The notes under the pieces: model-generated
Database searches by the model: none
Seen by the model: the letters and a program-made list of their open reading frames with translations, nothing else
Told to the model about the DNA's origin: nothing
Made by a program: the position numbers and the translations under genes
Origin: a virus
Strand: one strand, 5' to 3'
DNA length: 64,000 nt
IMG/VR virus record: IMGVR_UViG_3300010965_000002
Span: 96,001 to 160,000 of that record
In this document: in pieces, positions 1-64,000 of the stretch
How the letters are laid out: every line of letters begins with the position of its first letter
Position numbering within the stretch: the stretch's first letter is position 1

Positions 1-414
1 AACGCTACGGCGTTAGGTGCTTATGAAGCACCTGCCAGTGAGTACACCAGTTATTCACACGCTGGTCCTTACATTCAAGATGGTCTGCTGCAAGTCCACC
101 GTAGTGGTGCCTTTGTAGTTCAGTATCTTACGTATGCAAACGGCCAAACGTATTCTCGCGTGAACAGCAACGTAACAGGCAGCGGCGTTTGGACAGCCTG
201 GACATTGTTAAGCGGTGGCGTGGTTGTAGGTACTCCAGTTGGTACTCCAGTTGGTACTCCAGTTGGAACGCCCGTAGGTACTCCAGTTGGTACTCCAGTT
301 GGTACTCCAGTTGGTACTCCAGTTGGAACGCCCGTAGGTACTCCCGTAGGTACTCCAGTTGGAACGCCCGTAGGTACTCCGGTAGGTACTCCAGTTGGTA
401 GTCCAGTGGGCTAA
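1..414 (+). CDS. Tail-fibre-like protein, 5'-truncated; knob-like domain followed by C-terminal (GTPV)14-GSPV-G tail
   Basis: Frame 1 is open from base 1 (NATALGAYE...), longer than the ORF-track call at 160. GLLQV..VVQYLTY.NGQTYSRV....WTAW resembles the pyocin/phage fibre knob pattern. A fibre chaperone-like gene follows. Confidence 0.65.
   Translation, partial: NATALGAYEAPASEYTSYSHAGPYIQDGLLQVHRSGAFVVQYLTYANGQTYSRVNSNVTGSGVWTAWTLLSGGVVVGTPVGTPVGTPVGTPVGTPVGTPVGTPVGTPVGTPVGTPVGTPVGTPVGTPVGTPVGSPVG
229..408 (+). repeat. 15 tandem 12-nt units coding G-T/S-P-V
   Basis: Units are ggtactccagtt (9x), ggaacgcccgta (3x), ggtactcccgta, ggtactccggta and ggtagtccagtg. Differences are synonymous except T>S in the last unit. 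Confidence 0.97.
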
Positions 415-428
415 TTAGGACAAATGTC

Positions 429-1025
429 ATGGCATATACTTTAATAGTAGAAAAAGAAGAGGCTCGGATTGTTTTCATTCGTGATGCAACCGCGCCTCTA
501 CTGCTCGACGCTTTGTGGCCGCCTGTTGGATATAACTATCTGCACTGGCCCTTTGCGGTGTCCGACGAAGTGCTAGCCGCGCCGTGGAACTACGTGATTC
601 AAGGCAACAAAATTGTTGCCTCGACTTATACCTTTCAAAGTAACGCTATCGAAAACGCAAAACGTGGTGGATTACTTGTACAGCTTGCGCGGGCAACTAA
701 TAGACATCGTCGCATGGTCTTGAAGGAAGATATACAAGGTCAAGCCGATGTGTATCGTCTGAAAGCAGACGAGGCTACACGCTTCTTAGCAGATACTCAA
801 CAAAGTCCAAGTGCATTTCCTTGGCTGTCTGAGACTGCGGCGTTTGAAAGCCTCACCCTTGAGCAATCCGCAAATCAGATAATGTTTCGACATACGCAGC
901 AGCAAGCAATCCTGCGGCATACTGAGAATCAACGTCGGTGGTTTACACGTCGTATCCTGACAGCGGGTGTTAACGAACTTGAAACAGTAAGAACAGAGTT
1001 GACAGACTATGAACGCAGAGGTTAA
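429..1025 (+). CDS. Tail fibre assembly/chaperone-like protein
   Basis: Lies directly after the fibre gene with an RBS. GQADVYRLKADEA..FPWLSETAAFESLTLEQSANQI pattern is typical of DUF4376-like fibre-associated proteins. Confidence 0.5.
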   Translation: MAYTLIVEKEEARIVFIRDATAPLLLDALWPPVGYNYLHWPFAVSDEVLAAPWNYVIQGNKIVASTYTFQSNAIENAKRGGLLVQLARATNRHRRMVLKEDIQGQADVYRLKADEATRFLADTQQSPSAFPWLSETAAFESLTLEQSANQIMFRHTQQQAILRHTENQRRWFTRRILTAGVNELETVRTELTDYERRG

Positions 1026-1698
1026 ACCTTCATGGTGGTATGGTGATGATAGTACCAAGCAAGTGCCTGGTCAATTAGTACCTGCCGATAATCCAGTGCC
1101 GTATTGGACAAGCCAATTACTGAATGAGTCAGAAGCAGATGCCATCTACCATGCAGTGATTGCCCAATATACCCGCAAACAATTGCATCGTGTGTACAAC
1201 CCAGATGGTCAAGGCGATCAAATCAATCTTGACAGTCGATACACGCATGCCTACGACTTCTACCAAGTTCCTGGTGCTGCGGACATTGAAGCCCGCTTCA
1301 ACGCGGAGGTCGCACGCTGTGCAAGAACGTGGTGGAACAAAGAATCTGTGCCTGTGTACACGCCGCAGATTCTGGGCTATGAAGAAAAATGTCGGTTCCG
1401 CACTCATTGTGACAACAGTATTTGGAATGACCAAGGCTGGACTCAGAATGACCCGATGCGAGACGTTACGGCCTTGCTGTACGTCAGTGATTGTGTGCCA
1501 ACGGTCACCCGGCCGAACCAGCACAGCGGAGGTGAGCTAGTGTTAGATAACGTACAAACGGCAAATGGCCCAGTACGTATAGCTCCCAAAAAAGGTCAGT
1601 TTGTGATGTTCCCGTCACATCCTGTTTACCGTCACCAAGTAACGCCAGTCACTCGCGGTTATCGTATCGCGTTTGTAAACTGGTGGAGCCTAAGGTAG
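1009..1698 (+). CDS. Fe(II)/2OG oxygenase, prolyl-4-hydroxylase-like
   Basis: HxD (RTHCD), DVTALLY, SGGEL, GQFVMFPS, distal H (YRHQV) and 2OG-binding R (YRIAF..W). Confidence 0.9.
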   Translation: MNAEVKPSWWYGDDSTKQVPGQLVPADNPVPYWTSQLLNESEADAIYHAVIAQYTRKQLHRVYNPDGQGDQINLDSRYTHAYDFYQVPGAADIEARFNAEVARCARTWWNKESVPVYTPQILGYEEKCRFRTHCDNSIWNDQGWTQNDPMRDVTALLYVSDCVPTVTRPNQHSGGELVLDNVQTANGPVRIAPKKGQFVMFPSHPVYRHQVTPVTRGYRIAFVNWWSLR

Positions 1699-1704
1699 AT
1701 CGAA

Positions 1705-2409
1705 ATGCTCAAACTAAAACCGCAATGGTCTTTACGTCAACGCTCTGATGGTAGCTGGTCCCTGACTAGCGAGAATTACCATCAGGCAGTTCTCCCCGAA
1801 TATGCCGCTATTCTCCAAAAGCTAGTTCCAGGTGTTGAACCAGACACTTTGACCGACGCTGAATTCGATCAGATTGAGTACCTCACTGATCGCGGCTTCC
1901 TGAATGTTGATAACCACCCCGATGCGCCAGCTTGGGAATTGTGTGGTGCCAACTTCCATTCTGTTCAGGAACAACTCAAGCACGTTACCTTCTTCGTTGT
2001 TGACACTACGCCTAACGGTGTCGGTGCAACAATCCGTGAGACTCTCTTAACTTCTGGTCTACAGGAACAAGAGATTGACCCACGTCTGACTATCGCAGTC
2101 AGTGATTCATACCAGACGTTACCAAATGTTAAGGGTAACATGCTGCCAGTTGTTTGCAACCGTATGCGCGTGACTGTCGGCCCAATGGTGTTTCCATGGG
2201 GTACGCACGTTCGTGACAGTGTACTTGCGTCAGATCATTATCTGCCACAGCCTGGATACCAATTGCCTCATGCCTTTGACCAACTGCAACGCGGTTGGCT
2301 GGCTGTTGCCATATTGCAATTCATAGGCACCAACAAACTACGCTATGTCAATTTCTTTGTTGAATACAACATGGCACAACAGGAGTTCAAGCTATGGCCT
2401 GCGAAATAA
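1705..2409 (+). CDS. TOMM-type RiPP leader-binding (RRE) / ocin-ThiF-like protein, no YcaO domain
   Basis: N-terminal beta-rich plus winged-helix segment (LKPQW...YAAILQKL...IEYLTDRGFL), then APAWELCG, LTIAVSDSY and VTVGPMVFP, matching the order of motifs in cyclodehydratase scaffold domains. The Zn cysteines are not evident. Confidence 0.6.
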   Translation: MLKLKPQWSLRQRSDGSWSLTSENYHQAVLPEYAAILQKLVPGVEPDTLTDAEFDQIEYLTDRGFLNVDNHPDAPAWELCGANFHSVQEQLKHVTFFVVDTTPNGVGATIRETLLTSGLQEQEIDPRLTIAVSDSYQTLPNVKGNMLPVVCNRMRVTVGPMVFPWGTHVRDSVLASDHYLPQPGYQLPHAFDQLQRGWLAVAILQFIGTNKLRYVNFFVEYNMAQQEFKLWPAK

Positions 2410-2825
2410 GACAGTGCAACGCCAGTGATGAACGGCAGCTACGCAGGTGGCTGTTAGTCCATGATCCTGTGTTTGCAATGCACCGCCAACTCAAGGACTA
2501 CTTTCTGGCACCTACTGAAAGTTTCGGTGTGCTCTGTACGTTTGTAGAGAACGAAATCAAGAGCGCCTGTTTCTTTTCAACGTATTCAAACAAGTCGTTT
2601 ATCCACCTTTACATTGGTGACGTATCTGATCTTGAAGCCTTTCGTCAGTACATGAAGTTTCCATGTCAAGCATTCTTGCGTCCTGAACACGCACCGGATG
2701 CAGCATCAGGTTGGAAAAATGTGTTGGACGTAACACCAGGCTTTATGGTAGATCATCCAGCGTACAACGGTGTGTTCTCGCGTGTTGCTCCTCGTTTCGC
2801 AGGCGCTGTCTACGAACATCCTTGA
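2394..2825 (+). CDS. GNAT-fold protein (divergent)
   Basis: EIRQCNASDERQLRRW N-terminus and a beta-strand core typical of acyltransferase folds; overlaps the previous gene. Confidence 0.4.
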   Translation: MACEIRQCNASDERQLRRWLLVHDPVFAMHRQLKDYFLAPTESFGVLCTFVENEIKSACFFSTYSNKSFIHLYIGDVSDLEAFRQYMKFPCQAFLRPEHAPDAASGWKNVLDVTPGFMVDHPAYNGVFSRVAPRFAGAVYEHP

Positions 2826-2834
2826 AAGACGGTC

Positions 2835-3374
2835 ATGAGTCAAATCATAAGACGATGTACGCCTGAAGACTGGCGTTCAATGGCACGCCTGCGAATGGCG
2901 AGAAACACTCATGCAGGCAGTCGCGTATCTGAGTTCACTTCCAATCCAATCTCCAGCGTAAGCACCCGCTACCAACACGACCCACACATGGCTATGGGCT
3001 GTTGGCAAGACGGTGTGATAGCGGCATACATCTGTGCTTATGCTGGCACAGATTACTGGGTACTTGATCTGATGATTTCAAGCGGCGACCCCAAGCAACT
3101 TCAAGCCTGCTTGGAACAGTTGTTGCAAGAGTTTGAAGCCAAGGGCACGTATCAGTTCTGGTATGCCTTTCCAGAGAAGTGGGCCAGAGCGTATCGTAGC
3201 TTCTGGAAGTCAGGCGCACCCAGCTTGCGCAAGTACACAATCGAAGACGTGGCTGTGATACCAGCCCGTAAGAAAGTTGATGACCCATTTATTTGGAACA
3301 ACATTCTGCACGAATGCGTGGTTCCAGTCCCATTGTTGTTAAGGAGAAGCTATGTTGCAGAAGTGGCTAAATAA
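2835..3374 (+). CDS. GNAT-fold acyltransferase-like protein
   Basis: IRRCTPEDW...AMGCWQDGVIAAYI...WVLDLMIS pattern. Confidence 0.55.
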   Translation: MSQIIRRCTPEDWRSMARLRMARNTHAGSRVSEFTSNPISSVSTRYQHDPHMAMGCWQDGVIAAYICAYAGTDYWVLDLMISSGDPKQLQACLEQLLQEFEAKGTYQFWYAFPEKWARAYRSFWKSGAPSLRKYTIEDVAVIPARKKVDDPFIWNNILHECVVPVPLLLRRSYVAEVAK

Positions 3375-4236
3375 GTTCAAAAACCCTCATATTCAGCATA
3401 TCCATGTACCAGCTCATGTGCTCGGTTTTTTGGCCCTGACGTATGCCCTAACTGCCCTATCTTGGTGGTCAATAGGGGGTTTTGTGCTATTCAATCTGTG
3501 GTTATCCTGTTTCGGAATGAGCATTGGATTCCACCGTTATTTCAGTCACCGTGCGTTCAAGGTCAATCGGTTCTGGCATCACGTAATGCTGTGGGGCGGA
3601 ACGTTTGCTGGACAAGGCTCGGTGGTGTTCTGGGTTGCGCTGCATCGTATCCACCATCCCAACAGTGATAAATCGGTAGCCGACATCCACAGTCCAAAGT
3701 TCAAGGGGTTTTGGAACGCATACATGGGTTGGATATTCACACTAGACCCTGCGGAAGTATCACTGGCTAAATCCACTGACATCATCCGGGACAAGTGGTG
3801 CCGATGGGAACACCGTAACTACGACAAGATCATGTGGACGTATTGGACGGTCCTTGTTGGTACGGCAATCGCAGTGCCCACATTACGACCATTCATTGCT
3901 GGTGCGTTAATAGCGGGTATGTGGAGTATTCATCAAGAGGCAATTATCAACAGCGTGTGCCACGACAGCCGATTCGGTGTGGCCCCGTATGAAGATCGTA
4001 CCCGCGATGGTAGTCGTAACGTACACAGTCTGCGCTACGTAACATGGGGTCAGAGTCTCCACAACACACATCATGCTTTTGCAGGCTCACCGAACTTCGG
4101 TACACCAGAAGCTCCTGATATTGGATACCGCATTATCCGATTGATTCAAACGGGCGAACATGCAGTGCATCAAGCTCACCAGACCCAGCAACGCACTACT
4201 GCTGAAAACGTCGTGCCGCCTTCGGTTGTTGCGTAA
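3352..4236 (+). CDS. Membrane acyl desaturase (delta-9-like) #1
   Basis: Three His boxes (HRYFSH, HRIHH, HNTHH) and hydrophobic TM segments. Confidence 0.93.
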   Translation: MLQKWLNKFKNPHIQHIHVPAHVLGFLALTYALTALSWWSIGGFVLFNLWLSCFGMSIGFHRYFSHRAFKVNRFWHHVMLWGGTFAGQGSVVFWVALHRIHHPNSDKSVADIHSPKFKGFWNAYMGWIFTLDPAEVSLAKSTDIIRDKWCRWEHRNYDKIMWTYWTVLVGTAIAVPTLRPFIAGALIAGMWSIHQEAIINSVCHDSRFGVAPYEDRTRDGSRNVHSLRYVTWGQSLHNTHHAFAGSPNFGTPEAPDIGYRIIRLIQTGEHAVHQAHQTQQRTTAENVVPPSVVA

Positions 4237-4264
4237 ACAATCACATCAAGTAAGGAAAGTCATC

Positions 4265-4465
4265 ATGACATTACGCGACATCTACAATCAGGTTGTGGCC
4301 GAAGACAATTCGCCAGCCCAATGTGAAAACCAGGCAATGGCTATTCGTCGTTATGCTGAACAAGAGTTGGGCGTGACAGACCCCGACAAGCTGCACCAGT
4401 TGTTCAACGAAACGTATGAACTGTTAAATGACGGCACGCCGTTCGACGAACAGCCTGCGGCTTAA
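4265..4465 (+). CDS. Small acidic helical protein (66 aa)
   Basis: ATG 4265 with AAGGA RBS; the ORF-track start at 4160 overlaps the desaturase. Confidence 0.7.
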   Translation: MTLRDIYNQVVAEDNSPAQCENQAMAIRRYAEQELGVTDPDKLHQLFNETYELLNDGTPFDEQPAA

Positions 4466-4489
4466 AAGCACTGCGTGCAAAGCAAGCCT

Positions 4490-5506
4490 ATGAAAACTAG
4501 GCTTGTTACTGGTAAGTGTAACGTCACACATAGTTGGCATCACATACCCAATAGTATTTATTTAGAAAGATCACCCATGGAACGCTTGTATCGTGGCTAT
4601 AACGGTGTGGCTGACGTACCCCGCACAGCAGTTGACCAAACATACGAATTTTGGTTCGATAAACCTCGTGACATCATCAGCTTAAGGGCAGCCAGCATTC
4701 GTGCTGCAAAGGAATTCGGGCAGAAGTACGCTGACAAAGAGATTGTCATTCTCTACTCAGGCGGCATGGACAGCGAATGGCTGTGTGAAGCCTTCTACTT
4801 AGCAAAGGTGCCATTTAGACCTTTGATCGTGGACTACAATAACGAGAACTCTCATGATCTGTATTGGGCTCGCCGCTACCTACGCCGTCGCGGTATTACC
4901 AACGCAATCGAATGGCAGTTCGACCTACGTAGCTGGTACTCCTCACAAGAGCAGTTTGAAATAGCTGAACGTTGCCAAATGAGTGAGCTTGCCTACAGCG
5001 GCCAGTTCCGGGCAATGTTGGAGTTTCAATCACCTGATCGCATCTTCTTGAATGGCTATGACGAGCCCGTGATTACCGCTGACGATAGTGGTGCGGAACG
5101 CACATGGAACTTGACCTACAACGAACGGCATTTCGCAATCCACAAGTTCATGGATGCCTATGGTTTTAACACACAGCCTGGTGGTTGGGTAGACGCCAAT
5201 GTGTTCGCTGCATATACGCACTGTCCTATGTGGCAGATGCTGGTTTCAAATCTTGTGCAACCTCAGGTGTGGAATTCCGAGCTAATCAAGTTCCAGATTT
5301 ATAGCCATTCCTTCCCATTCATGGAAGCGCGTACAAAGTACACGGGGTTTGAGTCCATGCTTGACGTGATCGTGCCTGCCACGAAGAAATGGCGCGAGTA
5401 CACGGACAAGACCTATGGAACGCAATGGCTGCAAGACTGGTCACGCCCCATCAAAGACGTGTGGGCTGAGTTACATGGAGACACACCATATGTACGACCT
5501 TACTAA
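4490..5506 (+). CDS. Stand-alone N-type ATP pyrophosphatase (Asn-synthetase/QueC-like adenylating enzyme) #1
   Basis: PP-loop ILYSGGMDSE and NGYDEP; no glutaminase domain. Confidence 0.75.
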   Translation: MKTRLVTGKCNVTHSWHHIPNSIYLERSPMERLYRGYNGVADVPRTAVDQTYEFWFDKPRDIISLRAASIRAAKEFGQKYADKEIVILYSGGMDSEWLCEAFYLAKVPFRPLIVDYNNENSHDLYWARRYLRRRGITNAIEWQFDLRSWYSSQEQFEIAERCQMSELAYSGQFRAMLEFQSPDRIFLNGYDEPVITADDSGAERTWNLTYNERHFAIHKFMDAYGFNTQPGGWVDANVFAAYTHCPMWQMLVSNLVQPQVWNSELIKFQIYSHSFPFMEARTKYTGFESMLDVIVPATKKWREYTDKTYGTQWLQDWSRPIKDVWAELHGDTPYVRPY

Positions 5507-6155
5507 GCTAGCAGCACTAGCGACTTTCCCTTGGGAGAGTGTGTATGAAGGATTAGCTAAGAGTCGCAAGACTATGACGACCTTCTATGGTGACGTACAC
5601 AGCACGAAGTTCACCCATACGCTTGACGCCCGCTGGAGTGACCGCGATCAATGGCGCTGGTACAACGCCTTAAAGCACGGTGTCAACGTAGCAGGCTTTA
5701 ATGTCAACGTTACTGCGTTGCCTGCTGAGTACATGCAGTTCGGCAAACACTGGTGGGCACGCTCACACGAACCAATCTGGGTGCCAACGGATAATGCCCG
5801 ACACTTTGGTGAGCTACGCCAGTGGATTAAAAACTCAGGCATATTCAAGCACACGGGTCGGCAAACATTCTTTGTACAAACAGCAGGTCAGTCAAGTCCA
5901 GAGCATGTAGACTTTGAGCCTGCTGACGTGCCAGAAAATCTGCGTGCTCCCGGTGAGTTCATCTGGCTTACACCACCAGACAGACCAAAGCATCTGAGTG
6001 TTAAAGGTGTTGCGGCTCCTTGGTGCTGCTGGTTTAACCACTTTGACCGCCACGGAACTGAGGCAGAGTCAGACACACGATGGAGCCTCCGAATTGACGG
6101 CGGCTTCACAGACGAATTCAAAGCATCCTTACCAACTTCTGAAAGTTTATCATGA
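5490..6155 (+). CDS. Fe(II)/2OG oxygenase (AspH-like cupin)
   Basis: HVD...RHG...RWSLR; ATG 5490 overlaps the upstream gene. Confidence 0.7.
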   Translation: MYDLTKLAALATFPWESVYEGLAKSRKTMTTFYGDVHSTKFTHTLDARWSDRDQWRWYNALKHGVNVAGFNVNVTALPAEYMQFGKHWWARSHEPIWVPTDNARHFGELRQWIKNSGIFKHTGRQTFFVQTAGQSSPEHVDFEPADVPENLRAPGEFIWLTPPDRPKHLSVKGVAAPWCCWFNHFDRHGTEAESDTRWSLRIDGGFTDEFKASLPTSESLS

Positions 6156-6784
6156 CATCACCCGTTTACTTCAACACTGCAAACCTTGAACTCGCCCAAA
6201 CCTTGCGCAAGCATTGGATGGCTATTCGTGACGAAGCCGAAGCCTTGTTTGCCGAAGAGGGTGAAGTGCCTAAAATCAATGCAACAATGGAAGGCCAAGA
6301 CGGTCGTTACATGGAATCTGTAGGCATTGCTAAATACACAGGCACCAATGCCAGCATCCATCTGCAAGTTGTGCCTGATCTGCTTGACCCGCCAGAAGCA
6401 CGTATCGCGTTGTCACCTGCTGGTGTGGCTGGCCGTTTGCGCCGCCAGAAGAAGTGCCCAATGACCATGGGCATTCTTGCGCCTTATGGTGAACACGTTG
6501 GCAACATTGGATTCAACCGCTTACATCCAGGTGCCAAGATCAACCCGCACTATGGTGTCATCACCTCTAATCGTTTTGTGCGTATCCATTTAGGCTTGCG
6601 TACTGACCCTGGTGCTACGTTCTTTGCCAAAGACAACGATAGCTACACCTGGAAAGACGGTGAGACAATGGCCTTTGACGATGCAACCGTGTTGCACTGG
6701 GTCGAACACAAAGGTCAAAGCTCACGTTTGATTCTGTGTTTGGACATTGCCAAGGCTGCGTTTCCTGATCTGCAGGCACTGTAA
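6152..6784 (+). CDS. Aspartyl/asparaginyl beta-hydroxylase family oxygenase
   Basis: RLHPGAKINPHYG..RIHLGL..W..GETMAFDD..LHWVEH..RLILCLD canonical AspH pattern. Confidence 0.92.
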   Translation: MTSPVYFNTANLELAQTLRKHWMAIRDEAEALFAEEGEVPKINATMEGQDGRYMESVGIAKYTGTNASIHLQVVPDLLDPPEARIALSPAGVAGRLRRQKKCPMTMGILAPYGEHVGNIGFNRLHPGAKINPHYGVITSNRFVRIHLGLRTDPGATFFAKDNDSYTWKDGETMAFDDATVLHWVEHKGQSSRLILCLDIAKAAFPDLQAL

Positions 6785-6808
6785 AGCCCAGCTAGATAGG
6801 CTGGCTAA

Positions 6809-6817
6809 CTGTAAATA
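6809..6817 (+). promoter_or_regulatory. CTGTAAATA candidate phage promoter inside the enzyme cluster
   Basis: Sits in the 71-nt intergenic gap (the largest in the cluster), 39 nt before the SDR start; the same motif recurs in other intergenic gaps. Confidence 0.55.
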
Positions 6818-6855
6818 CCTATAGTAGTCAGTCTATTTAATTTTTAGAGGTTCGT

Positions 6856-7458
6856 ATGAAAAGAGCTTTGTTGGTCAGCTTAGACAGTGATCTAGGCAAG
6901 CACATGAAACGTGTGCTGGAGGAGGAGGGTTACGAAGTAACTGCTACTTCCAGACATGGTTTGCCGGATACCCTTCATTTTGATTTAGGCGTAACCGACG
7001 TACCTAAGTTTGAAGCTGCCTCGTTTGATGTATTGATCTACAACCTTGGTGTCAGCCAAGTTAACAGATCGCGTGTCGAGGTGATACGCACAAACGCGAT
7101 ACTGGCCTGTGATGCACTTCAAGCCTTGGCCCCTACGCTGAAAGCGGCAGGTCATGTCATTGTGTTTTCCAGTGGTTGGGGCAGCATACGTCAAACTGTG
7201 CGTTCAGGCGAAGCCACAGAAATCACGTACCGTATGAGTAAGGCCGCTTTGAACATGGGTGTCGCTGTATTGTCTAATGCGTTCACTAAACTGAATTGGA
7301 TTTTGATGCAGCCCGGGTTCATCACGACCAAGATGAATACCAATCCTAAGAACTTGCCATCGGCTGACCCGTATGCTGCGATGCAGGGTGTGCTCAAACA
7401 TTCACTGGCTTGCAAAGAGAGGTACGCATACATTGACTACATGGGCAATGCTCAATGA
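6856..7458 (+). CDS. Short-chain dehydrogenase/reductase (CsgA-like) #1
   Basis: YRMSKAALNM catalytic YxxxK, FSSGWGSI, QPGFITTKM; degenerate Gly-rich loop. Confidence 0.85.
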   Translation: MKRALLVSLDSDLGKHMKRVLEEEGYEVTATSRHGLPDTLHFDLGVTDVPKFEAASFDVLIYNLGVSQVNRSRVEVIRTNAILACDALQALAPTLKAAGHVIVFSSGWGSIRQTVRSGEATEITYRMSKAALNMGVAVLSNAFTKLNWILMQPGFITTKMNTNPKNLPSADPYAAMQGVLKHSLACKERYAYIDYMGNAQ

Positions 7459-8009
7459 TTACCGACAAGCTCACGCCTGTTAGTGGCACGGTATCAATCG
7501 AAGCCTACATAAAGACACGCTTTATGCTAGAGCTACAGAACCTTTGGATACTGACGTGCATTGACGAATCCCGGTTTACCGTGTTACGTGCCCAGCCATT
7601 CAGAGCCAATGAGCCGAAAAGAAAAGGCATAGAGCAGTTCTGGACTGTGTTGCACCATGCAAGAACAGTGCTAAAGCTATTCGACGTTGAGGTCAATGAT
7701 CTGAAACAGTATGCGAACAGGCCTAAGTTGTATTTAGAAGTGCTGTACACAAAAGTCGAAGGTATAAAGGAAGAGACGATTGCAGCCTACCTGTATAAAG
7801 AAAAATTCATGTTGACGGATACTTCGTTGCATGAGTCTAGTACCTTACGGAAAGGGCGTGTCGTCGATTTACTTCTCTGGTTCTCCTTTCCAAGTCTGAG
7901 TTTTCACAAAGGGTTTGTGTATGAAACGTTGAAGACTGCAGGCGTCGATGTTGGTAAAGCTGACATACTGAGACCTCTACAACCGCCAATTATTCAAGTA
8001 AATATCTAA
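7455..8009 (+). CDS. Hypothetical protein
   Basis: ATGA-coupled ORF within the operon; no recognisable motif. Confidence 0.6.
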   Translation: MITDKLTPVSGTVSIEAYIKTRFMLELQNLWILTCIDESRFTVLRAQPFRANEPKRKGIEQFWTVLHHARTVLKLFDVEVNDLKQYANRPKLYLEVLYTKVEGIKEETIAAYLYKEKFMLTDTSLHESSTLRKGRVVDLLLWFSFPSLSFHKGFVYETLKTAGVDVGKADILRPLQPPIIQVNI

Positions 8010-8020
8010 GGAGTCCTATC

Positions 8021-8824
8021 GTGGTAGCAATGTTAAAGAGTTTGCATTTTTGGCGTGTTTGGCTTGTGCCTCATGTCTTGTTGGTCGCTGGGCTGGCGCT
8101 GTATGGCGGTGACTGGCGTACACTGTTAACGGGCTTTGTGTTCTACACATTGATATCAGGCCTTGGTGTAGCCGTTGGTTTTCACCGCTTCTTCTCTCAC
8201 AAAGCATTCAAGACAAATCGGTTTTGGGAACAGATGATGCTTTACTGGGGTTCAATGGCTTGCCACGGACACCCATTGTTCTGGGTTGCTCTGCATCGTG
8301 GTCTGCACCATCGTTTCTCTGATACAGACCGTGACCCTCACAGTCCAGTTGCTCATTCACTGTGGACATCGTATCAAGGTTATGCGTTTGACCCTAAGTT
8401 GATTGAACAAGTACCCTTACGTGCTGGCACTGATTTCCTACGACACCCTGATTGGCAGTGGACGGTCAAACACTATCACAAAGTGCTGTGGCTTTCTTGG
8501 GTTGTAGTTGCCGTTGTATCTTGGGTGTTGAATGCACCTTGGTTGATGATTGGTCTTGCTGGTGCTCAAACATGGGCTATTCACCAAGAGGCATTGGTTA
8601 ACGTTGTTGGTCACGTAAGTGGTTTTGGTGCCTATCGTAACTACGATGTTGACGACAAAAGTGTCAATCGTAATCTGCTTGGCTTGTTCACTTGGGGCCA
8701 GGCGCTGCACAACAACCATCACGGTGATGCTGGTAATCCTAGCTTTGCCAACTCCGCCAAGTTTCCTCAACGCTTTGAGTTTGACCCAAGCATGTTGTGG
8801 ATTTGGACAATCCAGTCTCGTTGA
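8021..8824 (+). CDS. Membrane acyl desaturase (delta-9-like) #2
   Basis: His boxes HRFFSH, HRGLHH, HNNHH; DTDRDPHSP; AAGGAG RBS. Confidence 0.93.
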   Translation: MVAMLKSLHFWRVWLVPHVLLVAGLALYGGDWRTLLTGFVFYTLISGLGVAVGFHRFFSHKAFKTNRFWEQMMLYWGSMACHGHPLFWVALHRGLHHRFSDTDRDPHSPVAHSLWTSYQGYAFDPKLIEQVPLRAGTDFLRHPDWQWTVKHYHKVLWLSWVVVAVVSWVLNAPWLMIGLAGAQTWAIHQEALVNVVGHVSGFGAYRNYDVDDKSVNRNLLGLFTWGQALHNNHHGDAGNPSFANSAKFPQRFEFDPSMLWIWTIQSR

Positions 8825-8839
8825 TATAAGGACTACATC

Positions 8840-9415
8840 ATGACCTCATTGGTAAAAAACTATGTGCATCGTAAATTCGATGTGCCTGCCGAACGCAGCC
8901 TGGCTGTGCTTAACGAATGGAACGATGTTCATAAAGAGGCGTTCTACAGCATTGACACCTCCCGTGAACGCATGAGTCCGGCTCTGTCGAAAACACGTAC
9001 CTACCATCTGCGCCGCCCTTCTGTGCCAAAAGGCTTTATCAAACAGACTACCAGTGCGCAAAACGTGCTGGACTGTGAGGACACACCACTGTACGACACG
9101 TTCCCAGTAATGCGTGCATTTGTTAACTGGGTCGGCCAAGAGTTTTACGGTGGCTGGACGACAGTAGGCCGCGTGTTCGTTACGCGCCTCGATGCAAGCT
9201 CAAACATCGGTAAGCACATTGACGAAGGTAAATACTTCGAGACTTTGCATCGTCATCACTTTGTCCTGATTTCACAGTTGGCACATTTTTGTTGGGAAGA
9301 TGATGTGCAAGTTCAACTCCAACGAGGTGAACTGTGGGCCGTGAACAATTCCATTCCACACTGGGTGACTAACAGCGGTGCGCCCAGAACGCATATCATC
9401 TTCGATGCAGCGTAA
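8840..9415 (+). CDS. AspH-family Fe(II)/2OG oxygenase
   Basis: IGKHID..RHHFVL..GELWAVNN..PHWV..RTHIIFD. Confidence 0.88.
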   Translation: MTSLVKNYVHRKFDVPAERSLAVLNEWNDVHKEAFYSIDTSRERMSPALSKTRTYHLRRPSVPKGFIKQTTSAQNVLDCEDTPLYDTFPVMRAFVNWVGQEFYGGWTTVGRVFVTRLDASSNIGKHIDEGKYFETLHRHHFVLISQLAHFCWEDDVQVQLQRGELWAVNNSIPHWVTNSGAPRTHIIFDAA

Positions 9416-9429
9416 TCAAAGGTACTACG

Positions 9430-10317
9430 ATGGATTACTTAACCAAAACAAACTGGGGTGGACGCGCGACGGTCACTGCTAAAGAGCTTCTGTCAAATCC
9501 TGAGGAATGGCGCAACAACCTGTACGAGCGTAAGATGCTTGTACTCAAAGGTTTGGCCGACTTGTCGCAAGAGGAGTTCTGGCAGTTGCACACCATCTGG
9601 GGTACCCCTTGGAATGACAAAGAGTACACAACAAGTACAGAGAAATTCCAAGACATAGGCGGTGGCAAATTCATTACGTCCTATGGCAACAAGATAACCG
9701 AAAAGAGCATCGGCAATCGGCAAATGCCTTGGCACCGTGACATCCCTTGGCACCGTGAAAAGCGTTACCCAATCCGTACTCTATATCCAGTGCGTATGAC
9801 ATTGGGTGCAGGTGCTACTGGCACACGGTTCTGTGATTGCGATGTACTGCTGGACAGACTGAGTCCTGACAATAAGGAACTGCTGCTCCAAACTGAGGTG
9901 GAAATCCACAGTTGGTATCAACTACAGTACGGAGTGAAACAACCGCAGCGTAAGTGGATTCCTTTAGTGGAGCAGCACCCAGAGACTAAGCGTACCAGCG
10001 TGCTGCTGAATTCGTTTGGTCCTTACGTGCAAGGTCTTGAACACAGCACTGCTATAACGGGTACGTGGATTCTGAATGCACGTCTCCAGGACAAAAATGT
10101 GATGCCTAATCCGTTGGCATGGATTAACCACTTGCATAACCTGGCTGTGACTGATGACAACTGCTACACGCACAACTGGGAGATGGGCGATCTAGTTTTG
10201 TTTGACAACTACTCAGGTATTTTCCACAGTCGTGACAGAATCGTTGCACAGCCTGATGCGGAACGTTTGTTTTGGCGTATGAACATACGTCATAACTGGC
10301 AAGCAGAGACAAAATGA
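9430..10317 (+). CDS. TauD/TfdA-family Fe(II)/2OG dioxygenase
   Basis: WHRD, TRFCD, HNWEMGDLVLFDN..FHSR, RLFWR. Confidence 0.9.
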   Translation: MDYLTKTNWGGRATVTAKELLSNPEEWRNNLYERKMLVLKGLADLSQEEFWQLHTIWGTPWNDKEYTTSTEKFQDIGGGKFITSYGNKITEKSIGNRQMPWHRDIPWHREKRYPIRTLYPVRMTLGAGATGTRFCDCDVLLDRLSPDNKELLLQTEVEIHSWYQLQYGVKQPQRKWIPLVEQHPETKRTSVLLNSFGPYVQGLEHSTAITGTWILNARLQDKNVMPNPLAWINHLHNLAVTDDNCYTHNWEMGDLVLFDNYSGIFHSRDRIVAQPDAERLFWRMNIRHNWQAETK

Positions 10318-10853
10318 ACTACCCATTTCTGATTAAGCACCTAGGCTTTGTACCTAGTTCAATGTTCAAAGCATTACGTGAGTATTGCTTGGCACAACCT
10401 CTTTACTCACGTAACGACACCAACTTTGATTTGACTCGACACTCAGGCATAAGCGGTATTCTTGGAGAGAAGCGCACTGCACCTGCAGCTATACAAGCGG
10501 TGCTTGATCTGCCTGAGCTTGCTTGGGCAAAACACGCGGTGTTTGAAGATCACCAAGTAAACCTGTTCAAGTCAGGCGGTCACGTTCAGATGCACGTAGA
10601 TCAGACAGCAAATGGTGGGCGTGTCTTTCTTCGCCAGAAAGTGCATGTACCTATCGCTGGCACAGAAGGTGTAGAGTATGTTTTTGAACACAATGGGGAG
10701 CGTAAAGTCTTCAAGATGGAATTGGGTGGCTTGTATGTGTTCAATGACTGCGTTCCTCATGCTCTTGCACATACAGGTGCAGAGGACCGTGTCCAATTGC
10801 TGCTGCATTGGCAAGACGTTATGCTGTACGCCCGTGACTCACTTCTGAGGTAA
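10314..10853 (+). CDS. AspH-like oxygenase, MxYPF paralog 1
   Basis: MNYPF start; HVD, KVHVPI, GGLYVFND..PHA, RVQLL. Confidence 0.85.
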   Translation: MNYPFLIKHLGFVPSSMFKALREYCLAQPLYSRNDTNFDLTRHSGISGILGEKRTAPAAIQAVLDLPELAWAKHAVFEDHQVNLFKSGGHVQMHVDQTANGGRVFLRQKVHVPIAGTEGVEYVFEHNGERKVFKMELGGLYVFNDCVPHALAHTGAEDRVQLLLHWQDVMLYARDSLLR

Positions 10854-10855
10854 AT

Positions 10856-12439
10856 ATGACTAAAGGCTTTGATGTCGTTTTAATAACAGACTGTAGCTCA
10901 CAAGGTGGTGCAGTTTGGGGCCGGAGTGCTGGTGCTTATAGACTGGCAACTGAACTACGTAAGCAGGGGCTCACTGTTCAGGTGATTGACTGGTTTAACC
11001 ACATAATCATCGAACAGGGTCTGCTACTGCTTTTGCTCAAACGTTTTATTGGCGACAACACTCTGTTCCTAGGTTTCAGTTCTACCTTCATGAACAGTGC
11101 GTTGTACGCAAGCCGCAATCATCCTTGGTCAGACTCAGTGCTGACCGTCGGTGATGACCAGGGCTTTAATCGCAAATTTGCTTGGGGTACAACCATCTAT
11201 GGAATACCTCCAGGCATCTTGGCTAAACTGCGTGAACTGCTGAAAGAGAATTGGCCTAAGCTGCCAATCGTTACTGGTGGTAGCCGCACACAGGAGACTG
11301 ACCCTTTTCCAGACGTGATCTGTGTAGGCTATGGTGAGCGCCATATGCTTGATTATGTCAAGTGGTTACAAGGCAAGCATCCTTTCTTCATGACACGCAA
11401 AACGCCTGCTGGTCAAATGGTCTTAGACTATGACACTAAAGGCGATGGCTTCGATTTCATTAACAGCGAGATTGAATGGGTGCCTGGTGACTGCGTTCAA
11501 CCTGGAGAAGCACTACCGATTGAGATAAGTCGAGGTTGTATCTTCCGGTGTAAATTCTGCTCCTTTCCGTTGAATGGCAAGAGTAAGAACGACTACATGA
11601 AGAATCGGGACAAGTTAGTAGCAGAGCTAACGCGCAACTACGAGCAGTTTGGGACGACCCGTTATATCTTCTCAGACGACACCTACAACGACACACAAGA
11701 AAAGGTAGAGTTCGTTTATGAAGTGTCGCAGCAACTCCCATTCAAGTTGGAGTATGCCACGTACATCAGGCTTGATCTGTTGGCTGCTAACAAAGATCGA
11801 CGCCAGGCTGAGTTGTTAAAAGCCAGCGGTTTGAAAATTGCCTTCTTTGGTATTGAGTCCTTGAACAGAAAAGCGGCTGCTTCTATTGGCAAAGGCATGG
11901 ACACTGAGAAATTGGTTGATACCCTGCAGTGGTTGCGTGATGATGTGTGGAAGCATGATGTCATCACAACGGGTGGTTTCATGTTGGGCTTACCACACGA
12001 CACCTACGAAACAATGAATGCGTGGTTAGAACGTATTAGCAACCCTAACTTTCCGCTACACACTTTCAATCTTTCACCTATTGGTATTGCCAATAAAAAG
12101 ATGGTGCAACGGGCGTTCTACTCGGAGATTGAAAACGAGCCTGAGAAATATGGCTATGTACTCAGTGAAGAACGTCTGGAATACTGGGACAACCCACGAT
12201 TCGGCACCACGTTTGAAGGATGCAATGAGTTGGCGACCAAAGTACATGATTATGCAAAACAAACAGGTCGGCTGTGCATGAGTACCCACATGATGGTGTC
12301 AACTATTGGTCTAGGCTTTGACTACGACAAGCATCGTGGTCTTGGTATTGAAGGCGTAATGCGTCAAGGTCTGCTACATCGTACCCGCGTTCAGTTCTTA
12401 GACTATTTGAAAGATTTGGTGAACATATGGCCCGAGTAA
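10856..12439 (+). CDS. Cobalamin-binding radical SAM enzyme (class B methylase-like)
   Basis: EISRGCIFRCKFC (CxxxCxxC), FSDDTYN, FFGIESL; N-terminal B12-domain pattern GAYRLATELRKQG. Confidence 0.93.
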   Translation: MTKGFDVVLITDCSSQGGAVWGRSAGAYRLATELRKQGLTVQVIDWFNHIIIEQGLLLLLLKRFIGDNTLFLGFSSTFMNSALYASRNHPWSDSVLTVGDDQGFNRKFAWGTTIYGIPPGILAKLRELLKENWPKLPIVTGGSRTQETDPFPDVICVGYGERHMLDYVKWLQGKHPFFMTRKTPAGQMVLDYDTKGDGFDFINSEIEWVPGDCVQPGEALPIEISRGCIFRCKFCSFPLNGKSKNDYMKNRDKLVAELTRNYEQFGTTRYIFSDDTYNDTQEKVEFVYEVSQQLPFKLEYATYIRLDLLAANKDRRQAELLKASGLKIAFFGIESLNRKAAASIGKGMDTEKLVDTLQWLRDDVWKHDVITTGGFMLGLPHDTYETMNAWLERISNPNFPLHTFNLSPIGIANKKMVQRAFYSEIENEPEKYGYVLSEERLEYWDNPRFGTTFEGCNELATKVHDYAKQTGRLCMSTHMMVSTIGLGFDYDKHRGLGIEGVMRQGLLHRTRVQFLDYLKDLVNIWPE

Positions 12440-12981
12440 TAGGCAATTTCAAATTCGAGCATCCTCAGTGGGTGGAATTCATCACACGGAGCCGCAACGA
12501 AATCCCCAAGCAAAAGTTCTTCAACCAAATGCGCTGGTATGCGGGTGCTACCAACGTAAACTTTGGTGTTGGTCAATTGTCCGAGGAATTCTTGCTTCGT
12601 GATTGGGTAGCTGTGATGCGCGACCGTATTGTGGCTCTAACCGCAGAGCCTGATTGGGATGTAATTCGTGAGTCCACATATTGTGCTTGCGGAATAGGTG
12701 CAAAAAACATCCCATTCAAAGCATCCAACTATCTTGACGCTATAACACGCAGGTACCATTACGTTGTGAGTGGTCAAGGCCAGTTCAGATCAGAGGCTCA
12801 GATTGTCGGCTATCAAGCAGGCGATGTGTTAGCGTTTGACGCACAAGACTACGACAAGGAGTGGACAAATTCCTATCCGAAGTCAACTGAACAGATGGTA
12901 TTCTGCTTAGGCCATAAAGACAGCAAAGACATACACAACTGGGACCTCTTTGCGCAGTTCCATACTAAAGGAAAGAAATGA
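12427..12981 (+). CDS. Degenerate cupin/AspH-like protein
   Basis: RRYHYVVSG...GDVLAFD resembles the neighbouring oxygenases, but no HxD...H triad is present. Confidence 0.4.
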   Translation: MARVIGNFKFEHPQWVEFITRSRNEIPKQKFFNQMRWYAGATNVNFGVGQLSEEFLLRDWVAVMRDRIVALTAEPDWDVIRESTYCACGIGAKNIPFKASNYLDAITRRYHYVVSGQGQFRSEAQIVGYQAGDVLAFDAQDYDKEWTNSYPKSTEQMVFCLGHKDSKDIHNWDLFAQFHTKGKK

Positions 12982-13616
12982 CAACGCAGCTTACAGACAG
13001 ACTGGAAGGCGTAACTGTGCCGATTCCAGGTATTACCGTGGACGTACCCAGACTACGCAAAGTAGTGGATGACTTGGTGGAAGGCTTGATGCAAGCATCA
13101 GAGCAAACGTTTGATACGTGGGTAAGAACGGCCACAGGCAAGCAAGCTATCAATCTGACCTACCACCGTAGAATCACTGGTATTGACAGATTCCTAATGC
13201 TAACGCATGGATACAAAGACCTAAAAGAAGTCCACGAACAAGACGTTTGGGAGCATGACTTCAATGAAATGACAGATGCTATAAAGAGCTCCTACATTGG
13301 TCAGCTTTTTGAGCAGATAGGCGAGTTCCACTTAGCAAAGCATGGTACGCCTATTAAAGGCCGCCATCAGCTTGTGTGGATTGCACCAGGCCAGTGCTAT
13401 GATCTACACAAAGACAAGCATACACCTTATCGCTATCACATTCCAATTCGTACTGAGCCTAATGTGATTTGGTTGTTTCGTCAAGGCGCTGATTTAGACT
13501 TAGTGCATATGCCCGCAGATGGTCGCGTATGGGAACTTGACCCCATAAAGGCCGAACATACTGTGTCAAACTACAGTAACAGCTTGCGGTTACATTTAAT
13601 CATGACGAGTGTGTAA
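12978..13616 (+). CDS. AspH-like Fe(II)/2OG oxygenase
   Basis: YDLHKD..RYHIPI..HMPADGRVW..EHTVSN..RLHLI. Confidence 0.88.
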   Translation: MTTQLTDRLEGVTVPIPGITVDVPRLRKVVDDLVEGLMQASEQTFDTWVRTATGKQAINLTYHRRITGIDRFLMLTHGYKDLKEVHEQDVWEHDFNEMTDAIKSSYIGQLFEQIGEFHLAKHGTPIKGRHQLVWIAPGQCYDLHKDKHTPYRYHIPIRTEPNVIWLFRQGADLDLVHMPADGRVWELDPIKAEHTVSNYSNSLRLHLIMTSV

Positions 13617-14252
13617 ATGGACTATCCTTTTTTCTTCAAACAAATAGCGTCGATTCCAAAAAGTCTGGTTGAGGCATATGTAGCCAGTATCAAGCCCGAA
13701 GACTATGGACAGTCTCCATACTTTAAGGACGACTTGACACAAGGCGTGAGCCAAATAGCTACGCACAACAGCGGCAATAGCTTCATAAGGGACATGCTCT
13801 GGCCTACTATTGCCACCACGTTTCCACGCATAGGTCAAGTGAAATGGTACGAAGTCAACGTGATTCAACCGGGTGGCATTCTGAAGGAACACGCTGATTT
13901 TGAATCACGCTCTTTTGACACGTTTATCGGTGAACCTACCGACCCGTACAAGGCGTTAGAAGTGGTGCTTTGCCACAAAGTCCACATACATCTTCAAGGC
14001 GATAGCACGCTTATGTTTAGACGTAGCCGTAAGGACGTCTTTGCTGAGTTCAAACCTGAAGTTGGCGGGGTGTATCTGTTCAACAACTACGTATTGCATA
14101 AGAGCGTTTGTCCTAGCGCCTCAAGTGTTCCACGTATTGCGATGACTGTTGTGGTGAAAGACGAAGGTTGGCAAGCAAAACGTGCTATCCTGAATCGCTT
14201 TAGTTATCAGCATTTCAACGCCTATGATGGCTTGAACACAGGCAAGGAATGA
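13617..14252 (+). CDS. AspH-like oxygenase, MxYPF paralog 2
   Basis: MDYPF start; EHAD, HKVHIHL, GGVYLFNN.VLHKS, RIAM. Confidence 0.85.
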   Translation: MDYPFFFKQIASIPKSLVEAYVASIKPEDYGQSPYFKDDLTQGVSQIATHNSGNSFIRDMLWPTIATTFPRIGQVKWYEVNVIQPGGILKEHADFESRSFDTFIGEPTDPYKALEVVLCHKVHIHLQGDSTLMFRRSRKDVFAEFKPEVGGVYLFNNYVLHKSVCPSASSVPRIAMTVVVKDEGWQAKRAILNRFSYQHFNAYDGLNTGKE

Positions 14253-14845
14253 ATATGGAGACTAACACTCTTATAGCGTCAGTTGACGGAGGCATTGGTT
14301 CTGCCCTGCAACGTGCTACTGGCGGTGATGGCACTTCGCGTGAGAGCAAAGGTCAATACTACTTGGACATTCTCAAGGACCATACATTTCCGGTTACGCG
14401 CCGATATGATCGCCTGTGGTTTACTATAGGTATCAATAGTAAGCCGCCTCTTGACCGGCTAAACGTGTTTCGTACCAATGCTATCAAAGCCTATGACTTC
14501 TTGAACTGGGCTGGTGAACATCTGTTGAATCCTGGTGCGCGTGTTATGGTGATAACGTCACAGTGGGGCAGTATCGCAGAAGTCAATTCAGCGCGTGATT
14601 ACCCCTATCGCATGAGCAAAGCGGCGCTGAACATGGGTGTTGCTATTCTTCAAGAGAAGTATCAGCAGCATACATGGATGTGTATGCACCCTGGTCTGGT
14701 TGTGACAAAACTTACCACAGGCATCGAGTTTCCAGACCCCAATAGAATCACGCCTGAAGTCAGTGTTGCAGGCATGTTGCAGGTTTCTGAATCAGTATCA
14801 TCTTTCGGCTTCTACTCGTACACAGGCCGGACAATTCCTTGGTGA
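14249..14845 (+). CDS. Short-chain dehydrogenase/reductase (CsgA-like) #2
   Basis: YRMSKAALNMGVA, TSQWGSI, HPGLVVT; paralog of 6856. Confidence 0.85.
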   Translation: MNMETNTLIASVDGGIGSALQRATGGDGTSRESKGQYYLDILKDHTFPVTRRYDRLWFTIGINSKPPLDRLNVFRTNAIKAYDFLNWAGEHLLNPGARVMVITSQWGSIAEVNSARDYPYRMSKAALNMGVAILQEKYQQHTWMCMHPGLVVTKLTTGIEFPDPNRITPEVSVAGMLQVSESVSSFGFYSYTGRTIPW

Positions 14846-14849
14846 CATT

Positions 14850-15440
14850 ATGGACTATCCTTTCTACATTCGACAAATCGGCAGTATCAGACCTGAACTG
14901 CTGCAACAACTTCAACAGGCGTATCTATCTCATACCAAGTTTGCACTAGCACCTGGGTTCACACCACAGTTCGGTTTACAACAGCCTGTTGACTTTGACT
15001 TAGGTCCACTGCAAGCCGAAGTGCTAGCTGACCTTTCACGTTGGTTTGCACCAGCTACGTGCGTACAACTAAAGTACAACGTGATGCCTCCTGGCAAAGG
15101 ACTTGGTGAACACAGTGACTTGGATGGTTATGGAGACAACGACTACACGATGTATTCGTGCTTTGCGCATCACCGCGTACACATCCCGCTGATAACAAAT
15201 CCCGGTGTGGAATTTTGGCATCGCCGTACAAGAGCCTTAGCTAGTGAGCGTCAGGCAACACCACAAGTGGGCGGAGTGTACTTGTACAACGACTATGTTC
15301 TACACAGCGTACAAAACAAAGGGTCTGAAAACCGCGTGCATCTGGTTCTGAAATTTGCAGACCCGAAGCATGTGGTTAAACGTCAGTTACTCATTCAACA
15401 GCAAATCAAAATAGGCGAATACTATGAATGCGTCAAGTAA
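14850..15440 (+). CDS. AspH-like oxygenase, MxYPF paralog 3
   Basis: ATG 14850 (MDYPF); EHSD, HRVHIPL, GGVYLYND.VLHSV, RVHLV. Confidence 0.85.
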   Translation: MDYPFYIRQIGSIRPELLQQLQQAYLSHTKFALAPGFTPQFGLQQPVDFDLGPLQAEVLADLSRWFAPATCVQLKYNVMPPGKGLGEHSDLDGYGDNDYTMYSCFAHHRVHIPLITNPGVEFWHRRTRALASERQATPQVGGVYLYNDYVLHSVQNKGSENRVHLVLKFADPKHVVKRQLLIQQQIKIGEYYECVK

Positions 15441-16029
15441 GGTCTTCATCATAGGCTGCAAGTCCGGTTTTGGCAAGGAGCTTCTGGCGCATTGCCAAAC
15501 AGAATGCCTCGCACAAGGCGTATCCCGTGAAGACTTCAATCTCTTTGATCTTGCCAGCGTAAAACGCCTAGGTGAACGCATCATTGGAGAACTACCTGAC
15601 GTTGTGGTTTTTAATTCTTATGCGCGAACGGTAGACAAAGAGCATGTGGCCTATGCGCAGTTAGAAGCCCTAAAAGTTCTGTGGCCTATGCTAAAGCCTC
15701 TTGATTTGACTGTGGTTGTGGTAGGCTCAGCTATAGCGTGGGAACAACCAAACGGAGGCAACGCTACGCTGCTGTATCAACGAAGCAAGAAAGATTTGGC
15801 TGCCTATTGTCTAAAGAATGGTTGGTTGGACATCACCAATCCTCAACACAAGGCACGCATGGTGTTGTTTGAACCCGCTACGATGACCAATCGACCGGAA
15901 TACGCCAAAGCACGACGCACTCCTCTGTTAAGCGTTGAAAGCAGTTGGGCATTGATGCGAGGTGCAATAGCCAGCAAGCTACCGTTTGTACGTGTTGGTG
16001 CTCAAGGAGGAACGCATGTTGTTATCTAA
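15424..16029 (+). CDS. Atypical SDR #3
   Basis: FIIGCKSGFG Rossmann loop, VVVVGSA, YQRSK. Confidence 0.65.
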   Translation: MNASSKVFIIGCKSGFGKELLAHCQTECLAQGVSREDFNLFDLASVKRLGERIIGELPDVVVFNSYARTVDKEHVAYAQLEALKVLWPMLKPLDLTVVVVGSAIAWEQPNGGNATLLYQRSKKDLAAYCLKNGWLDITNPQHKARMVLFEPATMTNRPEYAKARRTPLLSVESSWALMRGAIASKLPFVRVGAQGGTHVVI

Positions 16030-16837
16030 CAAGACGGCTGTTATCACAGGCTGCGGTGTTACAGCTACTGGCGCAGGACTTGGCGCACAATACGCGCTGG
16101 CGCTTGCAAGAGAAGGCGCGAACGTTGTTCTGACCGACGTTGACATGAAACGGTTGGAGCCTACGATTGAACAGTTCAAGCGCGAAGGCTTAGGCTATAG
16201 ATATATCGTGCTTGATCTGCTAGAAGCCTCTGGTGCTAAAGACCTAATGGCATTTGCGTATAGGGTCTTTGGTTCTGTTGACATCCTTGTGAACAATGCA
16301 GGCGTCGTACCAAACACGCTGAGGGAGACTAAAGCCAAGTTTGATATGTATCAACGCCGACGCACAGGCGTAGCCACTCAACCTTTGTCGTTGCTTGACA
16401 TAACAGACAACGAGTGGAATAGTTTTTGGGAACTTAACGTTCATGCGTCCTTTCGTTGTCTAAGGGCTGCGTGTAACTACATGGCAGAACAGAAAAGCGG
16501 CAGGATTATCAACATCGCTAGCGTGTCAGCCTTCAGCAACAGCGGTGGCTTTAGTCCAGGTTACGCTGCCAGCAAGGCAGCCGTCCACTCGTTAACGATT
16601 AGCGTAGCAGAAGAATGTGCAAGGCACGGCATTCTGGTTAATACCTTTGCGCCTAGTGGTGTCATAGACACGACTTGGTTGAACAAGCCGCTTGCCGAAC
16701 GTGAACGCTTAGAAAGTAGCATACCTATTGGTCGTCAAGCGACCTACGAGGACTACACCAAAGTAATCGTTATGCTTTCAGGCACGCACTATTTTGTTGG
16801 TCAACTTATTTCTCCTAATGGAGGCTTGGTAACATAA
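16016..16837 (+). CDS. Classical SDR (FabG-like) #4
   Basis: AAGGAGG RBS; TAVITG..GAGLG, DILVNNAG, GRIINIAS, YAASK, PIGR. Confidence 0.92.
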   Translation: MLLSNKTAVITGCGVTATGAGLGAQYALALAREGANVVLTDVDMKRLEPTIEQFKREGLGYRYIVLDLLEASGAKDLMAFAYRVFGSVDILVNNAGVVPNTLRETKAKFDMYQRRRTGVATQPLSLLDITDNEWNSFWELNVHASFRCLRAACNYMAEQKSGRIINIASVSAFSNSGGFSPGYAASKAAVHSLTISVAEECARHGILVNTFAPSGVIDTTWLNKPLAERERLESSIPIGRQATYEDYTKVIVMLSGTHYFVGQLISPNGGLVT

Positions 16838-17457
16838 TGGACTACCCTTTTCTGGTCGCGCCGATTGCGCGAGTATCTGCTGACTTAGTTGCACGTCTTG
16901 CTGACGCTGCCCAAGAGCTTCAATACGATGCTTTCCCTTCGCTTCAAACTCTGTTGCACACAGACTATCACCCACATACCGAAGCGTTCAAAGCCGCGTG
17001 TATGGAATTGCATCGTCACTTGGGTTTGTTTACTGATGACCAGATCGTAAGGTTTACCGTAACCAAACTTCGTCCTGGCCACGTTGCCGCAGAACACAGT
17101 GATTTCTACGTTCAGAAAGGCGCGCCTAACAACTTAGCGATCATCAATAACCAGCACAAGATTCATGTGCCTTTGATTACCAACCCTTTGGCACATTCGT
17201 TGCATCGGCGCACACAGTTGCTACCACACACTGCGTATCATATGCCTACGGGCTATGCTTATGCGTACAACGATGTAGCCTGGCACAAGATCGTCAACGC
17301 TGGTGCTGAAAACCGCTATCACTTGATTGTGTTTTATAAGGACCCCACGCAAACGGTTAAACGTCGAATAATGGATGCCTTGTCGATTGATTATCACAAC
17401 TTCTACGAAGACCTCAGTTACAAGTACCCATTTGAACATCATGTAGTGCGGGATTAA
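16837..17457 (+). CDS. AspH-like oxygenase, MxYPF paralog 4
   Basis: MDYPF start; EHSD, HKIHVPL, GYAYAYND..WHKI, RYHLI. Confidence 0.85.
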   Translation: MDYPFLVAPIARVSADLVARLADAAQELQYDAFPSLQTLLHTDYHPHTEAFKAACMELHRHLGLFTDDQIVRFTVTKLRPGHVAAEHSDFYVQKGAPNNLAIINNQHKIHVPLITNPLAHSLHRRTQLLPHTAYHMPTGYAYAYNDVAWHKIVNAGAENRYHLIVFYKDPTQTVKRRIMDALSIDYHNFYEDLSYKYPFEHHVVRD

Positions 17458-17514
17458 GCAGATGGGGTCAGCGAATTTTTGCTTAACGGTGGACTTGTTA
17501 TAAAAGGACTCTCA

Positions 17515-18366
17515 ATGGTTAGCTTCGGACAAAGAGCCTTACACTCGTGGGTCGATGTTGTAAATAAACGTACTGGTGGTAGACAACCAAAACTTGCGAC
17601 GCCTAATGAGACAGTAGCGGGCATAGTTGCTCACCAAAGCGTGCGCAGGTTTGAAAAGCGCACGGTTAGCAGGGAACTGCTTGAGCTACTGGTGTTGGCT
17701 GCACAGTCTGCTCCTACGAGTGCTAACCTACAGTGTTGGAGTGTTGTGGTTGTGACCGACCCTAAGCTCAAAGCTAAATTTCTGGTAGCAGGCAACAACA
17801 ACACGACCATAGAGCAAGCGCCTTGTTATATGGTCTGGTTAGCAGACTTGACCCACGTAGCCACCATTTTAGGTGATGACGTAGAGGGCTTAGATCATTT
17901 AGAAACGTTCTTGGTGAGCAGCATAGACGCGGCCCTAGCGGCCCAGTCGTTTTCCATAGCGGCACAGTCTATGGGCTTAGGCACCGTGTTTCATGGTTCT
18001 ATACGGTACAAACCTGAAATTGCTATAGAAGCCTTGTCCTTGCCTAAGCACACGTTTCCAGTATTCGCTATGGCAGTAGGTTGGCCTAGTAAAGAGCTTG
18101 TGGTGCATTGGAATCACCCGGATGAAATAAAACCGCGTATGCCTCAGCATATGGTTCTGCACTATAACAAGTATGAGCCTAGAAAGTTGAGTCAGTTGTT
18201 AGATTATGACAAGGTAGTTGACGACTTCCACAGGGACAATGTAATCTCGCCTGAAATCTATCCAGCATTAAAGCCGTGGAGGTCCAGTGCCGTAGAACGT
18301 TTCACTTTGATGTTGAACAGAAAACTTGAGGCTATGATTAAGACCATGGGCTTTGGAACACTTTGA
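17515..18366 (+). CDS. FMN-dependent nitroreductase (NfsA/Frp-like)
   Basis: HQSVRRF, AQSAPTSANLQCWSVVVV, SIDAALAAQ, GLGTVFHGSIR, KPRMP. Confidence 0.92.
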   Translation: MVSFGQRALHSWVDVVNKRTGGRQPKLATPNETVAGIVAHQSVRRFEKRTVSRELLELLVLAAQSAPTSANLQCWSVVVVTDPKLKAKFLVAGNNNTTIEQAPCYMVWLADLTHVATILGDDVEGLDHLETFLVSSIDAALAAQSFSIAAQSMGLGTVFHGSIRYKPEIAIEALSLPKHTFPVFAMAVGWPSKELVVHWNHPDEIKPRMPQHMVLHYNKYEPRKLSQLLDYDKVVDDFHRDNVISPEIYPALKPWRSSAVERFTLMLNRKLEAMIKTMGFGTL

Positions 18367-18376
18367 AAGCGCAAGC

Positions 18377-18799
18377 ATGAAAATACAAAATGAGTTACTT
18401 GAAGGCAGCGCCGCTTTACCCGCTTTCTTGCGTGCGTATGCCGAACTACTCGACCTCGGTTGGGGGCGACCATTCACAGTCCACAATGAAAAACACAAGG
18501 TGTGTTACGCCAAAAGCGACAGTGGCAACGTTATGGGCGGTATTGTCTACGGAATGAATCCACTGACCAAGCTAGGCTGGATAGTGTTTTCCTTCACCGT
18601 ACCTGAGTTTCGACGGCAAGGCGTTTATACAAGACTCCATAGAGAAGTCGAGTTGTTGATGACCCGTGGAGGTATGACAGACTTGGCTTCACATGTCCAT
18701 GTAGACAATGAGGCTCAGATTAAAAGCTGCGAACGTGTAGGTAAGAAGCCTGAGTATTACCGTATGCACAAGAGTCTGAGGCAAACCGACGAAGCCTAA
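18377..18799 (+). CDS. GNAT acetyltransferase
   Basis: FTVPEFRRQGVY AcCoA motif; HVHVDNEAQ. Confidence 0.85.
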   Translation: MKIQNELLEGSAALPAFLRAYAELLDLGWGRPFTVHNEKHKVCYAKSDSGNVMGGIVYGMNPLTKLGWIVFSFTVPEFRRQGVYTRLHREVELLMTRGGMTDLASHVHVDNEAQIKSCERVGKKPEYYRMHKSLRQTDEA

Positions 18800-18824
18800 C
18801 CAATTTTGATTACTAACGAGGTAT

Positions 18825-19646
18825 ATGATGGACATCAATGAATTCAAAGACCGTTATGAACGGGACGGGGCCGTTTGGCCCATTAGCATTTTCTCTGCCG
18901 AAGAAATTGCTGGATACAAGCTCAAGCTCGATCAGGCGGTGGCCGACCTCGATTTGATGAACAGCGACTACCGTTGCAAGTCTCAGGTGTTGTTTCCGTG
19001 GGTGGCAGAGATTGCCAAGTCACCTAAGCTGACGCCATATCTGACGGCCTTGCTCGGTGACAGCTACCATTGCTGGGATACGTTGTTCTGGATTAAGCAA
19101 CCGGGCGATAACAAGCGCGTGAGCTTTCACCAAGACGGTACGTACTGGAACTTTGAACCTGAAAAAGGTCTGACCGTGTGGCTTTCGTTTGACGGTTCAA
19201 CCGCAGACAAGGGTGCTATTCAGTACGTCACTCAGCCTTACGTAAAGACCATTCGCAAGCATACTGACCGCAAAAGCAATGACAACCTGTTGATGCGTGG
19301 TCAGACACTCGACCGCAATCAGGAAGAAGTTGAGCACACCTGTATTGCCGAAGTGCCTGCTGGAAGCATCGCCATGCACAGTCCTTTCATCATGCACGGC
19401 TCTGTGCCAAACATGACAGATAACACACGGGCTGCGTGTGGCTTCTTGTTTGTCAAAGGTGATGCCAAGCCGCGTGAAGCGTATTCACCTGAGTCTACGC
19501 TGTGGATACACGGTGATGTACCTCCACATTTCATGCTGGACCCAGCACCAACTGGCGATTGGGAACTCGACAAGAGTGCGTGGCAAGCGGCCTATGATCG
19601 ACAACACGCAAACTACTACAAAATGAGGGAAGTAAATGCTGAATAA
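18825..19646 (+). CDS. Phytanoyl-CoA dioxygenase (PhyH) family oxygenase
   Basis: YERDG, FWIKQPG..SFHQDGTYW, LTVW, HSP..MHGS.PN, RAA. Confidence 0.93.
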   Translation: MMDINEFKDRYERDGAVWPISIFSAEEIAGYKLKLDQAVADLDLMNSDYRCKSQVLFPWVAEIAKSPKLTPYLTALLGDSYHCWDTLFWIKQPGDNKRVSFHQDGTYWNFEPEKGLTVWLSFDGSTADKGAIQYVTQPYVKTIRKHTDRKSNDNLLMRGQTLDRNQEEVEHTCIAEVPAGSIAMHSPFIMHGSVPNMTDNTRAACGFLFVKGDAKPREAYSPESTLWIHGDVPPHFMLDPAPTGDWELDKSAWQAAYDRQHANYYKMREVNAE

Positions 19647-20181
19647 ACTACACGCCTTCGTCTTTGGCGACTGGCGCGATAAGTCCACAGCGGTTGCAGG
19701 TACATTCGATGCTCCAGGTGTGTACGTGATGGCTGCCCGAGCACATGGCTTAAAAGGCTTGCTTGGTGGTCGTCACAGCTACATCGTTCACGTAAGCGGT
19801 GGGGGTGAACACACGGTGTTTGAAATAACCGACCGTGAGACATTGGGTTATCAAGGCGCTACAGAGTTCAAGAGCTACAAAACCAATCCAGGGTTCGACG
19901 AACCTGTGCTGTACCGTGTGCTGCGTAATGGCTATCAGGAATGGTTCGGTGCGCAGCCTTATGTTGTGTACCACACGCAAGTATGGCCTGAGCTTGTAGA
20001 CTTGGACGCGCTGTTTGAACTGTACCCGCACAAGAACGATCAGTTCAAGTTGTTCTACCTGAATTGCAACACGTTTGTTTCTTGGGGTGTCTATCTGGCA
20101 CGCATGATGGGGATTGACGCTTGCTTCCCTAAGACGTTTGGCACCAAGTCCGATGCTTATTGGGAGAAGTTCTATGTATGA
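19636..20181 (+). CDS. Permuted papain-like (PPPDE/DUF3750-like) protein
   Basis: HSYIV followed by Y....Y..F..NCNTFV gives a His...Cys dyad order. Confidence 0.55.
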   Translation: MLNKLHAFVFGDWRDKSTAVAGTFDAPGVYVMAARAHGLKGLLGGRHSYIVHVSGGGEHTVFEITDRETLGYQGATEFKSYKTNPGFDEPVLYRVLRNGYQEWFGAQPYVVYHTQVWPELVDLDALFELYPHKNDQFKLFYLNCNTFVSWGVYLARMMGIDACFPKTFGTKSDAYWEKFYV

Positions 20182-20572
20182 GTTTTCAATGACGTTCACC
20201 CGTAAAGATACGGCGGTGGAGTGGCCTATGACTATTGAGGACGATAATATCACGCAATTGTACGCTAGCCGACAGCGTGCCTTGCTGAGTTCTGTTGGCG
20301 TGGTGGGTGTGTTCACCAGTTTCACACCTGATGGTATGACAGCCAGAACGGTGACGGTATGGGAATCGACGGTAGCTTCGTCTCAGTTTCAATATGCAGA
20401 CAGAGAGGCGTTTATAGCTGCAATCAGTAAATACTGCAAGGACAATGACGTTAGCTTGGTAACGAATGCCGACTTTGTTCCTGACACAGAAGCCCTCAAG
20501 ATCAAGAAATTGGCTAACCGCTTGTCGCCAAGTGCAGCAGGTTTGGAACTGGCAAAGGTACTAGAACAATGA
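20174..20572 (+). CDS. Hypothetical protein
   Basis: Coupled ORF (ATG 20174) filling the operon. Confidence 0.55.
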   Translation: MYEFSMTFTRKDTAVEWPMTIEDDNITQLYASRQRALLSSVGVVGVFTSFTPDGMTARTVTVWESTVASSQFQYADREAFIAAISKYCKDNDVSLVTNADFVPDTEALKIKKLANRLSPSAAGLELAKVLEQ

Positions 20573-21804
20573 ACACGCTAGCGCATCGCATAAAAGAGTT
20601 GCTACCTCAAGGGTTTGCAACAATGTCAACCATTGATGCTGTGTCTGCGTCTAATGCCTTCATCTATGACAGTGAAGGCCGTCGGTACATCGACTTTGCA
20701 AGCTCCTCTTCGGCTATGAATCTGGGTCACCGTCATCCAGAAGTTGTCGAGGCCATGCAAGACCAGTTGGACAAATTTGTTCACACCTTCTTTCAGCAAG
20801 TGCCGTACAGCAGCTATCTGGATTTGGTTGAGGTGCTGCATCGTATTACACCTGGCGAGTTCCGCAAGAAGACAGTGCTGAATTCCACAGGCTGTGAAGC
20901 CGTTGAAACGGCTGTGCGTATTGCCAAGGCACATACCAAACGGCAGACCGTGTTGTGCTTCACAGGTTCGTTTCACGGTCGTAGCTTGCTAGGTTCTGCG
21001 CTGTCAAACAATGCAGGTACAGCCCTACACGATCTGAACAACATCGTGTGCGCCCCATTCGTGTCAATGGATGACGAGCCTTTCGATGCAATCGCGTATG
21101 CAAAGCAGTTGGCGAACCTAGTGCCGCTGGACAAGATAGCTGCGATCATCATTGAACCCGTGCAAGGCGAATCTGGTTTCAACGTGGTGCAGAAACCCTT
21201 CTTGGATTGGCTGCGTTGCCTTGCCACAAACAACGGTACAGTCCTAATCGTTGATGAAGTGCAATCAGGATTGGCGCGTACAGGTACCATGTTTGCCTTA
21301 GATCAGTATTACGTGGAGCCTGACATCATCTTGGTGTCGAAGACATTGGGTGGCGGCTTGCCGTTGTCAGCCGTTGTAGGCCGCGCAGAAATTATGGATG
21401 CGCCCACTACGTTTGGCGGTACATTCAGCGGTACACCTTTGGCAGTTGCGGCGGCATTACGCGTTATTGAGGTCATCGAGACTCAGCAAGTGTGCCGTAC
21501 CTCACAGACGTTGGGTGTACTGTGCATGAGCAGACTGCAGGACTTCGCCAAGTACCCTTTCGTCAAAAAGATGCGCGGCTTAGGCTCAATGCTGTCGTTG
21601 GAAATCGACGTGGAGAATTATCCTCAGTTGACGACCACCATACAACGTCGGGCACGCGACAACGGCTTGCTGTTGCTGAGTGCAGGTATCAACAAGTCGC
21701 GCATTCGGTTCCTGTATCCGCTGACGATTGAAAAATCGGTGCTAGACGAAGGACTGACCATACTCGACAACGTATTCAAGGAACTTGCGAATGAACTACG
21801 GTAA
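20569..21804 (+). CDS. Class III PLP aminotransferase (GabT/4-aminobutyrate aminotransferase-like)
   Basis: YIDFAS, STGCEAVETAV, FTGSFHGRS, IIEPVQGESG, DEVQSGLARTG, SKTLGGGLP. Confidence 0.93.
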   Translation: MNTLAHRIKELLPQGFATMSTIDAVSASNAFIYDSEGRRYIDFASSSSAMNLGHRHPEVVEAMQDQLDKFVHTFFQQVPYSSYLDLVEVLHRITPGEFRKKTVLNSTGCEAVETAVRIAKAHTKRQTVLCFTGSFHGRSLLGSALSNNAGTALHDLNNIVCAPFVSMDDEPFDAIAYAKQLANLVPLDKIAAIIIEPVQGESGFNVVQKPFLDWLRCLATNNGTVLIVDEVQSGLARTGTMFALDQYYVEPDIILVSKTLGGGLPLSAVVGRAEIMDAPTTFGGTFSGTPLAVAAALRVIEVIETQQVCRTSQTLGVLCMSRLQDFAKYPFVKKMRGLGSMLSLEIDVENYPQLTTTIQRRARDNGLLLLSAGINKSRIRFLYPLTIEKSVLDEGLTILDNVFKELANELR

Positions 21805-22801
21805 GTATAGCCTTGACGACCACTACCGTTGGGGCTTTGGTGATTCTTGGTTCAACATGCCAGAGAATCCACGGGATTGCTTTCGAGTGTCTCTGGGTTC
21901 GTGCAAACGTGGACCTCTGTCGCTGCGTGAAGAATGCGTTATTGCTGCAAAGCAGTTGTCTGAAACGATTACCAAGCCTCTGTTGGTGGGACTATCCGGT
22001 GGCTTTGACAGTCAGGTGGTGTGTCTCTCTTTCATGGCGGCTGGCGTACCGTTCACACCTGTGGTGCTGCGCTTAACCAGCGATAGCGGGGCGTTTTACA
22101 ACCAGACTGACTACGCTAACGCCATGAAGTTCTGTAGCCTCAAAGGCATTGTGCCTTTGGTGGAGACACTGAACCTGGACGAGTTCTATCGTGGTGAAGG
22201 TCTGCGGCTCATTCAGGACAACTGCATCACGGTGGCTGAGATAGCTGTGCAACTGCACTTGGTAATCAAGTACAAGGACACTCATGCGTATGTCAACGGA
22301 GGCGGTGACCCTACGCTCTCGTTCATGAATGGCAAGCTGGTGTACTCGCTTATGCCTACTCCGATTCAACAGTACATGATTAACAACGGCATCGAAGGAT
22401 GTCTCAAGTTTTTCATGTATTCGCCTGAACAGATAGCGGCGTATCTGCAACATCCTGTGATGCAGATGTACAACGCGGGCTGCGAGACACTACACGACGG
22501 CTACAAAGGTCCAAACATCTTTACGTTCGTGGTCAAGCCCATGATGTACTTGAACCAGTGGCCGGAGTTGGTGCAGCGAAAGAAACAGACAGGCTTTGAG
22601 CAAGTTCCCTACTTTGCAAAAATGCGGGAGCTTACATTTAGCTTGAACGAGCACATAAATCCAAGGGCGAAGAAGATCACTTGGACCTATGAGCAATTAG
22701 TTGACCACCTAATGAATGGTCAAGGCGCGATTAAAACATGGAGAAGTGTTGATGAACACGATACATCTGGACCCTACCCTAGCGTATTCACAAGCGTTTA
22801 A
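21785..22801 (+). CDS. Stand-alone N-type ATP pyrophosphatase #2
   Basis: VGLSGGFDSQ PP-loop and NGGGDP; paralog of 4490. Confidence 0.75.
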   Translation: MRMNYGKYSLDDHYRWGFGDSWFNMPENPRDCFRVSLGSCKRGPLSLREECVIAAKQLSETITKPLLVGLSGGFDSQVVCLSFMAAGVPFTPVVLRLTSDSGAFYNQTDYANAMKFCSLKGIVPLVETLNLDEFYRGEGLRLIQDNCITVAEIAVQLHLVIKYKDTHAYVNGGGDPTLSFMNGKLVYSLMPTPIQQYMINNGIEGCLKFFMYSPEQIAAYLQHPVMQMYNAGCETLHDGYKGPNIFTFVVKPMMYLNQWPELVQRKKQTGFEQVPYFAKMRELTFSLNEHINPRAKKITWTYEQLVDHLMNGQGAIKTWRSVDEHDTSGPYPSVFTSV

Positions 22802-23162
22802 CTTTGTGATGCGTGAGTGGGTCAGAATGCTTGAAGCAGGTACCGCGAGCCAAGAACTTTGCTTTAGCAATGCAACCTCAGTGGTGTATGCTAAAGATGA
22901 CCAAGACAAGGTTGTTGGTGCCATCCTGTTTTCAGTGGATGACACGAAACGTCAAGGCTGGATTTATCTGGCTATGGTTGACGCTGACAGACGCAAGCAG
23001 CATCTGTATCAGGACATGTATGCGTTGGTTGAACAGGAATGCAAACGCAGAGGTGCCGTTACCCTGTCGTCGAATGTGCATGTGTCCAACACACCAATGC
23101 TTAACGCGTTGAAGAAGAATGGGCGTGAAGCTCAGTGGTTGAAGACGACCAAAGCCCTGTGA
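22752..23162 (+). CDS. GNAT acetyltransferase
   Basis: VDADRRKQHLY, NVHVSNTPM; paralog of 18377. Confidence 0.85.
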   Translation: MNTIHLDPTLAYSQAFNFVMREWVRMLEAGTASQELCFSNATSVVYAKDDQDKVVGAILFSVDDTKRQGWIYLAMVDADRRKQHLYQDMYALVEQECKRRGAVTLSSNVHVSNTPMLNALKKNGREAQWLKTTKAL

Positions 23163-23170
23163 CACAAAAT

Positions 23171-23210
23171 AAAAAGCCCCAGCAGATTCTTAGTCTGTCT
23201 GGGGCTTTTT
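23171..23210. terminator. Bidirectional rho-independent terminator
   Basis: AAAAAGCCCCAG...CTGGGGCTTTTT between the convergent cluster and the endolysin. Confidence 0.85.
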
Positions 23211-23309
23211 GCGTTCACAGGCTTGTGACTTTGAACAGTGCAAAGGCAACGGCTATGGGAGCGTTGACCAGTAGTGCGAGTGTCCAAAAGATCAAAGGGA
23301 TTTCAATCA

Positions 23310-23798
23310 TCAGTAACCTGTGCAAAATTGGAAGTGCATCGGGTCGCAGTTTGCACCACTCCAATCACCACCCCATTTCCAACCGAACTCACGGAACACC
23401 GCAACAACGGCCATAGGCATATCACCACGCGAACCCATCTGGTTTGTGGCAGTGTTCAAATCAATGGCAATACCCCACGAGTGGGTGCTGTATTTGGCTA
23501 CTCCACGCTTGGCGCGGTAAGCATACGCACCTCCATAAGTCTTGATTTGAGGGGCCAAACCACGGTCATTGAGGGCCTTAAACGTCGCTTGTAGCACCTC
23601 AACTAACGCCTTATTTACGCGCATGGACGATACACGTACTTTAGGGTCCCAAGCCAGTGGAATGCTAAAGGGTATAGGAACAGCCACCATTCGCTCGGTT
23701 TCCCACCGTGGGTCTACCGTGCCGTCTGGACGGACATAGTCCTTGAGAGAACCAAACGTTGCGTTGATGGCATTAAGCCCATTGGGTGCGGTTAACAT
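23310..23798 (-). CDS. Endolysin, peptidase M15 family
   Basis: YAYR...STHSWGIAIDLN...DPMHFQ Zn motifs; AAGGA RBS before ATG 23798. Confidence 0.9.
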   Translation of the reverse strand: MLTAPNGLNAINATFGSLKDYVRPDGTVDPRWETERMVAVPIPFSIPLAWDPKVRVSSMRVNKALVEVLQATFKALNDRGLAPQIKTYGGAYAYRAKRGVAKYSTHSWGIAIDLNTATNQMGSRGDMPMAVVAVFREFGWKWGGDWSGANCDPMHFQFCTGY

Positions 23799-24339
23799 GT
23801 GGGAGTCCTTGTTGATTGTGAAGCTGTTGCATGTTCCGCTGCCAACAGGCAAACCGTTGTGGAATGCGATCAGGCCAACCGATGAACTCAGTTGTTGCGG
23901 AGGCGAAGTTTGTACGCGCTAAGTCTGCACAACGACGACCTTGGCGTTTATTCCAAAGCCATATCCAACTGCGGTAGCTAAGACCCATTTCAAGCAAATG
24001 GTCAGGCTCTGAGATACAGTCCACACCACTCCAACAGGAGAACTGGTGATACACTGCACGACCTACAAGCCGGCCCCAGCCACGCTGACGATAGAGTTCT
24101 TGATCGTCTGGATGGGTGTTGCCGAATATAGGACTATCGTACAAGCGTTGGTGCGGTATGTGCTCAGGACTCCAAGGCTCAGCAATGAATGCCAGCGCAT
24201 CAGAATCAACAACAAGTTGGGCTGCGAAGAAAGCTACGTGGTGTGGAAGAAAGTTCTCCTCCACGATTGTCTGATCTATTAGACGCGCAGTACGGGAGTC
24301 ACTGCGTTCAAATAGTTGACCAAGAACTCTGGGTAACAT
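23773..24339 (-). CDS. Hypothetical protein
   Basis: Only long ORF filling the minus-strand operon gap; no motif recognised. Confidence 0.45.
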   Translation of the reverse strand: MLPRVLGQLFERSDSRTARLIDQTIVEENFLPHHVAFFAAQLVVDSDALAFIAEPWSPEHIPHQRLYDSPIFGNTHPDDQELYRQRGWGRLVGRAVYHQFSCWSGVDCISEPDHLLEMGLSYRSWIWLWNKRQGRRCADLARTNFASATTEFIGWPDRIPQRFACWQRNMQQLHNQQGLPHVNRTQWA

Positions 24340-24342
24340 ACG

Positions 24343-24798
24343 TCACAACGCCTTGTCTCGGTGGCGCAATACTTCTGCTGTCCACGCGTTAAGGAATTTG
24401 TCGTCTGCTACTGTAACCCACTGCTCTCGCAGTTTATTGAGCGTCACTACATGAGGTACGTTCAAGCTGGTGTCAAACTGGCGGGCTGTCAAATCAATTG
24501 TCCAGCGGCCAATGCCTACAACGTAGTGACTCCACTTGTCACGTCGTTTCTCAGCCCACTTTGGATGCGGATTTGGATACGCTGGCGCAGGACAGTTCTG
24601 GATGTGAACCAATCGTGCTTTGAACCCACGTTGTCGCAAGAAAAGTACAAGCTCATACGAGGCAAACTTGCATTTGTTGTACGCGCCCCGTTGTGTTTGC
24701 AGCTTTGGAAAAGATCGGGCAAACTCACGAATGAGTGAAGCCAGATGCTTGCCTTTGCTTGGATGCGGTTGCGGTTTGTTTGTGTCTAGGACTTTCAT
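24343..24798 (-). CDS. Transglutaminase/papain-like protein
   Basis: NKCKFAS...WSHYVV...IDLTARQF Cys-His-Asp order. Confidence 0.65.
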   Translation of the reverse strand: MKVLDTNKPQPHPSKGKHLASLIREFARSFPKLQTQRGAYNKCKFASYELVLFLRQRGFKARLVHIQNCPAPAYPNPHPKWAEKRRDKWSHYVVGIGRWTIDLTARQFDTSLNVPHVVTLNKLREQWVTVADDKFLNAWTAEVLRHRDKAL

Positions 24799-25070
24799 GC
24801 CTTGCTTTCTGTTTTTGGTACTGCGTCACCACAGCGTATCTTCCCATGGAATAACGGTGGTGGCAGCACACGATGTTTTGGACTACGAGGCACGTAGCTA
24901 AAGATACGTCCGTCTTCGATATACAGGAAGTGTGGAAACATACCCCAGTAGCTTTTGCGCATGGCAACATATCCGTGCTTGCCAGCCCTACGTCTACCGA
25001 TGTATGTCCCAACCGCCCAGAACAAGCAGTTGCTCAGTTTCATTATTGGTAAGCTCTCAACTAGGTCCAA
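24795..25070 (-). CDS. Small hypothetical protein
   Basis: Coupled ORF; SNCLFWA...FPHFL. Confidence 0.55.
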   Translation of the reverse strand: MDLVESLPIMKLSNCLFWAVGTYIGRRRAGKHGYVAMRKSYWGMFPHFLYIEDGRIFSYVPRSPKHRVLPPPLFHGKIRCGDAVPKTESKA

Positions 25071-25258
25071 CGCTGGTCAGGACATTTAGCCCGCTCACGT
25101 TGAACCAGTATTTCAATAAAGCAGTTGTTTAGACTGCACAAGCTACTTACCTTATAGGTACATTCGACGCAGACGGAACTGCGTTGACAGGCTGTTTCCC
25201 TATCAACGTTGCCGCCAGGTAATTGCACCAGTGCGTATGCTGCTCTGAGCAGGGACAT
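25061..25258 (-). CDS. Cys-rich small protein (DUF6171-like)
   Basis: R..VCVEC......CSLNNCF........CPDQRW. Confidence 0.55.
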   Translation of the reverse strand: MSLLRAAYALVQLPGGNVDRETACQRSSVCVECTYKVSSLCSLNNCFIEILVQRERAKCPDQRWT

Positions 25259-25261
25259 TAC

Positions 25262-25738
25262 TCAGACTGAGATTGGCAACAGAAAGGGACTTAGTTCCAG
25301 TACACCTGGAACAATGCGAGAGGCTGCGCGGTTCAACATTGTTGTTTTACCCGCAAGTGCTGTTGCAGCAACCAACTCAGAGCAGAACCAGCTATCGTCC
25401 TGCTGCCAGTTACGGTTAGGTGCTAAGAAGCCGAACACACCGCTCCAATCATAAGGCTTGCCAAGCTGCTGCTGTGCAAACGCAAACGCTGCACCTTCAT
25501 CCCAAATGTGCAGATCGTAAATCTTGTACTCGGCAATGTTAGACTGAGAGAGCCTTGCGCTAAGAGTGGTTTGCTGTACGCCACCTCGCCAAGTCTCACC
25601 AGCATGAAAGCCTACCGCACCGATCAAAATGTTGTTGTCGAATACCATGTCAACATGGTTCCACTTGCTAAGGGTTGCCGTTCGTATGGCTAACCCGACA
25701 GCAGTGTTGCTACGACTGAAAACAAGTTTCATTATCAA
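25262..25738 (-). CDS. Permuted NlpC/P60 (YiiX/YebB-like) amidase
   Basis: WNHVDM...GKPYDWSG...WFCSELVA. Confidence 0.85.
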   Translation of the reverse strand: MIMKLVFSRSNTAVGLAIRTATLSKWNHVDMVFDNNILIGAVGFHAGETWRGGVQQTTLSARLSQSNIAEYKIYDLHIWDEGAAFAFAQQQLGKPYDWSGVFGFLAPNRNWQQDDSWFCSELVAATALAGKTTMLNRAASRIVPGVLELSPFLLPISV

Positions 25739-26283
25739 GCACCTGGTTTTCGTAACGCTTCTAAAGAGGCTACGGCTGTGTTGTAGATAGTCACGATAGG
25801 TTCAATGGCTGTGGCAGCACCAATACCAGTGGTAGCTGTCAGCCTCACCTTGCGAACCAGTGTCAGAATCATCTTTAACTGGACGGCAGCGGCCAATATG
25901 CTATTGGCGACTAAGGTGTAGTCCGTTGTACCCAAGATTTGACCGTAATCGGAGATTGTGGTCGGCACTGGGGCTTGGAAGCCTCGTGCTTTGTAGTCGA
26001 GTGCTTCGACCTCAGCTAATCTGTATTCTTCAACGACGAAAAGACCGTCGCTGAGATACGAGTTGCGCACGTCACCACTGAGGTTGTTAACACGACTGAT
26101 GATGTCCTGTTTGATAAGTTTTAGCACGCCTGCCGCTATGTCTGTTGCAGAAGGGCGCGCACCTTTTGAATCGTTCCAAGCAAGAACAGTACCATCTACA
26201 TCAAGGATAAAGTCTTTGCCGCTAGTAGCCTTGAACTGACGCTCAATGAACGTCGTTGCATAGGCAGGAATGTTAAAGTCCAT
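25735..26283 (-). CDS. Tail fibre assembly-like protein
   Basis: Follows fibre genes; EEYRLAEVEA..Y pattern shared with 429..1025. Confidence 0.45.
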   Translation of the reverse strand: MDFNIPAYATTFIERQFKATSGKDFILDVDGTVLAWNDSKGARPSATDIAAGVLKLIKQDIISRVNNLSGDVRNSYLSDGLFVVEEYRLAEVEALDYKARGFQAPVPTTISDYGQILGTTDYTLVANSILAAAVQLKMILTLVRKVRLTATTGIGAATAIEPIVTIYNTAVASLEALRKPGA

Positions 26284-26304
26284 AGGTTCCCCCGAGAATG
26301 TATT

Positions 26305-27441
26305 TTACTGGTCAGTCTCAACTGTCCAGCCTAGAGAAGCCAAAGCAAAGGTACCCGTCGTGGTGTTGTTGGTCATGAACTTCCACGGCAGCAGGAATGC
26401 AGTGTTTGCAGGTATGTTTGTTGTTAGTGTACCTGAAAATTCTGCGTTAGAGGTCATGTTTTTAACACGGTAGCCTATGCCAGTACCGTTTGGAGCACCG
26501 AACAGGGTCAACTCCAAAATGTCAGGCGTGTTCACAGGGAACGAAGCGCCAAGAGCCAGCACTGTGGGCGCTGTGCCTGAAGCGTTGTTCACCAAATTCC
26601 AGTTACCAGTGTTGGTGTTAACTGCGAGGCCAATCTTACCTGGTGTGGTACTGGTCGTGGGGTCGATGTTTGTTGGTGCTGCGGTACTATCGGAAACGCC
26701 TACAAACACACGCTGTGTAGCTACCAGGGTGACTAACGCGAAACGTTCACAGTACATAAAGCCGCCAAGACCCGCAGCGTTACCGCGCCACATTAACGTA
26801 GCCGAGGCGCGTTGACTGATTAACGTACCTGCGGTTGTTGCCGCAGCAGTAAACAGCGTTCGTCGGGTTGATGCTAACAGGTTTGTTGAGGCTAACGCCG
26901 GGGTACTAAGCGTACCAACGTTCGTTACCGTGGTACCTATGACAGTTTGTGATGTAGTAGCTGCAGGACGCACAAACACGATACTGTTAAACATCAGTGC
27001 TTGTTGAAACGGCATGTCCCAGCCACTGGGACCAACCCATTTAGGCCAAAGACGACCAGCAATAGACTTCGCGTACAGCAGCAACGTACCAGCCGCAGGC
27101 GCAGCAGGTTCAGTTGTAATGGCATTCAGCAGAATCTTTGGATTCGTACCAATCAAGGACAGAACGTTGTTTACGCTGTCATAGGTGAAGTTCGACGACG
27201 CACCAAAAGCACCTGCATTGTTGTACTGGATTTGTGTCGTAGCACCAGCCGGTGTGCCACCACCACCTATCTCACTCTCTTTGGCAAAAGCCTCATAAGC
27301 AGATGTGCTTGTACCGATGGCAAACCGATTTTCATCTGTGATAAGGTACGGTTCTCCTTGTCGCAGATTTACGGCTACGCCTTGCGCATTAAGAGCGGCT
27401 CTTGTAGTGCGTAAGATTTTTATTGAATTGTTACGTGCCAT
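26305..27441 (-). CDS. Tail fibre/virion structural protein
   Basis: IKILR...GEP....ENRFAIG N-terminal anchor; PAGATTQIQYNNAGAFG; Thr/Ala/Gly-rich lectin-like C-terminus. Confidence 0.7.
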   Translation of the reverse strand: MARNNSIKILRTTRAALNAQGVAVNLRQGEPYLITDENRFAIGTSTSAYEAFAKESEIGGGGTPAGATTQIQYNNAGAFGASSNFTYDSVNNVLSLIGTNPKILLNAITTEPAAPAAGTLLLYAKSIAGRLWPKWVGPSGWDMPFQQALMFNSIVFVRPAATTSQTVIGTTVTNVGTLSTPALASTNLLASTRRTLFTAAATTAGTLISQRASATLMWRGNAAGLGGFMYCERFALVTLVATQRVFVGVSDSTAAPTNIDPTTSTTPGKIGLAVNTNTGNWNLVNNASGTAPTVLALGASFPVNTPDILELTLFGAPNGTGIGYRVKNMTSNAEFSGTLTTNIPANTAFLLPWKFMTNNTTTGTFALASLGWTVETDQ

Positions 27442-27511
27442 GAAATGTCCAATGTCAGGTTAGACGTGGGCTGTTTTTATTAGTCCCACGTCCGATTAAG
27501 CCACCGTTGGA

Positions 27512-29011
27512 TTAGAACGTGCCACCATCCAAGGTGATTGCGTCAATGGTGCCACCAGTGATTGCAACCGCCGAGGCATTCTGCACGGCCATAGTACCCA
27601 GACCGGAAATGTCCGTGTTCGGGATAGTGGAGCTAGCAGTCATGATGCCAGTACCGTTGCCCTTGACGTAACCAGTCAGTGACGCTGCACCTGTACCACC
27701 GTTGGCCGCTGTGACCACGCCTGTGACGTTGGCTGCATTGCCTGTGATGTTACCGGAGATAGTGGACGCTGCAATAGTGCCACCAGTGATATTTACAGCG
27801 GAGGCCGATTGGGTCGACATCGTACCCAAACCCGTGATGTCGGTATTGGGAATGGTCGAAACAGCCGTCATCGCAGAGGTGCCGTTACCCTTGACGTAAC
27901 CAGTCAGCGTTGCCGCGCCAGTACCACCGTTAGGAACGTTCACCACACCAGTAACGTTTGCTGCACTACCTGTGATGTTACCTGTGATGGTAGAACCAGC
28001 CACAGTACCACCAGTGATTGCAACCGCCGAAGCACTTTGGGTAGCCATAGTACCGAGGCCACCGATGTCAGCAGCCACCAGAGTAACTGCACCAACCTTA
28101 CCAGCAACGCTCACAACGTCAGGGCTGCCGCCTTCAACTTTGTCCCAAGTGGTGCCGTTGAAAACGATCAAGTCGCCCAAGCTCCATCCGGTGCTGCCGT
28201 CGATTGTGGTGTTACCTGCGGTTGCCACTTTGTAGTAGTAACCTTTGGTGCCAACACCGTTAGCAAGCGCAGGCGTATTGGTTGTTGCGTTCCAAGTGCC
28301 TTGGTAGTTCATACCGCCGAGCACACTGGCAGGCAGTTGCGATGTAGGAACTTTACCAGTGCCGTCCAAACCAGCGTAGCCGTTGGCAACACCCTTGTTT
28401 GCAACGCTTTCTGGAGTGAAGCCCAAAGAGGCAACCACATCAGCATTGGACATGTTTGCACCAACAGTCACACGACCGTAGGCATCAACGGTTGTCTTGG
28501 TGTAGGTACCAGCAGTAACGCCAGTGGTAGCCAAGTCAATGGTAGGTGCACCTGCAACACCGTCACCGTTGGCAACAGTGACGCGACCTGCTGTACCAGC
28601 CAGCACGCGAGTAGCGTAAACGCCTGAACTGGTTTGATACAGACCACCGAACGTAGCCAAGGCTGCGATTGCAGTCAGACCAGTTGCCAAAGGTTGAGCG
28701 AAGCCGCGTACCCAAGCGGTAGTAGCTGCGCTAGTGCTGTTGTTGGCACCAGCCACGGTAGGCACGTTAACCAAGCCAGTGAAGGTCTTGTCGCCTGTGA
28801 TGGTTTGGATACCATTCAGACTGACAAAGTTACCAAGCAAGCCTTGACCACCGATAGCAACCACAGTTGCTGCCGTGATACCAGTAGAGATACCCTTACC
28901 GTAGTAAAGGATGTCATCTACTTCGTTGTAGGCCAACTCAGCGTTGGTAAGACCAGCGGGAGCGCCAGCGCCACCAGTGGCACGGCGTTTGATACGAAAA
29001 ATGTTTGCCAT
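27512..29011 (-). CDS. Fibre-like virion protein with 76-aa internal repeats
   Basis: FRIKRR...ELAYNEVDDILYYG anchor; GLGTM repeats start at 28060, 27832 and 27604 (228-nt period); ends LDGGTF. Confidence 0.75.
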   Translation of the reverse strand: MANIFRIKRRATGGAGAPAGLTNAELAYNEVDDILYYGKGISTGITAATVVAIGGQGLLGNFVSLNGIQTITGDKTFTGLVNVPTVAGANNSTSAATTAWVRGFAQPLATGLTAIAALATFGGLYQTSSGVYATRVLAGTAGRVTVANGDGVAGAPTIDLATTGVTAGTYTKTTVDAYGRVTVGANMSNADVVASLGFTPESVANKGVANGYAGLDGTGKVPTSQLPASVLGGMNYQGTWNATTNTPALANGVGTKGYYYKVATAGNTTIDGSTGWSLGDLIVFNGTTWDKVEGGSPDVVSVAGKVGAVTLVAADIGGLGTMATQSASAVAITGGTVAGSTITGNITGSAANVTGVVNVPNGGTGAATLTGYVKGNGTSAMTAVSTIPNTDITGLGTMSTQSASAVNITGGTIAASTISGNITGNAANVTGVVTAANGGTGAASLTGYVKGNGTGIMTASSTIPNTDISGLGTMAVQNASAVAITGGTIDAITLDGGTF

Positions 29012-29025
29012 CTTGAGTCCTTGAG

Positions 29026-29400
29026 TTAGAAATTGCCGCCGTCAAGCAGTAATTGACGTGGGGCTGTTGTTGCGTGCCAGAGATTGTCCATAGTCGCATA
29101 CTCAGGTATGCTTCCATCGGGAGCGGGAGTCAACGACGCCAGATCGTTAGACCCGGTGCCGCCGCCGCCTCCGCCGTTGTTACCGGCGTTGGGGTCAGTT
29201 GTACCTACATAGTCAGGAAGCAGCGCGTCGCTTGCATTGACATCGGGGATTTGAATGATAGTCAACAACTTGTTGACCTCAAGCCTCCGCATTTCAAGTG
29301 TGATTTGAGATACGGTTCGTTCCGAACTTGGAGGCACAAAAGAACTATCGCTTAGGGGCAATACGCTGGCGGTGTTATTGATTAACCGAAATGATGCCAT
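29026..29400 (-). CDS. Virion-associated hypothetical protein
   Basis: In the structural operon; Gly linker; ends LDGGNF. Confidence 0.55.
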   Translation of the reverse strand: MASFRLINNTASVLPLSDSSFVPPSSERTVSQITLEMRRLEVNKLLTIIQIPDVNASDALLPDYVGTTDPNAGNNGGGGGGTGSNDLASLTPAPDGSIPEYATMDNLWHATTAPRQLLLDGGNF

Positions 29401-29461
29401 ATGCGCCCTTTAGAGATAGTCACCCGCTACCAGCGAGTCGAGATTTTGCCATGTGTACTCC

Positions 29462-29848
29462 TTAGTTTGTGAGGATACCGAGCTTTGCAGCACTTAACAA
29501 AAGGCCGACAATGGCAACGCCAATAGCCGCCCACAGCTTGTTGTTCACAGCCTTGAATGTCTCTGTCAAGGCATCGTACTGAGGGAACTTTTCGTTCACT
29601 CGGTCACGCACCTTCTCGAACCGTTCTTCAAGGTCGGCCAGTCGGCCTTTGTCCTCAGCGCGTCGTTCTTCCATGATCGCTAGCTTGGTAGCTACCTCGG
29701 TAAGCATACCTAACTGCTCTTGCATGTTGTCAAGCTGAGCCTGTTGACGAGTCTGTATTGATTGTTGGCCTGCAAGCATTGTCTGCTGCTGACTAACTAC
29801 CGTTTGCAGGCTGTTCAGGATTTGAGTTGATTGATCGTTCGCAGCCAT
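29462..29848 (-). CDS. Holin-like coiled-coil protein with C-terminal TM helix
   Basis: Long Q/E/R coiled coil followed by AIGVAIVGLLLSAAKLG. Confidence 0.45.
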   Translation of the reverse strand: MAANDQSTQILNSLQTVVSQQQTMLAGQQSIQTRQQAQLDNMQEQLGMLTEVATKLAIMEERRAEDKGRLADLEERFEKVRDRVNEKFPQYDALTETFKAVNNKLWAAIGVAIVGLLLSAAKLGILTN

Positions 29849-29888
29849 CTTTGGTGTGCCTTGTAGAAAAATTAACGCCGAGGTAGTC

Positions 29889-30446
29889 TTAGACTGTCCC
29901 GGCATATACATGTTGCAGCAACAAAGTGCTGTCTTCATTAGCTAAATTAGCTGCGACGTAAGCCCACCATGCGGCGGTAGGTACATCACGTTCGGTGTAG
30001 ATTTCACCTGGAGCGACAGGGATTAAGCTGTTTGCTTCGGTGACGGCGTTACCGCCTAGCCAAACGGTTTGTGTGCCTATGTTCTTAACGCGCAGCACTC
30101 TGCGACGACGATCACTACCCGCAATCTGAACACGCGTACCCATCGCAACCACAATCGGAGCACCCTCAGCCAGCGCATTGCTCTCTGGTGTAATGGTGCC
30201 TGAACCAATCAGTCGCACTGGAAGTGGTAGCTGACACGGGTCAAGAACGAAGATGGATTTCAGACCAGGGATTGCGTCACCCGGGTCTGGTTTGATAAGC
30301 AGCTTACCTTGACGCCAGCCACTGAGGATGTCGTTTGTCAGACGATACACCGTGACTGCCTTTTGCTGATCGAGCGTGGTATCGTCAAAAGCAACTCGAC
30401 CTGTCGAGGTGTTTGTAACTGTCCACTCGTAAATACGATTACTCAT
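29889..30446 (-). CDS. Hypothetical (probably virion) protein
   Basis: Coupled ORF; RRVLRVKNIGTQTVWLG beta-sandwich-like segment. Confidence 0.55.
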   Translation of the reverse strand: MSNRIYEWTVTNTSTGRVAFDDTTLDQQKAVTVYRLTNDILSGWRQGKLLIKPDPGDAIPGLKSIFVLDPCQLPLPVRLIGSGTITPESNALAEGAPIVVAMGTRVQIAGSDRRRRVLRVKNIGTQTVWLGGNAVTEANSLIPVAPGEIYTERDVPTAAWWAYVAANLANEDSTLLLQHVYAGTV

Positions 30447-30847
30447 TATGGCACCTTCACGTTAACACAGTTGTCCGTTCCCGCAAAGGGCACAGCCGGA
30501 GCATTGATGCTACGTTCAAATCGGTCAATTGCATGAGGACTTGACGAAGACTTAATGTCGTTTGGAAGCCATTGCAGATTGGAAACTGCGTCACACCCGC
30601 CGCAAGCTAAAGGAATGACGTGGTTCATAGCCCATCCGGGACAAGCTCCAGTGTACAGTCCAGTTGAAGGACATTGATGTACTTTTCTGAACGCGTAAGT
30701 CACGTCTGTTCGACGAATAATCAAACCTATAGCTGTACGTCTAGGCGTGCCGCAGTATCGTACTTCTGTCAAGGCCGGGAGAGTTGTCATCTGTGACCAA
30801 GCAAGCTCAGTCACAAACAACGTCAGGAGCAGTAGCACTCTCAGCAT
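30446..30847 (-). CDS. HNH-type nuclease with signal peptide
   Basis: Hydrophobic N-terminus LLLLTLFV..AWS; CPSTG...CPGWAMNHVIPLACGGCDAVSNLQW. Confidence 0.7.
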   Translation of the reverse strand: MLRVLLLLTLFVTELAWSQMTTLPALTEVRYCGTPRRTAIGLIIRRTDVTYAFRKVHQCPSTGLYTGACPGWAMNHVIPLACGGCDAVSNLQWLPNDIKSSSSPHAIDRFERSINAPAVPFAGTDNCVNVKVP

Positions 30848-30848
30848 A

Positions 30849-32591
30849 CTACGCCTGCAACTTAGCTAAGAAGCTAGGTGGCCGAACACCTATGTCTTTG
30901 AACTTGTCATAGAATTCAACCATGACGCTCGGGTCAACATAATTCTTTGCCGCTGTGCTCCACACAGTAGTCTGGGCAACACCTATACCCTTAACGTGAC
31001 CAAGAATACGACCAACATTTGTCAGTGCAGCCTTGAACGCTTCGTCAACCATCTTCTGATTGAGACCTCGACGCGCTGCAAGTTTCTCAGCAGCTAAGTC
31101 CAATTCGGTACGGGCCAAACGTGTACCACGCAGATGCCGCAACTTGTGAGGACTGGCTTCGGGCACACCACTTACTTGACGGAAATACAGGCGCAGCTTG
31201 TTCGCATTGAACACAGTACCATCAAACTCCCACAGCAAGTCTTTGCGTTGTTTACCTTCGCACAGTGTGTCCAACAGTGCAATCACCTGACGCATGTGAA
31301 CCGTCTCAGGCTTCAACGTATGCTTTTGTTGCGCACTGTCTTTGCCAACGTAGTCAAGGATGATTGTGTTGCCTCGACGCTTCACGTTACCAACCAGCAA
31401 CGTTGTCAAACCAAAGGTCGCACCGTTTTTATTGGCGTTGTCCTTACCACCGACTCGCGCACAGGTTTCGTACACCAACTCACACTGCGCTGCAAGCACC
31501 TTGGTGTTGAAGTCTTTGCCAGCAAGATCACGACGCCAGGCTTTCACCATGCGTGCTTCCTTGGCAATCAGCTTGTCAACCAGGCCAAACTTGTGGGCTC
31601 GATTCAGCAGCAGCTTTGTGCCCGTGTAGAAATACTGTTCGTTGTTCTTGCCAGCAGCGTCTTTGGTAGGCAACACAGCTTTGAACACCCAGTTGCCGTT
31701 GCGTCCAGGGATAGCATCTTTCTTTGGGTCGTAAGCTGGATTCATGACGATCTTCGACGCTGGGTCGAGATTATTAACGTCACCGCCAGTGCCAGTCTTC
31801 AAAGCCTCACCATCGCTGGTCATCAAGGCTCCGTCTTCACCGACTTTACCGTTGAAGCCTTTTGGCAAGCGGTGAGGGATGCCACGACCATCAAGGTGCT
31901 TGCGTGCGTCAGCTATGTCCACAGCGCCGCCTTGGTCACGCACGAATTCACGAAGCTCTTGCTTGTAAACAACAGTGAGGGCCCGACGCACGCTCAGATA
32001 TTCACTCCACAGTTCTGGGTTATCAGCACGTATTTGAACTTGCTGCTCCAGAGGAATGTTCAATGCTGATTGACCTGTCAGCTTCTTGACCACACGTTTG
32101 AGTTCGTCAACCAGAGGTGCTACGTCTTGAGCCTCAGTCTTGAACTGATTGAGCAAGATGGGCGGCAAATCAAGTTTACCAAGCGAGGACCGGATTGTTT
32201 CCAGAGTAGCAGGGTTCTCGCTCTTGTGCCACAGTCGTGCCTTGTTGATGATAGCCAATTCAAGATCGCTAACCTCTTGGTTTTTCTTGATGGATGGCAA
32301 CGCCACCCGCAAGTCGTTCAAGTGATTGAGCAGAATCTCTGCAAGGACGTCAGCATCGTCAGGCGGTGTAGCTGTAATCCATTCCGTGTAAGAACGGTAG
32401 GGCTTGATTGGAATACGGTGACGACGGCAGAAGGCTTCACCTTCTGGAACAGCTTTGCGCCATTCAGTCATCAACGTCTTTGGCAAGCATTCCTTCGTGG
32501 CACCAGCCCCAACACGAAGCCAGTACACCATGCTGGAAAGCAGAACAAATAAGTAGGAAGAGCTTGGAGTATTGGAGGCTAGTACGCGCAT
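30849..32591 (-). CDS. DNA topoisomerase IB (bacterial/viral type) with long N-terminal extension
   Basis: Catalytic pentad in order: ARVG, YVGK, HKLRH, LGHV, KNY(V)DP; also TFGLTTL. Confidence 0.85.
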   Translation of the reverse strand: MRVLASNTPSSSYLFVLLSSMVYWLRVGAGATKECLPKTLMTEWRKAVPEGEAFCRRHRIPIKPYRSYTEWITATPPDDADVLAEILLNHLNDLRVALPSIKKNQEVSDLELAIINKARLWHKSENPATLETIRSSLGKLDLPPILLNQFKTEAQDVAPLVDELKRVVKKLTGQSALNIPLEQQVQIRADNPELWSEYLSVRRALTVVYKQELREFVRDQGGAVDIADARKHLDGRGIPHRLPKGFNGKVGEDGALMTSDGEALKTGTGGDVNNLDPASKIVMNPAYDPKKDAIPGRNGNWVFKAVLPTKDAAGKNNEQYFYTGTKLLLNRAHKFGLVDKLIAKEARMVKAWRRDLAGKDFNTKVLAAQCELVYETCARVGGKDNANKNGATFGLTTLLVGNVKRRGNTIILDYVGKDSAQQKHTLKPETVHMRQVIALLDTLCEGKQRKDLLWEFDGTVFNANKLRLYFRQVSGVPEASPHKLRHLRGTRLARTELDLAAEKLAARRGLNQKMVDEAFKAALTNVGRILGHVKGIGVAQTTVWSTAAKNYVDPSVMVEFYDKFKDIGVRPPSFLAKLQA

Positions 32592-32592
32592 G

Positions 32593-32844
32593 TTAAAGGA
32601 ATCGTTTTATGGCCGACACTTCATCAGCCGTGAGGTTGATCGTCTCAGGCTTTCCGACGCTACCGATTTTAACGATAGTCACAGAGCCGTTCGGGTTGTT
32701 GCGAATCATGCCTTTGTCCAGTGGCAATTCGTTTGGTGTCAAACCAAGAACTGCCTGGGACATTCCAAGACGCATATTCTTAACGTCGAAGAAGGCATGC
32801 ACTTTTGTTTTGGCCTTTGTTAGCCGTGCGAGAATTGTTTTCAT
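32593..32844 (-). CDS. Hypothetical protein
   Basis: Operonic ORF. Confidence 0.6.
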   Translation of the reverse strand: MKTILARLTKAKTKVHAFFDVKNMRLGMSQAVLGLTPNELPLDKGMIRNNPNGSVTIVKIGSVGKPETINLTADEVSAIKRFL

Positions 32845-32850
32845 ACTCCG

Positions 32851-33087
32851 TTAGGCGTTAGGCAAGCGATTGGGGTGTGACTCGTGGTAAACAGTTTGGC
32901 CGTTGATAATCACCTCAGTGAATTTACCGTTGGCCGTTGGCTTACCAAAAACGTGCTGCGGCAAAGGACTCAGACCAGAGTACAGTTCGCCGCCATGTTG
33001 TACGCGATAAGGTGTTACCACCTCATGCATACCATGATTCTCTTGCTCGGCGTACACGCCTGCAGGGTTTGGTGTTCCATCAATCAT
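32851..33087 (-). CDS. Hypothetical protein
   Basis: Operonic ORF. Confidence 0.55.
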   Translation of the reverse strand: MIDGTPNPAGVYAEQENHGMHEVVTPYRVQHGGELYSGLSPLPQHVFGKPTANGKFTEVIINGQTVYHESHPNRLPNA

Positions 33088-33099
33088 GGTAGGTCCTTA

Positions 33100-33969
33100 T
33101 CAGAAGGTTGTTGCGCTGATGCAGATGTACTTGCCGCTTGCACCTTGATACTGGAATTGGTAGATGGCTTGAGAACCAGCAGCCGCCAGCAGAGGCGTGT
33201 ACACAGAGCCTGCAACGATGTCGGTGTCCAACACCATGCTACGACCGCCAGTACCGTCCTGGTACACACGGAAGGTAACAGTGCGTCCGTCGATACCATT
33301 GCTGATACTGAGGATGGTGTTGCCTGTCAGTGTCAGATCGTAAACGTCTGCGTCGTTGAAGTCTGCAACAACGTTTGGCGAGAAGGTCAGGACGCTGACA
33401 ATTGGAGCCGCCAGCGAAGCAGACAGAGGCACAGCACGAGAAGGGAACAAGTGAACAGTGTTTTGGCTCAGTGCAAACCCAACTGGCAGCACCCAACCAG
33501 TTGCCGGAGGTACTTGCGTGAGCACGCCGCCAGCAGCGATGTACACAGGTTGATTGACAACGAAGTTCCAACCGCCTGTACCGTTGATGGTGTTGACAAC
33601 AGGACCACCCCAAATAACGCTTGCCAGTTGACCAGCAGTTACGGAAGTCACGTTGATGCCCCACACAACGTCACGATGTGCAGGATTGGTGATGTCAGCC
33701 AAGATCACGCCGCCGATGCCCATGACTACAGCCACAAAAGCAGGCAGTGGAGCCAGAGCCACAACGGGGACTGGATTCTGACCTTGCTGGATTGCACCAA
33801 TGCCGTTACCGGGCACAGTTGGACACACGCAGGAACCAGTAGTCGTTGGGCAAGCGCCACCAGTTCCGCTACCGCTAGTGCTACCGCCGCCAAGACCCGT
33901 ATTGAGCACAGGCTCAGAGATAGAAACGTTCAGAGGCAGACCGCCGAAAAGTACATTTGTCGATGTCAT
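33100..33969 (-). CDS. Virion structural protein (cement/decoration-like domain)
   Basis: GINVTSVTAGQ...W.....PVYIAAGGVLTQVPP..GW...VGFA pattern. Confidence 0.6.
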   Translation of the reverse strand: MTSTNVLFGGLPLNVSISEPVLNTGLGGGSTSGSGTGGACPTTTGSCVCPTVPGNGIGAIQQGQNPVPVVALAPLPAFVAVVMGIGGVILADITNPAHRDVVWGINVTSVTAGQLASVIWGGPVVNTINGTGGWNFVVNQPVYIAAGGVLTQVPPATGWVLPVGFALSQNTVHLFPSRAVPLSASLAAPIVSVLTFSPNVVADFNDADVYDLTLTGNTILSISNGIDGRTVTFRVYQDGTGGRSMVLDTDIVAGSVYTPLLAAAGSQAIYQFQYQGASGKYICISATTF

Positions 33970-33971
33970 GA

Positions 33972-34358
33972 TTAAACCCTTGAAGAAGGAAAGATTTGAG
34001 GTTGTGTTGGACTACGCGGTTGGCAGTGTAAGATGCCACGTAACACGGTATCACGGAAACCAAACGGGTCGATTGCAAAGTTTGGTGCAACTAAATCTAA
34101 ATACCATGAGGCGCGTGTCCACTGCCAGGTAGCGGTTTCGGCTTGTGAAAAACCGACCCACAAAATGCCATCGGCCACCCAAGCCGCCTTGTTATTGGCG
34201 ACAGTGGCGACCGAATAGATTTCATTTGGATTGTCAGGATTGACCAAGCCGAATTCAGCACCCCAACCAGCTTTGCCGACCCATTCGACCAAGTTACCAG
34301 GTAATGTGCGTGTGAAGGTGAACTGTTTGCCCCAAGAGGAACCAGCTAACACGTTCAT
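33972..34358 (-). CDS. Hypothetical virion protein
   Basis: Start uncertain (34358 or 34382); GSSWGKQFTF pattern seen in baseplate/tail adaptor proteins. Confidence 0.45.
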   Translation of the reverse strand: MNVLAGSSWGKQFTFTRTLPGNLVEWVGKAGWGAEFGLVNPDNPNEIYSVATVANNKAAWVADGILWVGFSQAETATWQWTRASWYLDLVAPNFAIDPFGFRDTVLRGILHCQPRSPTQPQIFPSSRV

Positions 34359-34362
34359 CTTT

Positions 34363-34704
34363 TCATTTTGTAAGAGATTCATTTGGCACCTTGCAAGATG
34401 GTACAGGCTCGCAGCCTGGGTTGGTGAGCTTACACAACATATTGCGGGCTTCACGGTGGCGACAAGCGCAGGCATTCAACTTGTCAATTGACTCCTTGTA
34501 CGACACAAAGAAATCAGACGTTTCAGGTGTGTCGGAGATAGGAGTAAGAGTTACGTCGCAGACTTGGACGATGCGGGCGTCAACAACAGGCTTCGGCGCT
34601 TCGACCACACCGTTGTCCCGATTGCGTAGCGCATCCAGCCAAGCACAACCACTCAAGGCTGCGGCAACAATCAACGCTGTAAGGATTTTTGCAACTCGTT
34701 CCAT
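34363..34704 (-). CDS. o-spanin (Rz1-like lipoprotein)
   Basis: Signal peptide with lipobox LSGC; overlaps the i-spanin end. Confidence 0.8.
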   Translation of the reverse strand: MERVAKILTALIVAAALSGCAWLDALRNRDNGVVEAPKPVVDARIVQVCDVTLTPISDTPETSDFFVSYKESIDKLNACACRHREARNMLCKLTNPGCEPVPSCKVPNESLTK

Positions 34705-35069
34705 GTCTTACTCGCTTCCGTTGTAGGTTTGCAATCGCCCTTGGCATTTGGTACAACCAAAGGCTTGTTCTTGATCTGAATCAGAAGGTTTGCCGTGCTT
34801 GTGGCAAACGCCTTCTGTTGAGCGTCCAGTGCATCGGCCCGCGCAACGCTGTCTTTGCTCAGGACCAGTACCGCGTCGGTGAGTTCCTTGAGCTTGTCAG
34901 CTTGAGCCGCTTCAAGTTCCAGACGGGCTTTCTCATAGCCCTCTTTGTAGATGTTGTCACGCCAGTTGTTGACAGCCCACAGCGCAGCAGCTACCAACAG
35001 GAGAACGCTAACCAGTCCGGCAACAGGCTTAAACCAAGCCTTTGCGAGTAATGTTCCAAGTCCAAACAT
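34671..35069 (-). CDS. i-spanin (Rz-like)
   Basis: N-terminal TM, YxxGY, coiled coil, terminal Cys. Confidence 0.8.
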   Translation of the reverse strand: MFGLGTLLAKAWFKPVAGLVSVLLLVAAALWAVNNWRDNIYKEGYEKARLELEAAQADKLKELTDAVLVLSKDSVARADALDAQQKAFATSTANLLIQIKNKPLVVPNAKGDCKPTTEASKTWNELQKSLQR

Positions 35070-35129
35070 AGGAATTTTCCTTTATGATTCGTTCCAGTTG
35101 AAATTAGTGAAGAATTGCCTCCAGAAACG

Positions 35130-35159
35130 AAAAAGGGCTGCCAATTGGCAGCCCTTTTT
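35130..35159. terminator. Perfect 30-bp palindrome, terminator-like
   Basis: AAAAAGGGCTGCCAATTGGCAGCCCTTTTT just downstream of the primase stop. Confidence 0.75.
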
Positions 35160-35169
35160 ATGGTCAGTT

Positions 35170-36189
35170 TTATCCGATGGGATAGTAGTCAGGTAGCTCT
35201 CGAACGTTGGTTGTCTCAATCTTCCAACGCTTTTTCCAGGCTCGAATCTGCTCGATTGGTACGTTTCCAGGGTCTATCTTTCCGTCACCCTCAAATTGAA
35301 TCTTGACGCGATGCACGTAGTCTTTCAACATGGGACTCACCAGCTTGATAGCTCCCTGGCCAGCCGAGTCGTTGTCAAAAGACAGGAAGATACGGTCTGG
35401 GTCAAGCGTCATCAGCAAGTCACGCTTTTCTTCGCCCCAGTTATTCGTACCGAGCAAAGCAAGTGCAGGTATGCCACAACCGATCAGTCGAATAGCATCA
35501 CGAGGACCTTCAACCAGAAAGATGCTGCGATCTGTACGCACGGCCAGCATGGCCTCAACCACATGGTAGGGAAACAGCGCATGAGTCTTGACCCATTCAC
35601 CGGGAGCACTCAGATACTTGATACGTGTCTTCTTGAATACCTTGCAGCGTGCTTTGATTGCACCAGTGAGGACGTCGCCATTCCACTGTGGCAGAATACA
35701 TACCTGGTTGTCGAACTTTTCATCCAGACTTAACCAGCCGCCTATCTTGCGTACCAGCCATCCGGGTACACCACGCCATGATTGATTCTCAGGCCACGGT
35801 GCGTAGAACCCACAGTTCCATTGCTCAAGCAGAGTATCTATGTCCCAACCTTCACTCGGGTCGTATTGATCTTCTTCAACAGGAGATTCACGACGCACGT
35901 AGTTGGTGATTTGTGCGGAGTCACCCTCAATGGTTGCAAGTCCCAGCAATTTAGCCAATCCATTCCATCCACCGTTCTTGCCTGTTGATGCACGACAACC
36001 AAAACAGTAGTAACCACCAATGGGTGCCTTGCGATTGTTGCTATCCAGATTGATGTACAACGAGGGTTGAGTCTCATTGTGAAACGGACAGGGTATTGCT
36101 ACCCGTTTCTTGTTGTGCAAACGTTCACCCATGTGACGTTCGAGTTCAGCGACGATTACCTGATGGGCATCGCTTACGAATTTAGCCAT
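35170..36189 (-). CDS. DnaG-type DNA primase
   Basis: CPFHNE..PS...YYCFGC zinc finger; TOPRIM FLVEGPRD and FDNDSAG; AAGGA RBS before 36189 (ORF extends to 36219). Confidence 0.9.
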   Translation of the reverse strand: MAKFVSDAHQVIVAELERHMGERLHNKKRVAIPCPFHNETQPSLYINLDSNNRKAPIGGYYCFGCRASTGKNGGWNGLAKLLGLATIEGDSAQITNYVRRESPVEEDQYDPSEGWDIDTLLEQWNCGFYAPWPENQSWRGVPGWLVRKIGGWLSLDEKFDNQVCILPQWNGDVLTGAIKARCKVFKKTRIKYLSAPGEWVKTHALFPYHVVEAMLAVRTDRSIFLVEGPRDAIRLIGCGIPALALLGTNNWGEEKRDLLMTLDPDRIFLSFDNDSAGQGAIKLVSPMLKDYVHRVKIQFEGDGKIDPGNVPIEQIRAWKKRWKIETTNVRELPDYYPIG

Positions 36190-36240
36190 GATCTGTTCCT
36201 TATTGTCCGACGCCTTCACATTGCTGTGCGCATCACATCA

Positions 36241-36249
36241 TATTTACAG
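36241..36249 (-). promoter_or_regulatory. CTGTAAATA motif upstream of primase
   Basis: TATTTACAG on the + strand, intergenic. Confidence 0.55.
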
Positions 36250-36707
36250 TAAGCGTGTGCCCATGCAGATTCAAACTCTGGTCTGCCGTTGCCAATGTCA
36301 AACAAGACTCTACAGCAAGTAGTTCAGTTGTCAACTGATATTGATCTATTAGGATAGTAATGGGAATACACTGTATTGGGACATATATGTATTCCGCTGT
36401 CTCTAATAAGAGTGTGAATGATCTATGAACTATATGGGAAGTAGAGCTATGGCTATGGCTATTACTCTCATTCTCCAATAATGATACATGGGCCAGCTAC
36501 GGTCATCTTTCAGGCACAGCTACGTCCCAACTAATGCAATCCATTGAATACGTGCATATCACGAACTATGCCTGTAAAAACACCGCAACGAGGCCCTCAA
36601 TGGCATGGTTGACAACCTAACCAAAGCTATGCGAAGTTGTATAATTACATACAACTCTACACAGTTCCTATGCCTATGATGCTGAAACATTCGCTTGTAA
36701 CAGAAAG

Positions 36708-36716
36708 CTGTAAATA
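36708..36716 (+). promoter_or_regulatory. CTGTAAATA motif
   Basis: About 30 nt before the AGGAG-preceded ORF at 36746. Confidence 0.55.
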
Positions 36717-36745
36717 GTTCGTGTCAGTCAAACAACCAGGAGAAT

Positions 36746-37096
36746 ATGATGACGCTTCCTTATCCAGACATCAACAGCAAGCCAGTACAGCTAATGACCC
36801 CAACAGAACGTGTATTCGACGGGTGTTTCAACGCAGCGGTGTACAGCCCGGTATGGAAATACTTGATCTATCCCATACGCACTGCATTACGACAACACCC
36901 TACGCGCTTGGTACGTGCAGCGGCTGTGTGTAGTCCTTGGCTCCTGTTTCCATACACATTGGGCATGTGGATTGTTTGCCTTGTTATGCGTATTTCGCTC
37001 ATGCTTGTAGGCATAGTCATATTGCTTGGCGGATTGCTGCATAGCCTGCCCAGCCGTACATATCAACGTATCGCAAAGTGGTACAACAGCCTTTAA
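36746..37096 (+). CDS. Membrane hypothetical protein
   Basis: RBS AGGAG; long hydrophobic stretch. Confidence 0.6.
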   Translation: MMTLPYPDINSKPVQLMTPTERVFDGCFNAAVYSPVWKYLIYPIRTALRQHPTRLVRAAAVCSPWLLFPYTLGMWIVCLVMRISLMLVGIVILLGGLLHSLPSRTYQRIAKWYNSL

Positions 37097-37109
37097 GGAA
37101 CTACAGATT

Positions 37110-37433
37110 ATGAAGAAAAGTACATCATCTAAGCCTGCTATGGCTATTCGCAGAGAACGGGGCCGAACAGAAGTGGACATTGCTCCTGTTAAGCGGAAGA
37201 AGGTGGCTGCCGTTGTTGGTGCAGACCAAGTTGTGCGGGTTGACCGTGAGACTCTGGCTCAATTGGTTGCTGAGACATTAGAGAAAAAGCGCAAGTCAGA
37301 GGGTAAACGCAAACAGTATGTTTCACGCAGCAGCGAGATTATCCGCGTGCCCAATGAGTTGGTAAAGAAGGTCAAAGCCATGATCGCTGAGTACCGCAAG
37401 ACCCGTCGTGAAGACCCTGACCGCTACATCTAA
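37110..37433 (+). CDS. Basic hypothetical protein (possible DNA binder)
   Basis: AAGGA RBS; IIRVPNELVKKVKAMI ribbon-helix-like segment. Confidence 0.6.
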   Translation: MKKSTSSKPAMAIRRERGRTEVDIAPVKRKKVAAVVGADQVVRVDRETLAQLVAETLEKKRKSEGKRKQYVSRSSEIIRVPNELVKKVKAMIAEYRKTRREDPDRYI

Positions 37434-37438
37434 CCACT

Positions 37439-37714
37439 ATGCCTAAACATAAGAATACCAATTTGCTGACCGTCGCCCGCTTGCTTGCAGTAGCCGATGA
37501 ATGCCGCGCAGCAATAGCCGCAGGTGAAATGGATGCCAATTCGGTTGTCTACCTCTCTGTTGAAGTCTGCAAAGACGGGGACGAAAGTACCTACAACAAT
37601 CGCGTACACGGTGGCGACGTAATTGAATTCGGTGTAGCGACCCAATTGTTTGCAGGCAAATACGTACACATGCAAGTAATAGGCGAACCAAACTTTGAGG
37701 TGTACAAACCGTGA
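37439..37714 (+). CDS. Hypothetical protein
   Basis: Operonic ORF. Confidence 0.55.
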   Translation: MPKHKNTNLLTVARLLAVADECRAAIAAGEMDANSVVYLSVEVCKDGDESTYNNRVHGGDVIEFGVATQLFAGKYVHMQVIGEPNFEVYKP

Positions 37715-38232
37715 CCGATATGACCGATATGACCGATATGACAGACAGCATCCCAGTATTTCTTGACATCGACGGCGTCCTGCAATCAGCGGCATCCGTT
37801 ATGGCTGGAACACCCATTGTGCATTCTCACGATCTACCTGGTGTACAGCGTATGAAGACCACACAGGCCACGGCGCTGTTACTACGTGTACAAAATCTGC
37901 ATGAACCTCGCATTCACTGGTGGATAGCAAGCAGTTGGTGCAACCACAACCACCCTGATGAACTGTGTGAGGCTTTCACCGCATTGGGATTCAAGAACGT
38001 GCATACGTGTGCATCAGGTCATCGCTTGACTCGTGTACAAAAGGTGTTGGCTGGCATGACACCAGAAAAACGTGAGGCTGCTATCATCATCGACGACAGC
38101 GCAGCGTTTCGAGGCACAGAGCTAGAAGGTTGCTGGATTGACATTGACGCCCGTAACGGATTTGATGGCACAGCCTACTACCAGATGCTGCATATGTTGG
38201 GCGTCAGCAAACCGGAGCTATTCCTGTGGTGA
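37711..38232 (+). CDS. HAD-family phosphatase (Swiss-army-knife RNA-repair-like)
   Basis: VFLDIDGVL, IASSW, IIIDD; N-terminal MTD x4 repeat. Confidence 0.8.
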   Translation: MTDMTDMTDMTDSIPVFLDIDGVLQSAASVMAGTPIVHSHDLPGVQRMKTTQATALLLRVQNLHEPRIHWWIASSWCNHNHPDELCEAFTALGFKNVHTCASGHRLTRVQKVLAGMTPEKREAAIIIDDSAAFRGTELEGCWIDIDARNGFDGTAYYQMLHMLGVSKPELFLW

Positions 38233-38552
38233 ACGCATCAAAGCAACGCAAGCGCCTGCAAGCTGCGGAACAACTGCGCCGGGAATTTGAACTCTGGTTG
38301 TTGACAACAGAATGGGCTGATATGACCAGTCCTCCCTGTACTGAGCGGCGTCCAGAACGTCCAGGTGCTTACTGGTATGCTCACGTTGATCTGGCGTGGC
38401 GTGCTTATCAGGCAATGCACTCACGCTTACGGCTACGTGCCCACATTGTGCATCATGCGATGGCCGAACCTGAACTCAGTTGGAACAAACACGTTACGAG
38501 TTTGCGTGACGCACCACTGTATGTATTGAAACGCCAACGAGGCCCAAAATGA
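38226..38552 (+). CDS. Hypothetical protein
   Basis: Operonic ORF. Confidence 0.5.
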   Translation: MVNASKQRKRLQAAEQLRREFELWLLTTEWADMTSPPCTERRPERPGAYWYAHVDLAWRAYQAMHSRLRLRAHIVHHAMAEPELSWNKHVTSLRDAPLYVLKRQRGPK

Positions 38553-38737
38553 AGATGTATGCGCGAACCAAGATCAAACTGATTTGGCTGTTCCTGTCAA
38601 TGGCAGTGTTCTATTTCACTGTTATCGAATACGGTCACACCCGTGATGTGTGGTGGTCGTTAGGTCATGGCTGCCGCATGGTGGCCTTGGTATGGTTAGG
38701 TCAATGGATTCATCAACTCAAAGGAATACGATCATGA
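38549..38737 (+). CDS. Small membrane protein
   Basis: ATGA coupling; two hydrophobic stretches. Confidence 0.5.
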   Translation: MKMYARTKIKLIWLFLSMAVFYFTVIEYGHTRDVWWSLGHGCRMVALVWLGQWIHQLKGIRS

Positions 38738-38871
38738 CAATCGGAACTGGTTTAGCTTGTATGGGTATGTGGTTGTGTACAGCAGCAATGTGGTTTTCGC
38801 CAAGTGTACGTGGCTGGGTTTGCCTTGTGGTGACGGCAACAGCATTCGTATTCACAGGCTACATGATGTAA
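38734..38871 (+). CDS. Small membrane protein
   Basis: ATGA coupling; hydrophobic. Confidence 0.45.
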   Translation: MTIGTGLACMGMWLCTAAMWFSPSVRGWVCLVVTATAFVFTGYMM

Positions 38872-38883
38872 ATAGAGCATAGC

Positions 38884-39153
38884 ATGTCAATGATCTTAAC
38901 CTTCGTAGACACGAAGGGTGAAACCCTTTTCAGCAATCACAACGCTCAGTCAGTTCCTCGTGCTGGCGATCAGATTGTGTATACCTTCAACATCCACGAC
39001 GAGGACGAGTGGAACCAAGAAAGCCTTAACGAACATCGTGCCTTGCACGGTCGTAGCTGGCGCGTGGTAACTGTTGTTCATGAATTCGGGCGGCATGAAA
39101 TCAAGGCCGAGAGCCACCGCATCTTCATTACCCTTGCAAAGCCAAAACAATGA
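38884..39153 (+). CDS. Hypothetical protein
   Basis: Preceded by TGTAAATA (38867); VPRAGDQI SH3-like pattern. Confidence 0.55.
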   Translation: MSMILTFVDTKGETLFSNHNAQSVPRAGDQIVYTFNIHDEDEWNQESLNEHRALHGRSWRVVTVVHEFGRHEIKAESHRIFITLAKPKQ

Positions 39154-39500
39154 CACCTTTTGAAATCAGTCCTGCCAACCGACGCTTCATCAAGTTCGAG
39201 GGTGAGTTTCTCGAACTGCCTACCAATGAAGATGCGGAACGTCTGTGCACCCAGTTGAATCGCTTGATGGCTAAACGCGCTTGTGTTCATCACGCAAGCC
39301 AGGCCCAACGTGTATTGCTGGACAGCACCCAACTCGATCAACTGATCTATTGGTACGGCGATCAACCCAATGTCTTGGTGCAACAACACCAACAACGGGA
39401 CCACTCGGTTGTTACGTCAGCATCCCTACCTCATGACACAGAGCAATGTGCTATCGTGCTGGAGGCCAAGACACCATTCCCATTTGTGAGGAAAACATGA
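39150..39500 (+). CDS. Hypothetical protein
   Basis: ATGA coupling. Confidence 0.5.
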   Translation: MTPFEISPANRRFIKFEGEFLELPTNEDAERLCTQLNRLMAKRACVHHASQAQRVLLDSTQLDQLIYWYGDQPNVLVQQHQQRDHSVVTSASLPHDTEQCAIVLEAKTPFPFVRKT

Positions 39501-39916
39501 CCACAAAATTCAACCCTGAGCCGTGGAACCGAGCGATCAATGCAGCCCTTGATCTGTTGTTCACTCAACAACATGGGCGCACTATGAGCCACTACGCCAA
39601 CCTTGCCGATTGGTCGCACATGCACAACACTGTGGCACTGGCAGCAGGTTGCACTACGGGGCTGAGTACGTGGATTCATACGCAGGCCACTGAGCACGAT
39701 CTGATTGTGACTGTCACCACAGACGAAGCCCAACGCAATCGACGCACTATGGCTCCAAAGGCTCCGGTGTTGGCCGTTGAGGAGCTTATCAACATGGCTA
39801 CCGTTTACCAACGCATTTACGTTGACGGTGCTTCCCGCTTGGGACCAAAAGAGATAGACAAGATTTTCCGCTGTACCGCCCGTACACCAGAGCAACGCTG
39901 GTTGCTGTTAGGCTAA
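39497..39916 (+). CDS. Hypothetical protein
   Basis: GAGGA RBS, ATGA coupling. Confidence 0.55.
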   Translation: MTTKFNPEPWNRAINAALDLLFTQQHGRTMSHYANLADWSHMHNTVALAAGCTTGLSTWIHTQATEHDLIVTVTTDEAQRNRRTMAPKAPVLAVEELINMATVYQRIYVDGASRLGPKEIDKIFRCTARTPEQRWLLLG

Positions 39917-39917
39917 T

Positions 39918-40775
39918 ATGTCAACCGTTACGTTTTATACCGCCGCAGGCACAGAGCTTGTCTACAGCATCAACGATACCAAGGTAGCGCGTGCTTGGTT
40001 GCAGTTGCTGCACACTGCCAGCCCTGATAGCCTGCTGCGCCAGCAAGAGAACTCTCTGCACGGATTTGCCTCGGCCGAGGTTTACGCATTGCGCTGTCAG
40101 CAACTACGTGAGGTTTGCACTGCATTGTCTATCGAAGTACCGGAGGTGCTTGACCAACAGGCTCTTAACGTCTTGCACTTGAACTTCCCCAACGGCACAC
40201 ACGGTTTATCCAAAGATGAATCGGCACAGGCCCGCAAGCAGTTGATGACCTTGAACTTGTTGGTTCACTGGATTGAATACGAGCTTGCCAATCAAACACA
40301 TCAGCGCCATCAGTACCTGGTCAACCTTGACTTCAATCACGACGCTGCCCATTACAGTCAACCTGGCTACATCGACCAAGATCAGCTAAAAGGCTTTAGT
40401 GCTGATATGTCCTTTGGTTCACTGCATCTGCATTACACGTACACTGGCCGACACTTCTTGGAAATGTTCGATGCCCTTGACAACGCCTCACCTATTGCGC
40501 ATTTCCGACCACAACGCAATTTCAATGCGACCTGCGGCTTGATCTTTTCGGAGCCACAGGACAATGCAGCACGACGGGTCGCTATGCTCAAGTATTACAA
40601 CGACCGAGGCGCACGCCGATTCTGGCCGCACGACTTTGAAGACCCGCGCATGTGCATAGGCTTCTACCAACTAGGTCAGCTACAAAACTTTGACGCCAGT
40701 GCTGATGCCCGTGACCAATTGCGTGCGCAACTGTCAACTGACCCTATCGTTAACTGGACAATAAATGATTCCTAA
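39918..40775 (+). CDS. Conserved-looking phage hypothetical protein
   Basis: LNVLHLNF...LNLLVHWIE...FGSLHLHY..TGRHFLEMF; function unknown. Confidence 0.65.
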   Translation: MSTVTFYTAAGTELVYSINDTKVARAWLQLLHTASPDSLLRQQENSLHGFASAEVYALRCQQLREVCTALSIEVPEVLDQQALNVLHLNFPNGTHGLSKDESAQARKQLMTLNLLVHWIEYELANQTHQRHQYLVNLDFNHDAAHYSQPGYIDQDQLKGFSADMSFGSLHLHYTYTGRHFLEMFDALDNASPIAHFRPQRNFNATCGLIFSEPQDNAARRVAMLKYYNDRGARRFWPHDFEDPRMCIGFYQLGQLQNFDASADARDQLRAQLSTDPIVNWTINDS

Positions 40776-41430
40776 GATCATCCATCAAACATGGGCAACG
40801 TCTGCGATTCCAGAACCTTATCTTGGATGGTCAGCAACATGGATTGACAATCATCCAGGCTATGACTACCAACTGCACACGGATGCCGACAACCTTCGGC
40901 TAGTGGAACAGCATTACCCACAGTGGTTGCCAACCTACTTATCGTATCCACATAACATTCAGCGTGTTGACCTCGCACGTTTGATGTGGCTGCACAAGTA
41001 TGGAGGCATTTACGCCGACATGGATATGCAGTGCCTGCAAAATACAGAGGCGTTGTTCATCACAGATATGCTGGTGCTCGAACCCTCGTCCAATTATTTA
41101 GGCGCTACTTGGCTTCCAGCTAATTGGGTCATGGCGTTTGAGCCAGGCGCAATGTTTCTGACTAACGCTCTTGATCGCGCACTGGACCCTTTCATCTACA
41201 CGGGTGTGAAGCGCAAAGACGTATGCTGGTCAACAGGCGCTGGTTTGCTGCTCAGAACTTGGCGAACACTCAAGAACTACAACTTGCCAATGCCTGCTGT
41301 ATCATCGTCGTTCCTGTTTTCACCGTACACGCATCAACAAATGCAGCGGGCCCAACGTGGCAATCAAGTCATCGACACAGACATCGAAGGCGCATACGGC
41401 ATTCATCATTTCAAAGGAAGCTGGTGGTAA
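40765..41430 (+). CDS. Glycosyltransferase family 32 (DxD)
   Basis: MIPKIIHQTW, RVDLARLMWLHKYGGIYADMD, WSTG.GLL, HHFKGSW. Confidence 0.9.
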   Translation: MIPKIIHQTWATSAIPEPYLGWSATWIDNHPGYDYQLHTDADNLRLVEQHYPQWLPTYLSYPHNIQRVDLARLMWLHKYGGIYADMDMQCLQNTEALFITDMLVLEPSSNYLGATWLPANWVMAFEPGAMFLTNALDRALDPFIYTGVKRKDVCWSTGAGLLLRTWRTLKNYNLPMPAVSSSFLFSPYTHQQMQRAQRGNQVIDTDIEGAYGIHHFKGSWW

Positions 41431-41431
41431 T

Positions 41432-41749
41432 ATGAGTCACACAATCATCCATCGCAACGGTGTGTTCAACCTGTACAGTTCAATCTCGGATTCACCCGTG
41501 TTTGAATCAGGTTTGACCGAAGAACAACTTACGCAGTACACGGCTTCGCAATACGGGCTGAATGGTTTGAAGACGCTGCCCGATCGTATCAAGCGTGCTC
41601 AACTCAAAGGCACTAGCAGTCATATCGCAATGAGCCTTGAGTCAGAAATCATGTGCAACCGAGCCGGCCCCAAAGAGTCGCAACTCCCTCTCGACGTGTT
41701 TGTTGCACAGTACCTCACACTGAAAGCACAAAATGAAAATCCCAACTGA
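41432..41749 (+). CDS. Hypothetical protein
   Basis: Operonic ORF. Confidence 0.55.
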   Translation: MSHTIIHRNGVFNLYSSISDSPVFESGLTEEQLTQYTASQYGLNGLKTLPDRIKRAQLKGTSSHIAMSLESEIMCNRAGPKESQLPLDVFVAQYLTLKAQNENPN

Positions 41750-42008
41750 ACCCTTCTACGCTGTGACGTTTGAAAGCTCACAGACAATCCCCGGTGATGA
41801 ACGTAGTCGCACACATCCTGGCCACGGCTATCCAGAGCACACTGTCAGCACCCAGGAGCTCAAAATCTTCAAGGACCAAGACGAATTCAAAAACTGGATT
41901 CTTGATGAAGCTAATAAGGGTTATGGGAAACGCAGCTACACAGCACTGCACTGCAAGCCCTTCACTGTAACACTGGATGTGCAAGTAAACTTGCCACCTA
42001 ACATGTAA
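41733..42008 (+). CDS. Hypothetical protein
   Basis: Operonic ORF. Confidence 0.55.
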   Translation: MKIPTEPFYAVTFESSQTIPGDERSRTHPGHGYPEHTVSTQELKIFKDQDEFKNWILDEANKGYGKRSYTALHCKPFTVTLDVQVNLPPNM

Positions 42009-42023
42009 TACAAGGAGTCTGTT

Positions 42024-43172
42024 ATGGAAGCCGTAGTCTGTGTAGACTGGACACCCTTGAATCAAGTGTGGTCGCAGCACAACCCAACTGAGAAACGTTG
42101 GCAGAACTGGTTGAACCGTAATCTGCGCAACCACCTGCAACGCAAAGTCTCAGAAGGCTTAATTGGTACGTCTGGTTCCATAGGCATAAGTCATGCAACC
42201 AACTGCGTAGGACTCGCGCACCATGTTGGCCTTACACCTCGCGATGCTATGCTGCACACCAATCGAGGCCTGTCGATCAGTTACCGTACCTTGGATATGT
42301 ATGGCATCGACGCTAAACTGCGCCAGCACTATGAGTACGGCGGCATTCTGTACGCTTGGGACGATACCAGCTTTGCTGAACACCGTCAGCAACTAGATCA
42401 CCTGTACGAAGCTATGGTCGCCACACAAAAGCGGCCTGACTTCTCGGTTATCACTGTTGAACAGGCTCACAAGATTGCCGAAGATTGGGTTGCAGAACTC
42501 AATCGTCGTGCAGTAGAAAGCGGAGGCACCACCAACATCGTTTGGTCTTGGACAGCGCGCTGTACCTCGCCTACTATCGTCACTGACGAAAACTTTGACA
42601 AGCCGCCTACTGAGAAAGAGACTACTGAACAGTGGGAAGCGCACATATTGCTTGACCAACCTGCTTATCAGGCAGAAGGTCAGAACATGGCGCACTGCGT
42701 TGCAACGTACTGGGGCAAAAAGTGTAAAATATACTCACTACGTTGCGATGGTGTTCGTAAAGCCACCTTGGAAATCAATGACGACACTTTGAGCTACTCA
42801 GGTGGCAAAACTGTATGTACTCAGATACGAGGTGAGCGTAATGCCCGCCCCGAGCAACACGTTCTCGACATAGCTCACCGCTTTCTTGAACACATCGGAT
42901 GTGCTAAGCCCTCAGCTATAACTACTGGTCTGCTTCAAGGCGAGATTGGTCGTATGCACGGCGTTAACATTGTGGCGAACAACAATCATGGGATGCAACT
43001 AGGTAATCTTGCAAACGGTCTATCTGTTGGCGGTGCACCTATGTTTGAGTACATACGTGATATGCAGGTCACACAAGACTTCAACGGTCGTGGCCCCGAG
43101 ATTACTTTAACTGGCGTACCAACCCGTGCGGGCATGGATGCGCTTCAACAAATTTGGAGAACAGTTCGATGA
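42024..43172 (+). CDS. PcfJ-like domain protein #1
   Basis: AEGQNMAHCVATY..IYSLR..ATLEI..QIRGERNA. Confidence 0.75.
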   Translation: MEAVVCVDWTPLNQVWSQHNPTEKRWQNWLNRNLRNHLQRKVSEGLIGTSGSIGISHATNCVGLAHHVGLTPRDAMLHTNRGLSISYRTLDMYGIDAKLRQHYEYGGILYAWDDTSFAEHRQQLDHLYEAMVATQKRPDFSVITVEQAHKIAEDWVAELNRRAVESGGTTNIVWSWTARCTSPTIVTDENFDKPPTEKETTEQWEAHILLDQPAYQAEGQNMAHCVATYWGKKCKIYSLRCDGVRKATLEINDDTLSYSGGKTVCTQIRGERNARPEQHVLDIAHRFLEHIGCAKPSAITTGLLQGEIGRMHGVNIVANNNHGMQLGNLANGLSVGGAPMFEYIRDMQVTQDFNGRGPEITLTGVPTRAGMDALQQIWRTVR

Positions 43173-43753
43173 TTAAATGGAGCCCCTCAACAGACGAAGC
43201 ACTACTTCTGTCTACTCCTCACGAACGTGTGTTGCGTCACTACTGCATCGAGCCTGATGTGGACACCGCGCAAATTGTCATGTGCGCGTCTTACGACGAA
43301 AAGGTGATCGCAAGTGCCGCTGCCTATTACGACAGCCAAAAGATTGGCTACAAGCGTGTGGACAGTCAGTTCTTCAAAGCAGGGCCGGCAGTCCCTTGCT
43401 TGGTGCGCAAGCGTTTGATTCACGGCTACATCGGGATTGATCTTGATGGCACGCTGGCTCATTACGAAGGCTGGAACGACGGTGTTATTGGCAAGCCTAT
43501 ACCTTTGATGGTTGCACGTATGTGGCACTGGTTATCAGAAGGTCGTGAAGTTCGCATTGTCACTGCACGAGGTGGCGATGCTGCTGAACTCGACCGCGTG
43601 TACAAATGGCTGTGGGAGAGCTTCCACCTGATGATTCCAGTGCAGAACACCAAGACCTTCCGTATGCACGAACTCTGGGACGACCGTGCTATTCAAGTTG
43701 TGGCTAACACAGGCTTGACTCTACGCGAAACCATCCAGGATGATGGTCGCTAA
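43169..43753 (+). CDS. HAD phosphatase (polynucleotide-kinase-phosphatase-like)
   Basis: IGIDLDGTLA, GKPIP, RIVTAR, ELWDDRAIQV. Confidence 0.8.
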   Translation: MIKWSPSTDEALLLSTPHERVLRHYCIEPDVDTAQIVMCASYDEKVIASAAAYYDSQKIGYKRVDSQFFKAGPAVPCLVRKRLIHGYIGIDLDGTLAHYEGWNDGVIGKPIPLMVARMWHWLSEGREVRIVTARGGDAAELDRVYKWLWESFHLMIPVQNTKTFRMHELWDDRAIQVVANTGLTLRETIQDDGR

Positions 43754-43774
43754 CTTACCACTCAAGGAACTCAA

Positions 43775-44728
43775 ATGAGCGAACCCGTACTGCTGTCAGT
43801 AGTTAACAGCCTCCGTGACTTAATGCGTCGTCCAGCAGTACCTGCTGGCCGTGTTCTTATCGACCACGAACTGAACAAGAAGCGTGACCCGAAAATGGCC
43901 GTGGCCTTGAACAACGCTATTCGTTGGCTTGTTCAAGAAGGTGAGCTTGCCCGTCAGACAAACGAAACAGAACCTCGTTGGTGGTTAGTTGATCGTGGTA
44001 TACCCACTGATCGTGACGACCAAGTGATTCCGTTGACCACGGGTCTTGAACGCCCCTTTGATGGTGAACTGATTGACGACACCAAACCAAAACGTGTTGT
44101 CAAGGAAGCAGTCAAAGCACCAGAGCCTGCACCAGTTGTGAAAGCCGTTGAACCAGAAGCCAAGCCTGCGTTGGACAATTGGTTAGCAACCTCGGCTGGT
44201 CTAGCTGTCAAGCCACCAGAAGGCAGTCTTGACACTCGAATCCTTGCTGTGGTCACACGGCTTTGTGCAGTGGCTAATCGGCCTGTGTCACGTACCGCCA
44301 TTCTGGAAGAAATGGAAGGCGCTGCGGCTGATCGCATGTTGAAAATGCGTTTGGCCTACGTCTGCAAAGTGAAAGGTGCTGTCATCTTCTGGGAAGAGAC
44401 AAGTGACCGCGAAGCAATGTACTGGCCCAAAGGTCAAGAACTTGACGAAGACATTGCCGATTCGTTTGGCCCTGTGTCAAACAAACGCAAGCCAAAGAAA
44501 GCACCAAAGCGCAAAGCTCCTGAACCCGAAGTAGTCGCACAGCCTACTGTCTTTACTCTCGATGCAGAGGCTGACCCTGTATGGAGCATCGACAGCACTG
44601 GTGAACTCGGCTGCATTGTCGAAGGTCAGTACGTAATGGTGCTGCTACCCAAACATGCCAATTCTCTAAACCGCTTCATGCAAGCAACCAACGGCGTACA
44701 CGCCAACAAGGACTCAAATGCTACTTAA
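43775..44728 (+). CDS. Hypothetical protein (tandem winged-helix-like segments)
   Basis: AAGGA RBS; Pro/Ala/Lys linkers. Confidence 0.6.
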   Translation: MSEPVLLSVVNSLRDLMRRPAVPAGRVLIDHELNKKRDPKMAVALNNAIRWLVQEGELARQTNETEPRWWLVDRGIPTDRDDQVIPLTTGLERPFDGELIDDTKPKRVVKEAVKAPEPAPVVKAVEPEAKPALDNWLATSAGLAVKPPEGSLDTRILAVVTRLCAVANRPVSRTAILEEMEGAAADRMLKMRLAYVCKVKGAVIFWEETSDREAMYWPKGQELDEDIADSFGPVSNKRKPKKAPKRKAPEPEVVAQPTVFTLDAEADPVWSIDSTGELGCIVEGQYVMVLLPKHANSLNRFMQATNGVHANKDSNAT

Positions 44729-45203
44729 CCTTTTACTCACGGCTGTCTGCGCCTTTTGCATCGGCGTACTATCCATCATTCTGATTGCGCGTGACAACGG
44801 CCTCTGGATTGCTGGTGGCTCATGGGGCACTGCATCCGGCAACGTCTTTGTGCGTACCCGAATCTACAGCTTCTGCCTCTTTGGCTGGTACCCTTTCGTG
44901 CGTCTGCGCTTTCGTTACTGGGCACGTACTCCAGAATACCGCTCAATGCTCGCCGCCGAGGTACGTGACTTGCTACACGTTCAGGGCGTTGATGGCACAT
45001 GGAACCACAGTCCGTACCAACAAGGTATGTACAACGGCCTCGAAGTGGCAACTGCACTTCTTGAGCAACGGGAAGCCGAATTCCGTGAACCACCTCAACA
45101 GTGGCTTTGCGACTTGGACTCTACCCCAGACAACGACACTATGCTTGAAGGCGTAGCTATCAGTCTCACCGTGCGTGATGACTACGACACTTGCAATCCC
45201 TAA
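44718..45203 (+). CDS. Membrane-anchored hypothetical protein
   Basis: N-terminal TM. Confidence 0.5.
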   Translation: MLLNLLLTAVCAFCIGVLSIILIARDNGLWIAGGSWGTASGNVFVRTRIYSFCLFGWYPFVRLRFRYWARTPEYRSMLAAEVRDLLHVQGVDGTWNHSPYQQGMYNGLEVATALLEQREAEFREPPQQWLCDLDSTPDNDTMLEGVAISLTVRDDYDTCNP

Positions 45204-45223
45204 CATTTAACAGGAGTAGAAAT

Positions 45224-45769
45224 ATGAAACCGTGGCAATTCCCCAGTGGTCAATGGCTTGACCTTGAGTGCATCCAGACAGTATCTGTCATCATGGAGCA
45301 ACCTGAACAACAAACCGAAGACGCGCCTGTAACGTATCGCCGTTGGTTCTCGCTGACCTTGGCGTTCCAAACACAACCCTTGGTCATTCAAGTGTTCAGC
45401 CAACATGAAGGCAGCGTGTTGACTGATGAACAATGGCTCAAGGCTTGCGCAAGTCTGAACCATGAACGTGACGCGGTGTTGAATGCCTGGCGTGGCAGTG
45501 ATGCTATCGAACTGGTGTTTGATGCGTCCTCAGTGACTGACGCCATTACCAACGTCACACCCGAAGGTTACGAACTCGAACTGACGCTGCTGATCGCAAA
45601 CGATGTGTCAGGTACTGCACTTGTCAACTTCATTCAGCAACTGCCGCAACTGCAACCTCCGGTTGATGAAGTACCAGCACTGCCACCCATTGCTGCCGAA
45701 GCACTGAACCCTATGGACTCTACCGCCACTGGTAACGAAGGTGACGAAGAAAGCGACGAGTGGCAATAA
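45224..45769 (+). CDS. Hypothetical acidic protein
   Basis: AGGAG RBS. Confidence 0.55.
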   Translation: MKPWQFPSGQWLDLECIQTVSVIMEQPEQQTEDAPVTYRRWFSLTLAFQTQPLVIQVFSQHEGSVLTDEQWLKACASLNHERDAVLNAWRGSDAIELVFDASSVTDAITNVTPEGYELELTLLIANDVSGTALVNFIQQLPQLQPPVDEVPALPPIAAEALNPMDSTATGNEGDEESDEWQ

Positions 45770-45772
45770 GCT

Positions 45773-46360
45773 ATGGCAAACATCGTCCTCGATATTGACG
45801 ATACACTAATGAGTACAGCCCGCCTTTTGGTGGCTGCGCTCAATAGTCTGACAGGTCAAGCGCACAACCATCACACGTTGTACTCCTATGATCTGTCCAA
45901 CGTGTATCTGCTGCCTGCTGACGTTATTCAAGATTGCTTCCGTGACCAAAAATCACTGGAGCAGGTTGAGTGGTCAGGCGATCAAGAAGTTTGGAACTCA
46001 CATGTATGGCGTTGGGCCGAACAAGGGCACAATGTTGTTTACTGCACTGCGCGTGGCTGGCATCCTGATGCTGATGCAATCACCACACAACATCTGACGC
46101 GAGTAGGCGAGACACCGTGTGAAGTGGTCATCGTACCTCATGGTGAATCGAAGATCACAGCACTCGCACAACGAGGTATTGTCCCTCATGTGTTTGCCGA
46201 CGATGTTTACGCGCACGTTGTTGAAGCACATCATGCAGGTGCACGATCAATTCTCTTTGGTCAACCTTGGAACCATTTGAATGTATGGGGCAACCGCGTA
46301 CTGACGCAACAGGAACTTGTTGACGCAGTTGACGAAGCCTTGCACGCACGTACTGGTTAA
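45773..46360 (+). CDS. 5'(3')-deoxyribonucleotidase-like HAD
   Basis: IVLDIDDTL, YCTARG, FADD, QPWN. Confidence 0.82.
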   Translation: MANIVLDIDDTLMSTARLLVAALNSLTGQAHNHHTLYSYDLSNVYLLPADVIQDCFRDQKSLEQVEWSGDQEVWNSHVWRWAEQGHNVVYCTARGWHPDADAITTQHLTRVGETPCEVVIVPHGESKITALAQRGIVPHVFADDVYAHVVEAHHAGARSILFGQPWNHLNVWGNRVLTQQELVDAVDEALHARTG

Positions 46361-47306
46361 TTGCGCATACGGTAAATACACTGTGTACAGCTACCTCTTT
46401 TGTCAAGCACTAGAAGTAGCTTGTCACGTTTGTGGAGTGCTGAAAGTGAACCCGATAAATGACTATGAAATCAATAGCGGCTTGAACAGGTCTATCCGCT
46501 ACACTGACAGTCCACAAGCCCAACGCTGGGCTAAAACCGTTTGGAGAAACTGGCTGCTTCGACAGCCAGAATTCGTTTGTGCGGTACCTACAGTCATAGG
46601 ACCTGCTGCACGAATCACAAGTCAAGTAAGCTCTACGTTTAGCCGAGGCCATCAGCGAACCATCGACCTTGACAAAGTTCTTGAGCACGCACAGACTCAC
46701 AAGCTAGGCTACATCTACGAACTGGAAATCTCAGGCAACTGGTGCATGATGTACGCACCCTGGCAGTGGCTGTTGTTGAACAAGCCTCAAGTTGATTGGT
46801 GGCGTGTAGATAGTCGTGAAGCCTTGCGCGGTATTCTGGATTGGATGCACGCCGAACAAACGGCTTTGCCAAAAGACATATCCCGTCTGTCTGCCGATCA
46901 AGCGCAGGAGCGCAGCTTCGATTGGCACTACAGGATGGAGTTGAAATCCGAGTCACGAAAGACCGATGTAGGTGAACGCATTGAAGTAGCGCCCGGCGTT
47001 TACCAATTGTGTGATGAACAAGCTCTGTGGTATGAAGGCCACCACATGCACCACTGCGTTGGTGCCTACTGGTCAAGAGTAGAGGCCAAGCACATTCTCG
47101 TTTACCATGTAGACGAACCCAAAGCTACGGTTGAAGCCGTAGAAGGCCGCGTTGTTCAGTTCAGAGGCGTGTGTAATGCCAACGTTGAACTGAGCCCTGA
47201 GACAGTCGAAGTAATTACAAAGCACTCAATTTTTAATCATGAAAAAACTCGCATACAATCTTCTGTACCGTCTTGGCAACAAGCTGCCTATCCGGGTAAT
47301 CTCTGA
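46317..47306 (+). CDS. PcfJ-like domain protein #2
   Basis: YEGHHMHHCVGAY..ATVE..QFRGVCNA; start uncertain. Confidence 0.72.
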   Translation: MLTQLTKPCTHVLVNCAYGKYTVYSYLFCQALEVACHVCGVLKVNPINDYEINSGLNRSIRYTDSPQAQRWAKTVWRNWLLRQPEFVCAVPTVIGPAARITSQVSSTFSRGHQRTIDLDKVLEHAQTHKLGYIYELEISGNWCMMYAPWQWLLLNKPQVDWWRVDSREALRGILDWMHAEQTALPKDISRLSADQAQERSFDWHYRMELKSESRKTDVGERIEVAPGVYQLCDEQALWYEGHHMHHCVGAYWSRVEAKHILVYHVDEPKATVEAVEGRVVQFRGVCNANVELSPETVEVITKHSIFNHEKTRIQSSVPSWQQAAYPGNL

Positions 47307-47832
47307 TAACGGAATGCCGTACCTTGAGCGTTACTACGTCTGTACTCTCTTTGGTCTGCGGGTGTACCTACATCGTTTCGTTGGCAGCGACCCAATGCGT
47401 GGCTGGCACGATCATCCGTTCTATCCTTGTCTCAGCGTAGTGCTGTGGGGCGAGTACGGTGAAGAACGTGGCACACCATCTGACGTTGACTACATGATGC
47501 GTGATGTGCAGGCTACCTCTCACTTTGACATCAAGCCTCAACGTGTTCGCTGGTTCAACTGGCTTTCACGTAACACAGCCCATCGCGTTGTCATTGGCGA
47601 CGATTGGACACCCGGTGTTGCTGGTGGCAAGTATTCCTCACGCAGCAAAGAGTGCTGGACGTTGTTCGTGCATCCTGCTGAGTATCGTACCGCGTGGGGC
47701 TTCTGGACACGCAATACTTGGGGACTATCATGGTCGCCGTTCGATGGTGGTGCAGGCACCAAGTCCAGCGGTGAATGGTGGAAGACGACACACATTGGGT
47801 CTGCTCACCCACAACGTCAGCCGTCACTGTGA
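47239..47832 (+). CDS. Cupin-like phage protein
   Basis: PYLERYY..VYLHRF..SDP..WHDHP..HRV. Confidence 0.65.
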   Translation: MKKLAYNLLYRLGNKLPIRVISDNGMPYLERYYVCTLFGLRVYLHRFVGSDPMRGWHDHPFYPCLSVVLWGEYGEERGTPSDVDYMMRDVQATSHFDIKPQRVRWFNWLSRNTAHRVVIGDDWTPGVAGGKYSSRSKECWTLFVHPAEYRTAWGFWTRNTWGLSWSPFDGGAGTKSSGEWWKTTHIGSAHPQRQPSL

Positions 47833-48047
47833 TGCAGCAGTCAGCCCTATACACATTGGCTGACAACACCGTATTCGACCTAGGTTCTATTGACGCGATT
47901 CAATCTATTTCCGACCACCTGTTCTTGGTAGTCGTGAATGGACATCCTGTTAATGTCAGCGACGAAACTAACACACAACGTCAGGCTCTTAGTTGGGCCT
48001 GGAGTTGTTGGCGGCTTAACCACACACGTGAGGGCCGCCTATGTTAG
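47832..48047 (+). CDS. Small hypothetical protein
   Basis: TGATG coupling. Confidence 0.45.
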   Translation: MQQSALYTLADNTVFDLGSIDAIQSISDHLFLVVVNGHPVNVSDETNTQRQALSWAWSCWRLNHTREGRLC

Positions 48048-49150
48048 ATGGCATTCACATTGGTTTAGACCCTGACGGCATAAGAGTGTTATGCAACGAA
48101 CGGTGGATGGCTCCAAAAGACATCCCTAAAAATACGCCTGACAGAAGCAACTGCTTCAACGTCAAGAGCCACACGTCTGAACACAAACTGTCCATAGGCT
48201 TCAAGAAAGACAAGCTCATTTTCAAAATGAACCCCACGTCTTTCTTGTCTGGACAGAATGTGGCAGGCTCCAATAACGCCCATCAGTTGGTTGTGCAGAC
48301 AATGCAGCGACTTGAACAGATGGGTATCATTCAGTTTAGTCCTGCGGCCAAACAACGAGTCAAAGAAGGCAACTACGACATTCACCAAATGGCATTCAAC
48401 AAGTATCTGGAGTTAGGCAACCGACCTAAGATGGAGGTGTTCGACCTGCTTAAAACGATTTACGGTGGCGTGTGTTCGCATATCGCGTTCATACTCAATG
48501 AGGCTTACCACATGTACTCTGGTACAGGCTTCATTGTCACTAACAGATCGTTGGCCCTGACAGTGTACGACAAAGAGCTTGAGATTGCGTCGAAGAAAAG
48601 AAAATATGTAGGCCAAGCGTTACCCGACCTACCACACTTGCGCACTAAGATGAGGTGTGAAGTAACTGTAAAGTATAGTTACTTCTCCAAAAGCAAACGG
48701 CGCATGTCTTGGTGGATTGGTAAAGACTGGGACGCAGAGGCCGAAGACATCATTGCTGCCGGCCTTGAACGTTTCCGTGTTGACTATCTACTGGGCTGCC
48801 CCAATGTTTTTGAACCTGACTACACTGCGTCTTGGAAGCCAAAGCATAAAAACTTGTTCAAGTCGTGGGAAGCAGGTAGTGCCCTAAGCAAGAATCAACG
48901 TGGTACGTTGCTACGCTTCTACGGGTTTGATGCAGAACTCAACGTGACTGCGCATAGAAATACCTTGTGGACGTTGCGCCGCACTATGGATGGGTCTCCT
49001 CCGCGAGTGTCAGAACTCACTGGTGTCGATCACTTCCCAGGCAAAGACTTGTGTGCGCCACTTTTGCCATTCAACCGCCATCTGTGCCTCGGTGCAGATA
49101 CCAAAACCCTTCGCGACATAGCTGAACGTTGCAAAACTCACAAGGCGTAA
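48041..49150 (+). CDS. Rolling-circle initiator-like protein (filamentous-phage gpII/X / Rep_trans type)
   Basis: NPTSFLSGQNVAGSNN, LTVYDKELE (YxKxxE), RCEVT. Confidence 0.7.
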   Translation: MLDGIHIGLDPDGIRVLCNERWMAPKDIPKNTPDRSNCFNVKSHTSEHKLSIGFKKDKLIFKMNPTSFLSGQNVAGSNNAHQLVVQTMQRLEQMGIIQFSPAAKQRVKEGNYDIHQMAFNKYLELGNRPKMEVFDLLKTIYGGVCSHIAFILNEAYHMYSGTGFIVTNRSLALTVYDKELEIASKKRKYVGQALPDLPHLRTKMRCEVTVKYSYFSKSKRRMSWWIGKDWDAEAEDIIAAGLERFRVDYLLGCPNVFEPDYTASWKPKHKNLFKSWEAGSALSKNQRGTLLRFYGFDAELNVTAHRNTLWTLRRTMDGSPPRVSELTGVDHFPGKDLCAPLLPFNRHLCLGADTKTLRDIAERCKTHKA

Positions 49151-49209
49151 GACTAATTTTACTGTCTCCGCAATGTGAGATTTTCCAACTTAACTACAGT
49201 CGAGAACGC

Positions 49210-51549
49210 ATGAAAACAGAGGACCTAATGAACGTCACTAAACGCAACGGGGAAAAGCAACCCCGCGATATTTCCAAGATTCAACGCGCAGTTACTTGGG
49301 CCTGCCAAGGACTCAACGTCAGCCAAAGCGATTTGGAAACGCGCATCCATTTGAATCTGACCGAAGGCGTCAAGACAATTGACATTCAGAAGACCCTAAT
49401 CATGGCAGCCGCCGATATGATTAGCGAGTCATGCCCCGACGCTGCTTACGTGGCCGCCCGCTTCTTGTTGCAGACCTTGTACAAGTACGCCAACAATGGC
49501 AGCATCACTTACCCCAACTGGCTCGAATACGCCAAGCTGGGTGTGGCGCACAAACTGCTTGATGCAAAACTGATCGACCCCACACAGTTTGATCTGACTG
49601 CTATCAATGACGCAATCAAGCCTGAGCGCGATTTGGCGTTCGACTACCTTGGCTTGCAAACACTTGCCGACCGCTATCTGCTTCGTATCGAGGCCGAAGA
49701 CCGTATCATCGAACTGCCTCAGCACATGCTGATGCGCGTTGCTATGGGTGTTGCGTCACGCGAGGAAACTCTGGAGAAGCGTACTCACTACGCAATCGCC
49801 TACTACGAGTCCTACAGTGATCGTCGCAGTATCAACAGCACGCCTACATTGTTCAACAGCGGCACACTGCATCCTCAGTTGAGCAGTTGCTTCGGCACCT
49901 TCATCGGTGACAGCATTGACGGCATCATGGACGGCATGAAGGAAGTTGCTCAGTACAGCAAGTTCTCAGGTGGTTGCTCTATCGACATTGGCGGTGTTCG
50001 CAGCACAGGCTCACGTATTGGCAGCACACGCGGCAAAGCTGGTGGCCCCATTCCGTACCTCAAGTTGTACAACGACGTCCTGATTGGCTTCGATCAAAGC
50101 GGCAAACGCAAAGGCAGCGGCAGCGCATACATCGAACCTTGGCACGTTGACGTGTACCGTTTCTTGGACTTGCGTGAACCAGGTGATGAACGCTTACGTG
50201 CTCACGACATCTTCCCGGCCATGTGGATTCCAGACTTGTTCATGCAGCGCGTTAGCGAAGGCGGCATGTGGTCACTGTTCGACCCCAAGGTTGTTCCGCA
50301 ACTGCACGAAACATACGGTGAAACGTTTGAAGCCCTGTACATCCAAGCTGAAAAGGATGGTTTGGCCGCAGAGCAGATTCATGCCGAAGACCTGTGGTTC
50401 ACCATCATCGAACGTCTTTGGACACACGGCGTGTACTGGCCTTGCTTCAAGGATACTGTCAACTACCGTTACGCACAGCCTGAGATTGTTCACCAAAGCA
50501 ACCTCTGTACTGAAATCACACTGCGCAACGACGACGACGTGTCCTTTGTCTGCAACTTGGGTTCGGTGAACATGGCGCATCCAAAGCATTTGCTGAAACG
50601 CGATGCGTTGGGTAACTTCCTGTGGAATGCCGAACTGGAAGCCACCACCCGATTGATGGTTCGCAACCTTGACAGCGTGATTAGCATTGGCATCATTCCA
50701 CATGCCAAGGGCAAGCGTATGCAAGAGCTTGATCGTCCTATCGGTCTTGGCATCATGGGTTGGGCAGAAGCGTTGTACGCATTGGGCATTGACTACGAAA
50801 GTGCCGACCACGTTGTTTATGCGAATGAAGCCTTGAAGCAAATCTCGCTGACAGCCATTGACGAAAGCGCCAACCTTGCAGCCGAATGGGGTTCGTATCC
50901 GACGTTCGACGTTAGCACCTGGAAAGACGGCCAACTGCCAATTGACAGCCTGCGTCATCGCCGTGTTGTTGACAAGTTCAAACTTGACATCGTGAACACC
51001 AATGCCCCGTTTGGTGACATGGATGCACTGCGTGCGAAAGTTCAGAAGGGTATGCGTAACAGCACCTTGATGGCTATTGCACCTACTGCCACTATTGCCA
51101 ACATCATCGGTACGACGCCTTGTACGGAATTGCCGTGGGACAAAGTCTTCACCAAGAAGAACCTCAGCGGTACGTTCAAGTATCTGGCGCACACGTTGAC
51201 CAACAATCCAGCAGGTCTGCCTTTCAAAGCGGCAAACTCTGTTGACCAATTGTGGACTGTGTGGAGTACAGCAGCCCGTCAGTTCTGGATTGACCAGGCA
51301 CAGAGTACGAACTACTATGTGAACCCGGCCATTCCCGAAGACAAAATCGGTGACAGCATCAGCGACATGTACAAGGAAGCATGGCTGTGCGGCAACAAGA
51401 CTTCGTACTACCTGTACGGACAAGCCGAAGAAGGTGCTGTCAGTTTGGAAACTCCTCTGGTTGGAACCGACTTGGTTGTTGCTGACGCAGAACCTGAAGG
51501 TCGCTTCTGTTCTATTGATGCCGGCCCTGATTGCGAAGCATGTCAGTAA
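49210..51549 (+). CDS. nrdA: Ribonucleotide reductase class Ia alpha subunit with ATP cone
   Basis: VTKRNG, NSTPTL, SSCF, SNLCTEI, APTATIANI, C-terminal CEAC. Confidence 0.97.
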   Translation: MKTEDLMNVTKRNGEKQPRDISKIQRAVTWACQGLNVSQSDLETRIHLNLTEGVKTIDIQKTLIMAAADMISESCPDAAYVAARFLLQTLYKYANNGSITYPNWLEYAKLGVAHKLLDAKLIDPTQFDLTAINDAIKPERDLAFDYLGLQTLADRYLLRIEAEDRIIELPQHMLMRVAMGVASREETLEKRTHYAIAYYESYSDRRSINSTPTLFNSGTLHPQLSSCFGTFIGDSIDGIMDGMKEVAQYSKFSGGCSIDIGGVRSTGSRIGSTRGKAGGPIPYLKLYNDVLIGFDQSGKRKGSGSAYIEPWHVDVYRFLDLREPGDERLRAHDIFPAMWIPDLFMQRVSEGGMWSLFDPKVVPQLHETYGETFEALYIQAEKDGLAAEQIHAEDLWFTIIERLWTHGVYWPCFKDTVNYRYAQPEIVHQSNLCTEITLRNDDDVSFVCNLGSVNMAHPKHLLKRDALGNFLWNAELEATTRLMVRNLDSVISIGIIPHAKGKRMQELDRPIGLGIMGWAEALYALGIDYESADHVVYANEALKQISLTAIDESANLAAEWGSYPTFDVSTWKDGQLPIDSLRHRRVVDKFKLDIVNTNAPFGDMDALRAKVQKGMRNSTLMAIAPTATIANIIGTTPCTELPWDKVFTKKNLSGTFKYLAHTLTNNPAGLPFKAANSVDQLWTVWSTAARQFWIDQAQSTNYYVNPAIPEDKIGDSISDMYKEAWLCGNKTSYYLYGQAEEGAVSLETPLVGTDLVVADAEPEGRFCSIDAGPDCEACQ

Positions 51550-51743
51550 TTGACCAAATCCTACAAGTGCTGGTTGCACTGTGGCTCTGGGATGTGTCAG
51601 TATTCTCCAACCCTTGGATGTACTGGCCGTTACTTGTGCCTGTGATGTTCTTCTTCATCTTCTTCATCTGCAAGTGGATGGTGTTAACAGCCCCGCTATG
51701 GTTGCCTATCGCAATCATTGCCAACCAGTTCAAACGCCGATAA
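51540..51743 (+). CDS. Small membrane protein between nrdA and nrdB
   Basis: Highly hydrophobic 67-aa ORF overlapping the nrdA stop. Confidence 0.5.
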   Translation: MSVIDQILQVLVALWLWDVSVFSNPWMYWPLLVPVMFFFIFFICKWMVLTAPLWLPIAIIANQFKRR

Positions 51744-51749
51744 ACCATA

Positions 51750-51769
51750 AGGCCCGCTTCGGCGGGTCT
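51750..51769 (+). other. C(UUCG)G tetraloop hairpin before nrdB
   Basis: AGGCCCGC-TTCG-GCGGGTCT. Confidence 0.6.
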
Positions 51770-51784
51770 AACTTTCTGGACTAT

Positions 51785-52813
51785 ATGAAAGATAAACGGA
51801 CAACCGCAGAGATTGTCAACGCCCGGCGTATTATCAACGGGCCATCTGACATGCTTCGCGCAGTAAGTGCTACGCGATACCCATGGGCGCGTGATGTTTG
51901 GAAGAAGATGATCGCAAACACCTGGTTTGTGGAAAACATCGTCCTCACACGCGACGTTGGCGAGTACCAGCTTTTGGAAGAAGGTCAGCAAGTTGCGATT
52001 CAACGCGCACTTGGCTTCCTGTCGAACTTGGATAGCATTCAGGTCGACAACTTGACACGCAACGTGATGACCTTTGTTACCGACCCCATGATCGCGCAGT
52101 TGATGCGTCGTCAAGCGGCGGAGGAAGACATCCACGTTGAAACCTATAGCGCCATTGTCGAGACAGTCATCAAAGACCCTATGGCAGTGTATGACCTGTA
52201 CTACCATGTGCCTCAACTGGCTGACAAGAATGACTACATCGTTGCACAAGGTGCTACAGTCAGCAATGCGCCGACAGACGAAAACAAAGTCAAGGCCTTG
52301 GTCAGCAACATGATTCTGGAAGGTGTCTACTTCTTCTCTGGCTTCCTGACGTTCTACACGATTGGACGCAGCACCGGAAAGATTCAAGGCATCATTGACG
52401 GTATCAAGTACATCCAACGGGATGAAGTGACTCACTTGGAATTGTTCCAACTCACCTACTTGAGCTTGCGCCAAGAACGTCCTGATCTGTTCACTCCTGA
52501 ACTGATTGAAGAATGCCGTCAGATGTTCCGTTATGCGGCGGCGCTGGAAATTGAATGGGGTTGCTTCGTTATCGCTAAAGGCGTGCTCGGACTTACCCGT
52601 GAAATCTTCACTGGCTTCATTCAGACCTTGGCTCACGAACGTGCTGCTGCAATTGGTATCGACGGTGTGTTCCCTGATGCCAAGATCACTGTGCCTTGGT
52701 TCGACGATTATGCCAAGATCAACAATGGTCAAAGCAACTTCTTCGAGGCCAAGCCACAGACCTACTCGCATCGCAAGCCTAGCTTTACGCGAAGTGCTGC
52801 TACACGACAGTAA
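51785..52813 (+). CDS. nrdB: Ribonucleotide reductase class I beta subunit
   Basis: LSNLDSIQ, EEDIHVETY (radical Tyr present), LEGVYFFSGF, RDEVTH, NFFE. Confidence 0.96.
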   Translation: MKDKRTTAEIVNARRIINGPSDMLRAVSATRYPWARDVWKKMIANTWFVENIVLTRDVGEYQLLEEGQQVAIQRALGFLSNLDSIQVDNLTRNVMTFVTDPMIAQLMRRQAAEEDIHVETYSAIVETVIKDPMAVYDLYYHVPQLADKNDYIVAQGATVSNAPTDENKVKALVSNMILEGVYFFSGFLTFYTIGRSTGKIQGIIDGIKYIQRDEVTHLELFQLTYLSLRQERPDLFTPELIEECRQMFRYAAALEIEWGCFVIAKGVLGLTREIFTGFIQTLAHERAAAIGIDGVFPDAKITVPWFDDYAKINNGQSNFFEAKPQTYSHRKPSFTRSAATRQ

Positions 52814-52826
52814 GTGACGTTCCTAA

Positions 52827-52864
52827 CTAGACCTTGCAGGCTAATAACGGTCTGCAAGGTCTAG
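52827..52864. terminator. 13-bp inverted repeat after nrdB
   Basis: CTAGACCTTGCAG...CTGCAAGGTCTAG; no clear U tract. Confidence 0.5.
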
Positions 52865-52875
52865 TGCATTCGGCG

Positions 52876-52884
52876 CTGTAAATA
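52876..52884 (+). promoter_or_regulatory. CTGTAAATA motif upstream of thyX
   Basis: Intergenic, 41 nt before the ATG. Confidence 0.55.
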
Positions 52885-52924
52885 GACCATGTAGAATGCA
52901 CTCTTAACCTAAAGGTAATCAACC

Positions 52925-54271
52925 ATGCAAATTCACGTTTTAGACCCACAGTACGCGGGTGACCCCGAAGCCGTTGCGATGTTGCAGGCTTTCTATAGCC
53001 GCAGCGGTGAAAGCATTGTCTCTCGCCTCGAACGCCTCGGCAACAATCTGACCGCCGTTAAAAAGGCGTTGCATCGCTACTTCATTGGCTACGGGCATCA
53101 AAGCATCGGTGACTGTGGTGTTGTCACTGTGTTCATTGAAGGCGTGTCTATTCTTGCAGCCAAGGCACTCCAAGAAAACCCTTTGTACAACGGTCAAGAA
53201 TGCAGCACACGCTACATCGAACTCTCAGGCGCTATGCACGTTGGTTCGCCTACGGCTATGTGGTGGCAAGCTGAGTACCACAAGGTACGTGAAGCTGTAC
53301 TCAAAGGTGTGCGTGCCGAGCACCCTTACGAAGCTGGCGACGGTTTCGACATCAACAACCCTGAGCATACCAAGCCTGGCTCGAACTACGCTACTTGGGA
53401 AAACGCAACAACCGCGCGTGCGTTTGACATTGCCCGTGGCTGGATTCCTTGTGACGCATTGACCAATTTGAGTTGGTCTATCACACTGCGCAAAGCAACT
53501 GAAATCACTACCCAACTCAGTGGTCATCCAATGGCTGAGGTACGTGAAATGGCTATCGCCTTGCGCCAGAAACTGTGTGAAGCCTATCCGCATGGTATTG
53601 CTGCACCAACAAAGGCCGACTCCGAACATGCCGAATGGTTGCGTTCAAATCTTGACGCATGGTATTGTTCGCCTGTATTGCCGTTGGACTGCACTGTTGA
53701 CGCAAAGGCTTCTGCACCTTACGCTTGCTTTACGCAAGAGCAGTTGACATTCATCAACAACCGTCCTCGCCATACTCCGTTGCCTCACGGCTTGGAAACG
53801 ATGGCTCACTTTGTTATTCAAGGTCAGATCGACTACGGCACCTGGCGTGACATGCAGCGTCATCGTCGCAACATCGGTCTGCCTCCAGCAGTTCGACCCA
53901 CAGAGTTCCACACTTGGTACTGTGAGCAGGTGCAACGCTACGTTCCTGGTATGGCAGGTGATGACTTCGTGGCTGCCGCTATGAACCAACTGGACAAGCA
54001 AAAGAAGAACGACTGGAATCCCGATGTGTCGCAGTACGACTGTCCACTGGGTACTGTTGTTCCTTACCGCTACGAAATGGGTCTGTCACAAGCCCTGTAC
54101 TTCGCTGAATTGCGTAGTGGTAATACGGTACACGCCATCCTCCGACCGATTGCACAGCAACTTGCTGATGCTTTACGCGGGTACGGTATCCGTGTTGACA
54201 ATGACAATCAACCCGCACGCTTTGATTTGCGTCGCGGCACTCAAACTATTTATGCAAAGGAATCAGCATGA
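52925..54271 (+). CDS. thyX: Flavin-dependent thymidylate synthase (double-domain type)
   Basis: YGHQSI, IEGVSILAAK, QECSTRY, YGTWRDMQRHR. Confidence 0.88.
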   Translation: MQIHVLDPQYAGDPEAVAMLQAFYSRSGESIVSRLERLGNNLTAVKKALHRYFIGYGHQSIGDCGVVTVFIEGVSILAAKALQENPLYNGQECSTRYIELSGAMHVGSPTAMWWQAEYHKVREAVLKGVRAEHPYEAGDGFDINNPEHTKPGSNYATWENATTARAFDIARGWIPCDALTNLSWSITLRKATEITTQLSGHPMAEVREMAIALRQKLCEAYPHGIAAPTKADSEHAEWLRSNLDAWYCSPVLPLDCTVDAKASAPYACFTQEQLTFINNRPRHTPLPHGLETMAHFVIQGQIDYGTWRDMQRHRRNIGLPPAVRPTEFHTWYCEQVQRYVPGMAGDDFVAAAMNQLDKQKKNDWNPDVSQYDCPLGTVVPYRYEMGLSQALYFAELRSGNTVHAILRPIAQQLADALRGYGIRVDNDNQPARFDLRRGTQTIYAKESA

Positions 54272-54549
54272 ACTTCGGTCAAGTCCTAGACGCAATGCAC
54301 GGCGGCAAACGCGCACGCCGCCCTCACATGGCTCCAGGTGTATTCATCTATCTGGTGCCTGGCAGTGAATTCACTGTTAGCCGCGCACCCTTGAATGTCA
54401 TCTATCCAGAAGGCACGCAGATCAAGTACCAGCCCCACATTGACATCGCGTATGGCAGTGGTGTGTGTGGTGTTTGGCCGATGCCTCAAGCTGACGTTCT
54501 CGCTGACGATTGGCAACTCCTCGAAACCTTTACGCCAGGCGCAGCGTAA
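54268..54549 (+). CDS. DUF2829-like protein
   Basis: MNFGQVLDAM.GGKRARR...YQPHID...W...QADVLADDW. Confidence 0.85.
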   Translation: MNFGQVLDAMHGGKRARRPHMAPGVFIYLVPGSEFTVSRAPLNVIYPEGTQIKYQPHIDIAYGSGVCGVWPMPQADVLADDWQLLETFTPGAA

Positions 54550-54591
54550 ACCACCTGCCTCTTAACGGCAACTACTCGTTAGAAAGAAATC

Positions 54592-55524
54592 ATGCTGCAA
54601 TCAAATGAACTAGAGCGGGCGATACGTCGTTTCCGTCAAAGCTACGAAGCGAACGTTAGTAACGGGAACCAGGAGCTCCGCGTTAGTCAGATGCTTGAGC
54701 ATGATCGCAAGAACTGGGAAAAGCGCGAAGGTGAATTGCACCCAAGCTCTTTTCCGTTCTGCGGTTTACGCTACGCCTATGAACTGGCAAATCGTGAAGA
54801 AGACCCAATTGTCAATATGGACTTTGGCCGTGACTACTTCCTGAATGCAGGTAGTGTGTTTCACAGTGCAGTTCAAAAGTGGATGGGCAATGGCGGTCAA
54901 ATGCTTGGAGACTGGAAATGCCTTGAGTGTGGTGCCAAACACAGCTTCAAAGCCAAGCCCGAGAAATGCCGTAAGTGTGGCGGTATGCACCTTGAGTACC
55001 ATGAGCTTGGTGGCACATGGGGCAAGAACGTCCACTGGCATACTGATGGCCTATGGAAAAACAAGAAGCTCTGGGTTGTTGACTACAAGACAACGAGTTC
55101 CTACGCTATTGAGCAACAGCGTAAAACAAAGCAGGTGTTTCCATACACCTCCAATCGCTTTCAGATTGAAACGTATGTGCCTTTGATTGAAGACACCTAC
55201 GATGTTGAAATTGCTGGCTGGCTGCTAGTCTACTGTGCCCGTGATAATCCAAATCACATGTTCAAAGTAGAAGTGGTAGGCGGCCTGATTGATGATGCGC
55301 GACGCGAACAATTACGCGAACGCCTCGAAACCGCAGACAACGATTGGACTATTGCACGTAAGGTTGTTGAACAGCCCGTCAAAGTTTACAAGCGTCTGCA
55401 AAAAACCAAGCTGTGTGAGGACAAAGATTTCTACGATCACTTCATACATGACAAATACAACCCATGCCCGCTGGCGAAAGTCTGCTTTGGTAGTAAGCTC
55501 AACACCAAGTTAGGAATTGTTTAA
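54592..55524 (+). CDS. Cas4-like PD-(D/E)xK exonuclease with zinc-ribbon insert
   Basis: HPSSFPFC, GSVFH, HTDG..VDYKT, QIETY, terminal C..CP..C; CLEC..CRKC insert. Confidence 0.85.
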   Translation: MLQSNELERAIRRFRQSYEANVSNGNQELRVSQMLEHDRKNWEKREGELHPSSFPFCGLRYAYELANREEDPIVNMDFGRDYFLNAGSVFHSAVQKWMGNGGQMLGDWKCLECGAKHSFKAKPEKCRKCGGMHLEYHELGGTWGKNVHWHTDGLWKNKKLWVVDYKTTSSYAIEQQRKTKQVFPYTSNRFQIETYVPLIEDTYDVEIAGWLLVYCARDNPNHMFKVEVVGGLIDDARREQLRERLETADNDWTIARKVVEQPVKVYKRLQKTKLCEDKDFYDHFIHDKYNPCPLAKVCFGSKLNTKLGIV

Positions 55525-56021
55525 TGAGCGACGAAGAACTTTCACCCGAAGCACATGCACTGTACCAACTGTTTGACTCCCTAGTGACAGACGATTGGGC
55601 TGATGTACACTCGTATGCAGCTTACGTTGCACCCATTGCTCGATGGCTACCTCCACCGAAGTGGAGAGCGTTGTGGCACGAACTCGGGTCACATCACATG
55701 TTGGCCTACAGCGTAAGATCAGGCACTGACTGTGTATCTCGCTGGCGTGATCGCTATCCGTCCAATCCAAAGGACCACTTGTTAACCCAGACGGTCTTTG
55801 TAAATTTGGAAGCACGCTACGCAGAATGGACTACCTTCTGCTGGGACGCATGGAACGAATTCCTACTGTGGTGCGGTATCCAAACCGAAGCCCTTTGGCA
55901 ACTGAACAACGCCTTCTTGATTCTCAGTCAGGCAGGCGTATTAGAAACTCGAAATAGCGGCACCGAAATACGGGTGACGCCAGAAAGCGCAAAATGGAAA
56001 TTAAACAAGGCGTCTACGTAA
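55524..56021 (+). CDS. Hypothetical protein
   Basis: TAATG coupling. Confidence 0.55.
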   Translation: MSDEELSPEAHALYQLFDSLVTDDWADVHSYAAYVAPIARWLPPPKWRALWHELGSHHMLAYSVRSGTDCVSRWRDRYPSNPKDHLLTQTVFVNLEARYAEWTTFCWDAWNEFLLWCGIQTEALWQLNNAFLILSQAGVLETRNSGTEIRVTPESAKWKLNKAST

Positions 56022-56962
56022 TTGGTAACGACGGTAAGAAGAACTGGTTGATGCAGGTCTCCAGCGTGAACGATGGCATGGTTTACGGTCACCTAGACTC
56101 TAACCGTGCATACGCACCTCAGCAAGGTGAGTTCATGCTTAAACAGATCGTTGCCATCTTGGGTGACAAGCCAGCACCTGGTAGTGCTTACGGCTGTACC
56201 ATTGAACCCTTCTGCCGTACACTGGTGCATCCAGATTGGGGCAATGTTCACTGGCACATGCAGATGCCCAAGACCGAAAAGCTGGCGCTGAAAAACGCCT
56301 TGGACTCAGTTGCCAAGAAACTCAACCGGGCAAAGCTCTTTGCCTTCGTAGCAGAAGGCGCTCTTGAACTTGAAGTGCGTCCACCGAAGGGTCGATACAC
56401 AGGCATGTATCACTACAAGATCAAGAACGGTGAGAACCTTGACCGCATGATCTTGCGTCCAAAGATGGGCGTGCCAATGGACTACGTGGTTGCACACGAA
56501 AGCGGGCACGGCGTCTGGTATCGTTTGCTGACACCCTCACAACACGCACGTTGGATTCGCCTCTATCACAGCTATACCAAGCTGCAAGAGTTTGAACCCC
56601 ATCATCTGCGTAAGCTGCGGGATGACTACATTGCCGACAGCGTACCTGTGCGTGACTTTCGAGGTCAACTCGAAGAAGCTCAAGTCCTGCTGTTCGACAA
56701 CCTAATTTCAACTCTGTGCGGCAACACACGATTGACCAATCGCCACCTTGATGTACTTGCTGAGACAGCCTCACTGGAAACTATCAAGGAAAGCTGGCCG
56801 ACGCACATTGAAGACAGCGACTTTGAAATCGCAGTCACTGAATACGGCACTAACAACCCCGAAGAATTCTTCGCCGAAGCCTTTGCTTACTGGTTGCTAG
56901 GTCAGAAACTGCCTAAACGTGTGCAGGCCGCTATGGACAAAACCGTTAAGGCAATAGTGTAA
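55994..56962 (+). CDS. Zincin metallopeptidase-like protein
   Basis: HESGH and downstream TEYG..NPEEFFAEAF. Confidence 0.7.
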   Translation: MEIKQGVYVIGNDGKKNWLMQVSSVNDGMVYGHLDSNRAYAPQQGEFMLKQIVAILGDKPAPGSAYGCTIEPFCRTLVHPDWGNVHWHMQMPKTEKLALKNALDSVAKKLNRAKLFAFVAEGALELEVRPPKGRYTGMYHYKIKNGENLDRMILRPKMGVPMDYVVAHESGHGVWYRLLTPSQHARWIRLYHSYTKLQEFEPHHLRKLRDDYIADSVPVRDFRGQLEEAQVLLFDNLISTLCGNTRLTNRHLDVLAETASLETIKESWPTHIEDSDFEIAVTEYGTNNPEEFFAEAFAYWLLGQKLPKRVQAAMDKTVKAIV

Positions 56963-56971
56963 ATATGCACT

Positions 56972-57169
56972 ATGGACACACTGACTAACTGGCAACTCTA
57001 CTCCTTGGTGGCAACACTGATTACGTTAGCCTGTTGCTTATACCTTCCAAGCAAACTCAGCGGGTTTAACAATCTCGTTGGTTCCATTCTAGTCGCTGCA
57101 TTAGGGCCCATCGTTTGGCCCTTCTGCTTGGCGGCTGTTGTTAAACATTCTCAGAGAAAAACCTCATGA
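56972..57169 (+). CDS. Small membrane protein
   Basis: Two TMs, AALGPIVWP; TGTAAATA at 56958. Confidence 0.55.
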   Translation: MDTLTNWQLYSLVATLITLACCLYLPSKLSGFNNLVGSILVAALGPIVWPFCLAAVVKHSQRKTS

Positions 57170-57855
57170 GCAAAATTCCAAAGCAAGTAGCTGACCTCAA
57201 AGGTGCAAACTACAACCCTCGTTACATCACTGCCAAGCAACTGGCTGCCCTGAAAAAGAGCATCGAAGAATTCGGTGACCTGAGTGGTGTGGTGTTCAAC
57301 CGTTCAACTGGCGTGCTGGTGTCAGGTCACCAGCGTATCAAGTCAATCAAAGGCAAGCCCTCAAAGATCGTCAAGACAACGGTGAAGAAAGACCGTCAAG
57401 GCACTGTTGCCCTCGGTACGATTGAAATCACCGAAGTCGATAAGACAATCACACGCATCCCCTATCGTGAAGTCGAGTGGGATGACAAGCTGCAAGAAAT
57501 GGCTGCTAACGTGGCTGCTAACGCCGCAGGTGGTGAATTCGATCAAGCCAAGCTGGGCGCGATCATGGCTAAACTCGAAAAGGGTAAGTTCGACGTTGAA
57601 CTGACCTCTATTGACAATTGGACAACTGCCAAGGCTATCGGCAAGTTCAAGAAGTCAAAAGACGAAGATGGCGATGGTGAAGGCAGTGCTGGTGACGAAG
57701 AAGAAGGCTTCGCAGTTGTTGACCCTAAAGCAATGGAGTTCCAACATACTTGCCCCAAGTGCAGCTATCGTTGGAGCGACAAGGTGGTCAAGACCGTGAA
57801 GAAAGTTTCTGCGCCCGCTGCACAACCTGCGAAAAAGAAACCTAAGAAGGCTTAA
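57166..57855 (+). CDS. ParB/Srx-domain protein
   Basis: YNPR.I..LKKSIEEFG..VFN..G.LVSGHQR; C-terminal CPKC. Confidence 0.85.
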   Translation: MSKIPKQVADLKGANYNPRYITAKQLAALKKSIEEFGDLSGVVFNRSTGVLVSGHQRIKSIKGKPSKIVKTTVKKDRQGTVALGTIEITEVDKTITRIPYREVEWDDKLQEMAANVAANAAGGEFDQAKLGAIMAKLEKGKFDVELTSIDNWTTAKAIGKFKKSKDEDGDGEGSAGDEEEGFAVVDPKAMEFQHTCPKCSYRWSDKVVKTVKKVSAPAAQPAKKKPKKA

Positions 57856-57857
57856 CC

Positions 57858-58430
57858 ATGACAACCATCGTAGGCATTCGCCGTGAACAACATAAAGAAG
57901 TGTGGATTGGTAGCGACACGCTGTTGACCAGTCCTGGCCTGCGTCTTGGCAAAATGAGTAAGACTGCATTGGTTAATGCAGGTACCGAAGATGAAACCTG
58001 TATAGCTATTGCCGGCCCTGCCACTGCAATCTTGGCGGTACAGGACATCTTGTCCACTCACGACTTCGATGACTGGTCAACTACCTTGGCCGTGTATCGA
58101 AACATTCTGGCAATACACTGCGTTATGAGGGACCACCACGGTCTAATCACGCAGGAGCACGAAGACGATACCTTTGAAAGCTCACAGTTTCAATCAATCG
58201 TGGCTAACTCCCACGGTATGTGGATGACGCTCAATAGCCGAGAAGTCATCCCCGTGGTTAACCTGTGTGCAATCGGTTCCGGTAGAGAAATCGCAATCGG
58301 CGTTGTTGAAGGTATGGGAATGCTTGACCCAGAAGCCACAATCAAACGTGCGCTTATGGTTGCAAGCCAGTATGACAAGAGCACAGGCAAAGAGGCAGAA
58401 ATATGGTCAAACGAAAGAAACCCGCACTGA
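57858..58430 (+). CDS. HslV/proteasome-beta-like Ntn protease
   Basis: MTTIVGI..IGSD..K..AIGSG. Confidence 0.8.
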   Translation: MTTIVGIRREQHKEVWIGSDTLLTSPGLRLGKMSKTALVNAGTEDETCIAIAGPATAILAVQDILSTHDFDDWSTTLAVYRNILAIHCVMRDHHGLITQEHEDDTFESSQFQSIVANSHGMWMTLNSREVIPVVNLCAIGSGREIAIGVVEGMGMLDPEATIKRALMVASQYDKSTGKEAEIWSNERNPH

Positions 58431-58783
58431 CTTTGCGCAAAGCAAAGCAGCTTGCACAGCACATGATAGTAAGCGGCCTCCTCACAAGAGCAGTAGCCGC
58501 TGAAATCGAACGCCGAGGTCTAGTACCTAACGCACAGTTCAAAGCAATCGTTGCGGCCAACGACATCGGTAAGAAGCTGCAAGGCATGTTACCTCAGCTT
58601 GGTATGCAGTTCAAAGATGGCAATCCAGAGTTTCCCTACACTGTTTGGCGTGGCGCAAGTGCGCCTTTCATTCTGGCTACACCGACAATCGTTGCAGAGG
58701 CTGAGGCGCAAGCCTTGAAACTCAGCGACGAGGTGTACACCAGTTTGACAACCGTTGCAGTTGCCACTGAGGTAGCACCATGA
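58403..58783 (+). CDS. Hypothetical protein
   Basis: Operonic ORF. Confidence 0.55.
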   Translation: MVKRKKPALTLRKAKQLAQHMIVSGLLTRAVAAEIERRGLVPNAQFKAIVAANDIGKKLQGMLPQLGMQFKDGNPEFPYTVWRGASAPFILATPTIVAEAEAQALKLSDEVYTSLTTVAVATEVAP

Positions 58784-59916
58784 TTCTCGCTTCCAAAATG
58801 CCTTCAATGGCAGAGATAAACAAGAAAGCCAAGACTGCGAAATTCACCGCTGTCAGTTTCTTTTCTGGTATGGGTGGTGGTAGCATAGGCATGAAAATGG
58901 CTGGCTACTCTGTTCGCTACGCAAACGAATTCGTCCCTGTAGCCTCGGACGTTTACGATGCAAATAGCGGAGGCTTGAAGATTGACCGTCGTGATATTCG
59001 CAAGGTGACTGCAAAGAGCGTTTATGCTTTGAGCAAGATTCCAAAAGGCGAAATCGACTTGATCGAAGCCAGCCCTCCATGCAAGGCATTCAGCAGCACG
59101 CAAGCACGCAAGCAAGGTCGTGACTTCGGTGAAGAAGTTGATTACAGCGAAGGCATCAAACAGCGCGTTGACGATCTGTTCTTTGAATTCTGCCGTGTCC
59201 TCAAACACCTGCAAGGTAAAGTCTTCATTGCGGAGAACGTGCCTGGCTTGGTGAAAGCAATCAACCGTGGATACTTTGTTGAAATCCACGAGGCACTTAC
59301 CAACTGCGGTTACAACGTACAGGCTGTTGTCATTGACCCGTCGCGTCTTGGTGTTCCTCAGAAGCGTGAGCGTCTGATCTTCATGGGCATTCGCAATGAT
59401 CTATACAAAGCCGGATTCCGTCATGCTTGGCCTAAGCCATCAAAGCATGAAACCACCGTTCAGGAGTGCTTGCCGCACATCGAACGCATTAAGACCACCC
59501 GTGGCTACAGTCATGCAAAGTCTCCGAGCCCTACTATTACCGCATCAGATCACAGTATTGGAGAGACTGCAAACTTCTCTTGCGGCGGGTTCGTGGAAAC
59601 CAATGAAGGTGTGTCCCGCAAGTACACCATCGACGAACTGAAAGTTCTCAGCAGTGTGCCCAAAGACTTTGTGTTCCCACCGCAAGAAAAAGAATCGAAG
59701 TCTAAGCACTTCATTCGCAGTTGGGAACGTCTTGGTCGCATTCACGTCCCATTGCAGGTGTATCACATTGCGTCTGAAATACGCAAGAACATCTTAGAGC
59801 CTTACTACCAAAACAAAGGTAAACCAAATGACAACCAAAGCCCTCGAAGCGCAAAGAAAGCGCCAGCAGCAACAAAGCCCTCAGCCAGCAAGCCCGCAAG
59901 TAAGAAGCCGCGATAA
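58780..59916 (+). CDS. C5-cytosine DNA methyltransferase-fold enzyme, probable carboxymethyltransferase
   Basis: FFSGMGGG (I), SPPCKAFS (IV), AENV (VI), QKRER (VIII); motif X reads GRIHVP rather than GNAVP. Confidence 0.88.
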   Translation: MILASKMPSMAEINKKAKTAKFTAVSFFSGMGGGSIGMKMAGYSVRYANEFVPVASDVYDANSGGLKIDRRDIRKVTAKSVYALSKIPKGEIDLIEASPPCKAFSSTQARKQGRDFGEEVDYSEGIKQRVDDLFFEFCRVLKHLQGKVFIAENVPGLVKAINRGYFVEIHEALTNCGYNVQAVVIDPSRLGVPQKRERLIFMGIRNDLYKAGFRHAWPKPSKHETTVQECLPHIERIKTTRGYSHAKSPSPTITASDHSIGETANFSCGGFVETNEGVSRKYTIDELKVLSSVPKDFVFPPQEKESKSKHFIRSWERLGRIHVPLQVYHIASEIRKNILEPYYQNKGKPNDNQSPRSAKKAPAATKPSASKPASKKPR

Positions 59917-60574
59917 GCTCGAAGTCCCTACCGACTGGACTTTCCACAGCAAGAACGTGGCCGACAACTTTGACATCCATGTGCGGGAGCAGTTGCCTTG
60001 GTACGATCTGGCTACAGGCATGGTTGCACACATTGGTCGCCACTATCTGCCTGAGAATGGTTTGATGTACGACTTGGGTGCAAGCACTGGCAATATCACT
60101 CACGCTCTGGCCTCTGAACTGGACAAGCGTAAAGTCAAGGCAATCAGCATTGACAACGCCGAACCCATGAAAGACGTGTGGCGTGGCGTAGGCGACTTTG
60201 AAGTGGCCGACATTCGTGAATACGACTACAAGCCTTACGACTTCTGCGCTTGCTTCCTCGTGTTGATGTTCTTGCCGCCAGTACAGCAGCGTCAGGTGTT
60301 TGAAAAGCTCTACAAGAGTTTGAACCCTGGTGGTGCGCTGGTGATCTTTGACAAGACTGCCTCGTTCAATGGATACCTTGGAACTGTGATGCACCGCGTT
60401 ACTCTGGCAGGCAAAGTTGCTACAGGCGTTCCGTCCGAAGCCATCGTCAAGAAAGAGTTGTCCTTAGCTGGAGCACAACGTCCGATTGACCCTGATGCTC
60501 TCCTGTTCAATCAGTACGGTGTCAAGGAAGTGTTTCGCTTTGGGGAGTTCGGTGGTTGGGTCGCTACAAAATGA
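59828..60574 (+). CDS. cmoA: Carboxy-SAM synthase-like methyltransferase
   Basis: WTF..VADNFD.HVREQLPWY, YDLGASTG, LMFL, LNPGGAL..DK. Confidence 0.8.
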   Translation: MTTKALEAQRKRQQQQSPQPASPQVRSRDKLEVPTDWTFHSKNVADNFDIHVREQLPWYDLATGMVAHIGRHYLPENGLMYDLGASTGNITHALASELDKRKVKAISIDNAEPMKDVWRGVGDFEVADIREYDYKPYDFCACFLVLMFLPPVQQRQVFEKLYKSLNPGGALVIFDKTASFNGYLGTVMHRVTLAGKVATGVPSEAIVKKELSLAGAQRPIDPDALLFNQYGVKEVFRFGEFGGWVATK

Positions 60575-60577
60575 ATG

Positions 60578-60586
60578 CTGTAAATA
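60578..60586 (+). promoter_or_regulatory. CTGTAAATA motif
   Basis: Intergenic, 38 nt before the ATG at 60624. Confidence 0.55.
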
Positions 60587-60623
60587 ACCTGTAGACGAAA
60601 TCAACACCGCGAGGTAAACAAAA

Positions 60624-61043
60624 ATGTTCAATCCTTACAGACACTTAATGTCTAAGGTAACAGCTCTGCTGCGTACCGAAGCCAAAATGAGTGCAGACGA
60701 ACGAAGGGCCAATCAATGGCAACTACTCGTCAAGTTTTGTGACACCCAGATTACTGTCGGCAAAGGTGATGTGAACACCATCTTTGTCCAGATGGGTGTA
60801 AACGGAAAACGCCGCACTTGTTATCCTGATCAGATACTTGAGAAGCTCAGTGAACTGGGTAGCCAGAAGCACCATCGCTACGAAGTTGTCAATGCAGAAG
60901 GCGAGTCAGACATGTTTTTCAGCCTGGTGACTTTGAAGCAGCAAGTTACGCCTGAAAAGGGTATGAAGCTGTACGGTCACACTGACAAGCGTGTGCTTCT
61001 GCATAAAACACATCAAGCCCTTAACGGCTACGACTGGAAATAA
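60624..61043 (+). CDS. Hypothetical protein
   Basis: GAGG RBS. Confidence 0.6.
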   Translation: MFNPYRHLMSKVTALLRTEAKMSADERRANQWQLLVKFCDTQITVGKGDVNTIFVQMGVNGKRRTCYPDQILEKLSELGSQKHHRYEVVNAEGESDMFFSLVTLKQQVTPEKGMKLYGHTDKRVLLHKTHQALNGYDWK

Positions 61044-61044
61044 C

Positions 61045-61962
61045 ATGGGTAAGAAAAACCTAACCAAAGAACAGTTCGCTATGCACACTAAACGTGCTGA
61101 ACGCCTAGCGAAAGTCATGGTTGACCACGTTGCTGGTTTCAAGCCCAAGAAGGTTGCAGTGCTGCTTAGTGCAGGCGTTGACAGTCATGCTTGTCTGTTC
61201 GCAGCAATGCGGGCAAAGAAACAGATCACCTGTTATTCATTCACCCTGGATGATCGCAAGAGCACTGACTTCCGCCTCGCTGAACAAACAGCCGCCGCTT
61301 TCGGCTTGCCTTTTGTAGGCGTAAAGCTATCAACTGATCTACCTGTTCTCAAAGACTACTTGTGGGATGTTTTCAACGTCTACAACACAGGTAGCATCCA
61401 TGTGAACAAGTCAAGCGTCGAATGCCTATGGCCTTTGTACAACGCTTTGAACCGCACTACTGAGGAACACGGTGCGACTATGATCGGCTTCGGCGGTGAT
61501 GCCTTCTTTTGCACCTTGCGTAGTCAAAAGAAACGTCTGCATGAGTACGAACTTGTCAAGCAGGAATACTTCAATAACGTTGTCACCAACAAAGGCGACG
61601 TGCAAACCCTGATGCTTGAGTCATGGCTTGCCAAACACTCACCAAGGCATCGTTTGATTATGCCTTTCCATACCAAAGAAGTCTTCGACATCTTCAAGGG
61701 TATGGGTCCATTTGACCCTGGCTGCAAGCCTATCCAGAAAGCTCCAATTCGCTTAGCCTTCTGGGATGAATTCCAGCAGACTGACGTGCGGGTACATCAG
61801 AGCTTCCAGAAAGGTGACAGCGGTATCTCTGACCACTTCGCAGAACTCCTTATTCCTAGCGATTGGAATACACGAGGACTAAAGAGTGTTAAAGGCGTCT
61901 ACAACGACCTGGAAACTGGTGTTATCCGAAAGCCGGGTCGGTCATTGTTTAGGTCTCACTAA
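61045..61962 (+). CDS. Asparagine-synthetase-like ATP-dependent amide ligase (no glutaminase domain)
   Basis: AVLLSAGVDS, GFGGDAFF, MPF, K.PIR, K.SFQKG. Confidence 0.8.
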   Translation: MGKKNLTKEQFAMHTKRAERLAKVMVDHVAGFKPKKVAVLLSAGVDSHACLFAAMRAKKQITCYSFTLDDRKSTDFRLAEQTAAAFGLPFVGVKLSTDLPVLKDYLWDVFNVYNTGSIHVNKSSVECLWPLYNALNRTTEEHGATMIGFGGDAFFCTLRSQKKRLHEYELVKQEYFNNVVTNKGDVQTLMLESWLAKHSPRHRLIMPFHTKEVFDIFKGMGPFDPGCKPIQKAPIRLAFWDEFQQTDVRVHQSFQKGDSGISDHFAELLIPSDWNTRGLKSVKGVYNDLETGVIRKPGRSLFRSH

Positions 61963-62109
61963 TTTGATATTGTGAAAACGGTTGTGGCACTCCTGCTGTA
62001 GGACCTCAAAAAGGACCTAGAGTGGAACCCAAAGTTTGTGGACACTAATTTCATTATGTAGGACCTTGGTACTACATCCTTTTAACGTTCAATCCTCATG
62101 AGGCCATAT

Positions 62110-62262
62110 ATGAACAAATCTCACGCTCTCCATGCTTTCGCCAACGGCGGCGGCGCTGCTGCTAAGCCTGCCAAAAAGGGCGGCAAAGCTGCTGCTAAAG
62201 GCAAGCCTGCTGCTGGCAAGAAGTCTGCTGCCAAGAAGCCAGTAGCCAAGAAAAAGCGTTAA
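62110..62262 (+). CDS. 50-aa Lys/Ala-rich histone-H1-like protein (not in ORF track)
   Basis: MNKSHALHAFANGGGAAAKPAKKGGKAAAKGKPAAGKKSAAKKPVAKKKR; GAGG RBS, terminator downstream. Confidence 0.75.
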   Translation: MNKSHALHAFANGGGAAAKPAKKGGKAAAKGKPAAGKKSAAKKPVAKKKR

Positions 62263-62304
62263 TTCGCCTTTTCTGAATCGCCAGTAAAATGATGATTCAA
62301 AAAG

Positions 62305-62340
62305 AAAACCCCGCCCGGAGAAATCTTGGCGGGGTTTTTT
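62305..62340 (+). terminator. Rho-independent terminator
   Basis: AAAACCCCGCC...GGCGGGGTTTTTT. Confidence 0.85.
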
Positions 62341-62372
62341 CGTTTCTGCGGCAGACCAGTCTATGCCCTCAA

Positions 62373-62381
62373 CTGTAAATA
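62373..62381 (+). promoter_or_regulatory. CTGTAAATA motif
   Basis: Intergenic, after the terminator and before ORF 62388. Confidence 0.55.
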
Positions 62382-62387
62382 ACTCTT

Positions 62388-62774
62388 ATGGACAACGAGA
62401 CAAAACAACAATTCGCCCAAGTCAAACGCAAGACCCGCTCTGTAGATGACTACACAATCGTAGCCGTAGCTTCTGTGCCTTGCAACATGCCCCGCTGGGA
62501 CAGGGTTCTCTACGAAATCGAAACCCATTTGACTGCCGCCTTGGTTCATGTGCTTCGGCATACACCGAACCAAGACTGGGCATACTTCAATACGTTAGAG
62601 GCACGCCACTGCTCCTTCTCTGAGAGTACGGTCGTTCATTCGGAAGCGCCTCATACAATAACCTACCGATACGTGGTAATCAAAGGTCCAGTTCCATTCA
62701 ACATATCCTTTGAAGAGGCTCAAAATGCCAATGACCGTAACACAAATTTTAGCCGCGTCTTTACCTGCGGTTAA
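62388..62774 (+). CDS. Hypothetical protein
   Basis: Operonic ORF. Confidence 0.55.
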   Translation: MDNETKQQFAQVKRKTRSVDDYTIVAVASVPCNMPRWDRVLYEIETHLTAALVHVLRHTPNQDWAYFNTLEARHCSFSESTVVHSEAPHTITYRYVVIKGPVPFNISFEEAQNANDRNTNFSRVFTCG

Positions 62775-63171
62775 AGAAGCCTCGCGCTACGTCGTAATCA
62801 AGGACGACGCGGTGCCTACGTTCGTCAACAAGCCTGCTGACAAGAAACTGCACCGAGCGCCTAAGCTCGATGTGACCGTTTTCAGTACGGCAGACAATCA
62901 TGGAACTCCCAAGACGGGCGCTTCACGTAAGTACCGAGTTCAGATCATCAGCCTTAACGCAGACAAGAAGCTGCACGAAGCGCCTGTGTTGGTTCGTTGC
63001 ACTTGTGACTACTTCACCTTCAATTGCGAAGTGGCACTCACCAAAAAAGGTGCATCCAAGATCAAACAGAGTAACGGTGACAAGCCTGTGGTGCGTAACC
63101 CAAACATGATTCCAACGCCATGCAAACATCTGCATAAGGTTTTGACCATGATAGTGAAAAGGCGAATGTAA
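62725..63171 (+). CDS. SWIM zinc-finger protein
   Basis: VRCTCDYF...PCKHL. Confidence 0.8.
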   Translation: MPMTVTQILAASLPAVKEASRYVVIKDDAVPTFVNKPADKKLHRAPKLDVTVFSTADNHGTPKTGASRKYRVQIISLNADKKLHEAPVLVRCTCDYFTFNCEVALTKKGASKIKQSNGDKPVVRNPNMIPTPCKHLHKVLTMIVKRRM

Positions 63172-64000
63172 TGGCGAATGCACTTGACAGTTTGAAGCGC
63201 GTCAAGGAGCAGTTAGGGCATAACTACACCAGCTTCCAACTGCTGAGTGTTCTCGATCAACTCCTCTGGAAAAGTATGTGGCCTATCTTGCGCACTACTG
63301 ATTACTTTGACCGAGTTCTAGCCAACGTAATAGGCTGGAGTGCCACTAACCCCAGACGTAAGTTATCGTCTTTACCCAAAGACCGATTCAATACCTATGC
63401 TGCGGCATACTTGGTAGCAGACACACCCAAAGTTAAGTTGCGTATCCTCAAGAAGATGCGCATTGAGCGTAACATCCTGTTTTACGTGGTTGCACGTTTT
63501 CTGGAAGTTATGAAGGACGTTCCGCCAGCAAAGCCTTCACAGAAAGTAGTCAATGCCCTGGCTGTTTTCGACCATGAAGGTCTATGGTTTGCCGCACGCG
63601 AAAGCGACTATTGGCATCAGCAAGCCATAGCCTTCAAAGGCATGATTATGGAAAAGTACATGCGCTTTGTCATGATGGAGGCGCAGCAATTCCATAAGCA
63701 GCAGAGGCAGCACAATCCACACTTGAATTTTGACCTCGATGACATCGCTCAGAATTTCATTCTGGCGGTTAACAAGGCGATTGACAAGTGTGATGCGCAG
63801 CAAGGAACACTGACAAGCTATATTCAGAATTGGATTAAAGACGCTAAAGGTAACCCACAGCTTCGCGGTGAGTATGGAATAGCTTACACCATACCTGCAT
63901 CGCAACGTCGTGCGGTGGCTCAGAGCCCTAAAAACAAAGCTGTAAATATCAGTGTCAGCATCGACAGCGACGAACTCCAACATTTACGAAGCGAAAGCAA
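63171..64000 (+). CDS. Sigma70-like RNA polymerase sigma factor, 3'-truncated (not in ORF track)
   Basis: TAATG coupling; frame is open to the window end. MIMEKYMRFV...DLDDIAQNFILAVNKAIDKCDAQQGTLTSYIQNWIK matches sigma region 2. Confidence 0.75.
   Translation, partial: MANALDSLKRVKEQLGHNYTSFQLLSVLDQLLWKSMWPILRTTDYFDRVLANVIGWSATNPRRKLSSLPKDRFNTYAAAYLVADTPKVKLRILKKMRIERNILFYVVARFLEVMKDVPPAKPSQKVVNALAVFDHEGLWFAARESDYWHQQAIAFKGMIMEKYMRFVMMEAQQFHKQQRQHNPHLNFDLDDIAQNFILAVNKAIDKCDAQQGTLTSYIQNWIKDAKGNPQLRGEYGIAYTIPASQRRAVAQSPKNKAVNISVSIDSDELQHLRSES

What the first reader, a model, noticed from the sequence alone, without database searches (positions are those of the whole stretch)
1..23162. Phage fibre with a (GTPV)15 tail sits at the head of a ~22-kb, 31-gene tailoring-enzyme array: candidate RiPP-like virion-decoration system
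Seen: a fibre-like ORF ending in 15 G-T/S-P-V units and its chaperone are followed, on the same strand with mostly overlapping or abutting start/stop codons, by 11 Fe(II)/2OG oxygenases, a TOMM-type leader-binding protein, 2 desaturases, 2 adenylating PP-loop enzymes, 4 GNATs, 4 SDRs, a B12 radical SAM, a nitroreductase, an aminotransferase and a papain-like protein. A terminator closes the array at 23171. No NRPS/PKS, transporter or DNA-binding domain is present. Established: these enzyme families tailor peptides and acyl groups in RiPP and lipopeptide pathways, and some large phages carry multiple 2OG oxygenases near fibre genes. Inference: the repeat is a structural-protein-fused 'core peptide' that is hydroxylated, methylated and acylated, giving a chemically armoured or adhesive fibre tip. 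I know of no characterised system of this design, but could not search.
Basis: partly seen in the sequence, partly recalled or inferred. Interest (0 to 1): 0.92.

Follow-up and report, generated by a model that had tools for sequence, protein, structure and literature searches.

The report
Phage enzyme kit for tagged tails
A large uncultured phage puts the same proline-rich tag on the ends of three unrelated tail-region proteins and, directly behind them, encodes a peptide-recognition protein with hydroxylating, ligating and desaturating enzymes; tag and enzymes travel together in ten phages, so these viruses probably decorate their particles chemically in a way I found no paper describing.

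Summary
The array is real: 33 co-oriented genes follow the repeat ORF and end at a strong terminator. Upstream of the window, two more unrelated tail-region proteins end in the same repeat and the same last five residues, GSPVG. In 9 other phages a repeat-tailed gene sits directly before the same chaperone-oxygenase-RRE trio. Units and carrier proteins differ, yet all 17 tagged proteins found end in G-[S/T/G]-P-[V/I]-G. The RRE/E1-like fold (LynD/TruD, E 2e-11) and the AsnB-type ligase fold (Z 14.8) were confirmed on models; no YcaO was found. Only a 7-gene core tracks the tag. The middle genes vary, and the distal PhyH-to-GNAT block is a separate module, often far from tail genes. Best reading (0.6): the core modifies the tag on virion proteins (proline hydroxylation, ATP-dependent attachment of an acyl or amine group) and variable enzymes tailor that group. 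No modification or binding is shown. Exceptions: one phage has only internal Ser/Thr-Pro repeats; one lacks the oxygenase and has another shared ending. I found no paper on it. The scan noted analogous but different cassettes (radical SAM with Asn-Cys or CHxS tails) in other phages; this cassette was noted only on this genome.

The parts
1..414 (+). 3' part of the 169-aa tagged tail-region protein (starts at genome 95905). Tag at 234-414, ending GSPVG-stop. Two more tagged proteins lie upstream of the window: genome 83265-84158 (297 aa) and 93855-94247 (130 aa).
429..1025 (+). Core: DUF4376/tail-assembly-like helical protein ('chap'). Homologues also sit beside AsnB-like ligases away from tail genes.
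1009..1698 (+). Core: P4H/PKHD-type Fe/2OG oxygenase (PF13640), candidate prolyl hydroxylase; substrate not shown
1705..2409 (+). Core: stand-alone RRE + degenerate E1/ThiF scaffold (no GxGxxG, no CxxC)
2394..2825 (+).
2835..3374 (+). Core: conserved protein B, possibly GNAT-like; fold unconfirmed
3352..4236 (+). Core: membrane di-iron fatty-acid desaturase 1 (His boxes intact)
4265..4465 (+). 66-aa protein, 72-80% identical in two relatives; function unknown
4475..5506 (+). Core: PP-loop ligase 1 (SGGxDS and RxKxTGFE intact; likely start 4577), paralogue of ligase 2
5415..17457 (+). Variable middle block: oxygenases at 5415, 6152, 8840, 9430 (TauD), 10314, 12978, 13617, 14763, 16837; degenerate oxygenase fold 12427; SDRs 6856, 14249, 15424, 15986; desaturase 2 at 8021; radical SAM 10856; unknown 7455
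17479..18799 (+). NfsA-like nitroreductase and GNAT
18825..23162 (+). Distal, independently mobile module: PhyH-type oxygenase, DUF3750, unknown 20114, GabT-like aminotransferase, PP-loop ligase 2 (AsnB/beta-lactam synthetase fold), GNAT
23170..23211 (+). Intrinsic terminator hairpin with A-run before and U-run after, facing a convergent gene

Best explanation
A phage-encoded, RRE-guided system that modifies virion proteins after translation. SHOWN: several unrelated tail-region proteins carry a Pro/Val/Gly/Ser/Thr repeat ending G-x-P-[V/I]-G; a 7-gene core (chap, P4H-type oxygenase, RRE-E1 scaffold, AsnB-type ligase, proteins A and B, desaturase) is inherited with the tag across different tail modules; the folds and catalytic motifs are intact. 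INFERRED: (1) the RRE-E1 protein binds the tag, since the carriers share no other sequence; (2) the oxygenase hydroxylates tag prolines, Pro being the one residue in every repeat variant; (3) the ligase adenylates a carboxylate, most simply the conserved C-terminal Gly, and forms an amide with an amine- or acyl-bearing small group; (4) the desaturase and the variable Asp-hydroxylase-family, SDR, radical-SAM and carbamoyltransferase genes build and diversify that group; (5) the tag stays on the particle and changes host-surface contact or shielding. The distal module is a second ligase unit that may or may not act on the same substrate.
For: Three unrelated G000 proteins share the tag and terminus, with synonymous codon variation between units. 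Tagged gene directly before chap-P4H-RRE in L006, L007, L049, L050, L052, L053, L076, L078, L080. All 17 tagged proteins end G-[S/T/G]-P-[V/I]-G, against 1 of 2132 ORFs in the other fetched loci, itself an antisense frame. The tag moves between carriers: on the PF12571 protein in L078 and on the 536-aa orthologue in L080, both untagged in G000. L053 has an unrelated virion module but the same order and ending. Within a phage, different proteins share one repeat unit. The locus with no P4H (L079) has no Pro tag, and two of its structural genes share another ending in Gly. Cultured phages with the same fibre-head domain show neither tag nor cassette in the 25-31 kb read. RRE model's top matches are all RiPP RRE-E1 proteins: LynD/TruD, MccB, McbB, PaaA. 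Ligase fold closest to AsnB and beta-lactam synthetase, Z 14.8 and 14.4 against 9.2 or less for other PP-loop families. Wastewater relatives keep bases 1-4461 and diverge after.
Against: No modification, binding or virion location is shown; the carriers are called structural from position and one PHROG hit. L011/L012 keep RRE, ligase, A, B and desaturase, and their ligase nests among the tagged ones, yet no PVG-ending gene was found in records that are 37% and 29% complete; they show only internal Ser/Thr-Pro repeats, so C-terminal Gly chemistry may not be universal. The oxygenase's closest solved relatives are PKHD/PiuC proteins, not proven prolyl hydroxylases. Desaturases and Asp-hydroxylase-family enzymes (LpxO, OlsC; own knowledge) usually act on lipids. 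Most tagged phages are related, so the 10 loci are not 10 independent events.
Confidence: 0.6

Rival explanations
1. The tag is a structural linker, at most proline-hydroxylated by the adjacent oxygenase. The other enzymes make a free metabolite or remodel host envelope lipids (lipid A, ornithine lipids), as proposed for enzyme-rich host-recognition islands, and are linked to the tail operon only by late expression.
For: Desaturases, SDRs and many Asp-hydroxylase-family genes fit acyl chemistry. The distal module occurs without tags beside replication or recombination genes in many phages. Internal Pro-rich repeats in L011 and L053 sit at linker positions. PMC7029224 proposes host-surface modification for such islands.
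Against: Does not explain an RRE-E1 protein in every core, the invariant last five residues on unrelated carriers, or the switch of ending when enzyme content switches in L079.
Confidence: 0.18
2. The tag is a true RiPP core: it is modified, cut off by a protease and released as a peptide that acts on the host or on competitors; the carrier works as a leader.
For: RRE-E1 plus AsnB-like enzyme recalls lasso and microcin pathways. L053 has a short ORF that is little more than the tag. DUF3750 has His and Asn-Cys-Asn motifs.
Against: Carriers share no leader. DUF3750 belongs to the distal module and was not seen in the parts of the other tagged loci that were fetched. The same units occur inside fibres. 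No transporter.
Confidence: 0.1
3. The array modifies DNA or tRNA bases (PP-loop enzymes, 2OG oxygenases, GNATs, aminotransferase).
For: Weak QueC-like PHROG hit for ligase 1; weak tRNA-methyltransferase HUP-domain hit for ligase 2.
Against: The fold is AsnB-like, with QueC, TilS and MnmA far lower (Z 7.3-8.7). No TET/JBP, nucleotide kinase or pyrophosphorylase family hit among the genes scanned. Membrane desaturases and an RRE do not fit. The link is to tail genes.
Confidence: 0.04

Closest known systems
RRE-E1 proteins of RiPP pathways (LynD/TruD heterocyclases, McbB, MccB, PaaA)
   Same: Fold and domain order; best Foldseek matches, E 2e-11 to 2e-6
   Different: Stand-alone 234 aa, no YcaO in the record, no ATP or Zn motifs; the putative substrate is a tag fused to unrelated large proteins with no leader
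Lasso-peptide logic (RRE + AsnB-like cyclase) and AsnB-family amide ligases (beta-lactam synthetase, TsnB9)
   Same: RRE gene next to a glutaminase-less AsnB-type adenylating enzyme in most loci
   Different: The tag has no Asp/Glu acceptor and no free N-terminus for a macrolactam; no lasso B2 protease seen
PBCV-1 prolyl 4-hydroxylase (Chlorella virus; PMC3634087)
   Same: Viral 2OG oxygenase acting on proline-rich repeats
   Different: Single enzyme of an algal virus; no RRE, ligase or desaturase; the phage enzyme's activity is untested
Mycobacteriophage virion glycosylation (Freeman et al. 2023, doi 10.1016/j.chom.2023.05.028; seen only as a reference in PMC12619734)
   Same: Phage-encoded enzymes decorating virion proteins
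   Different: Glycosyltransferases; no RiPP-type recognition or portable repeat tag. Paper not held, details from own knowledge
Host recognition cluster of pelagimyophages (PMC7029224)
   Same: Variable enzyme-rich island among tail genes of large myophages
   Different: Mostly glycosyltransferases; no tag or RRE in the passages read; interpreted as host-surface modification
Phage-borne biosynthetic clusters (bioRxiv 10.1101/2020.10.01.322628)
   Same: RiPP-type genes in phage genomes
   Different: 99.3% bacteriocins, mostly in temperate phages, rarely over 10 kb; products are released peptides

Membership tests
TOMM / linear azol(in)e peptides | RRE-E1 (C-protein) domain | tested here: met
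TOMM / linear azol(in)e peptides | YcaO cyclodehydratase | tested here: not met
   No PF02624 match in G000, controls rang; none in the array; the record is 72% complete
Microcin C / pantocin-type adenylating ThiF | Active E1 site (GxGxxG, Zn-binding CxxC) | tested here: not met
   Motifs absent
Lasso peptides | AsnB-like ATP-dependent enzyme with an RRE | tested here: met
Lasso peptides | Core with Asp/Glu acceptor after leader removal; B2 protease | tested here: not met
   No Asp or Glu in any of 17 tags; no protease in the core
RiPPs in general | Precursor with a conserved leader distinct from the core | tested here: not met
   Carriers are unrelated proteins of 119-614 aa that share only the tag
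RiPPs in general | RRE binds the precursor | not tested
   The complex-prediction machine was unreachable on six tries
RiPPs in general | Modified residues and proteolytic release | not testable with these tools
   Needs mass spectrometry
Prolyl 4-hydroxylases | PF13640 fold with HxD...H...R motif | tested here: met
Prolyl 4-hydroxylases | Peptidyl-proline as substrate | tested here: inconclusive
   Co-occurs with Pro tags and is absent from L079, but closest solved relatives are PKHD/PiuC
GNAT acyltransferases (genes 2394 and 2835) | GNAT profile or fold match | tested here: inconclusive
Phage DNA hypermodification clusters | Nucleotide- or DNA-acting hallmark enzymes in the cluster | tested here: inconclusive
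   None among Pfam, NCBIfam or PHROG hits; several genes remain unassigned

The most novel reading that the evidence does not exclude
Phages have a portable, genetically encoded tag that directs an RRE scaffold and an AsnB-type ligase to attach a phage-built, strain-variable lipid-like or amine-bearing group to any virion protein carrying it. The variable oxygenase, SDR and radical-SAM genes would then set host range or shielding by changing the chemistry rather than the protein sequence.
Probability: 0.35. Interest if true: 0.93.

Novelty: categorically new. Interest (0 to 1): 0.82.

Why it matters
Large aquatic phages often carry banks of 2OG oxygenases, desaturases and GNATs with no known substrate. 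Here a candidate substrate is exposed by comparative genomics: a short tag with an invariant end that moves between proteins and travels with a defined 7-gene core. That makes the question testable with a tagged reporter in E. coli. If true, it extends RiPP-type recognition to virion proteins, adds a chemical layer to phage-host recognition, and offers a portable tag for enzymatic protein labelling.

Tried and rejected
Single-sequence and profile scans of IMG/VR, JGI metagenomes and GTDB for RRE, ligase 1 and the 287-aa tail gene gave little: L011/L012 and one short contig; no bacterial genome hit for ligase 1. Two DNA-pattern scans of IMG/VR for the tag ending returned only antisense or out-of-frame matches, so the converse test (tag implies cassette) got no independent cases. 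Cultured phages have no ligase 2 match and only weak oxygenase matches. RRE-tag complex prediction: machine unreachable six times, no verdict. Trees of RRE, ligase 1 and oxygenase are mostly unresolved; I draw no donor or order of events from them. RNA-library contigs from wastewater cover relatives' core genes but cannot show transcription. The promoter/terminator scan was at chance level and missed the real hairpin. Ten literature searches found no description; most subscription papers are not held. Rejected: TOMM (no YcaO), lasso (no acceptor residue), treating all 33 genes as one pathway (distal module is independent), and 'chap' as a plain fibre chaperone (absent after the homologous fibre heads of cultured relatives, present beside ligases elsewhere).
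Full report
Setting. The window is bases 96001-160000 of a 176,943-bp linear virus record, 72% complete by CheckV. Upstream lies a myovirus tail and baseplate operon. The 287-aa tail gene matches fibre heads of Ralstonia phage phiRSL1, Achromobacter phage Motura and Burkholderia and Xanthomonas phages at 27-36% identity, so a proteobacterial host is likely (inference). Near relatives occur in wastewater runs.

Observation. The repeat is 14 GTPV units, one GSPV and a final Gly. Its ORF starts 95 bp before the window and has 169 aa. Thirty-three co-oriented ORFs follow with gaps of -92 to +71 bp, and a hairpin at 23170-23211 closes them (-26.6 kcal/mol, z -6.8). Family searches support 11 Fe/2OG oxygenases, 2 desaturases, 3 SDRs, 2 GNATs, a radical SAM enzyme nearest to B12-dependent families, an NfsA-like nitroreductase and a GabT-like aminotransferase. 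Two further 'GNATs' (2394, 2835) and one SDR could not be confirmed.

Folds. The model of gene 1705 (pLDDT 84) matches LynD/TruD heterocyclases (E 2e-11), then MccB, McbB and PaaA; the Atlas gives TM 0.76 to TOMM leader-binding proteins. It lacks ATP and Zn motifs, and no YcaO was found in the record. It looks like a non-catalytic peptide-binding scaffold. The model of gene 21785 (pLDDT 93) is closest to asparagine synthetase B and beta-lactam synthetase (Z 14.8 and 14.4, rmsd about 4 A, 251-262 residues), well above NAD synthetase, QueC and TilS. Gene 4475 is its paralogue (HHalign 100%). Both keep the PP-loop and the C-terminal Arg-x-Lys motif. Such enzymes adenylate a carboxylate and form an amide (established knowledge).

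Two more tail-region ORFs upstream (genome 83265-84158 and 93855-94247) have unrelated N-termini but the same kind of repeat and the same last five residues. Codons vary synonymously between units, which points to selection on the peptide.

Comparative test. I fetched loci through homologues of the RRE protein. In nine other phages a repeat-tailed gene lies directly before chap, oxygenase and RRE (translations). The units differ (VGSPAP, VPVGS, TVGTPVG, GGPVV, SPV, SPSPTP), and so do the lengths. All 17 tagged proteins, including two orthologues found by protein search, end in G-[S/T/G]-P-[V/I]-G; 1 of 2132 ORFs in the other fetched loci does, in an antisense frame. The tag is portable: in L078 it is on the PF12571 protein and in L080 on the orthologue of the 536-aa protein, both untagged in this genome. 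L053 has an unrelated virion module and a truncated RRE, yet keeps order and ending. Three cultured phages with the same fibre head show neither tag nor cassette in the regions read. Most tagged phages are related, so these are fewer than ten independent events.

Exceptions. L011/L012 keep RRE, ligase 1, proteins A and B and the desaturase right behind a fibre with internal Ser/Thr-Pro repeats, with no PVG-ending gene in incomplete records. L079, with the most distant RRE, has no P4H-type oxygenase and no Pro tag; two of its structural genes share a different ending in Gly-Gly-Gly, and the cluster holds a sulfotransferase and three radical SAM enzymes. That ending resembles a common fibre motif (own knowledge), so it is one suggestive case, not proof of co-variation.

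Three layers. A core of chap, oxygenase, RRE, ligase 1, proteins A and B and desaturase 1 is present in all tagged loci except the decayed L053. The middle block varies in Asp-hydroxylase-family copies, SDRs, radical SAM and carbamoyltransferase genes; wastewater relatives match bases 1-4461 and then diverge. The distal block (PhyH, DUF3750, aminotransferase, ligase 2, GNAT) occurs in about 20 other phage loci, often beside replication or recombination genes and without a tag. The array is therefore a composite.

Mechanism. Most likely (0.6) the core modifies the tag while it stays on virion proteins. The RRE binds the tag, because the carriers share nothing else. The oxygenase hydroxylates prolines, the only residue in every repeat variant; a viral precedent is PBCV-1 P4H (PMC3634087). 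Ligase 1 activates a carboxylate, most simply the terminal Gly, and attaches a small group. The desaturase and the variable enzymes build that group, since a four-residue aliphatic unit cannot occupy 11 oxygenases. All of these steps are inferred. Rivals: lipid or metabolite tailoring with a merely structural tag (0.18), a released peptide (0.10), nucleic-acid modification (0.04).

Known systems and novelty. It works like an RRE-dependent RiPP pathway but fails membership of TOMMs (no YcaO), microcin C-type (inactive E1), lasso peptides (no acceptor residue) and RiPPs in the strict sense (no leader). Known phage biosynthetic clusters are almost all bacteriocins. Known virion decoration is glycosylation (reference only). 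Ten searches found no description of this cassette. Earlier notes of this scan report analogous radical-SAM cassettes with Asn-Cys or CHxS tails in other phages; they are unchecked leads with different enzymes and tags. This cassette was noted only on this genome.

Verdict. Observation confirmed with corrections; interpretation partly supported and sharpened. A real, undescribed tag-plus-enzyme cassette with a clear experimental test. Interest 0.82.

Noticed in passing
L003:4479-6992, L013:3610-5518, L014-L019, L025, L079:17148-18796: A chap homologue next to a 340-410 aa protein recurs beside ligase 2 homologues in T4-like and other large phages, away from tail genes; chap may be a ligase partner rather than a fibre chaperone.
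   Followed up: partly
window 18825-23162 and L003-L005, L008-L027: The PhyH-DUF3750-(aminotransferase)-ligase-GNAT module is widespread in uncultured large phages with no visible substrate gene; it deserves its own study.
   Followed up: partly
L079:5011-20723: Variant cassette (RRE, ligase, sulfotransferase, three radical SAM, three GNAT) with two structural genes sharing a 27-residue ending in Gly-Gly-Gly, and a gp38-like adhesin nearby.
   Followed up: partly
L053:8004-10462: Decaying cassette: truncated RRE and a probably frameshifted short tag ORF; the fibre at 6469-7638 has about 22 internal SPV units of the same kind.
   Followed up: partly
window 4265-4465: 66-aa protein far more conserved (72-80%) than its neighbours, with a conserved Ser-Pro and Cys; possible carrier protein, no family match.
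   Followed up: no
window 12427-12981: Oxygenase-fold protein without metal ligands, next to the radical SAM gene here and in L007 and L076.
   Followed up: partly
L010:87-398 (minus strand): 103-aa ORF next to the tail sheath gene ending in an Ala-Pro/Ser-Pro repeat, about 9 kb from PhyH and ligase 2.
   Followed up: no
window 57166-61962: Separate locus with a cytosine methyltransferase-like gene, a CmoA-like gene and another PP-loop gene, as noted by first readers; probably DNA modification, not checked.
   Followed up: no
window 23310-24339 (minus strand): M15-type peptidase-like and chitinase-like lysis genes converge on the terminator (read from sequence only).
   Followed up: no

Follow-up and report, generated by a model that had tools for sequence, protein, structure and literature searches.

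A stand-alone RRE and E1/ThiF-like protein of a large phage is a candidate peptide clamp without a YcaO partner in the records examined

Introduction

What does a protein built like the leader-binding subunit of azoline-forming enzymes do in a phage in which no YcaO cyclodehydratase is found? The question is raised by an open reading frame in IMG/VR virus record IMGVR_UViG_3300010965_000002. The stretch of DNA analysed, referred to here as the window, comprises 64,000 nucleotides (positions 96,001 to 160,000 of that record). An earlier note, made from the sequence of the window, had read the 234-residue product of this frame (P0001) as an RRE/ThiF-type scaffold protein of the TOMM cyclodehydratase kind.

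Several proteins with an RRE and an E1-like domain have been described, and they act on peptides (reviewed in PMC6395948 and PMC12596934). McbB is a non-catalytic member that forms a clamp and contacts both McbC and McbD (PMC6395948). A discrete scaffold such as TclI holds the leader in a clamp and serves as a docking site for more than one modifying enzyme (PMC10634744). MccB and PaaA are dimeric peptide clamps on a ribosomal peptide, and section 3.6 of the same review deals with ThiF-like domains used for peptide binding (PMC12596934). The TOMM C and D proteins are fused in about half of cases (PMC6395948).

Here, we describe the P0001 family, its predicted fold, and the genes around it. On balance, we take P0001 to be a stand-alone and probably non-catalytic peptide clamp, with a predicted RRE joined to a minimal E1/ThiF-like domain.

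Materials and methods

The source record of P0001 is 176,943 bp long and 72% complete (CheckV). Homologs were collected from 5.8 billion clusters, and a P0001 profile was run against 1.84 billion proteins. The P0001 structure was modelled with AlphaFold2 (AF2; pLDDT 82, pTM 0.63, with a low-confidence linker). The relative with which gene order was compared is IMGVR_UViG_3300035181_001618; its locus is called L001 below.

Results

P0001 represents a conserved family outside the curated models

The open reading frame lies on the plus strand at 1705-2409, the position given in the earlier note, runs from ATG to TAA, and encodes 234 aa. The four motifs quoted there all occur in the translation: YLTDRGFL at residues 59-66, AWELCG at 76-81, LTIAVSDSY at 128-136, and VGPMVFP at 158-164. 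P0001 has 21 homologs with 51-91% identity in the clusters, and its profile matched 42 representatives at E <= 0.001. Nearly all of the full-length matches are 217-248 aa long, with some fragments besides. The P0001 gene is no chance ORF. AWEL, SDSY, and GP(M)xFPW are kept in the close clade; in the wider family, only E23, L40, Q90, L114, G159, and P160 are near-invariant.

P0001 had no match in Pfam, NCBIfam, or PHROG. When 37 family members were scanned against Pfam and NCBIfam, the hits were scattered and all of the chance kind. The idea that the protein belongs to a curated TOMM family did not hold, as no TOMM docking, ThiF, or PqqD model matches the 37 members at E <= 1; this includes the PqqD model PF05402, which also has no match in P0001 itself. 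A PDB sequence search with P0001 alone or with profiles A1 and A2 returned noise only (E >= 0.07). Alignment A2 was compared with Escherichia coli MoeB by hhalign, and only a C-terminal helix-hairpin was aligned (37 columns, probability 2.6%); this stretch is compatible with an E1-like fold and is no evidence for one.

P0001 and the neighbouring PP-loop protein A had no tblastn match in 50,697 GenBank phage records, and Foldseek of the BFVD viral models found no P0001 analogue with a TM above 0.36. Two pattern-based scans of GTDB species genomes (A1 and A6), which have limited reach, found no P0001 relatives. A metagenome scan yielded a 1.4-kb fragment only. Scans in which P0049, P0045, or P0033 served as the single query likewise gave no matches.

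The model places an RRE before a shortened E1/ThiF-like domain

The predicted parts of P0001 are as follows.

1705-1911, plus strand: RRE-type winged helix (residues 1-69), made up of four short strands and two long helices, with YLTDRGFL at its end
1912-1980, plus strand: linker and helices (residues 70-92), of low confidence, carrying AWELCG and a conserved VQEQL
1981-2406, plus strand: shortened E1/ThiF-like Rossmann domain (residues 93-234), with the canonical ATP and zinc sites missing

The best fold match of the AF2 model is LynD (Z 14.2, rmsd 3.1 Å, 231 of the 234 residues aligned), followed by TruD (Z 13.5); the two together cover 226-231 residues at rmsd 3.1-3.5 Å. Foldseek, a check that the earlier note had suggested, matched RRE/ThiF folds and gave E ~1e-10 to TruD and LynD, so that the note's RRE/ThiF-like reading gains support at the level of the fold. 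The E1-like domain of the fused YcaO peptidase 7u58 matches at Z 12.9, and MccB (Z 12.4), PaaA (Z 11.4), and McbB (Z 9.4-9.9) come lower. Catalytic E1 enzymes reach a Z of 10.6 or less, with ThiF at 10.3. Because LynD and TruD match best and ordinary E1s lie lower, the model identifies P0001 as a leader-binding-type RRE winged helix followed by a shortened E1/ThiF-like domain. There is no sequence-level link to RRE, ThiF, or TOMM families, and the fold reading therefore rests on one AF2 model.

In this model, residues 1-69 form the winged helix typical of an RRE, in which a three-strand sheet and helices present an edge strand. When used alone, these residues match TigE (Z 7.8), the lasso B1 structures 6jx3_B and 5v1u_A (Z 6.5), ThcOx (Z 6.3), MibB (Z 6.0), and PqqD (Z 5.5); the rmsd is 2.4-3.1 Å across TigE, TfuB1, TbiB1, ThcOx, MibB, and PqqD. 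Generic winged-helix proteins match at Z 5.6-5.9, below the top RRE matches. E23, near-invariant in the wide family, sits in the third strand of the RRE.

The linker has a pLDDT below 50 at residues 75-79 and 81-92, and W77, E78, L79, and Q90 within this region are invariant in the close clade. Aligned by eye, the P0001 segment QEQLKH followed by strand 1 resembles MoeB QEALKD followed by strand 1. The second domain has the Rossmann-type E1 fold in the model; residues 82-234 superpose on MoeB 21-239 at Z 10.5 (rmsd 3.0 Å, 140 residues aligned).

P0001 sits in a conserved core of modifying enzymes

P0001 is encoded in a tailoring-enzyme island of 22 kb that adjoins virion genes. An 11-gene core is common to the relative IMGVR_UViG_3300035181_001618 (42% identity), with 29-62% identity over the core. 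The core includes the P4H-like oxygenase, P0001, the GNAT-fold protein, two desaturase-like proteins, two PP-loop proteins, and a PhyH-type protein. The island also encodes LpxO/OlsC-like hydroxylases. The features around P0001 are listed below.

1-414, plus strand: C-terminus of a virion-type protein, with 15 tandem four-residue units and a final G; candidate substrate
1009-1698, plus strand: P4H-type 2OG-Fe(II) oxygenase (PF13640, E 1.6e-15), directly upstream of P0001; core
2394-2825, plus strand: GNAT-fold protein of 143 aa, whose start overlaps the P0001 stop by 16 nt; core
2835-3374, plus strand: conserved 179-aa protein with a syntenic L001 homolog (52% identical)
3352-4236, plus strand: Delta-9-desaturase-like di-iron protein A (PF00487, E 1.7e-10); syntenic in L001
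4265-4465, plus strand: conserved acidic protein of 66 aa; candidate substrate or adaptor
4577-5506, plus strand: PP-loop protein A (motif SGGMDSEW), which consists of a synthetase domain of the AsnB type and lacks a glutaminase domain
8021-8824, plus strand: desaturase-like protein B (PF00487), with an L001 homolog 61.5% identical; core
18825-20181, plus strand: PhyH-type dioxygenase (PF05721, E 3e-13) and DUF3750-like protein (PF12570, weak); core
21785-23162, plus strand: PP-loop protein B (motif SGGFDSQ) and terminal GNAT, with L001 homologs; core

The homolog of the P4H-type oxygenase lies at 7683-8321 in L001. The 143-aa protein has no Pfam match; a structure search with its ESM Atlas model gave a TM of ~0.7 to RimI-type acetyltransferases, and a syntenic homolog is present in L001. 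The Atlas model of the 179-aa protein is of low confidence and gave weak GNAT leads only. Desaturase-like protein A carries the His boxes HRYFSH, HRIHH, and HNTHH. PP-loop protein A (309 aa, AF2 pLDDT 92) has a syntenic L001 homolog that is 53% identical. Its model matches asparagine synthetase (Z 14.4 and 13.8), beta-lactam synthetase (Z 13.2), and carbapenam synthetase (Z 11.0), with other PP-loop enzymes at Z <= 9.5. PP-loop protein B has a weak MnmA match. L001 also holds homologs of the PhyH-type dioxygenase and of the DUF3750-like protein. The homologs of P0001, PP-loop A, and the 66-aa protein share longest-contig sizes (5593, 21792, 64942, 11158, and 35027), which hints that the three genes are co-located in further lineages.

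Candidate substrates lie beside the P0001 gene

The earlier note had proposed P0001 as the substrate-presenting adaptor of the array. Two kinds of candidate substrate can be put forward for such a putative role: one is the 66-aa acidic protein, and the other is the set of Pro/Thr/Gly-rich tails or linkers that adjacent virion proteins carry. The gene for the 66-aa protein has AAGGAAAG 6 nt ahead of its ATG. The protein has 16 homologs (72-98% identity), among which the body is conserved and the D/E-rich tail varies; the family has no match in NCBIfam or the PDB. The gene was not found in L001 or in the relative's contigs examined.

In the tail of the virion-type protein, 14 GTPV units are followed by GSPV. 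Two further proteins of the record share the PVGSPVG-stop ending, and every Thr/Ser in the three PVG tails comes directly after Gly. The PVGTPVG-coding pattern was absent from the relative's records, which are partial. P/T/S/G-rich virion proteins adjoin the P0001 gene in both lineages; L001 also encodes a fibre of 523 aa.

It is rather unlikely that P0001 keeps this fold for a role other than peptide presentation, whether as a dimeric structural protein, a regulator (winged-helix DNA/RNA binding), an assembly factor, or a scaffold for lipid enzymes. The two Delta-9-desaturase-like proteins and the PhyH-type dioxygenase of the core and the LpxO/OlsC-like hydroxylases of the island would suit such a role, as would the generic winged-helix matches to residues 1-69, and no small precursor gene conserved in both lineages was found. 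However, genuine RREs take all the top places among the matches for residues 1-69, both domains superpose on LynD together as one unit, and P/T/S/G-rich proteins lie next to the gene in both lineages. To our knowledge, all described RRE and E1-like proteins act on peptides. Against the clamp reading itself stands that the desaturase-like, LpxO/OlsC-like, and PhyH neighbours could just as well indicate lipid chemistry as peptide chemistry.

No YcaO partner is found in the records

The earlier note saw no YcaO in the window and called for a search of the rest of the genome. Run with PF02624, this search gave no match in the whole 176,943-bp record, and the observation on the window extends to the full record. 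The two records of the relative (133,943 bp and 105,494 bp; 37% and 29% complete) gave no match either. The same PF02624 search was positive in 5 of 14 control genomes. ThiF, PqqD (PF05402), and SagB models had no match in the 177-kb record, and a TIGR03605-type SagB dehydrogenase was likewise not found there. A nitroreductase at 17479-18366, considered as a possible McbC/SagB analogue, was discarded because it resembles NfsA (E 8e-44), has no TIGR03605 match, and lies outside the core.

Fused P0001-YcaO forms were absent among the 42 profile hits from 1.84 billion proteins. Only three of these hits are long proteins (878-1817 aa), and their matches are short and weak. None of the island ORFs that lack a family match exceeds 246 aa; a YcaO domain is roughly 300 aa or more. 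The C and D genes of a TOMM cluster lie side by side or are fused. P0001 has the order of domains of a TOMM C-protein, an RRE and then an E1-like domain (Z 13.5-14.2 to LynD/TruD, 9.4-9.9 to McbB), and a cognate YcaO, fused or nearby, does not appear in the records examined.

These results bear on the view that P0001 is a TOMM C-protein of the classical type, with a YcaO that comes from the host or from the 28% of the phage genome that the record lacks. (Methyl)oxazolines would then be made from the G-T and G-S units of the PVG(T/S) tails, or thioamides or amidines would be formed. In favour of this view, the closest fold matches are precisely E1-like domains fused to YcaO (LynD, TruD, and 7u58), the record is 72% complete, and Gly before Thr/Ser, found throughout the tails, is a favourable context for azoline formation. 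Against this stand the absence of a PF02624 match from the 177-kb, 134-kb, and 105-kb records with a model that was positive in five controls, the lack of an unassigned island ORF long enough for a YcaO domain, the lack of a SagB-type dehydrogenase (the nitroreductase being NfsA-like and outside the core), and the absence of fused forms among the 42 hits for genes that are normally adjacent or fused. We consider a hidden YcaO partner improbable.

The E1-like domain lacks catalytic motifs of E1 enzymes

The ATP site of ThiF is formed by Arg/Gln/Lys/Asp ligand residues, which are listed in PMC12596934. The P0001 sequence has neither the Gly-rich loop nor counterparts of these phosphate and Mg ligands. 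TPNGVG stands in place of MoeB GLGGLG and varies in the wider family, and no GxGxxG is present. The ~95-residue MoeB segment with R73, K86, and D130 is reduced to ~30 residues without counterparts, and the domain as a whole is ~80 residues shorter than MoeB. Zinc-binding CxxC pairs are absent from the P0001 sequence. PF00899 has no match in P0001, the 37 family members, or the 177-kb record. Because the Gly-rich loop, the ATP-binding Arg/Lys/Asp stretch, and the CxxC pairs are all missing, the modelled E1-like domain is probably a non-catalytic clamp.

In the close clade, an invariant polar cluster (D100, T102, N104, G107, D134, and S135) occupies the former nucleotide site; it is not retained in the distant clade. 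Given this invariance, close-clade proteins may bind a ligand or carry out some catalysis there. It is nevertheless very unlikely that P0001 is an active E1-like enzyme of the MccB/PaaA type that nucleotidylates a carboxylate, for example to amidate or cross-link the C-terminal Gly that the three PVGSPVG-stop proteins share: MccB (Z 12.4) and PaaA (Z 11.4) do combine an RRE with an active E1, the three tails end in Gly like ubiquitin-like substrates, and the polar cluster lies at the right place, but the Gly-rich loop and ligand residues are gone from a domain ~80 residues shorter than MoeB, the cluster is lost in the distant clade, PF00899 matches 0 of 37 members, and the core already has two canonical PP-loop adenylating enzymes.

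Discussion

Among known systems, LynD and TruD (PDB 4v1t/4v1v and 4bs9) are the closest to P0001; they pair an RRE with an E1-like domain that does not adenylate, and the two domains are placed relative to each other as in the P0001 model. Both proteins carry a fused YcaO domain, whereas P0001 stands alone and no YcaO was found in the records examined. P0001 has 234 residues against about 300 in LynD, and the identity of 16-18% amounts to no detectable sequence homology. Discrete TOMM C/Ocin-ThiF-like scaffolds such as McbB and TclI are non-catalytic subunits that share the RRE and E1-like architecture, but P0001 is without their CxxC zinc pairs and superposes worse on McbB (rmsd 5.9 Å in one comparison, 12-13 Å in another). 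The partners also differ: McbB works with the YcaO protein McbD and the FMN dehydrogenase McbC, whereas P0001 neighbours 2OG oxygenases, GNAT-fold, desaturase-like, and PP-loop proteins. MccB (microcin C7) and PaaA (pantocin A) have the same two-domain architecture (Z 11.4-12.4), but they retain the ATP site and adenylate a carboxylate, and P0001 is without the Gly-rich loop and the Arg/Lys/Asp segment. A literature search on AclA (PDB 9egb) gave no result.

A further likeness is to lasso-peptide machinery. Lasso cyclases are AsnB homologues, and in lasso systems, as in the phage core, an RRE protein is encoded with an AsnB-type carboxylate-adenylating ligase. The lasso B1 structures are also among the matches of the P0001 RRE. 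However, neither a B2 protease nor a precursor of the lasso type could be discerned in the phage, the phage RRE is fused to an E1-like domain, and PP-loop protein A is without an N-terminal domain.

By analogy with McbB, LynD, and TruD, a P0001 clamp would dimerise through its E1-like domain. The edge strand of its RRE would bind an extended recognition segment of a ribosomal peptide or protein, and tailoring enzymes would dock on the clamp. The docked enzymes would not be a YcaO cyclodehydratase; the likeliest partners would be the conserved neighbours, namely the GNAT-fold protein, one or more AsnB-type carboxylate-adenylating ligases, and the P4H-type oxygenase. No YcaO is found in the records, and the neighbours of P0001 include hydroxylases, amide ligases, and proteins that resemble acyltransferases; the clamp is thus probably reused for a different kind of protein modification. 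As a more specific and tentative proposal, which may well prove wrong, the TOMM-type clamp of a large-phage lineage, no longer tied to YcaO, could guide a leader-directed, RiPP-style modification of phage proteins. The substrates would be the PVG(T/S)-tailed virion proteins or the 66-aa protein, and the enzymes would be AsnB-type ligases, GNAT-fold proteins, and Fe(II) oxygenases.

Pfam, NCBIfam, and PHROGs do not recognise the P0001 family, and annotation that relies on such models therefore probably misses it. In PMC12596934 and PMC6395948, non-catalytic RRE/E1-like scaffolds figure solely as partners of YcaO cyclodehydratases. A conserved phage family that has the clamp, is without YcaO, and sits in a fixed core would show that the substrate-recruiting module is portable. 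The partner bound by P0001 would provide a handle on the substrate of the 22-kb island. If that substrate is a virion protein, these would be phages that use RiPP logic to decorate their particles, which would bear on host recognition and defence evasion.

The P0001 gene and its family

The gene of P0001 (RRE-E1), the 234-aa protein under study, lies between two closely spaced neighbours.

1009-1698: P4H-type 2OG-Fe(II) oxygenase gene (PF13640, E 1.6e-15)
1705-2409, + strand: P0001 ORF, ATG to TAA, 234 aa
2394-2825: gene of a 143-aa protein

A gap of 6 nt separates the oxygenase stop from the P0001 start, and the start of gene 2394-2825 overlaps the final 16 nt of P0001. The four motifs quoted in the earlier note were all located in the protein: YLTDRGFL (residues 59-66), AWELCG (76-81), LTIAVSDSY (128-136), and VGPMVFP (158-164).

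Among 5.8 billion clusters searched by word index, 21 homologs of 51-91% identity turned up, every one environmental, and a profile run against 1.84 billion representatives matched 42 proteins at E <= 0.001. The full-length matches of the latter were nearly all stand-alone proteins of 217-248 aa; fragments were also present. No fused forms were evident among the 42, with three proteins of 878-1817 aa matching short and weakly only. Invariant residues of the close clade were W77, E78, L79, Q90, H93, D100, T102, N104, G107, S135, and P160; over the wide alignment of 37 members, conservation of at least 90% was limited to E23, L40, Q90, L114, G159, and P160. Sequence comparison points to a genuine gene that is under selection. 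P0022, a 153-aa family member on a 94.6-kb contig, diverges past residue ~140 and looks frameshifted or truncated.

P0001 had no match in Pfam, NCBIfam, or PHROGs, and all 37 family members gave single chance matches only against Pfam and NCBIfam. PDB sequence and profile searches returned noise only, P0001 was absent from 50,697 GenBank phage records (tblastn), the family was not found in GTDB species genomes by pattern-based scans, and BFVD held no structural analogue (best TM 0.36). The family thus goes unrecognised by curated sequence models.

Predicted fold of P0001

P0001 was modelled using AlphaFold2 (AF2) from a 22-sequence alignment, and this single model underlies all structural inference. 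The mean pLDDT was 82.3 and the pTM 0.63, with pLDDT below 50 only at residues 75-79 and 81-92.

Structural matches of the P0001 model
TruD, LynD: Foldseek E 1.7e-10 to 5.5e-9, whole model
McbB, MccB, PaaA: Foldseek E 1e-7 to 3e-5, whole model
MoeB, ThiF: Foldseek E 2.5e-3 to 7.5e-3, E1-like domain
LynD (4v1v_A): Z 14.2, rmsd 3.1 A, 231 residues; 1-234 on chain 6-306
TruD: Z 13.5, 226 residues
7u58 (fused YcaO peptidase), E1-like domain: Z 12.9, rmsd 2.8 A, 144 residues
MccB: Z 11.5-12.4, whole model
PaaA: Z 11.4, whole model
Catalytic E1s (Atg7, MoeB, ThiF, UBA3, UBA5, SAE, Cap2, BubCD): Z 8.9-10.6, residues ~82-234 only

Residues 1-69 alone matched the RRE domains of TigE (Z 7.8), lasso B1 (6jx3_B and 5v1u_A, Z 6.5), ThcOx (Z 6.3), MibB (Z 6.0), and PqqD (Z 5.5). 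From the matches of the whole model and of residues 1-69, P0001 very probably combines an N-terminal RRE winged helix with an E1/ThiF-like domain. The RRE/ThiF-like reading of the earlier note is thus borne out at the level of the model, by LynD, TruD, MccB, and PaaA for the whole and by RREs for the N-terminus. The nearest relatives of the predicted structure are specifically the E1-like domains accompanying YcaO enzymes.

Genomic island and conserved core

The window is part of the genome of a large phage. Tail-protein PHROGs, a primase, and class I RNR subunits are encoded in it, and its GC content is about 50%. A topoisomerase-like protein (30849-32591, - strand, phrog_23460) has its nearest cultured relatives, 25-31% identical, among jumbo phages (NCTB, Achromobacter Motura, Pseudomonas PaBG and Lu11, and Xanthomonas phages), which places the phage near that group. 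P0001 lies in an island of co-oriented, mostly abutting tailoring-enzyme genes (429-23162). The island encodes many 2OG/cupin oxygenases (P4H, AspH/LpxO-like, TauD, and PhyH types), two desaturase-like proteins, short-chain dehydrogenases, a B12-radical SAM protein, GNATs, an aminotransferase, and two PP-loop proteins.

A 42%-identical P0001 homolog was found in two IMG/VR records, IMGVR_UViG_3300035181_001618 (133,943 bp) and IMGVR_UViG_3300035180_001545 (105,494 bp), which count as one independent lineage because they are identical over the compared 20.7-kb region. The gene-context comparison covers this one independent relative, and all genomes involved are incomplete. Synteny is conserved for a core of only 11 island genes, which are contiguous in the related phage's region (L001).

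Core genes and their identity to L001
P4H-like oxygenase: 29%
RRE-E1 (P0001): 42%
143-aa protein: 40-42%
179-aa protein: 52%
3352-4236, desaturase-like A: 57%
4577-5506, PP-loop A: 53%
8021-8824, desaturase-like B: 62%
PhyH: 51%
DUF3750-like: 39%
21785-22801, PP-loop B: 38%
GNAT: 37-40%

The 143-aa protein, whose start overlaps the P0001 stop, has a RimI-like GNAT fold (TM about 0.7, ESM Atlas); the Q/RxxGxG/A motif was not seen in it by eye. Both PP-loop proteins carry canonical SGGxDS motifs (SGGMDSEW in PP-loop A). The AF2 model of PP-loop A (pLDDT 92) matched asparagine synthetase synthetase domains (Z 14.4 and 13.8), beta-lactam synthetase (Z 13.2), carbapenam synthetase (Z 11.0), and TsnB9 (Z 10.0) clearly above other PP-loop enzymes (Z at most 9.5). 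On this ranking, PP-loop A is predicted to be an amide ligase of the AsnB type that adenylates carboxylates and lacks a glutaminase domain. Lasso-peptide cyclases fall within the AsnB-type ligase clade. The annotated GTG start of PP-loop A at 4475 is probably wrong, homolog alignment favouring ATG 4577. The histidine boxes of desaturase-like A and B (HRxxSH, HRxHH, and HNxHH) are those usual in Delta-9 desaturases, and the presence of both proteins in the core hints at lipid-type chemistry or at an atypical role for the fold.

Candidate substrates

Three proteins of the virus record have unrelated bodies and (P)PVG(T/S) repeat tails, all ending in PVGSPVG-stop, and are candidate substrates.

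genome 83265-84158: PVG(T/S)-tailed protein
genome 93855-94247: PVG(T/S)-tailed protein
genome 95905-96414 (window -95 to 414): PVG(T/S)-tailed protein, whose C-terminus is made of 15 four-residue units in tandem, 14 GTPV and one GSPV, closed by a G
4265-4465: ORF of a 66-aa acidic protein, a further candidate

Gly precedes every Thr or Ser in all three tails. The PVGTPVG-coding repeat was not found in the related phage's records. The repeat-coding DNA at 230-396 is 74% identical to a Staphylococcus phage hypothetical gene, the sole blastn match of 1-8000 in GenBank phages and probably a low-complexity coincidence. Another candidate, a fibre-like protein of 523 aa whose long linkers are rich in P/T/S (L001 8384-9955), is encoded between the P4H and RRE-E1 genes of the related phage, and a collagen-like GPTG-repeat protein (L001 4083-5240) is encoded upstream.

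The ATG of the 66-aa protein is preceded at 6 nt by the Shine-Dalgarno-like AAGGAAAG. A 9-10-bp GC-rich hairpin (4481-4508) lies between this gene and that of PP-loop A; over a wider stretch of 126 nt, the fold energy did not improve on that of shuffled sequence (z -0.13). The protein has no match to known families, and no homolog was found in L001 or its contigs. Its 16 homologs (72-98% identity) have strongly conserved bodies and D/E-rich C-terminal tails of varying length, recalling long-leader RiPP precursors, in which a conserved body is followed by a variable C-terminal tail. Longest contigs of equal size are common to the homolog tables of RRE-E1 and PP-loop A (5593 and 21792), RRE-E1 and the 66-aa protein (64942, 11158, and 5593), and PP-loop A and the 66-aa protein (35027), an indirect hint that the three genes are co-located in further lineages.

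In the incomplete genomes compared, no candidate substrate was found to be conserved in both lineages. Together with the desaturase-like, LpxO/OlsC-like, and PhyH neighbours, this keeps alive a non-peptide role for P0001, as the scaffold of a lipid-modifying complex or as a regulator, which we consider unlikely.

Search for YcaO and other TOMM partners

The earlier note had seen no YcaO partner in the window, and this extends to the rest of the record: no PF02624 match (E <= 0.01) occurred anywhere in the 176,943 bp of the virus record, which is rated 72% complete. In the positive control, YcaO was matched in 5 of 14 control genomes. PF00899, PF05402, and TIGR03605 (SagB) had no match in the record either. 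YcaO domains are roughly 300 aa or longer; island ORFs without a family match do not exceed 246 aa, and none is long enough for such a domain. YcaO was also not found in IMGVR_UViG_3300035181_001618 and IMGVR_UViG_3300035180_001545 (37% and 29% complete). A nitroreductase (17479-18366), considered as a SagB/McbC analogue, was rejected; it is NfsA-like and oxygen-insensitive (E 8e-44), inside the island and outside the conserved core.

If a YcaO were encoded in the unrecovered portion of the phage genome, or came from the host, the G-T and G-S repeats would be plausible azoline substrates. However, YcaO was not found in two phage lineages, incomplete as the records are, and the genes of TOMM C (docking scaffold) and D (YcaO) proteins are normally adjacent or fused, so that this explanation is decidedly improbable.

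Probable scaffold character of the E1-like domain

The E. coli MoeB sequence was compared with the secondary structure of the P0001 model. GQEALKD and the ensuing RVLIVG of MoeB are the counterpart of the conserved VQEQLKH and the strand 1 (VTFFVV) that comes after it, and strand 2 (LTIAVSD) pairs with LTLLDFD. At the GLGGLG site, P0001 has TPNGVG and the distant clade has unrelated sequences (e.g., HTNMYW or HSDPSW). Strand 2 is followed in MoeB by ~95 residues, carrying R73, K86, and D130, before VPLVSG...IRMEGQITVF, whereas in P0001 only ~30 residues precede LPVVCNRMRVTVGPMVF; hence, the phosphate/Mg-ligand helices and strands have no counterpart. The 140 aligned residues versus 219 spanned in MoeB agree with the missing ligand-bearing segment. 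The two CxxC zinc pairs are not present in the P0001 sequence. An hhalign comparison of the family profile with MoeB covered the C-terminal helix-hairpin only, in the right register, and at a probability of 2.6% is not evidence. The ATP site of ThiF comprises a Gly-rich pocket, Arg70, Gln71, Lys83, Asp127, and Arg11 (PMC12596934), the same elements missing from P0001, which has lost the catalytic elements of E1s.

Canonical adenylation is very unlikely, and the E1-like domain is probably a scaffold. As a caveat, a group of polar residues at what was the nucleotide site is invariant in the close clade. The missing ATP-site elements contradict the alternative of an active adenylating enzyme of the MccB/PaaA kind that would use the C-terminal Gly common to the three tails, an alternative that can be given very little credence. 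The proposed scaffold role of P0001 is likened to that of McbB, a non-catalytic RRE and E1-like subunit that forms a peptide clamp and touches McbC and McbD (PMC6395948); ThiF-like domains are found in the same clamp/scaffold use (PMC12596934, section 3.6).

Proposed role of P0001

Because YcaO is absent, the P0001 clamp is proposed to serve its conserved neighbours, which would be the GNAT-fold protein(s), the AsnB-type ligase(s), and the P4H-type oxygenase. By analogy with McbB, LynD, and MccB, P0001 would dimerise via its E1-like domain, and a tethered substrate would be handed between the enzymes docked on it. The accessory hydroxylases of the phage may act on the same tethered substrate. 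We lean slightly towards this reading as a whole; any particular partner is put forward tentatively.

In the reviews cited here, non-catalytic RRE/ThiF-like proteins appear only together with YcaO partners (PMC6395948; PMC12596934). Descriptions of phage-borne RiPP clusters mainly concern temperate phages (10.1101/2020.10.01.322628). From the YcaO-partnered literature and the lack of curated-model, GenBank-phage, BFVD, or GTDB matches, P0001 is viewed as a clamp in a new context. On its predicted structure, it would be a minimal RRE/E1-like clamp that is carried by a phage, has no YcaO, and is set among enzymes new to such clamps.

Follow-up and report, generated by a model that had tools for sequence, protein, structure and literature searches.

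Does a phage cytosine C5-methyltransferase whose motif X carries an Arg in place of Asn, and whose gene lies among genes resembling those for CmoA and an asparagine synthetase, belong to a pathway of DNA hypermodification, and if so, which base would that pathway make? The question is raised by the locus at 57166–61962 of a 64,000-nucleotide stretch (hereafter, the window; positions 96,001 to 160,000 of the IMG/VR record IMGVR_UViG_3300010965_000002). The record, 177 kb long with an estimated completeness of 72%, comes from an uncultured phage, which is a PaBG-like jumbo phage. A first-pass annotation, made from the letters alone, had proposed that the phage carries 5-carboxymethylcytosine (5cxmC) further converted to an amide, and had pointed to a pathway of this type reported in a cyanophage. 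That pathway is real: CmoA, CmoX and CmoY of Synechococcus phage S-B43 (SpCmoA, SpCmoX and SpCmoY) form 5cxmC and couple it to glycine as an amide (Yang et al., Nat Commun, December 2025; PMC12783734; hereafter Yang et al., 2025). The occurrence outside cyanophages, which the annotation implied to be new, is not, as thousands of such cassettes, many with a ParBc gene, have already been reported in phage contigs of IMG/VR, UniProt and MGnify (5,615 CmoX, 4,257 CmoA, 2,251 ligase and 1,660 ParBc genes; Yang et al., 2025).

In the list of open reading frames for this region, every gene described here lies on the + strand, at the following coordinates:

57166–57855, + strand, ParB-like protein, 229 aa (phrog_620, 'ParB-like partition protein', 1e-30)
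57858–58430, + strand, HslV/proteasome-like Thr Ntn-hydrolase homologue, 190 aa (phrog_1040, 'peptidase HslV family', 2.9e-12)
58403–58783, + strand, 126-aa open reading frame, its stop overlapping the cmoX start codon
58780–59916, + strand, CmoX, predicted DNA cytosine C5-carboxymethyltransferase, 378 aa (PF00145, 1.2e-45)
58861–58881, + strand, CmoX motif I, FSGMGGG
59071–59082, + strand, CmoX SPPC, with the catalytic Cys101
59233–59241, + strand, CmoX ENV
59359–59373, + strand, CmoX QKRER
59734–59751, + strand, CmoX GRIHVP, aa 319–324 (Arg320 at 59737–59739)
59828–60574, + strand, CmoA homologue, predicted carboxy-SAM synthase, 248 aa (TIGR00740, 4.7e-22, 78.8 bits)
60624–61043, + strand, 139-aa protein of family phrog_23597 (9.8e-16)
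61045–61962, + strand, predicted CmoY-like ATP-dependent amide ligase, 305 aa (Pfam Asn_synthase, 1.8e-07; QueC, 1.2e-05)

The ParB gene, the methyltransferase gene, the overlapping cmoA-like gene and the glutaminase-less asparagine synthetase-like gene of the first-pass annotation are all present; the first two, however, are not adjacent as had been implied, since the HslV-like gene and the 126-aa reading frame intervene. Searched by megablast against phages, the locus as a whole returned zero matches.

Judged from sequence, the cassette is probably a CmoA–CmoX–CmoY DNA hypermodification system. Its three enzymes are homologues of the three from S-B43, and the proposal of an amidated 5cxmC agrees with this and with the conservation of the CmoX residues described below. 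Synteny with PaBG, together with the published CmoA, ligase and ParBc neighbours of thousands of CmoX genes, supports the identity of the cassette. In the pathway that we propose, CmoA would convert SAM and host prephenate into carboxy-SAM (Cx-SAM), a reaction established for both E. coli CmoA and SpCmoA. CmoX would then flip the target cytosine, Cys101 would attack C6, and the carboxymethyl group of Cx-SAM would be passed to C5, with Arg320 predicted to hold the carboxylate of the cofactor where ordinary methyltransferases have an Asn; the expected product is 5cxmC in the phage DNA. The CmoY-like PP-loop ligase would adenylate the 5cxmC carboxylate with ATP and join it to an amine, to give an amide-capped base. 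This product should shield the phage DNA from restriction enzymes, much as 5cxmC protects DNA against HhaI (Yang et al., 2025).

The assignment of CmoX is the most detailed. A search across all 177 kb of the record found no second C5-methyltransferase (PF00145), and the top match of CmoX in the PDB is SpCmoX itself (8YF3, E = 4.8e-41), with HaeIII and HhaI some 25 orders of magnitude weaker (about 1e-16). Motif X does read GRIHVP, with an Arg at the Asn position as first noticed, and both HMMER against 8YF3 and MAFFT align Arg320 with R350 of SpCmoX (N304 in HhaI). R350 binds the carboxylate of Cx-SAM; wild type SpCmoX accepts only Cx-SAM, and the R350N form is dead (Yang et al., 2025). Residue mapping places F28, E50, F51 and D72 at the positions of the SpCmoX contacts to Cx-SAM (F25, E47, F48 and D69), and S98-P99-P100-C101 aligns with S95 to C98 of SpCmoX, so that all of the residues named for SpCmoX by Yang et al. 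(2025) are conserved. The target-recognition region, in turn, aligns poorly with that of SpCmoX, and the GC specificity of the latter is therefore not transferable. The protein ends in a basic tail rich in Lys, Ala and Pro (aa ~345–378), which the PaBG and S-B43 orthologues do not have.

For cmoA, the ATG at 59828 is the sole possible start codon, and the 89-nt overlap that places its first 30 codons within the 3′-end of cmoX is thus real at the level of the reading frames. Both top NCBIfam matches of the protein are CmoA models, the best PDB matches are the E. coli and H. influenzae CmoA proteins (4GEK, 2.3e-14; 1IM8; 4IWN), and the protein matches phrog_4752 at 2.1e-50 and is 43.6% identical to the CmoA adjoining a CmoX homologue in Moraxella phage Mcat8. 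In the alignment, Arg199 of E. coli CmoA, which we take to contact the carboxylate of Cx-SAM, is replaced by Glu210 here and by Glu in SpCmoA, and is Arg in PaBG; as SpCmoA is active, the Arg is not essential in the phage enzymes. The protein is the most divergent of the CmoAs compared and, with 78.8 bits against TIGR00740, it falls under the equivalog cut-off of 193.3 bits (the curated TIGR00740/NF011995 models were used), as do SpCmoA (115.6) and the PaBG protein (130.5); E. coli CmoA scores 455. SpCmoA is a proven Cx-SAM synthase (kcat of 2.33 per second; Yang et al., 2025), and the cut-off does not, therefore, discriminate among phage CmoAs. A record-wide search found no CmoB in the 177 kb, leaving the product of CmoA without its tRNA-modifying partner there.

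The ligase frame is open back to a GTG at 60991 (323 aa), but the start is most likely the ATG at 61045, one base past the stop of the 139-aa gene. The PP-loop reads SAGVDS (aa 42–47), and the protein, at 305 to 323 aa, is too short to include a glutaminase domain. It matches phrog_26038 at 1.5e-54, and its model (pLDDT 93) has as best folds carbapenam synthetase, beta-lactam synthetase and the synthetase domain of AsnB, with E values of 1e-8 to 1e-6 for 305 aa on targets of about 500 aa. A tblastn search finds S-B43 and its relatives; with SpCmoY the ligase shares 29% identity by BLASTP (69.3 bits, E = 3e-18). Its PaBG counterpart is 36% identical in alignment and scores 150 bits in the tblastn search. 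The score with SpCmoY, which concerns this direct pair only, is far below the edge threshold of 1e-56 for the ligase clusters in the similarity network of Yang et al. (2025), and at this distance the glycine assignment is not transferable. Nine residues invariant in the clade of the ligase (S73, D75, K122, E126, D152, P229, Q231, K232 and R236) are common to SpCmoY.

Between cmoA and the ligase gene lies the gene for the 139-aa protein. The suggestion that it might be an accessory is in keeping with its conservation as a neighbour of the ligase in jumbo phages: its family, phrog_23597, is found 0.1–2.3 kb from the ligase in 53 phage records, each of the 51 phage records counted as holding it has the ligase as well, and a homologue with 26% identity occupies the equivalent position in PaBG. 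The promoter motif of its own that had been ascribed to the gene was not borne out, as no sigma-70-like site is present in the 49-nt gap (60575–60623); the 14-mer and 8-mer of the gap are not repeated elsewhere in the window, and the GGACCT-type motif of the next leader, itself barely above chance, is missing from it. A GAGG Shine–Dalgarno sequence precedes the gene. AlphaFold gave a model with a pLDDT of 93.4, for which Foldseek against the PDB returned nothing at E ≤ 0.001; the wide mode of VIA-align proposed YkuJ (Z 6.3) and Pur-alpha (Z 6.2), over the N-terminal half only and below a meaningful level, and both were set aside. The Atlas search gave no lead, the word-indexed database held no longer fused forms, and an alignment scan of viral contigs found no relatives. 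The exhaustive profile search gave 97 clusters, nearly all of them stand-alone; in one case (P0057) the protein is fused to a MarR-like winged helix, which hints weakly at an association with DNA but might reflect read-through in gene calling.

The ParB-like protein shows a GHQR motif and ends in a CxxC…KKKPKKA tail; it matches phrog_620 as listed, whereas the Pfam ParBc model (PF02195) did not match even at E = 10. It is 44% identical (E = 7e-56) to PaBG_00176, a 'ParB-like domain nuclease' that likewise adjoins the PaBG cmoX on its upstream side, and genes of the ParBc class lie beside CmoX in 1,660 contigs (Yang et al., 2025). The ParB-like and phrog_23597 proteins are accessories linked to the cassette and probably associate with DNA. 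The HslV-like gene, between the ParB gene and cmoX, is probably outside the modification pathway. Its product (N-terminus MTTIVGI) reached only E = 0.086 against Pfam Proteasome, tblastn found 0 matches among 50,697 phage records, including all of the Cmo-bearing ones, and the gene was not found in the cassettes of PaBG or Y3; a role as a substitute glutaminase for the ligase is unsupported on the same grounds. Relatives of the 126-aa reading frame were not detected in Pfam, PHROG or NCBIfam, nor did Atlas yield a lead, and both genes are best explained as insertions specific to this lineage. Directly after the ligase gene, Erwinia phage Y3 and Salmonella phage Sen-NF have an 'oxygenase' gene; it is unrelated to the gene in that position in PaBG, which is itself unmatched in the record studied here.

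Which amine would the ligase use? Our best guess, a tentative one, is a small alpha-amino acid such as glycine; the ligase may also use free ammonia or a different amine. That the same pathway ends in a different amide, either 5-carbamoylmethylcytosine made with free ammonia or the product of a non-glycine amine, is quite conceivable, if not what we favour. The distance of the ligase from SpCmoY and even from its PaBG counterpart, the missing glutaminase domain and the linked phrog_23597 protein, which is missing from S-B43, all speak for it, as do several ligase clusters with other pocket residues and with amines that are unidentified (Yang et al., 2025). Against it, the conserved charged residues of the clade are all common to SpCmoY, which uses glycine. 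If a different amide is made, this branch of jumbo phages carries a hypermodified base not yet described. One may go further and propose that the proteobacterial branch as a whole (this phage, PaBG and the Erwinia, Dickeya and Yersinia jumbo phages) uses its own variant of the pathway, in which a separate CmoY clade acts with the phrog_23597 protein, the latter targeting the ligase to DNA or helping to select the amine, and in which cytosine bears an amide other than the glycine adduct; taken in full, this proposal is speculative and rather unlikely to hold.

That the pathway would stop at carboxymethylation, the AsnB-like protein being inactive or acting on another substrate (a nucleotide, a tRNA or a metabolite), appears improbable. 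The weak profile matches of the ligase do include QueC and NAD synthetase, and pairs of CmoX and CmoA without a ligase are common, in line with the 2,251 ligases against 5,615 CmoX proteins (Yang et al., 2025). However, the ligase is homologous to an enzyme proven to act on 5cxmC in DNA, no free 5cxmdC remains in S-B43 virions (Yang et al., 2025), and the gene is kept beside cmoA here, in PaBG and in the Erwinia, Dickeya and Yersinia jumbo phages. A plain 5-methylcytosine methyltransferase, beside a CmoA with a purpose of its own, for example draining host SAM or modifying tRNA, would fit the canonical C5-methyltransferase fold and catalytic motifs and the CmoA score under the equivalog cut-off, but is very improbable given an Arg placed exactly as in SpCmoX, which rejects SAM, overlapping cmoX and cmoA genes that are syntenic across distant phages, the missing CmoB, and a proven SpCmoA under the same cut-off.

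The cassette, read as a CmoA–CmoX–CmoY system, is a further member of the published family and leaves the known mechanism unchanged; it also carries an additional conserved gene for a small protein. It contributes an example from a jumbo phage, one relative of which, PaBG, is in culture and grows on P. aeruginosa PAO1. Yang et al. (2025) left open which amines the ligases of the non-glycine clusters use; this branch, whose ligase is distant from SpCmoY and always accompanied by an uncharacterised small protein, offers a concrete case in which to seek them. For PaBG and about 50 records of Erwinia, Dickeya and Yersinia phages, the annotations should be revised from 'DNA cytosine methylase' to CmoX, from 'tRNA (cmo5U34)-methyltransferase' to CmoA and from 'asparagine synthase' to CmoY.

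As in S-B43, the genes of all three enzyme families lie close together on the same strand, here with a ParB-like gene nearby as in the contigs mentioned above; CmoX has the SPPC motif, the Cx-SAM contacts and the carboxylate-binding Arg, and the ligase is of the glutaminase-less AsnB type. The two cassettes differ in gene order (CmoA–CmoY–CmoX in S-B43, CmoX–CmoA–x–CmoY here), and the identities are low (35% for CmoX, 23% for CmoA and 27–29% for CmoY). The target-recognition region of CmoX is divergent, and its basic tail, like the 139-aa gene, is a feature of the cassette described here. S-B43 is a cyanomyovirus, whereas this is a PaBG-like jumbo phage, and their hosts differ.

The natural Arg of CmoX has an engineered parallel in M.MpeI N374K, in which a basic residue at the motif X Asn lets a C5-methyltransferase scaffold use carboxy-SAM (Yang et al., 2025). 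That carboxymethyltransferase is an engineered CpG enzyme with a Lys; here, the Arg occurs in nature and is accompanied by a cofactor synthase and a ligase.

A close likeness is to PaBG, a Pseudomonas jumbo phage (Baikalvirus), in which PaBG_00176–00180 follow the same order: ParB, CmoX, CmoA, small protein and ligase. These genes are annotated as ParB-like nuclease, DNA cytosine methylase, tRNA (cmo5U34)-methyltransferase, hypothetical protein and asparagine synthase, and in the PaBG genome paper the last is simply counted among the metabolic genes, DNA modification not being taken up. PaBG is without the HslV-like gene and the 126-aa reading frame between ParB and CmoX, and its CmoA retains the Arg199 of the E. 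coli enzyme where the protein described here has a Glu. The products are 44% (ParB), 48% (CmoX), 26% (small protein) and 36% (ligase) identical between the two phages, and in both, a Zn-peptidase gene and a DUF2829/Tad2-like gene lie nearby.

The window spans bases 96001-160000 of an IMG/VR virus record of 176,943 bp (estimated completeness of 72%). The source of the record is an uncultured jumbo phage, and the nearest cultured relative for the cassette genes is the Pseudomonas phage PaBG. From 57166 to 61962 every gene lies on the + strand, and the genes are closely packed:

57166-57855, +, ParB-like protein, 229 aa
57858-58430, +, HslV-like protein, 190 aa
58403-58783, +, ORF without relatives, 126 aa
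58780-59916, +, C5-cytosine methyltransferase homologue (CmoX), 378 aa
59828-60574, +, CmoA homologue, 248 aa
60624-61043, +, small protein (phrog_23597), 139 aa
60991-61962 (open frame), +, AsnB-like protein (ligase), 305-323 aa

The window transferase matches PF00145 (1.2e-45), and among all PDB sequences its top match is 8YF3, the CmoX of Synechococcus phage S-B43 (SpCmoX; 4.8e-41), followed by HaeIII and HhaI at about 1e-16. CmoX candidates have been recognized by an SPPC motif and an Arg at position 350; in SpCmoX, carboxy-SAM (Cx-SAM) is contacted by F25, E47, F48 and D69, and C98 is the nucleophile (Yang et al., 2025; PMC12783734). The contacts, SPPC and R350 align to F28, E50, F51, D72, S98-P99-P100-C101 and R320 of the window protein, and the CmoX of PaBG also keeps all of the mapped residues. 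The first-pass annotation had pointed to a C5-methyltransferase with an Arg in motif X, and this is borne out: the motif, GRIHVP, occupies aa 319-324, and its Arg is the residue aligned with R350. Wild-type SpCmoX takes Cx-SAM only, and the R350N mutant is inactive (PMC12783734). Judged from its sequence, the window transferase is a CmoX. The target-recognition part between motifs VIII and IX aligns poorly with that of SpCmoX, and GC specificity therefore cannot be assumed for the window enzyme.

In the Erwinia jumbo phages (Alexandra, Y3, the pEa_SNUABM series; Yoloswag) the CmoX homologue is set apart from CmoA and the ligase by about 15-18 kb. The tblastn match in these phages is limited to aa 101-351 of the window CmoX and in Yoloswag falls in two pieces across 2 kb; phrog_36001 (715 positions) matches at positions 460-708. 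These partial matches suggest that the Erwinia jumbo-phage CmoX gene is split, intron-interrupted or fused.

For the CmoA homologue, the best families are both NCBIfam CmoA equivalogs and the best structures are the CmoA proteins of E. coli and Haemophilus. Its score, 78.8 bits, is below the curated cut-off of 193.3; however, against the same cut-off the experimentally proven SpCmoA scores 115.6 and the PaBG CmoA 130.5 (E. coli CmoA, 455), so the cut-off excludes phage CmoAs in general. At the position of Arg199 in E. coli CmoA the window protein has a Glu, as does SpCmoA, with invariant I195, K198 and L202 flanking the column. Since SpCmoA is active (kcat of 2.33 per second; PMC12783734), this substitution is no argument against Cx-SAM synthesis. 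A search for CmoB across the 177-kb record found none, and the record holds a single C5-MTase-family gene.

The 89-nt overlap between CmoX and CmoA is real at the ORF level, because the ATG at 59828 is the sole start codon of the CmoA frame. The overlap covers the Lys/Ala/Pro-rich tail of CmoX and an N-terminal stretch of CmoA, and relatives have no counterpart to either. Such histone-H1-like C-terminal tails are present in both the ParB-like protein (57780-57855, +) and CmoX (59812-59916, +), and make up almost all of a 54-aa ORF after the ligase (62098-62262, +); the CmoX proteins of PaBG and S-B43 are without them. The tails may serve as DNA tethers.

The ligase has a PP-loop motif, SAGVDS, and weak Pfam matches to Asn_synthase and QueC. 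Its AlphaFold model, built from a 34-sequence alignment (pLDDT 93), has as top folds carbapenam synthetase, beta-lactam synthetase and, in asparagine synthetase B, the synthetase domain (E 1e-8 to 1e-6 for the three). The model is aligned over its full length, the ~500-residue target enzymes over their C-terminal ~300 residues. The fold is that of the AsnB synthetase domain with no glutaminase domain attached, in agreement with the first-pass annotation and with the published description of SpCmoY of S-B43. Homologues start around residue 19-31 of the open-frame protein, and an ATG is found at 61045, one base past the stop of the 139-aa gene; we take the predicted gene as 61045-61962 (305 aa). 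Pairwise, the ligase and SpCmoY share 29% identity (69.3 bits, E 3e-18), which identifies the former, at the sequence level, as a distant homologue. The published ligase similarity network draws edges at 1e-56 (PMC12783734), so at this threshold SpCmoY and the window ligase are not joined directly; judging by a bit score of 150, the PaBG ligase is probably not joined to it either. Residues invariant in the window ligase clade are common to SpCmoY, which fits a similar reaction and does not fix the amine.

An 'oxygenase'-annotated gene follows the CmoY-like ligase in the loci from Erwinia phage Y3 (L005, 5595-6233), with one small ORF between, and from Salmonella phage Sen-NF (L007, 4763-5410), directly; the gene that follows the ligase in PaBG shows no homology to it. 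In Erwinia phage pEa_SNUABM_5 this position is taken by a hypothetical gene of comparable size. The 'oxygenase' hints at an extra modification step in the Y3 and Sen-NF lineages.

The 139-aa protein belongs to phrog_23597, a family of unknown function, and in PaBG the place between CmoA and the ligase is likewise occupied by a homologue, of 150 aa. In a phage collection of 50,697 records, tblastn found it in 51 (Erwinia 46, Dickeya 2, PaBG 2, Yersinia 1), all 51 being among the 58 records with a ligase homologue; a profile search added two records of pEa_SNUABM_5, giving 53. The family is absent at profile level from S-B43 and Sen-NF, and tblastn found no match in two other Synechococcus phages or a Staphylococcus phage bearing the ligase. 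In every positive record, in genomes of about 260 kb, the family member and the ligase are 0.1-2.3 kb apart. It is upstream of the ligase in the window and in PaBG; in the Erwinia group it is downstream and separated from the ligase by further genes. The linkage has outlasted rearrangement, but the positive phages are related, so few independent events are represented. SpCmoY needs no such protein for its activity, either in E. coli or in vitro (PMC12783734), and the 139-aa protein is thus no general requirement of the ligase reaction. For its confident AlphaFold model (pLDDT 93.4) no fold match reached significance; YkuJ (Z 6.3) and Pur-alpha (Z 6.2) came closest, with matches confined to the N-terminal half. 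In the 97 clusters from an exhaustive profile search the protein nearly always stands alone, at 130-180 aa; in one it is fused to a MarR-like winged helix. With low confidence, we regard the 139-aa protein as a lineage-specific accessory, probably DNA-associated.

The ParB-like protein, unmatched by Pfam's own ParBc model, is 44% identical to its counterpart directly upstream of the PaBG CmoX; this fits the published survey, in which 1,660 contigs have a ParBc gene next to CmoX (PMC12783734). No relatives were found for the 126-aa ORF, and the HslV-like protein had no match in any record of the phage collection; both genes are treated as insertions in the window phage lineage. A role for the HslV-like protein as ammonia supplier to the ligase was, with no match in any phage record, not accepted.

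Further upstream lie three other genes:

52925-54271, +, ThyX-like protein, 448 aa
54268-54549, +, Tad2-like (Thoeris anti-defence 2-like, DUF2829) protein, 93 aa
55994-56962, +, Zn-metallopeptidase-like protein, 322 aa

The first is roughly double the length typical of ThyX; the match to Pfam Thy1 is confined to aa 13-223 (51.6 bits), the C-terminal half has no family match, and on the NCBIfam thyX equivalog the protein reaches 22 bits (cut-off 87.9). A divergent flavin-dependent enzyme that modifies pyrimidines is one possibility. The Tad2-like protein matches Pfam at 3.7e-13, and the corresponding neighbourhood of PaBG holds a DUF2829 gene. The metallopeptidase-like protein (phrog_17197, 6.2e-60) also gives a weak, sub-threshold match of 27 residues to the Pfam anthrax lethal factor N/C-terminal domain family; a Zn-endopeptidase gene, PaBG_00182, lies in the corresponding PaBG neighbourhood.

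In the literature searched, CmoX in the carboxymethyltransferase sense is mentioned only by Yang and co-workers, and neither the PaBG genome paper nor a comparative jumbo-phage paper discusses the cassette. The phage CmoA/CmoX/CmoY pathway with an amide conjugate, to which the first-pass annotation referred, does exist: Yang et al. (Nat Commun, 7 December 2025; PMC12783734) described the activity of CmoA, the activity and structure of CmoX and the glycine ligase CmoY, and reported the glycine amide, 5gcxmC, in S-B43 virions. Their survey of IMG/VR v4, UniProtKB and MGnify counted 5,615 CmoX, 4,257 CmoA, 2,251 ligase and 1,660 ParBc genes (PMC12783734). The window cassette was correctly identified and is a further member of this already known CmoA-CmoX-CmoY system.
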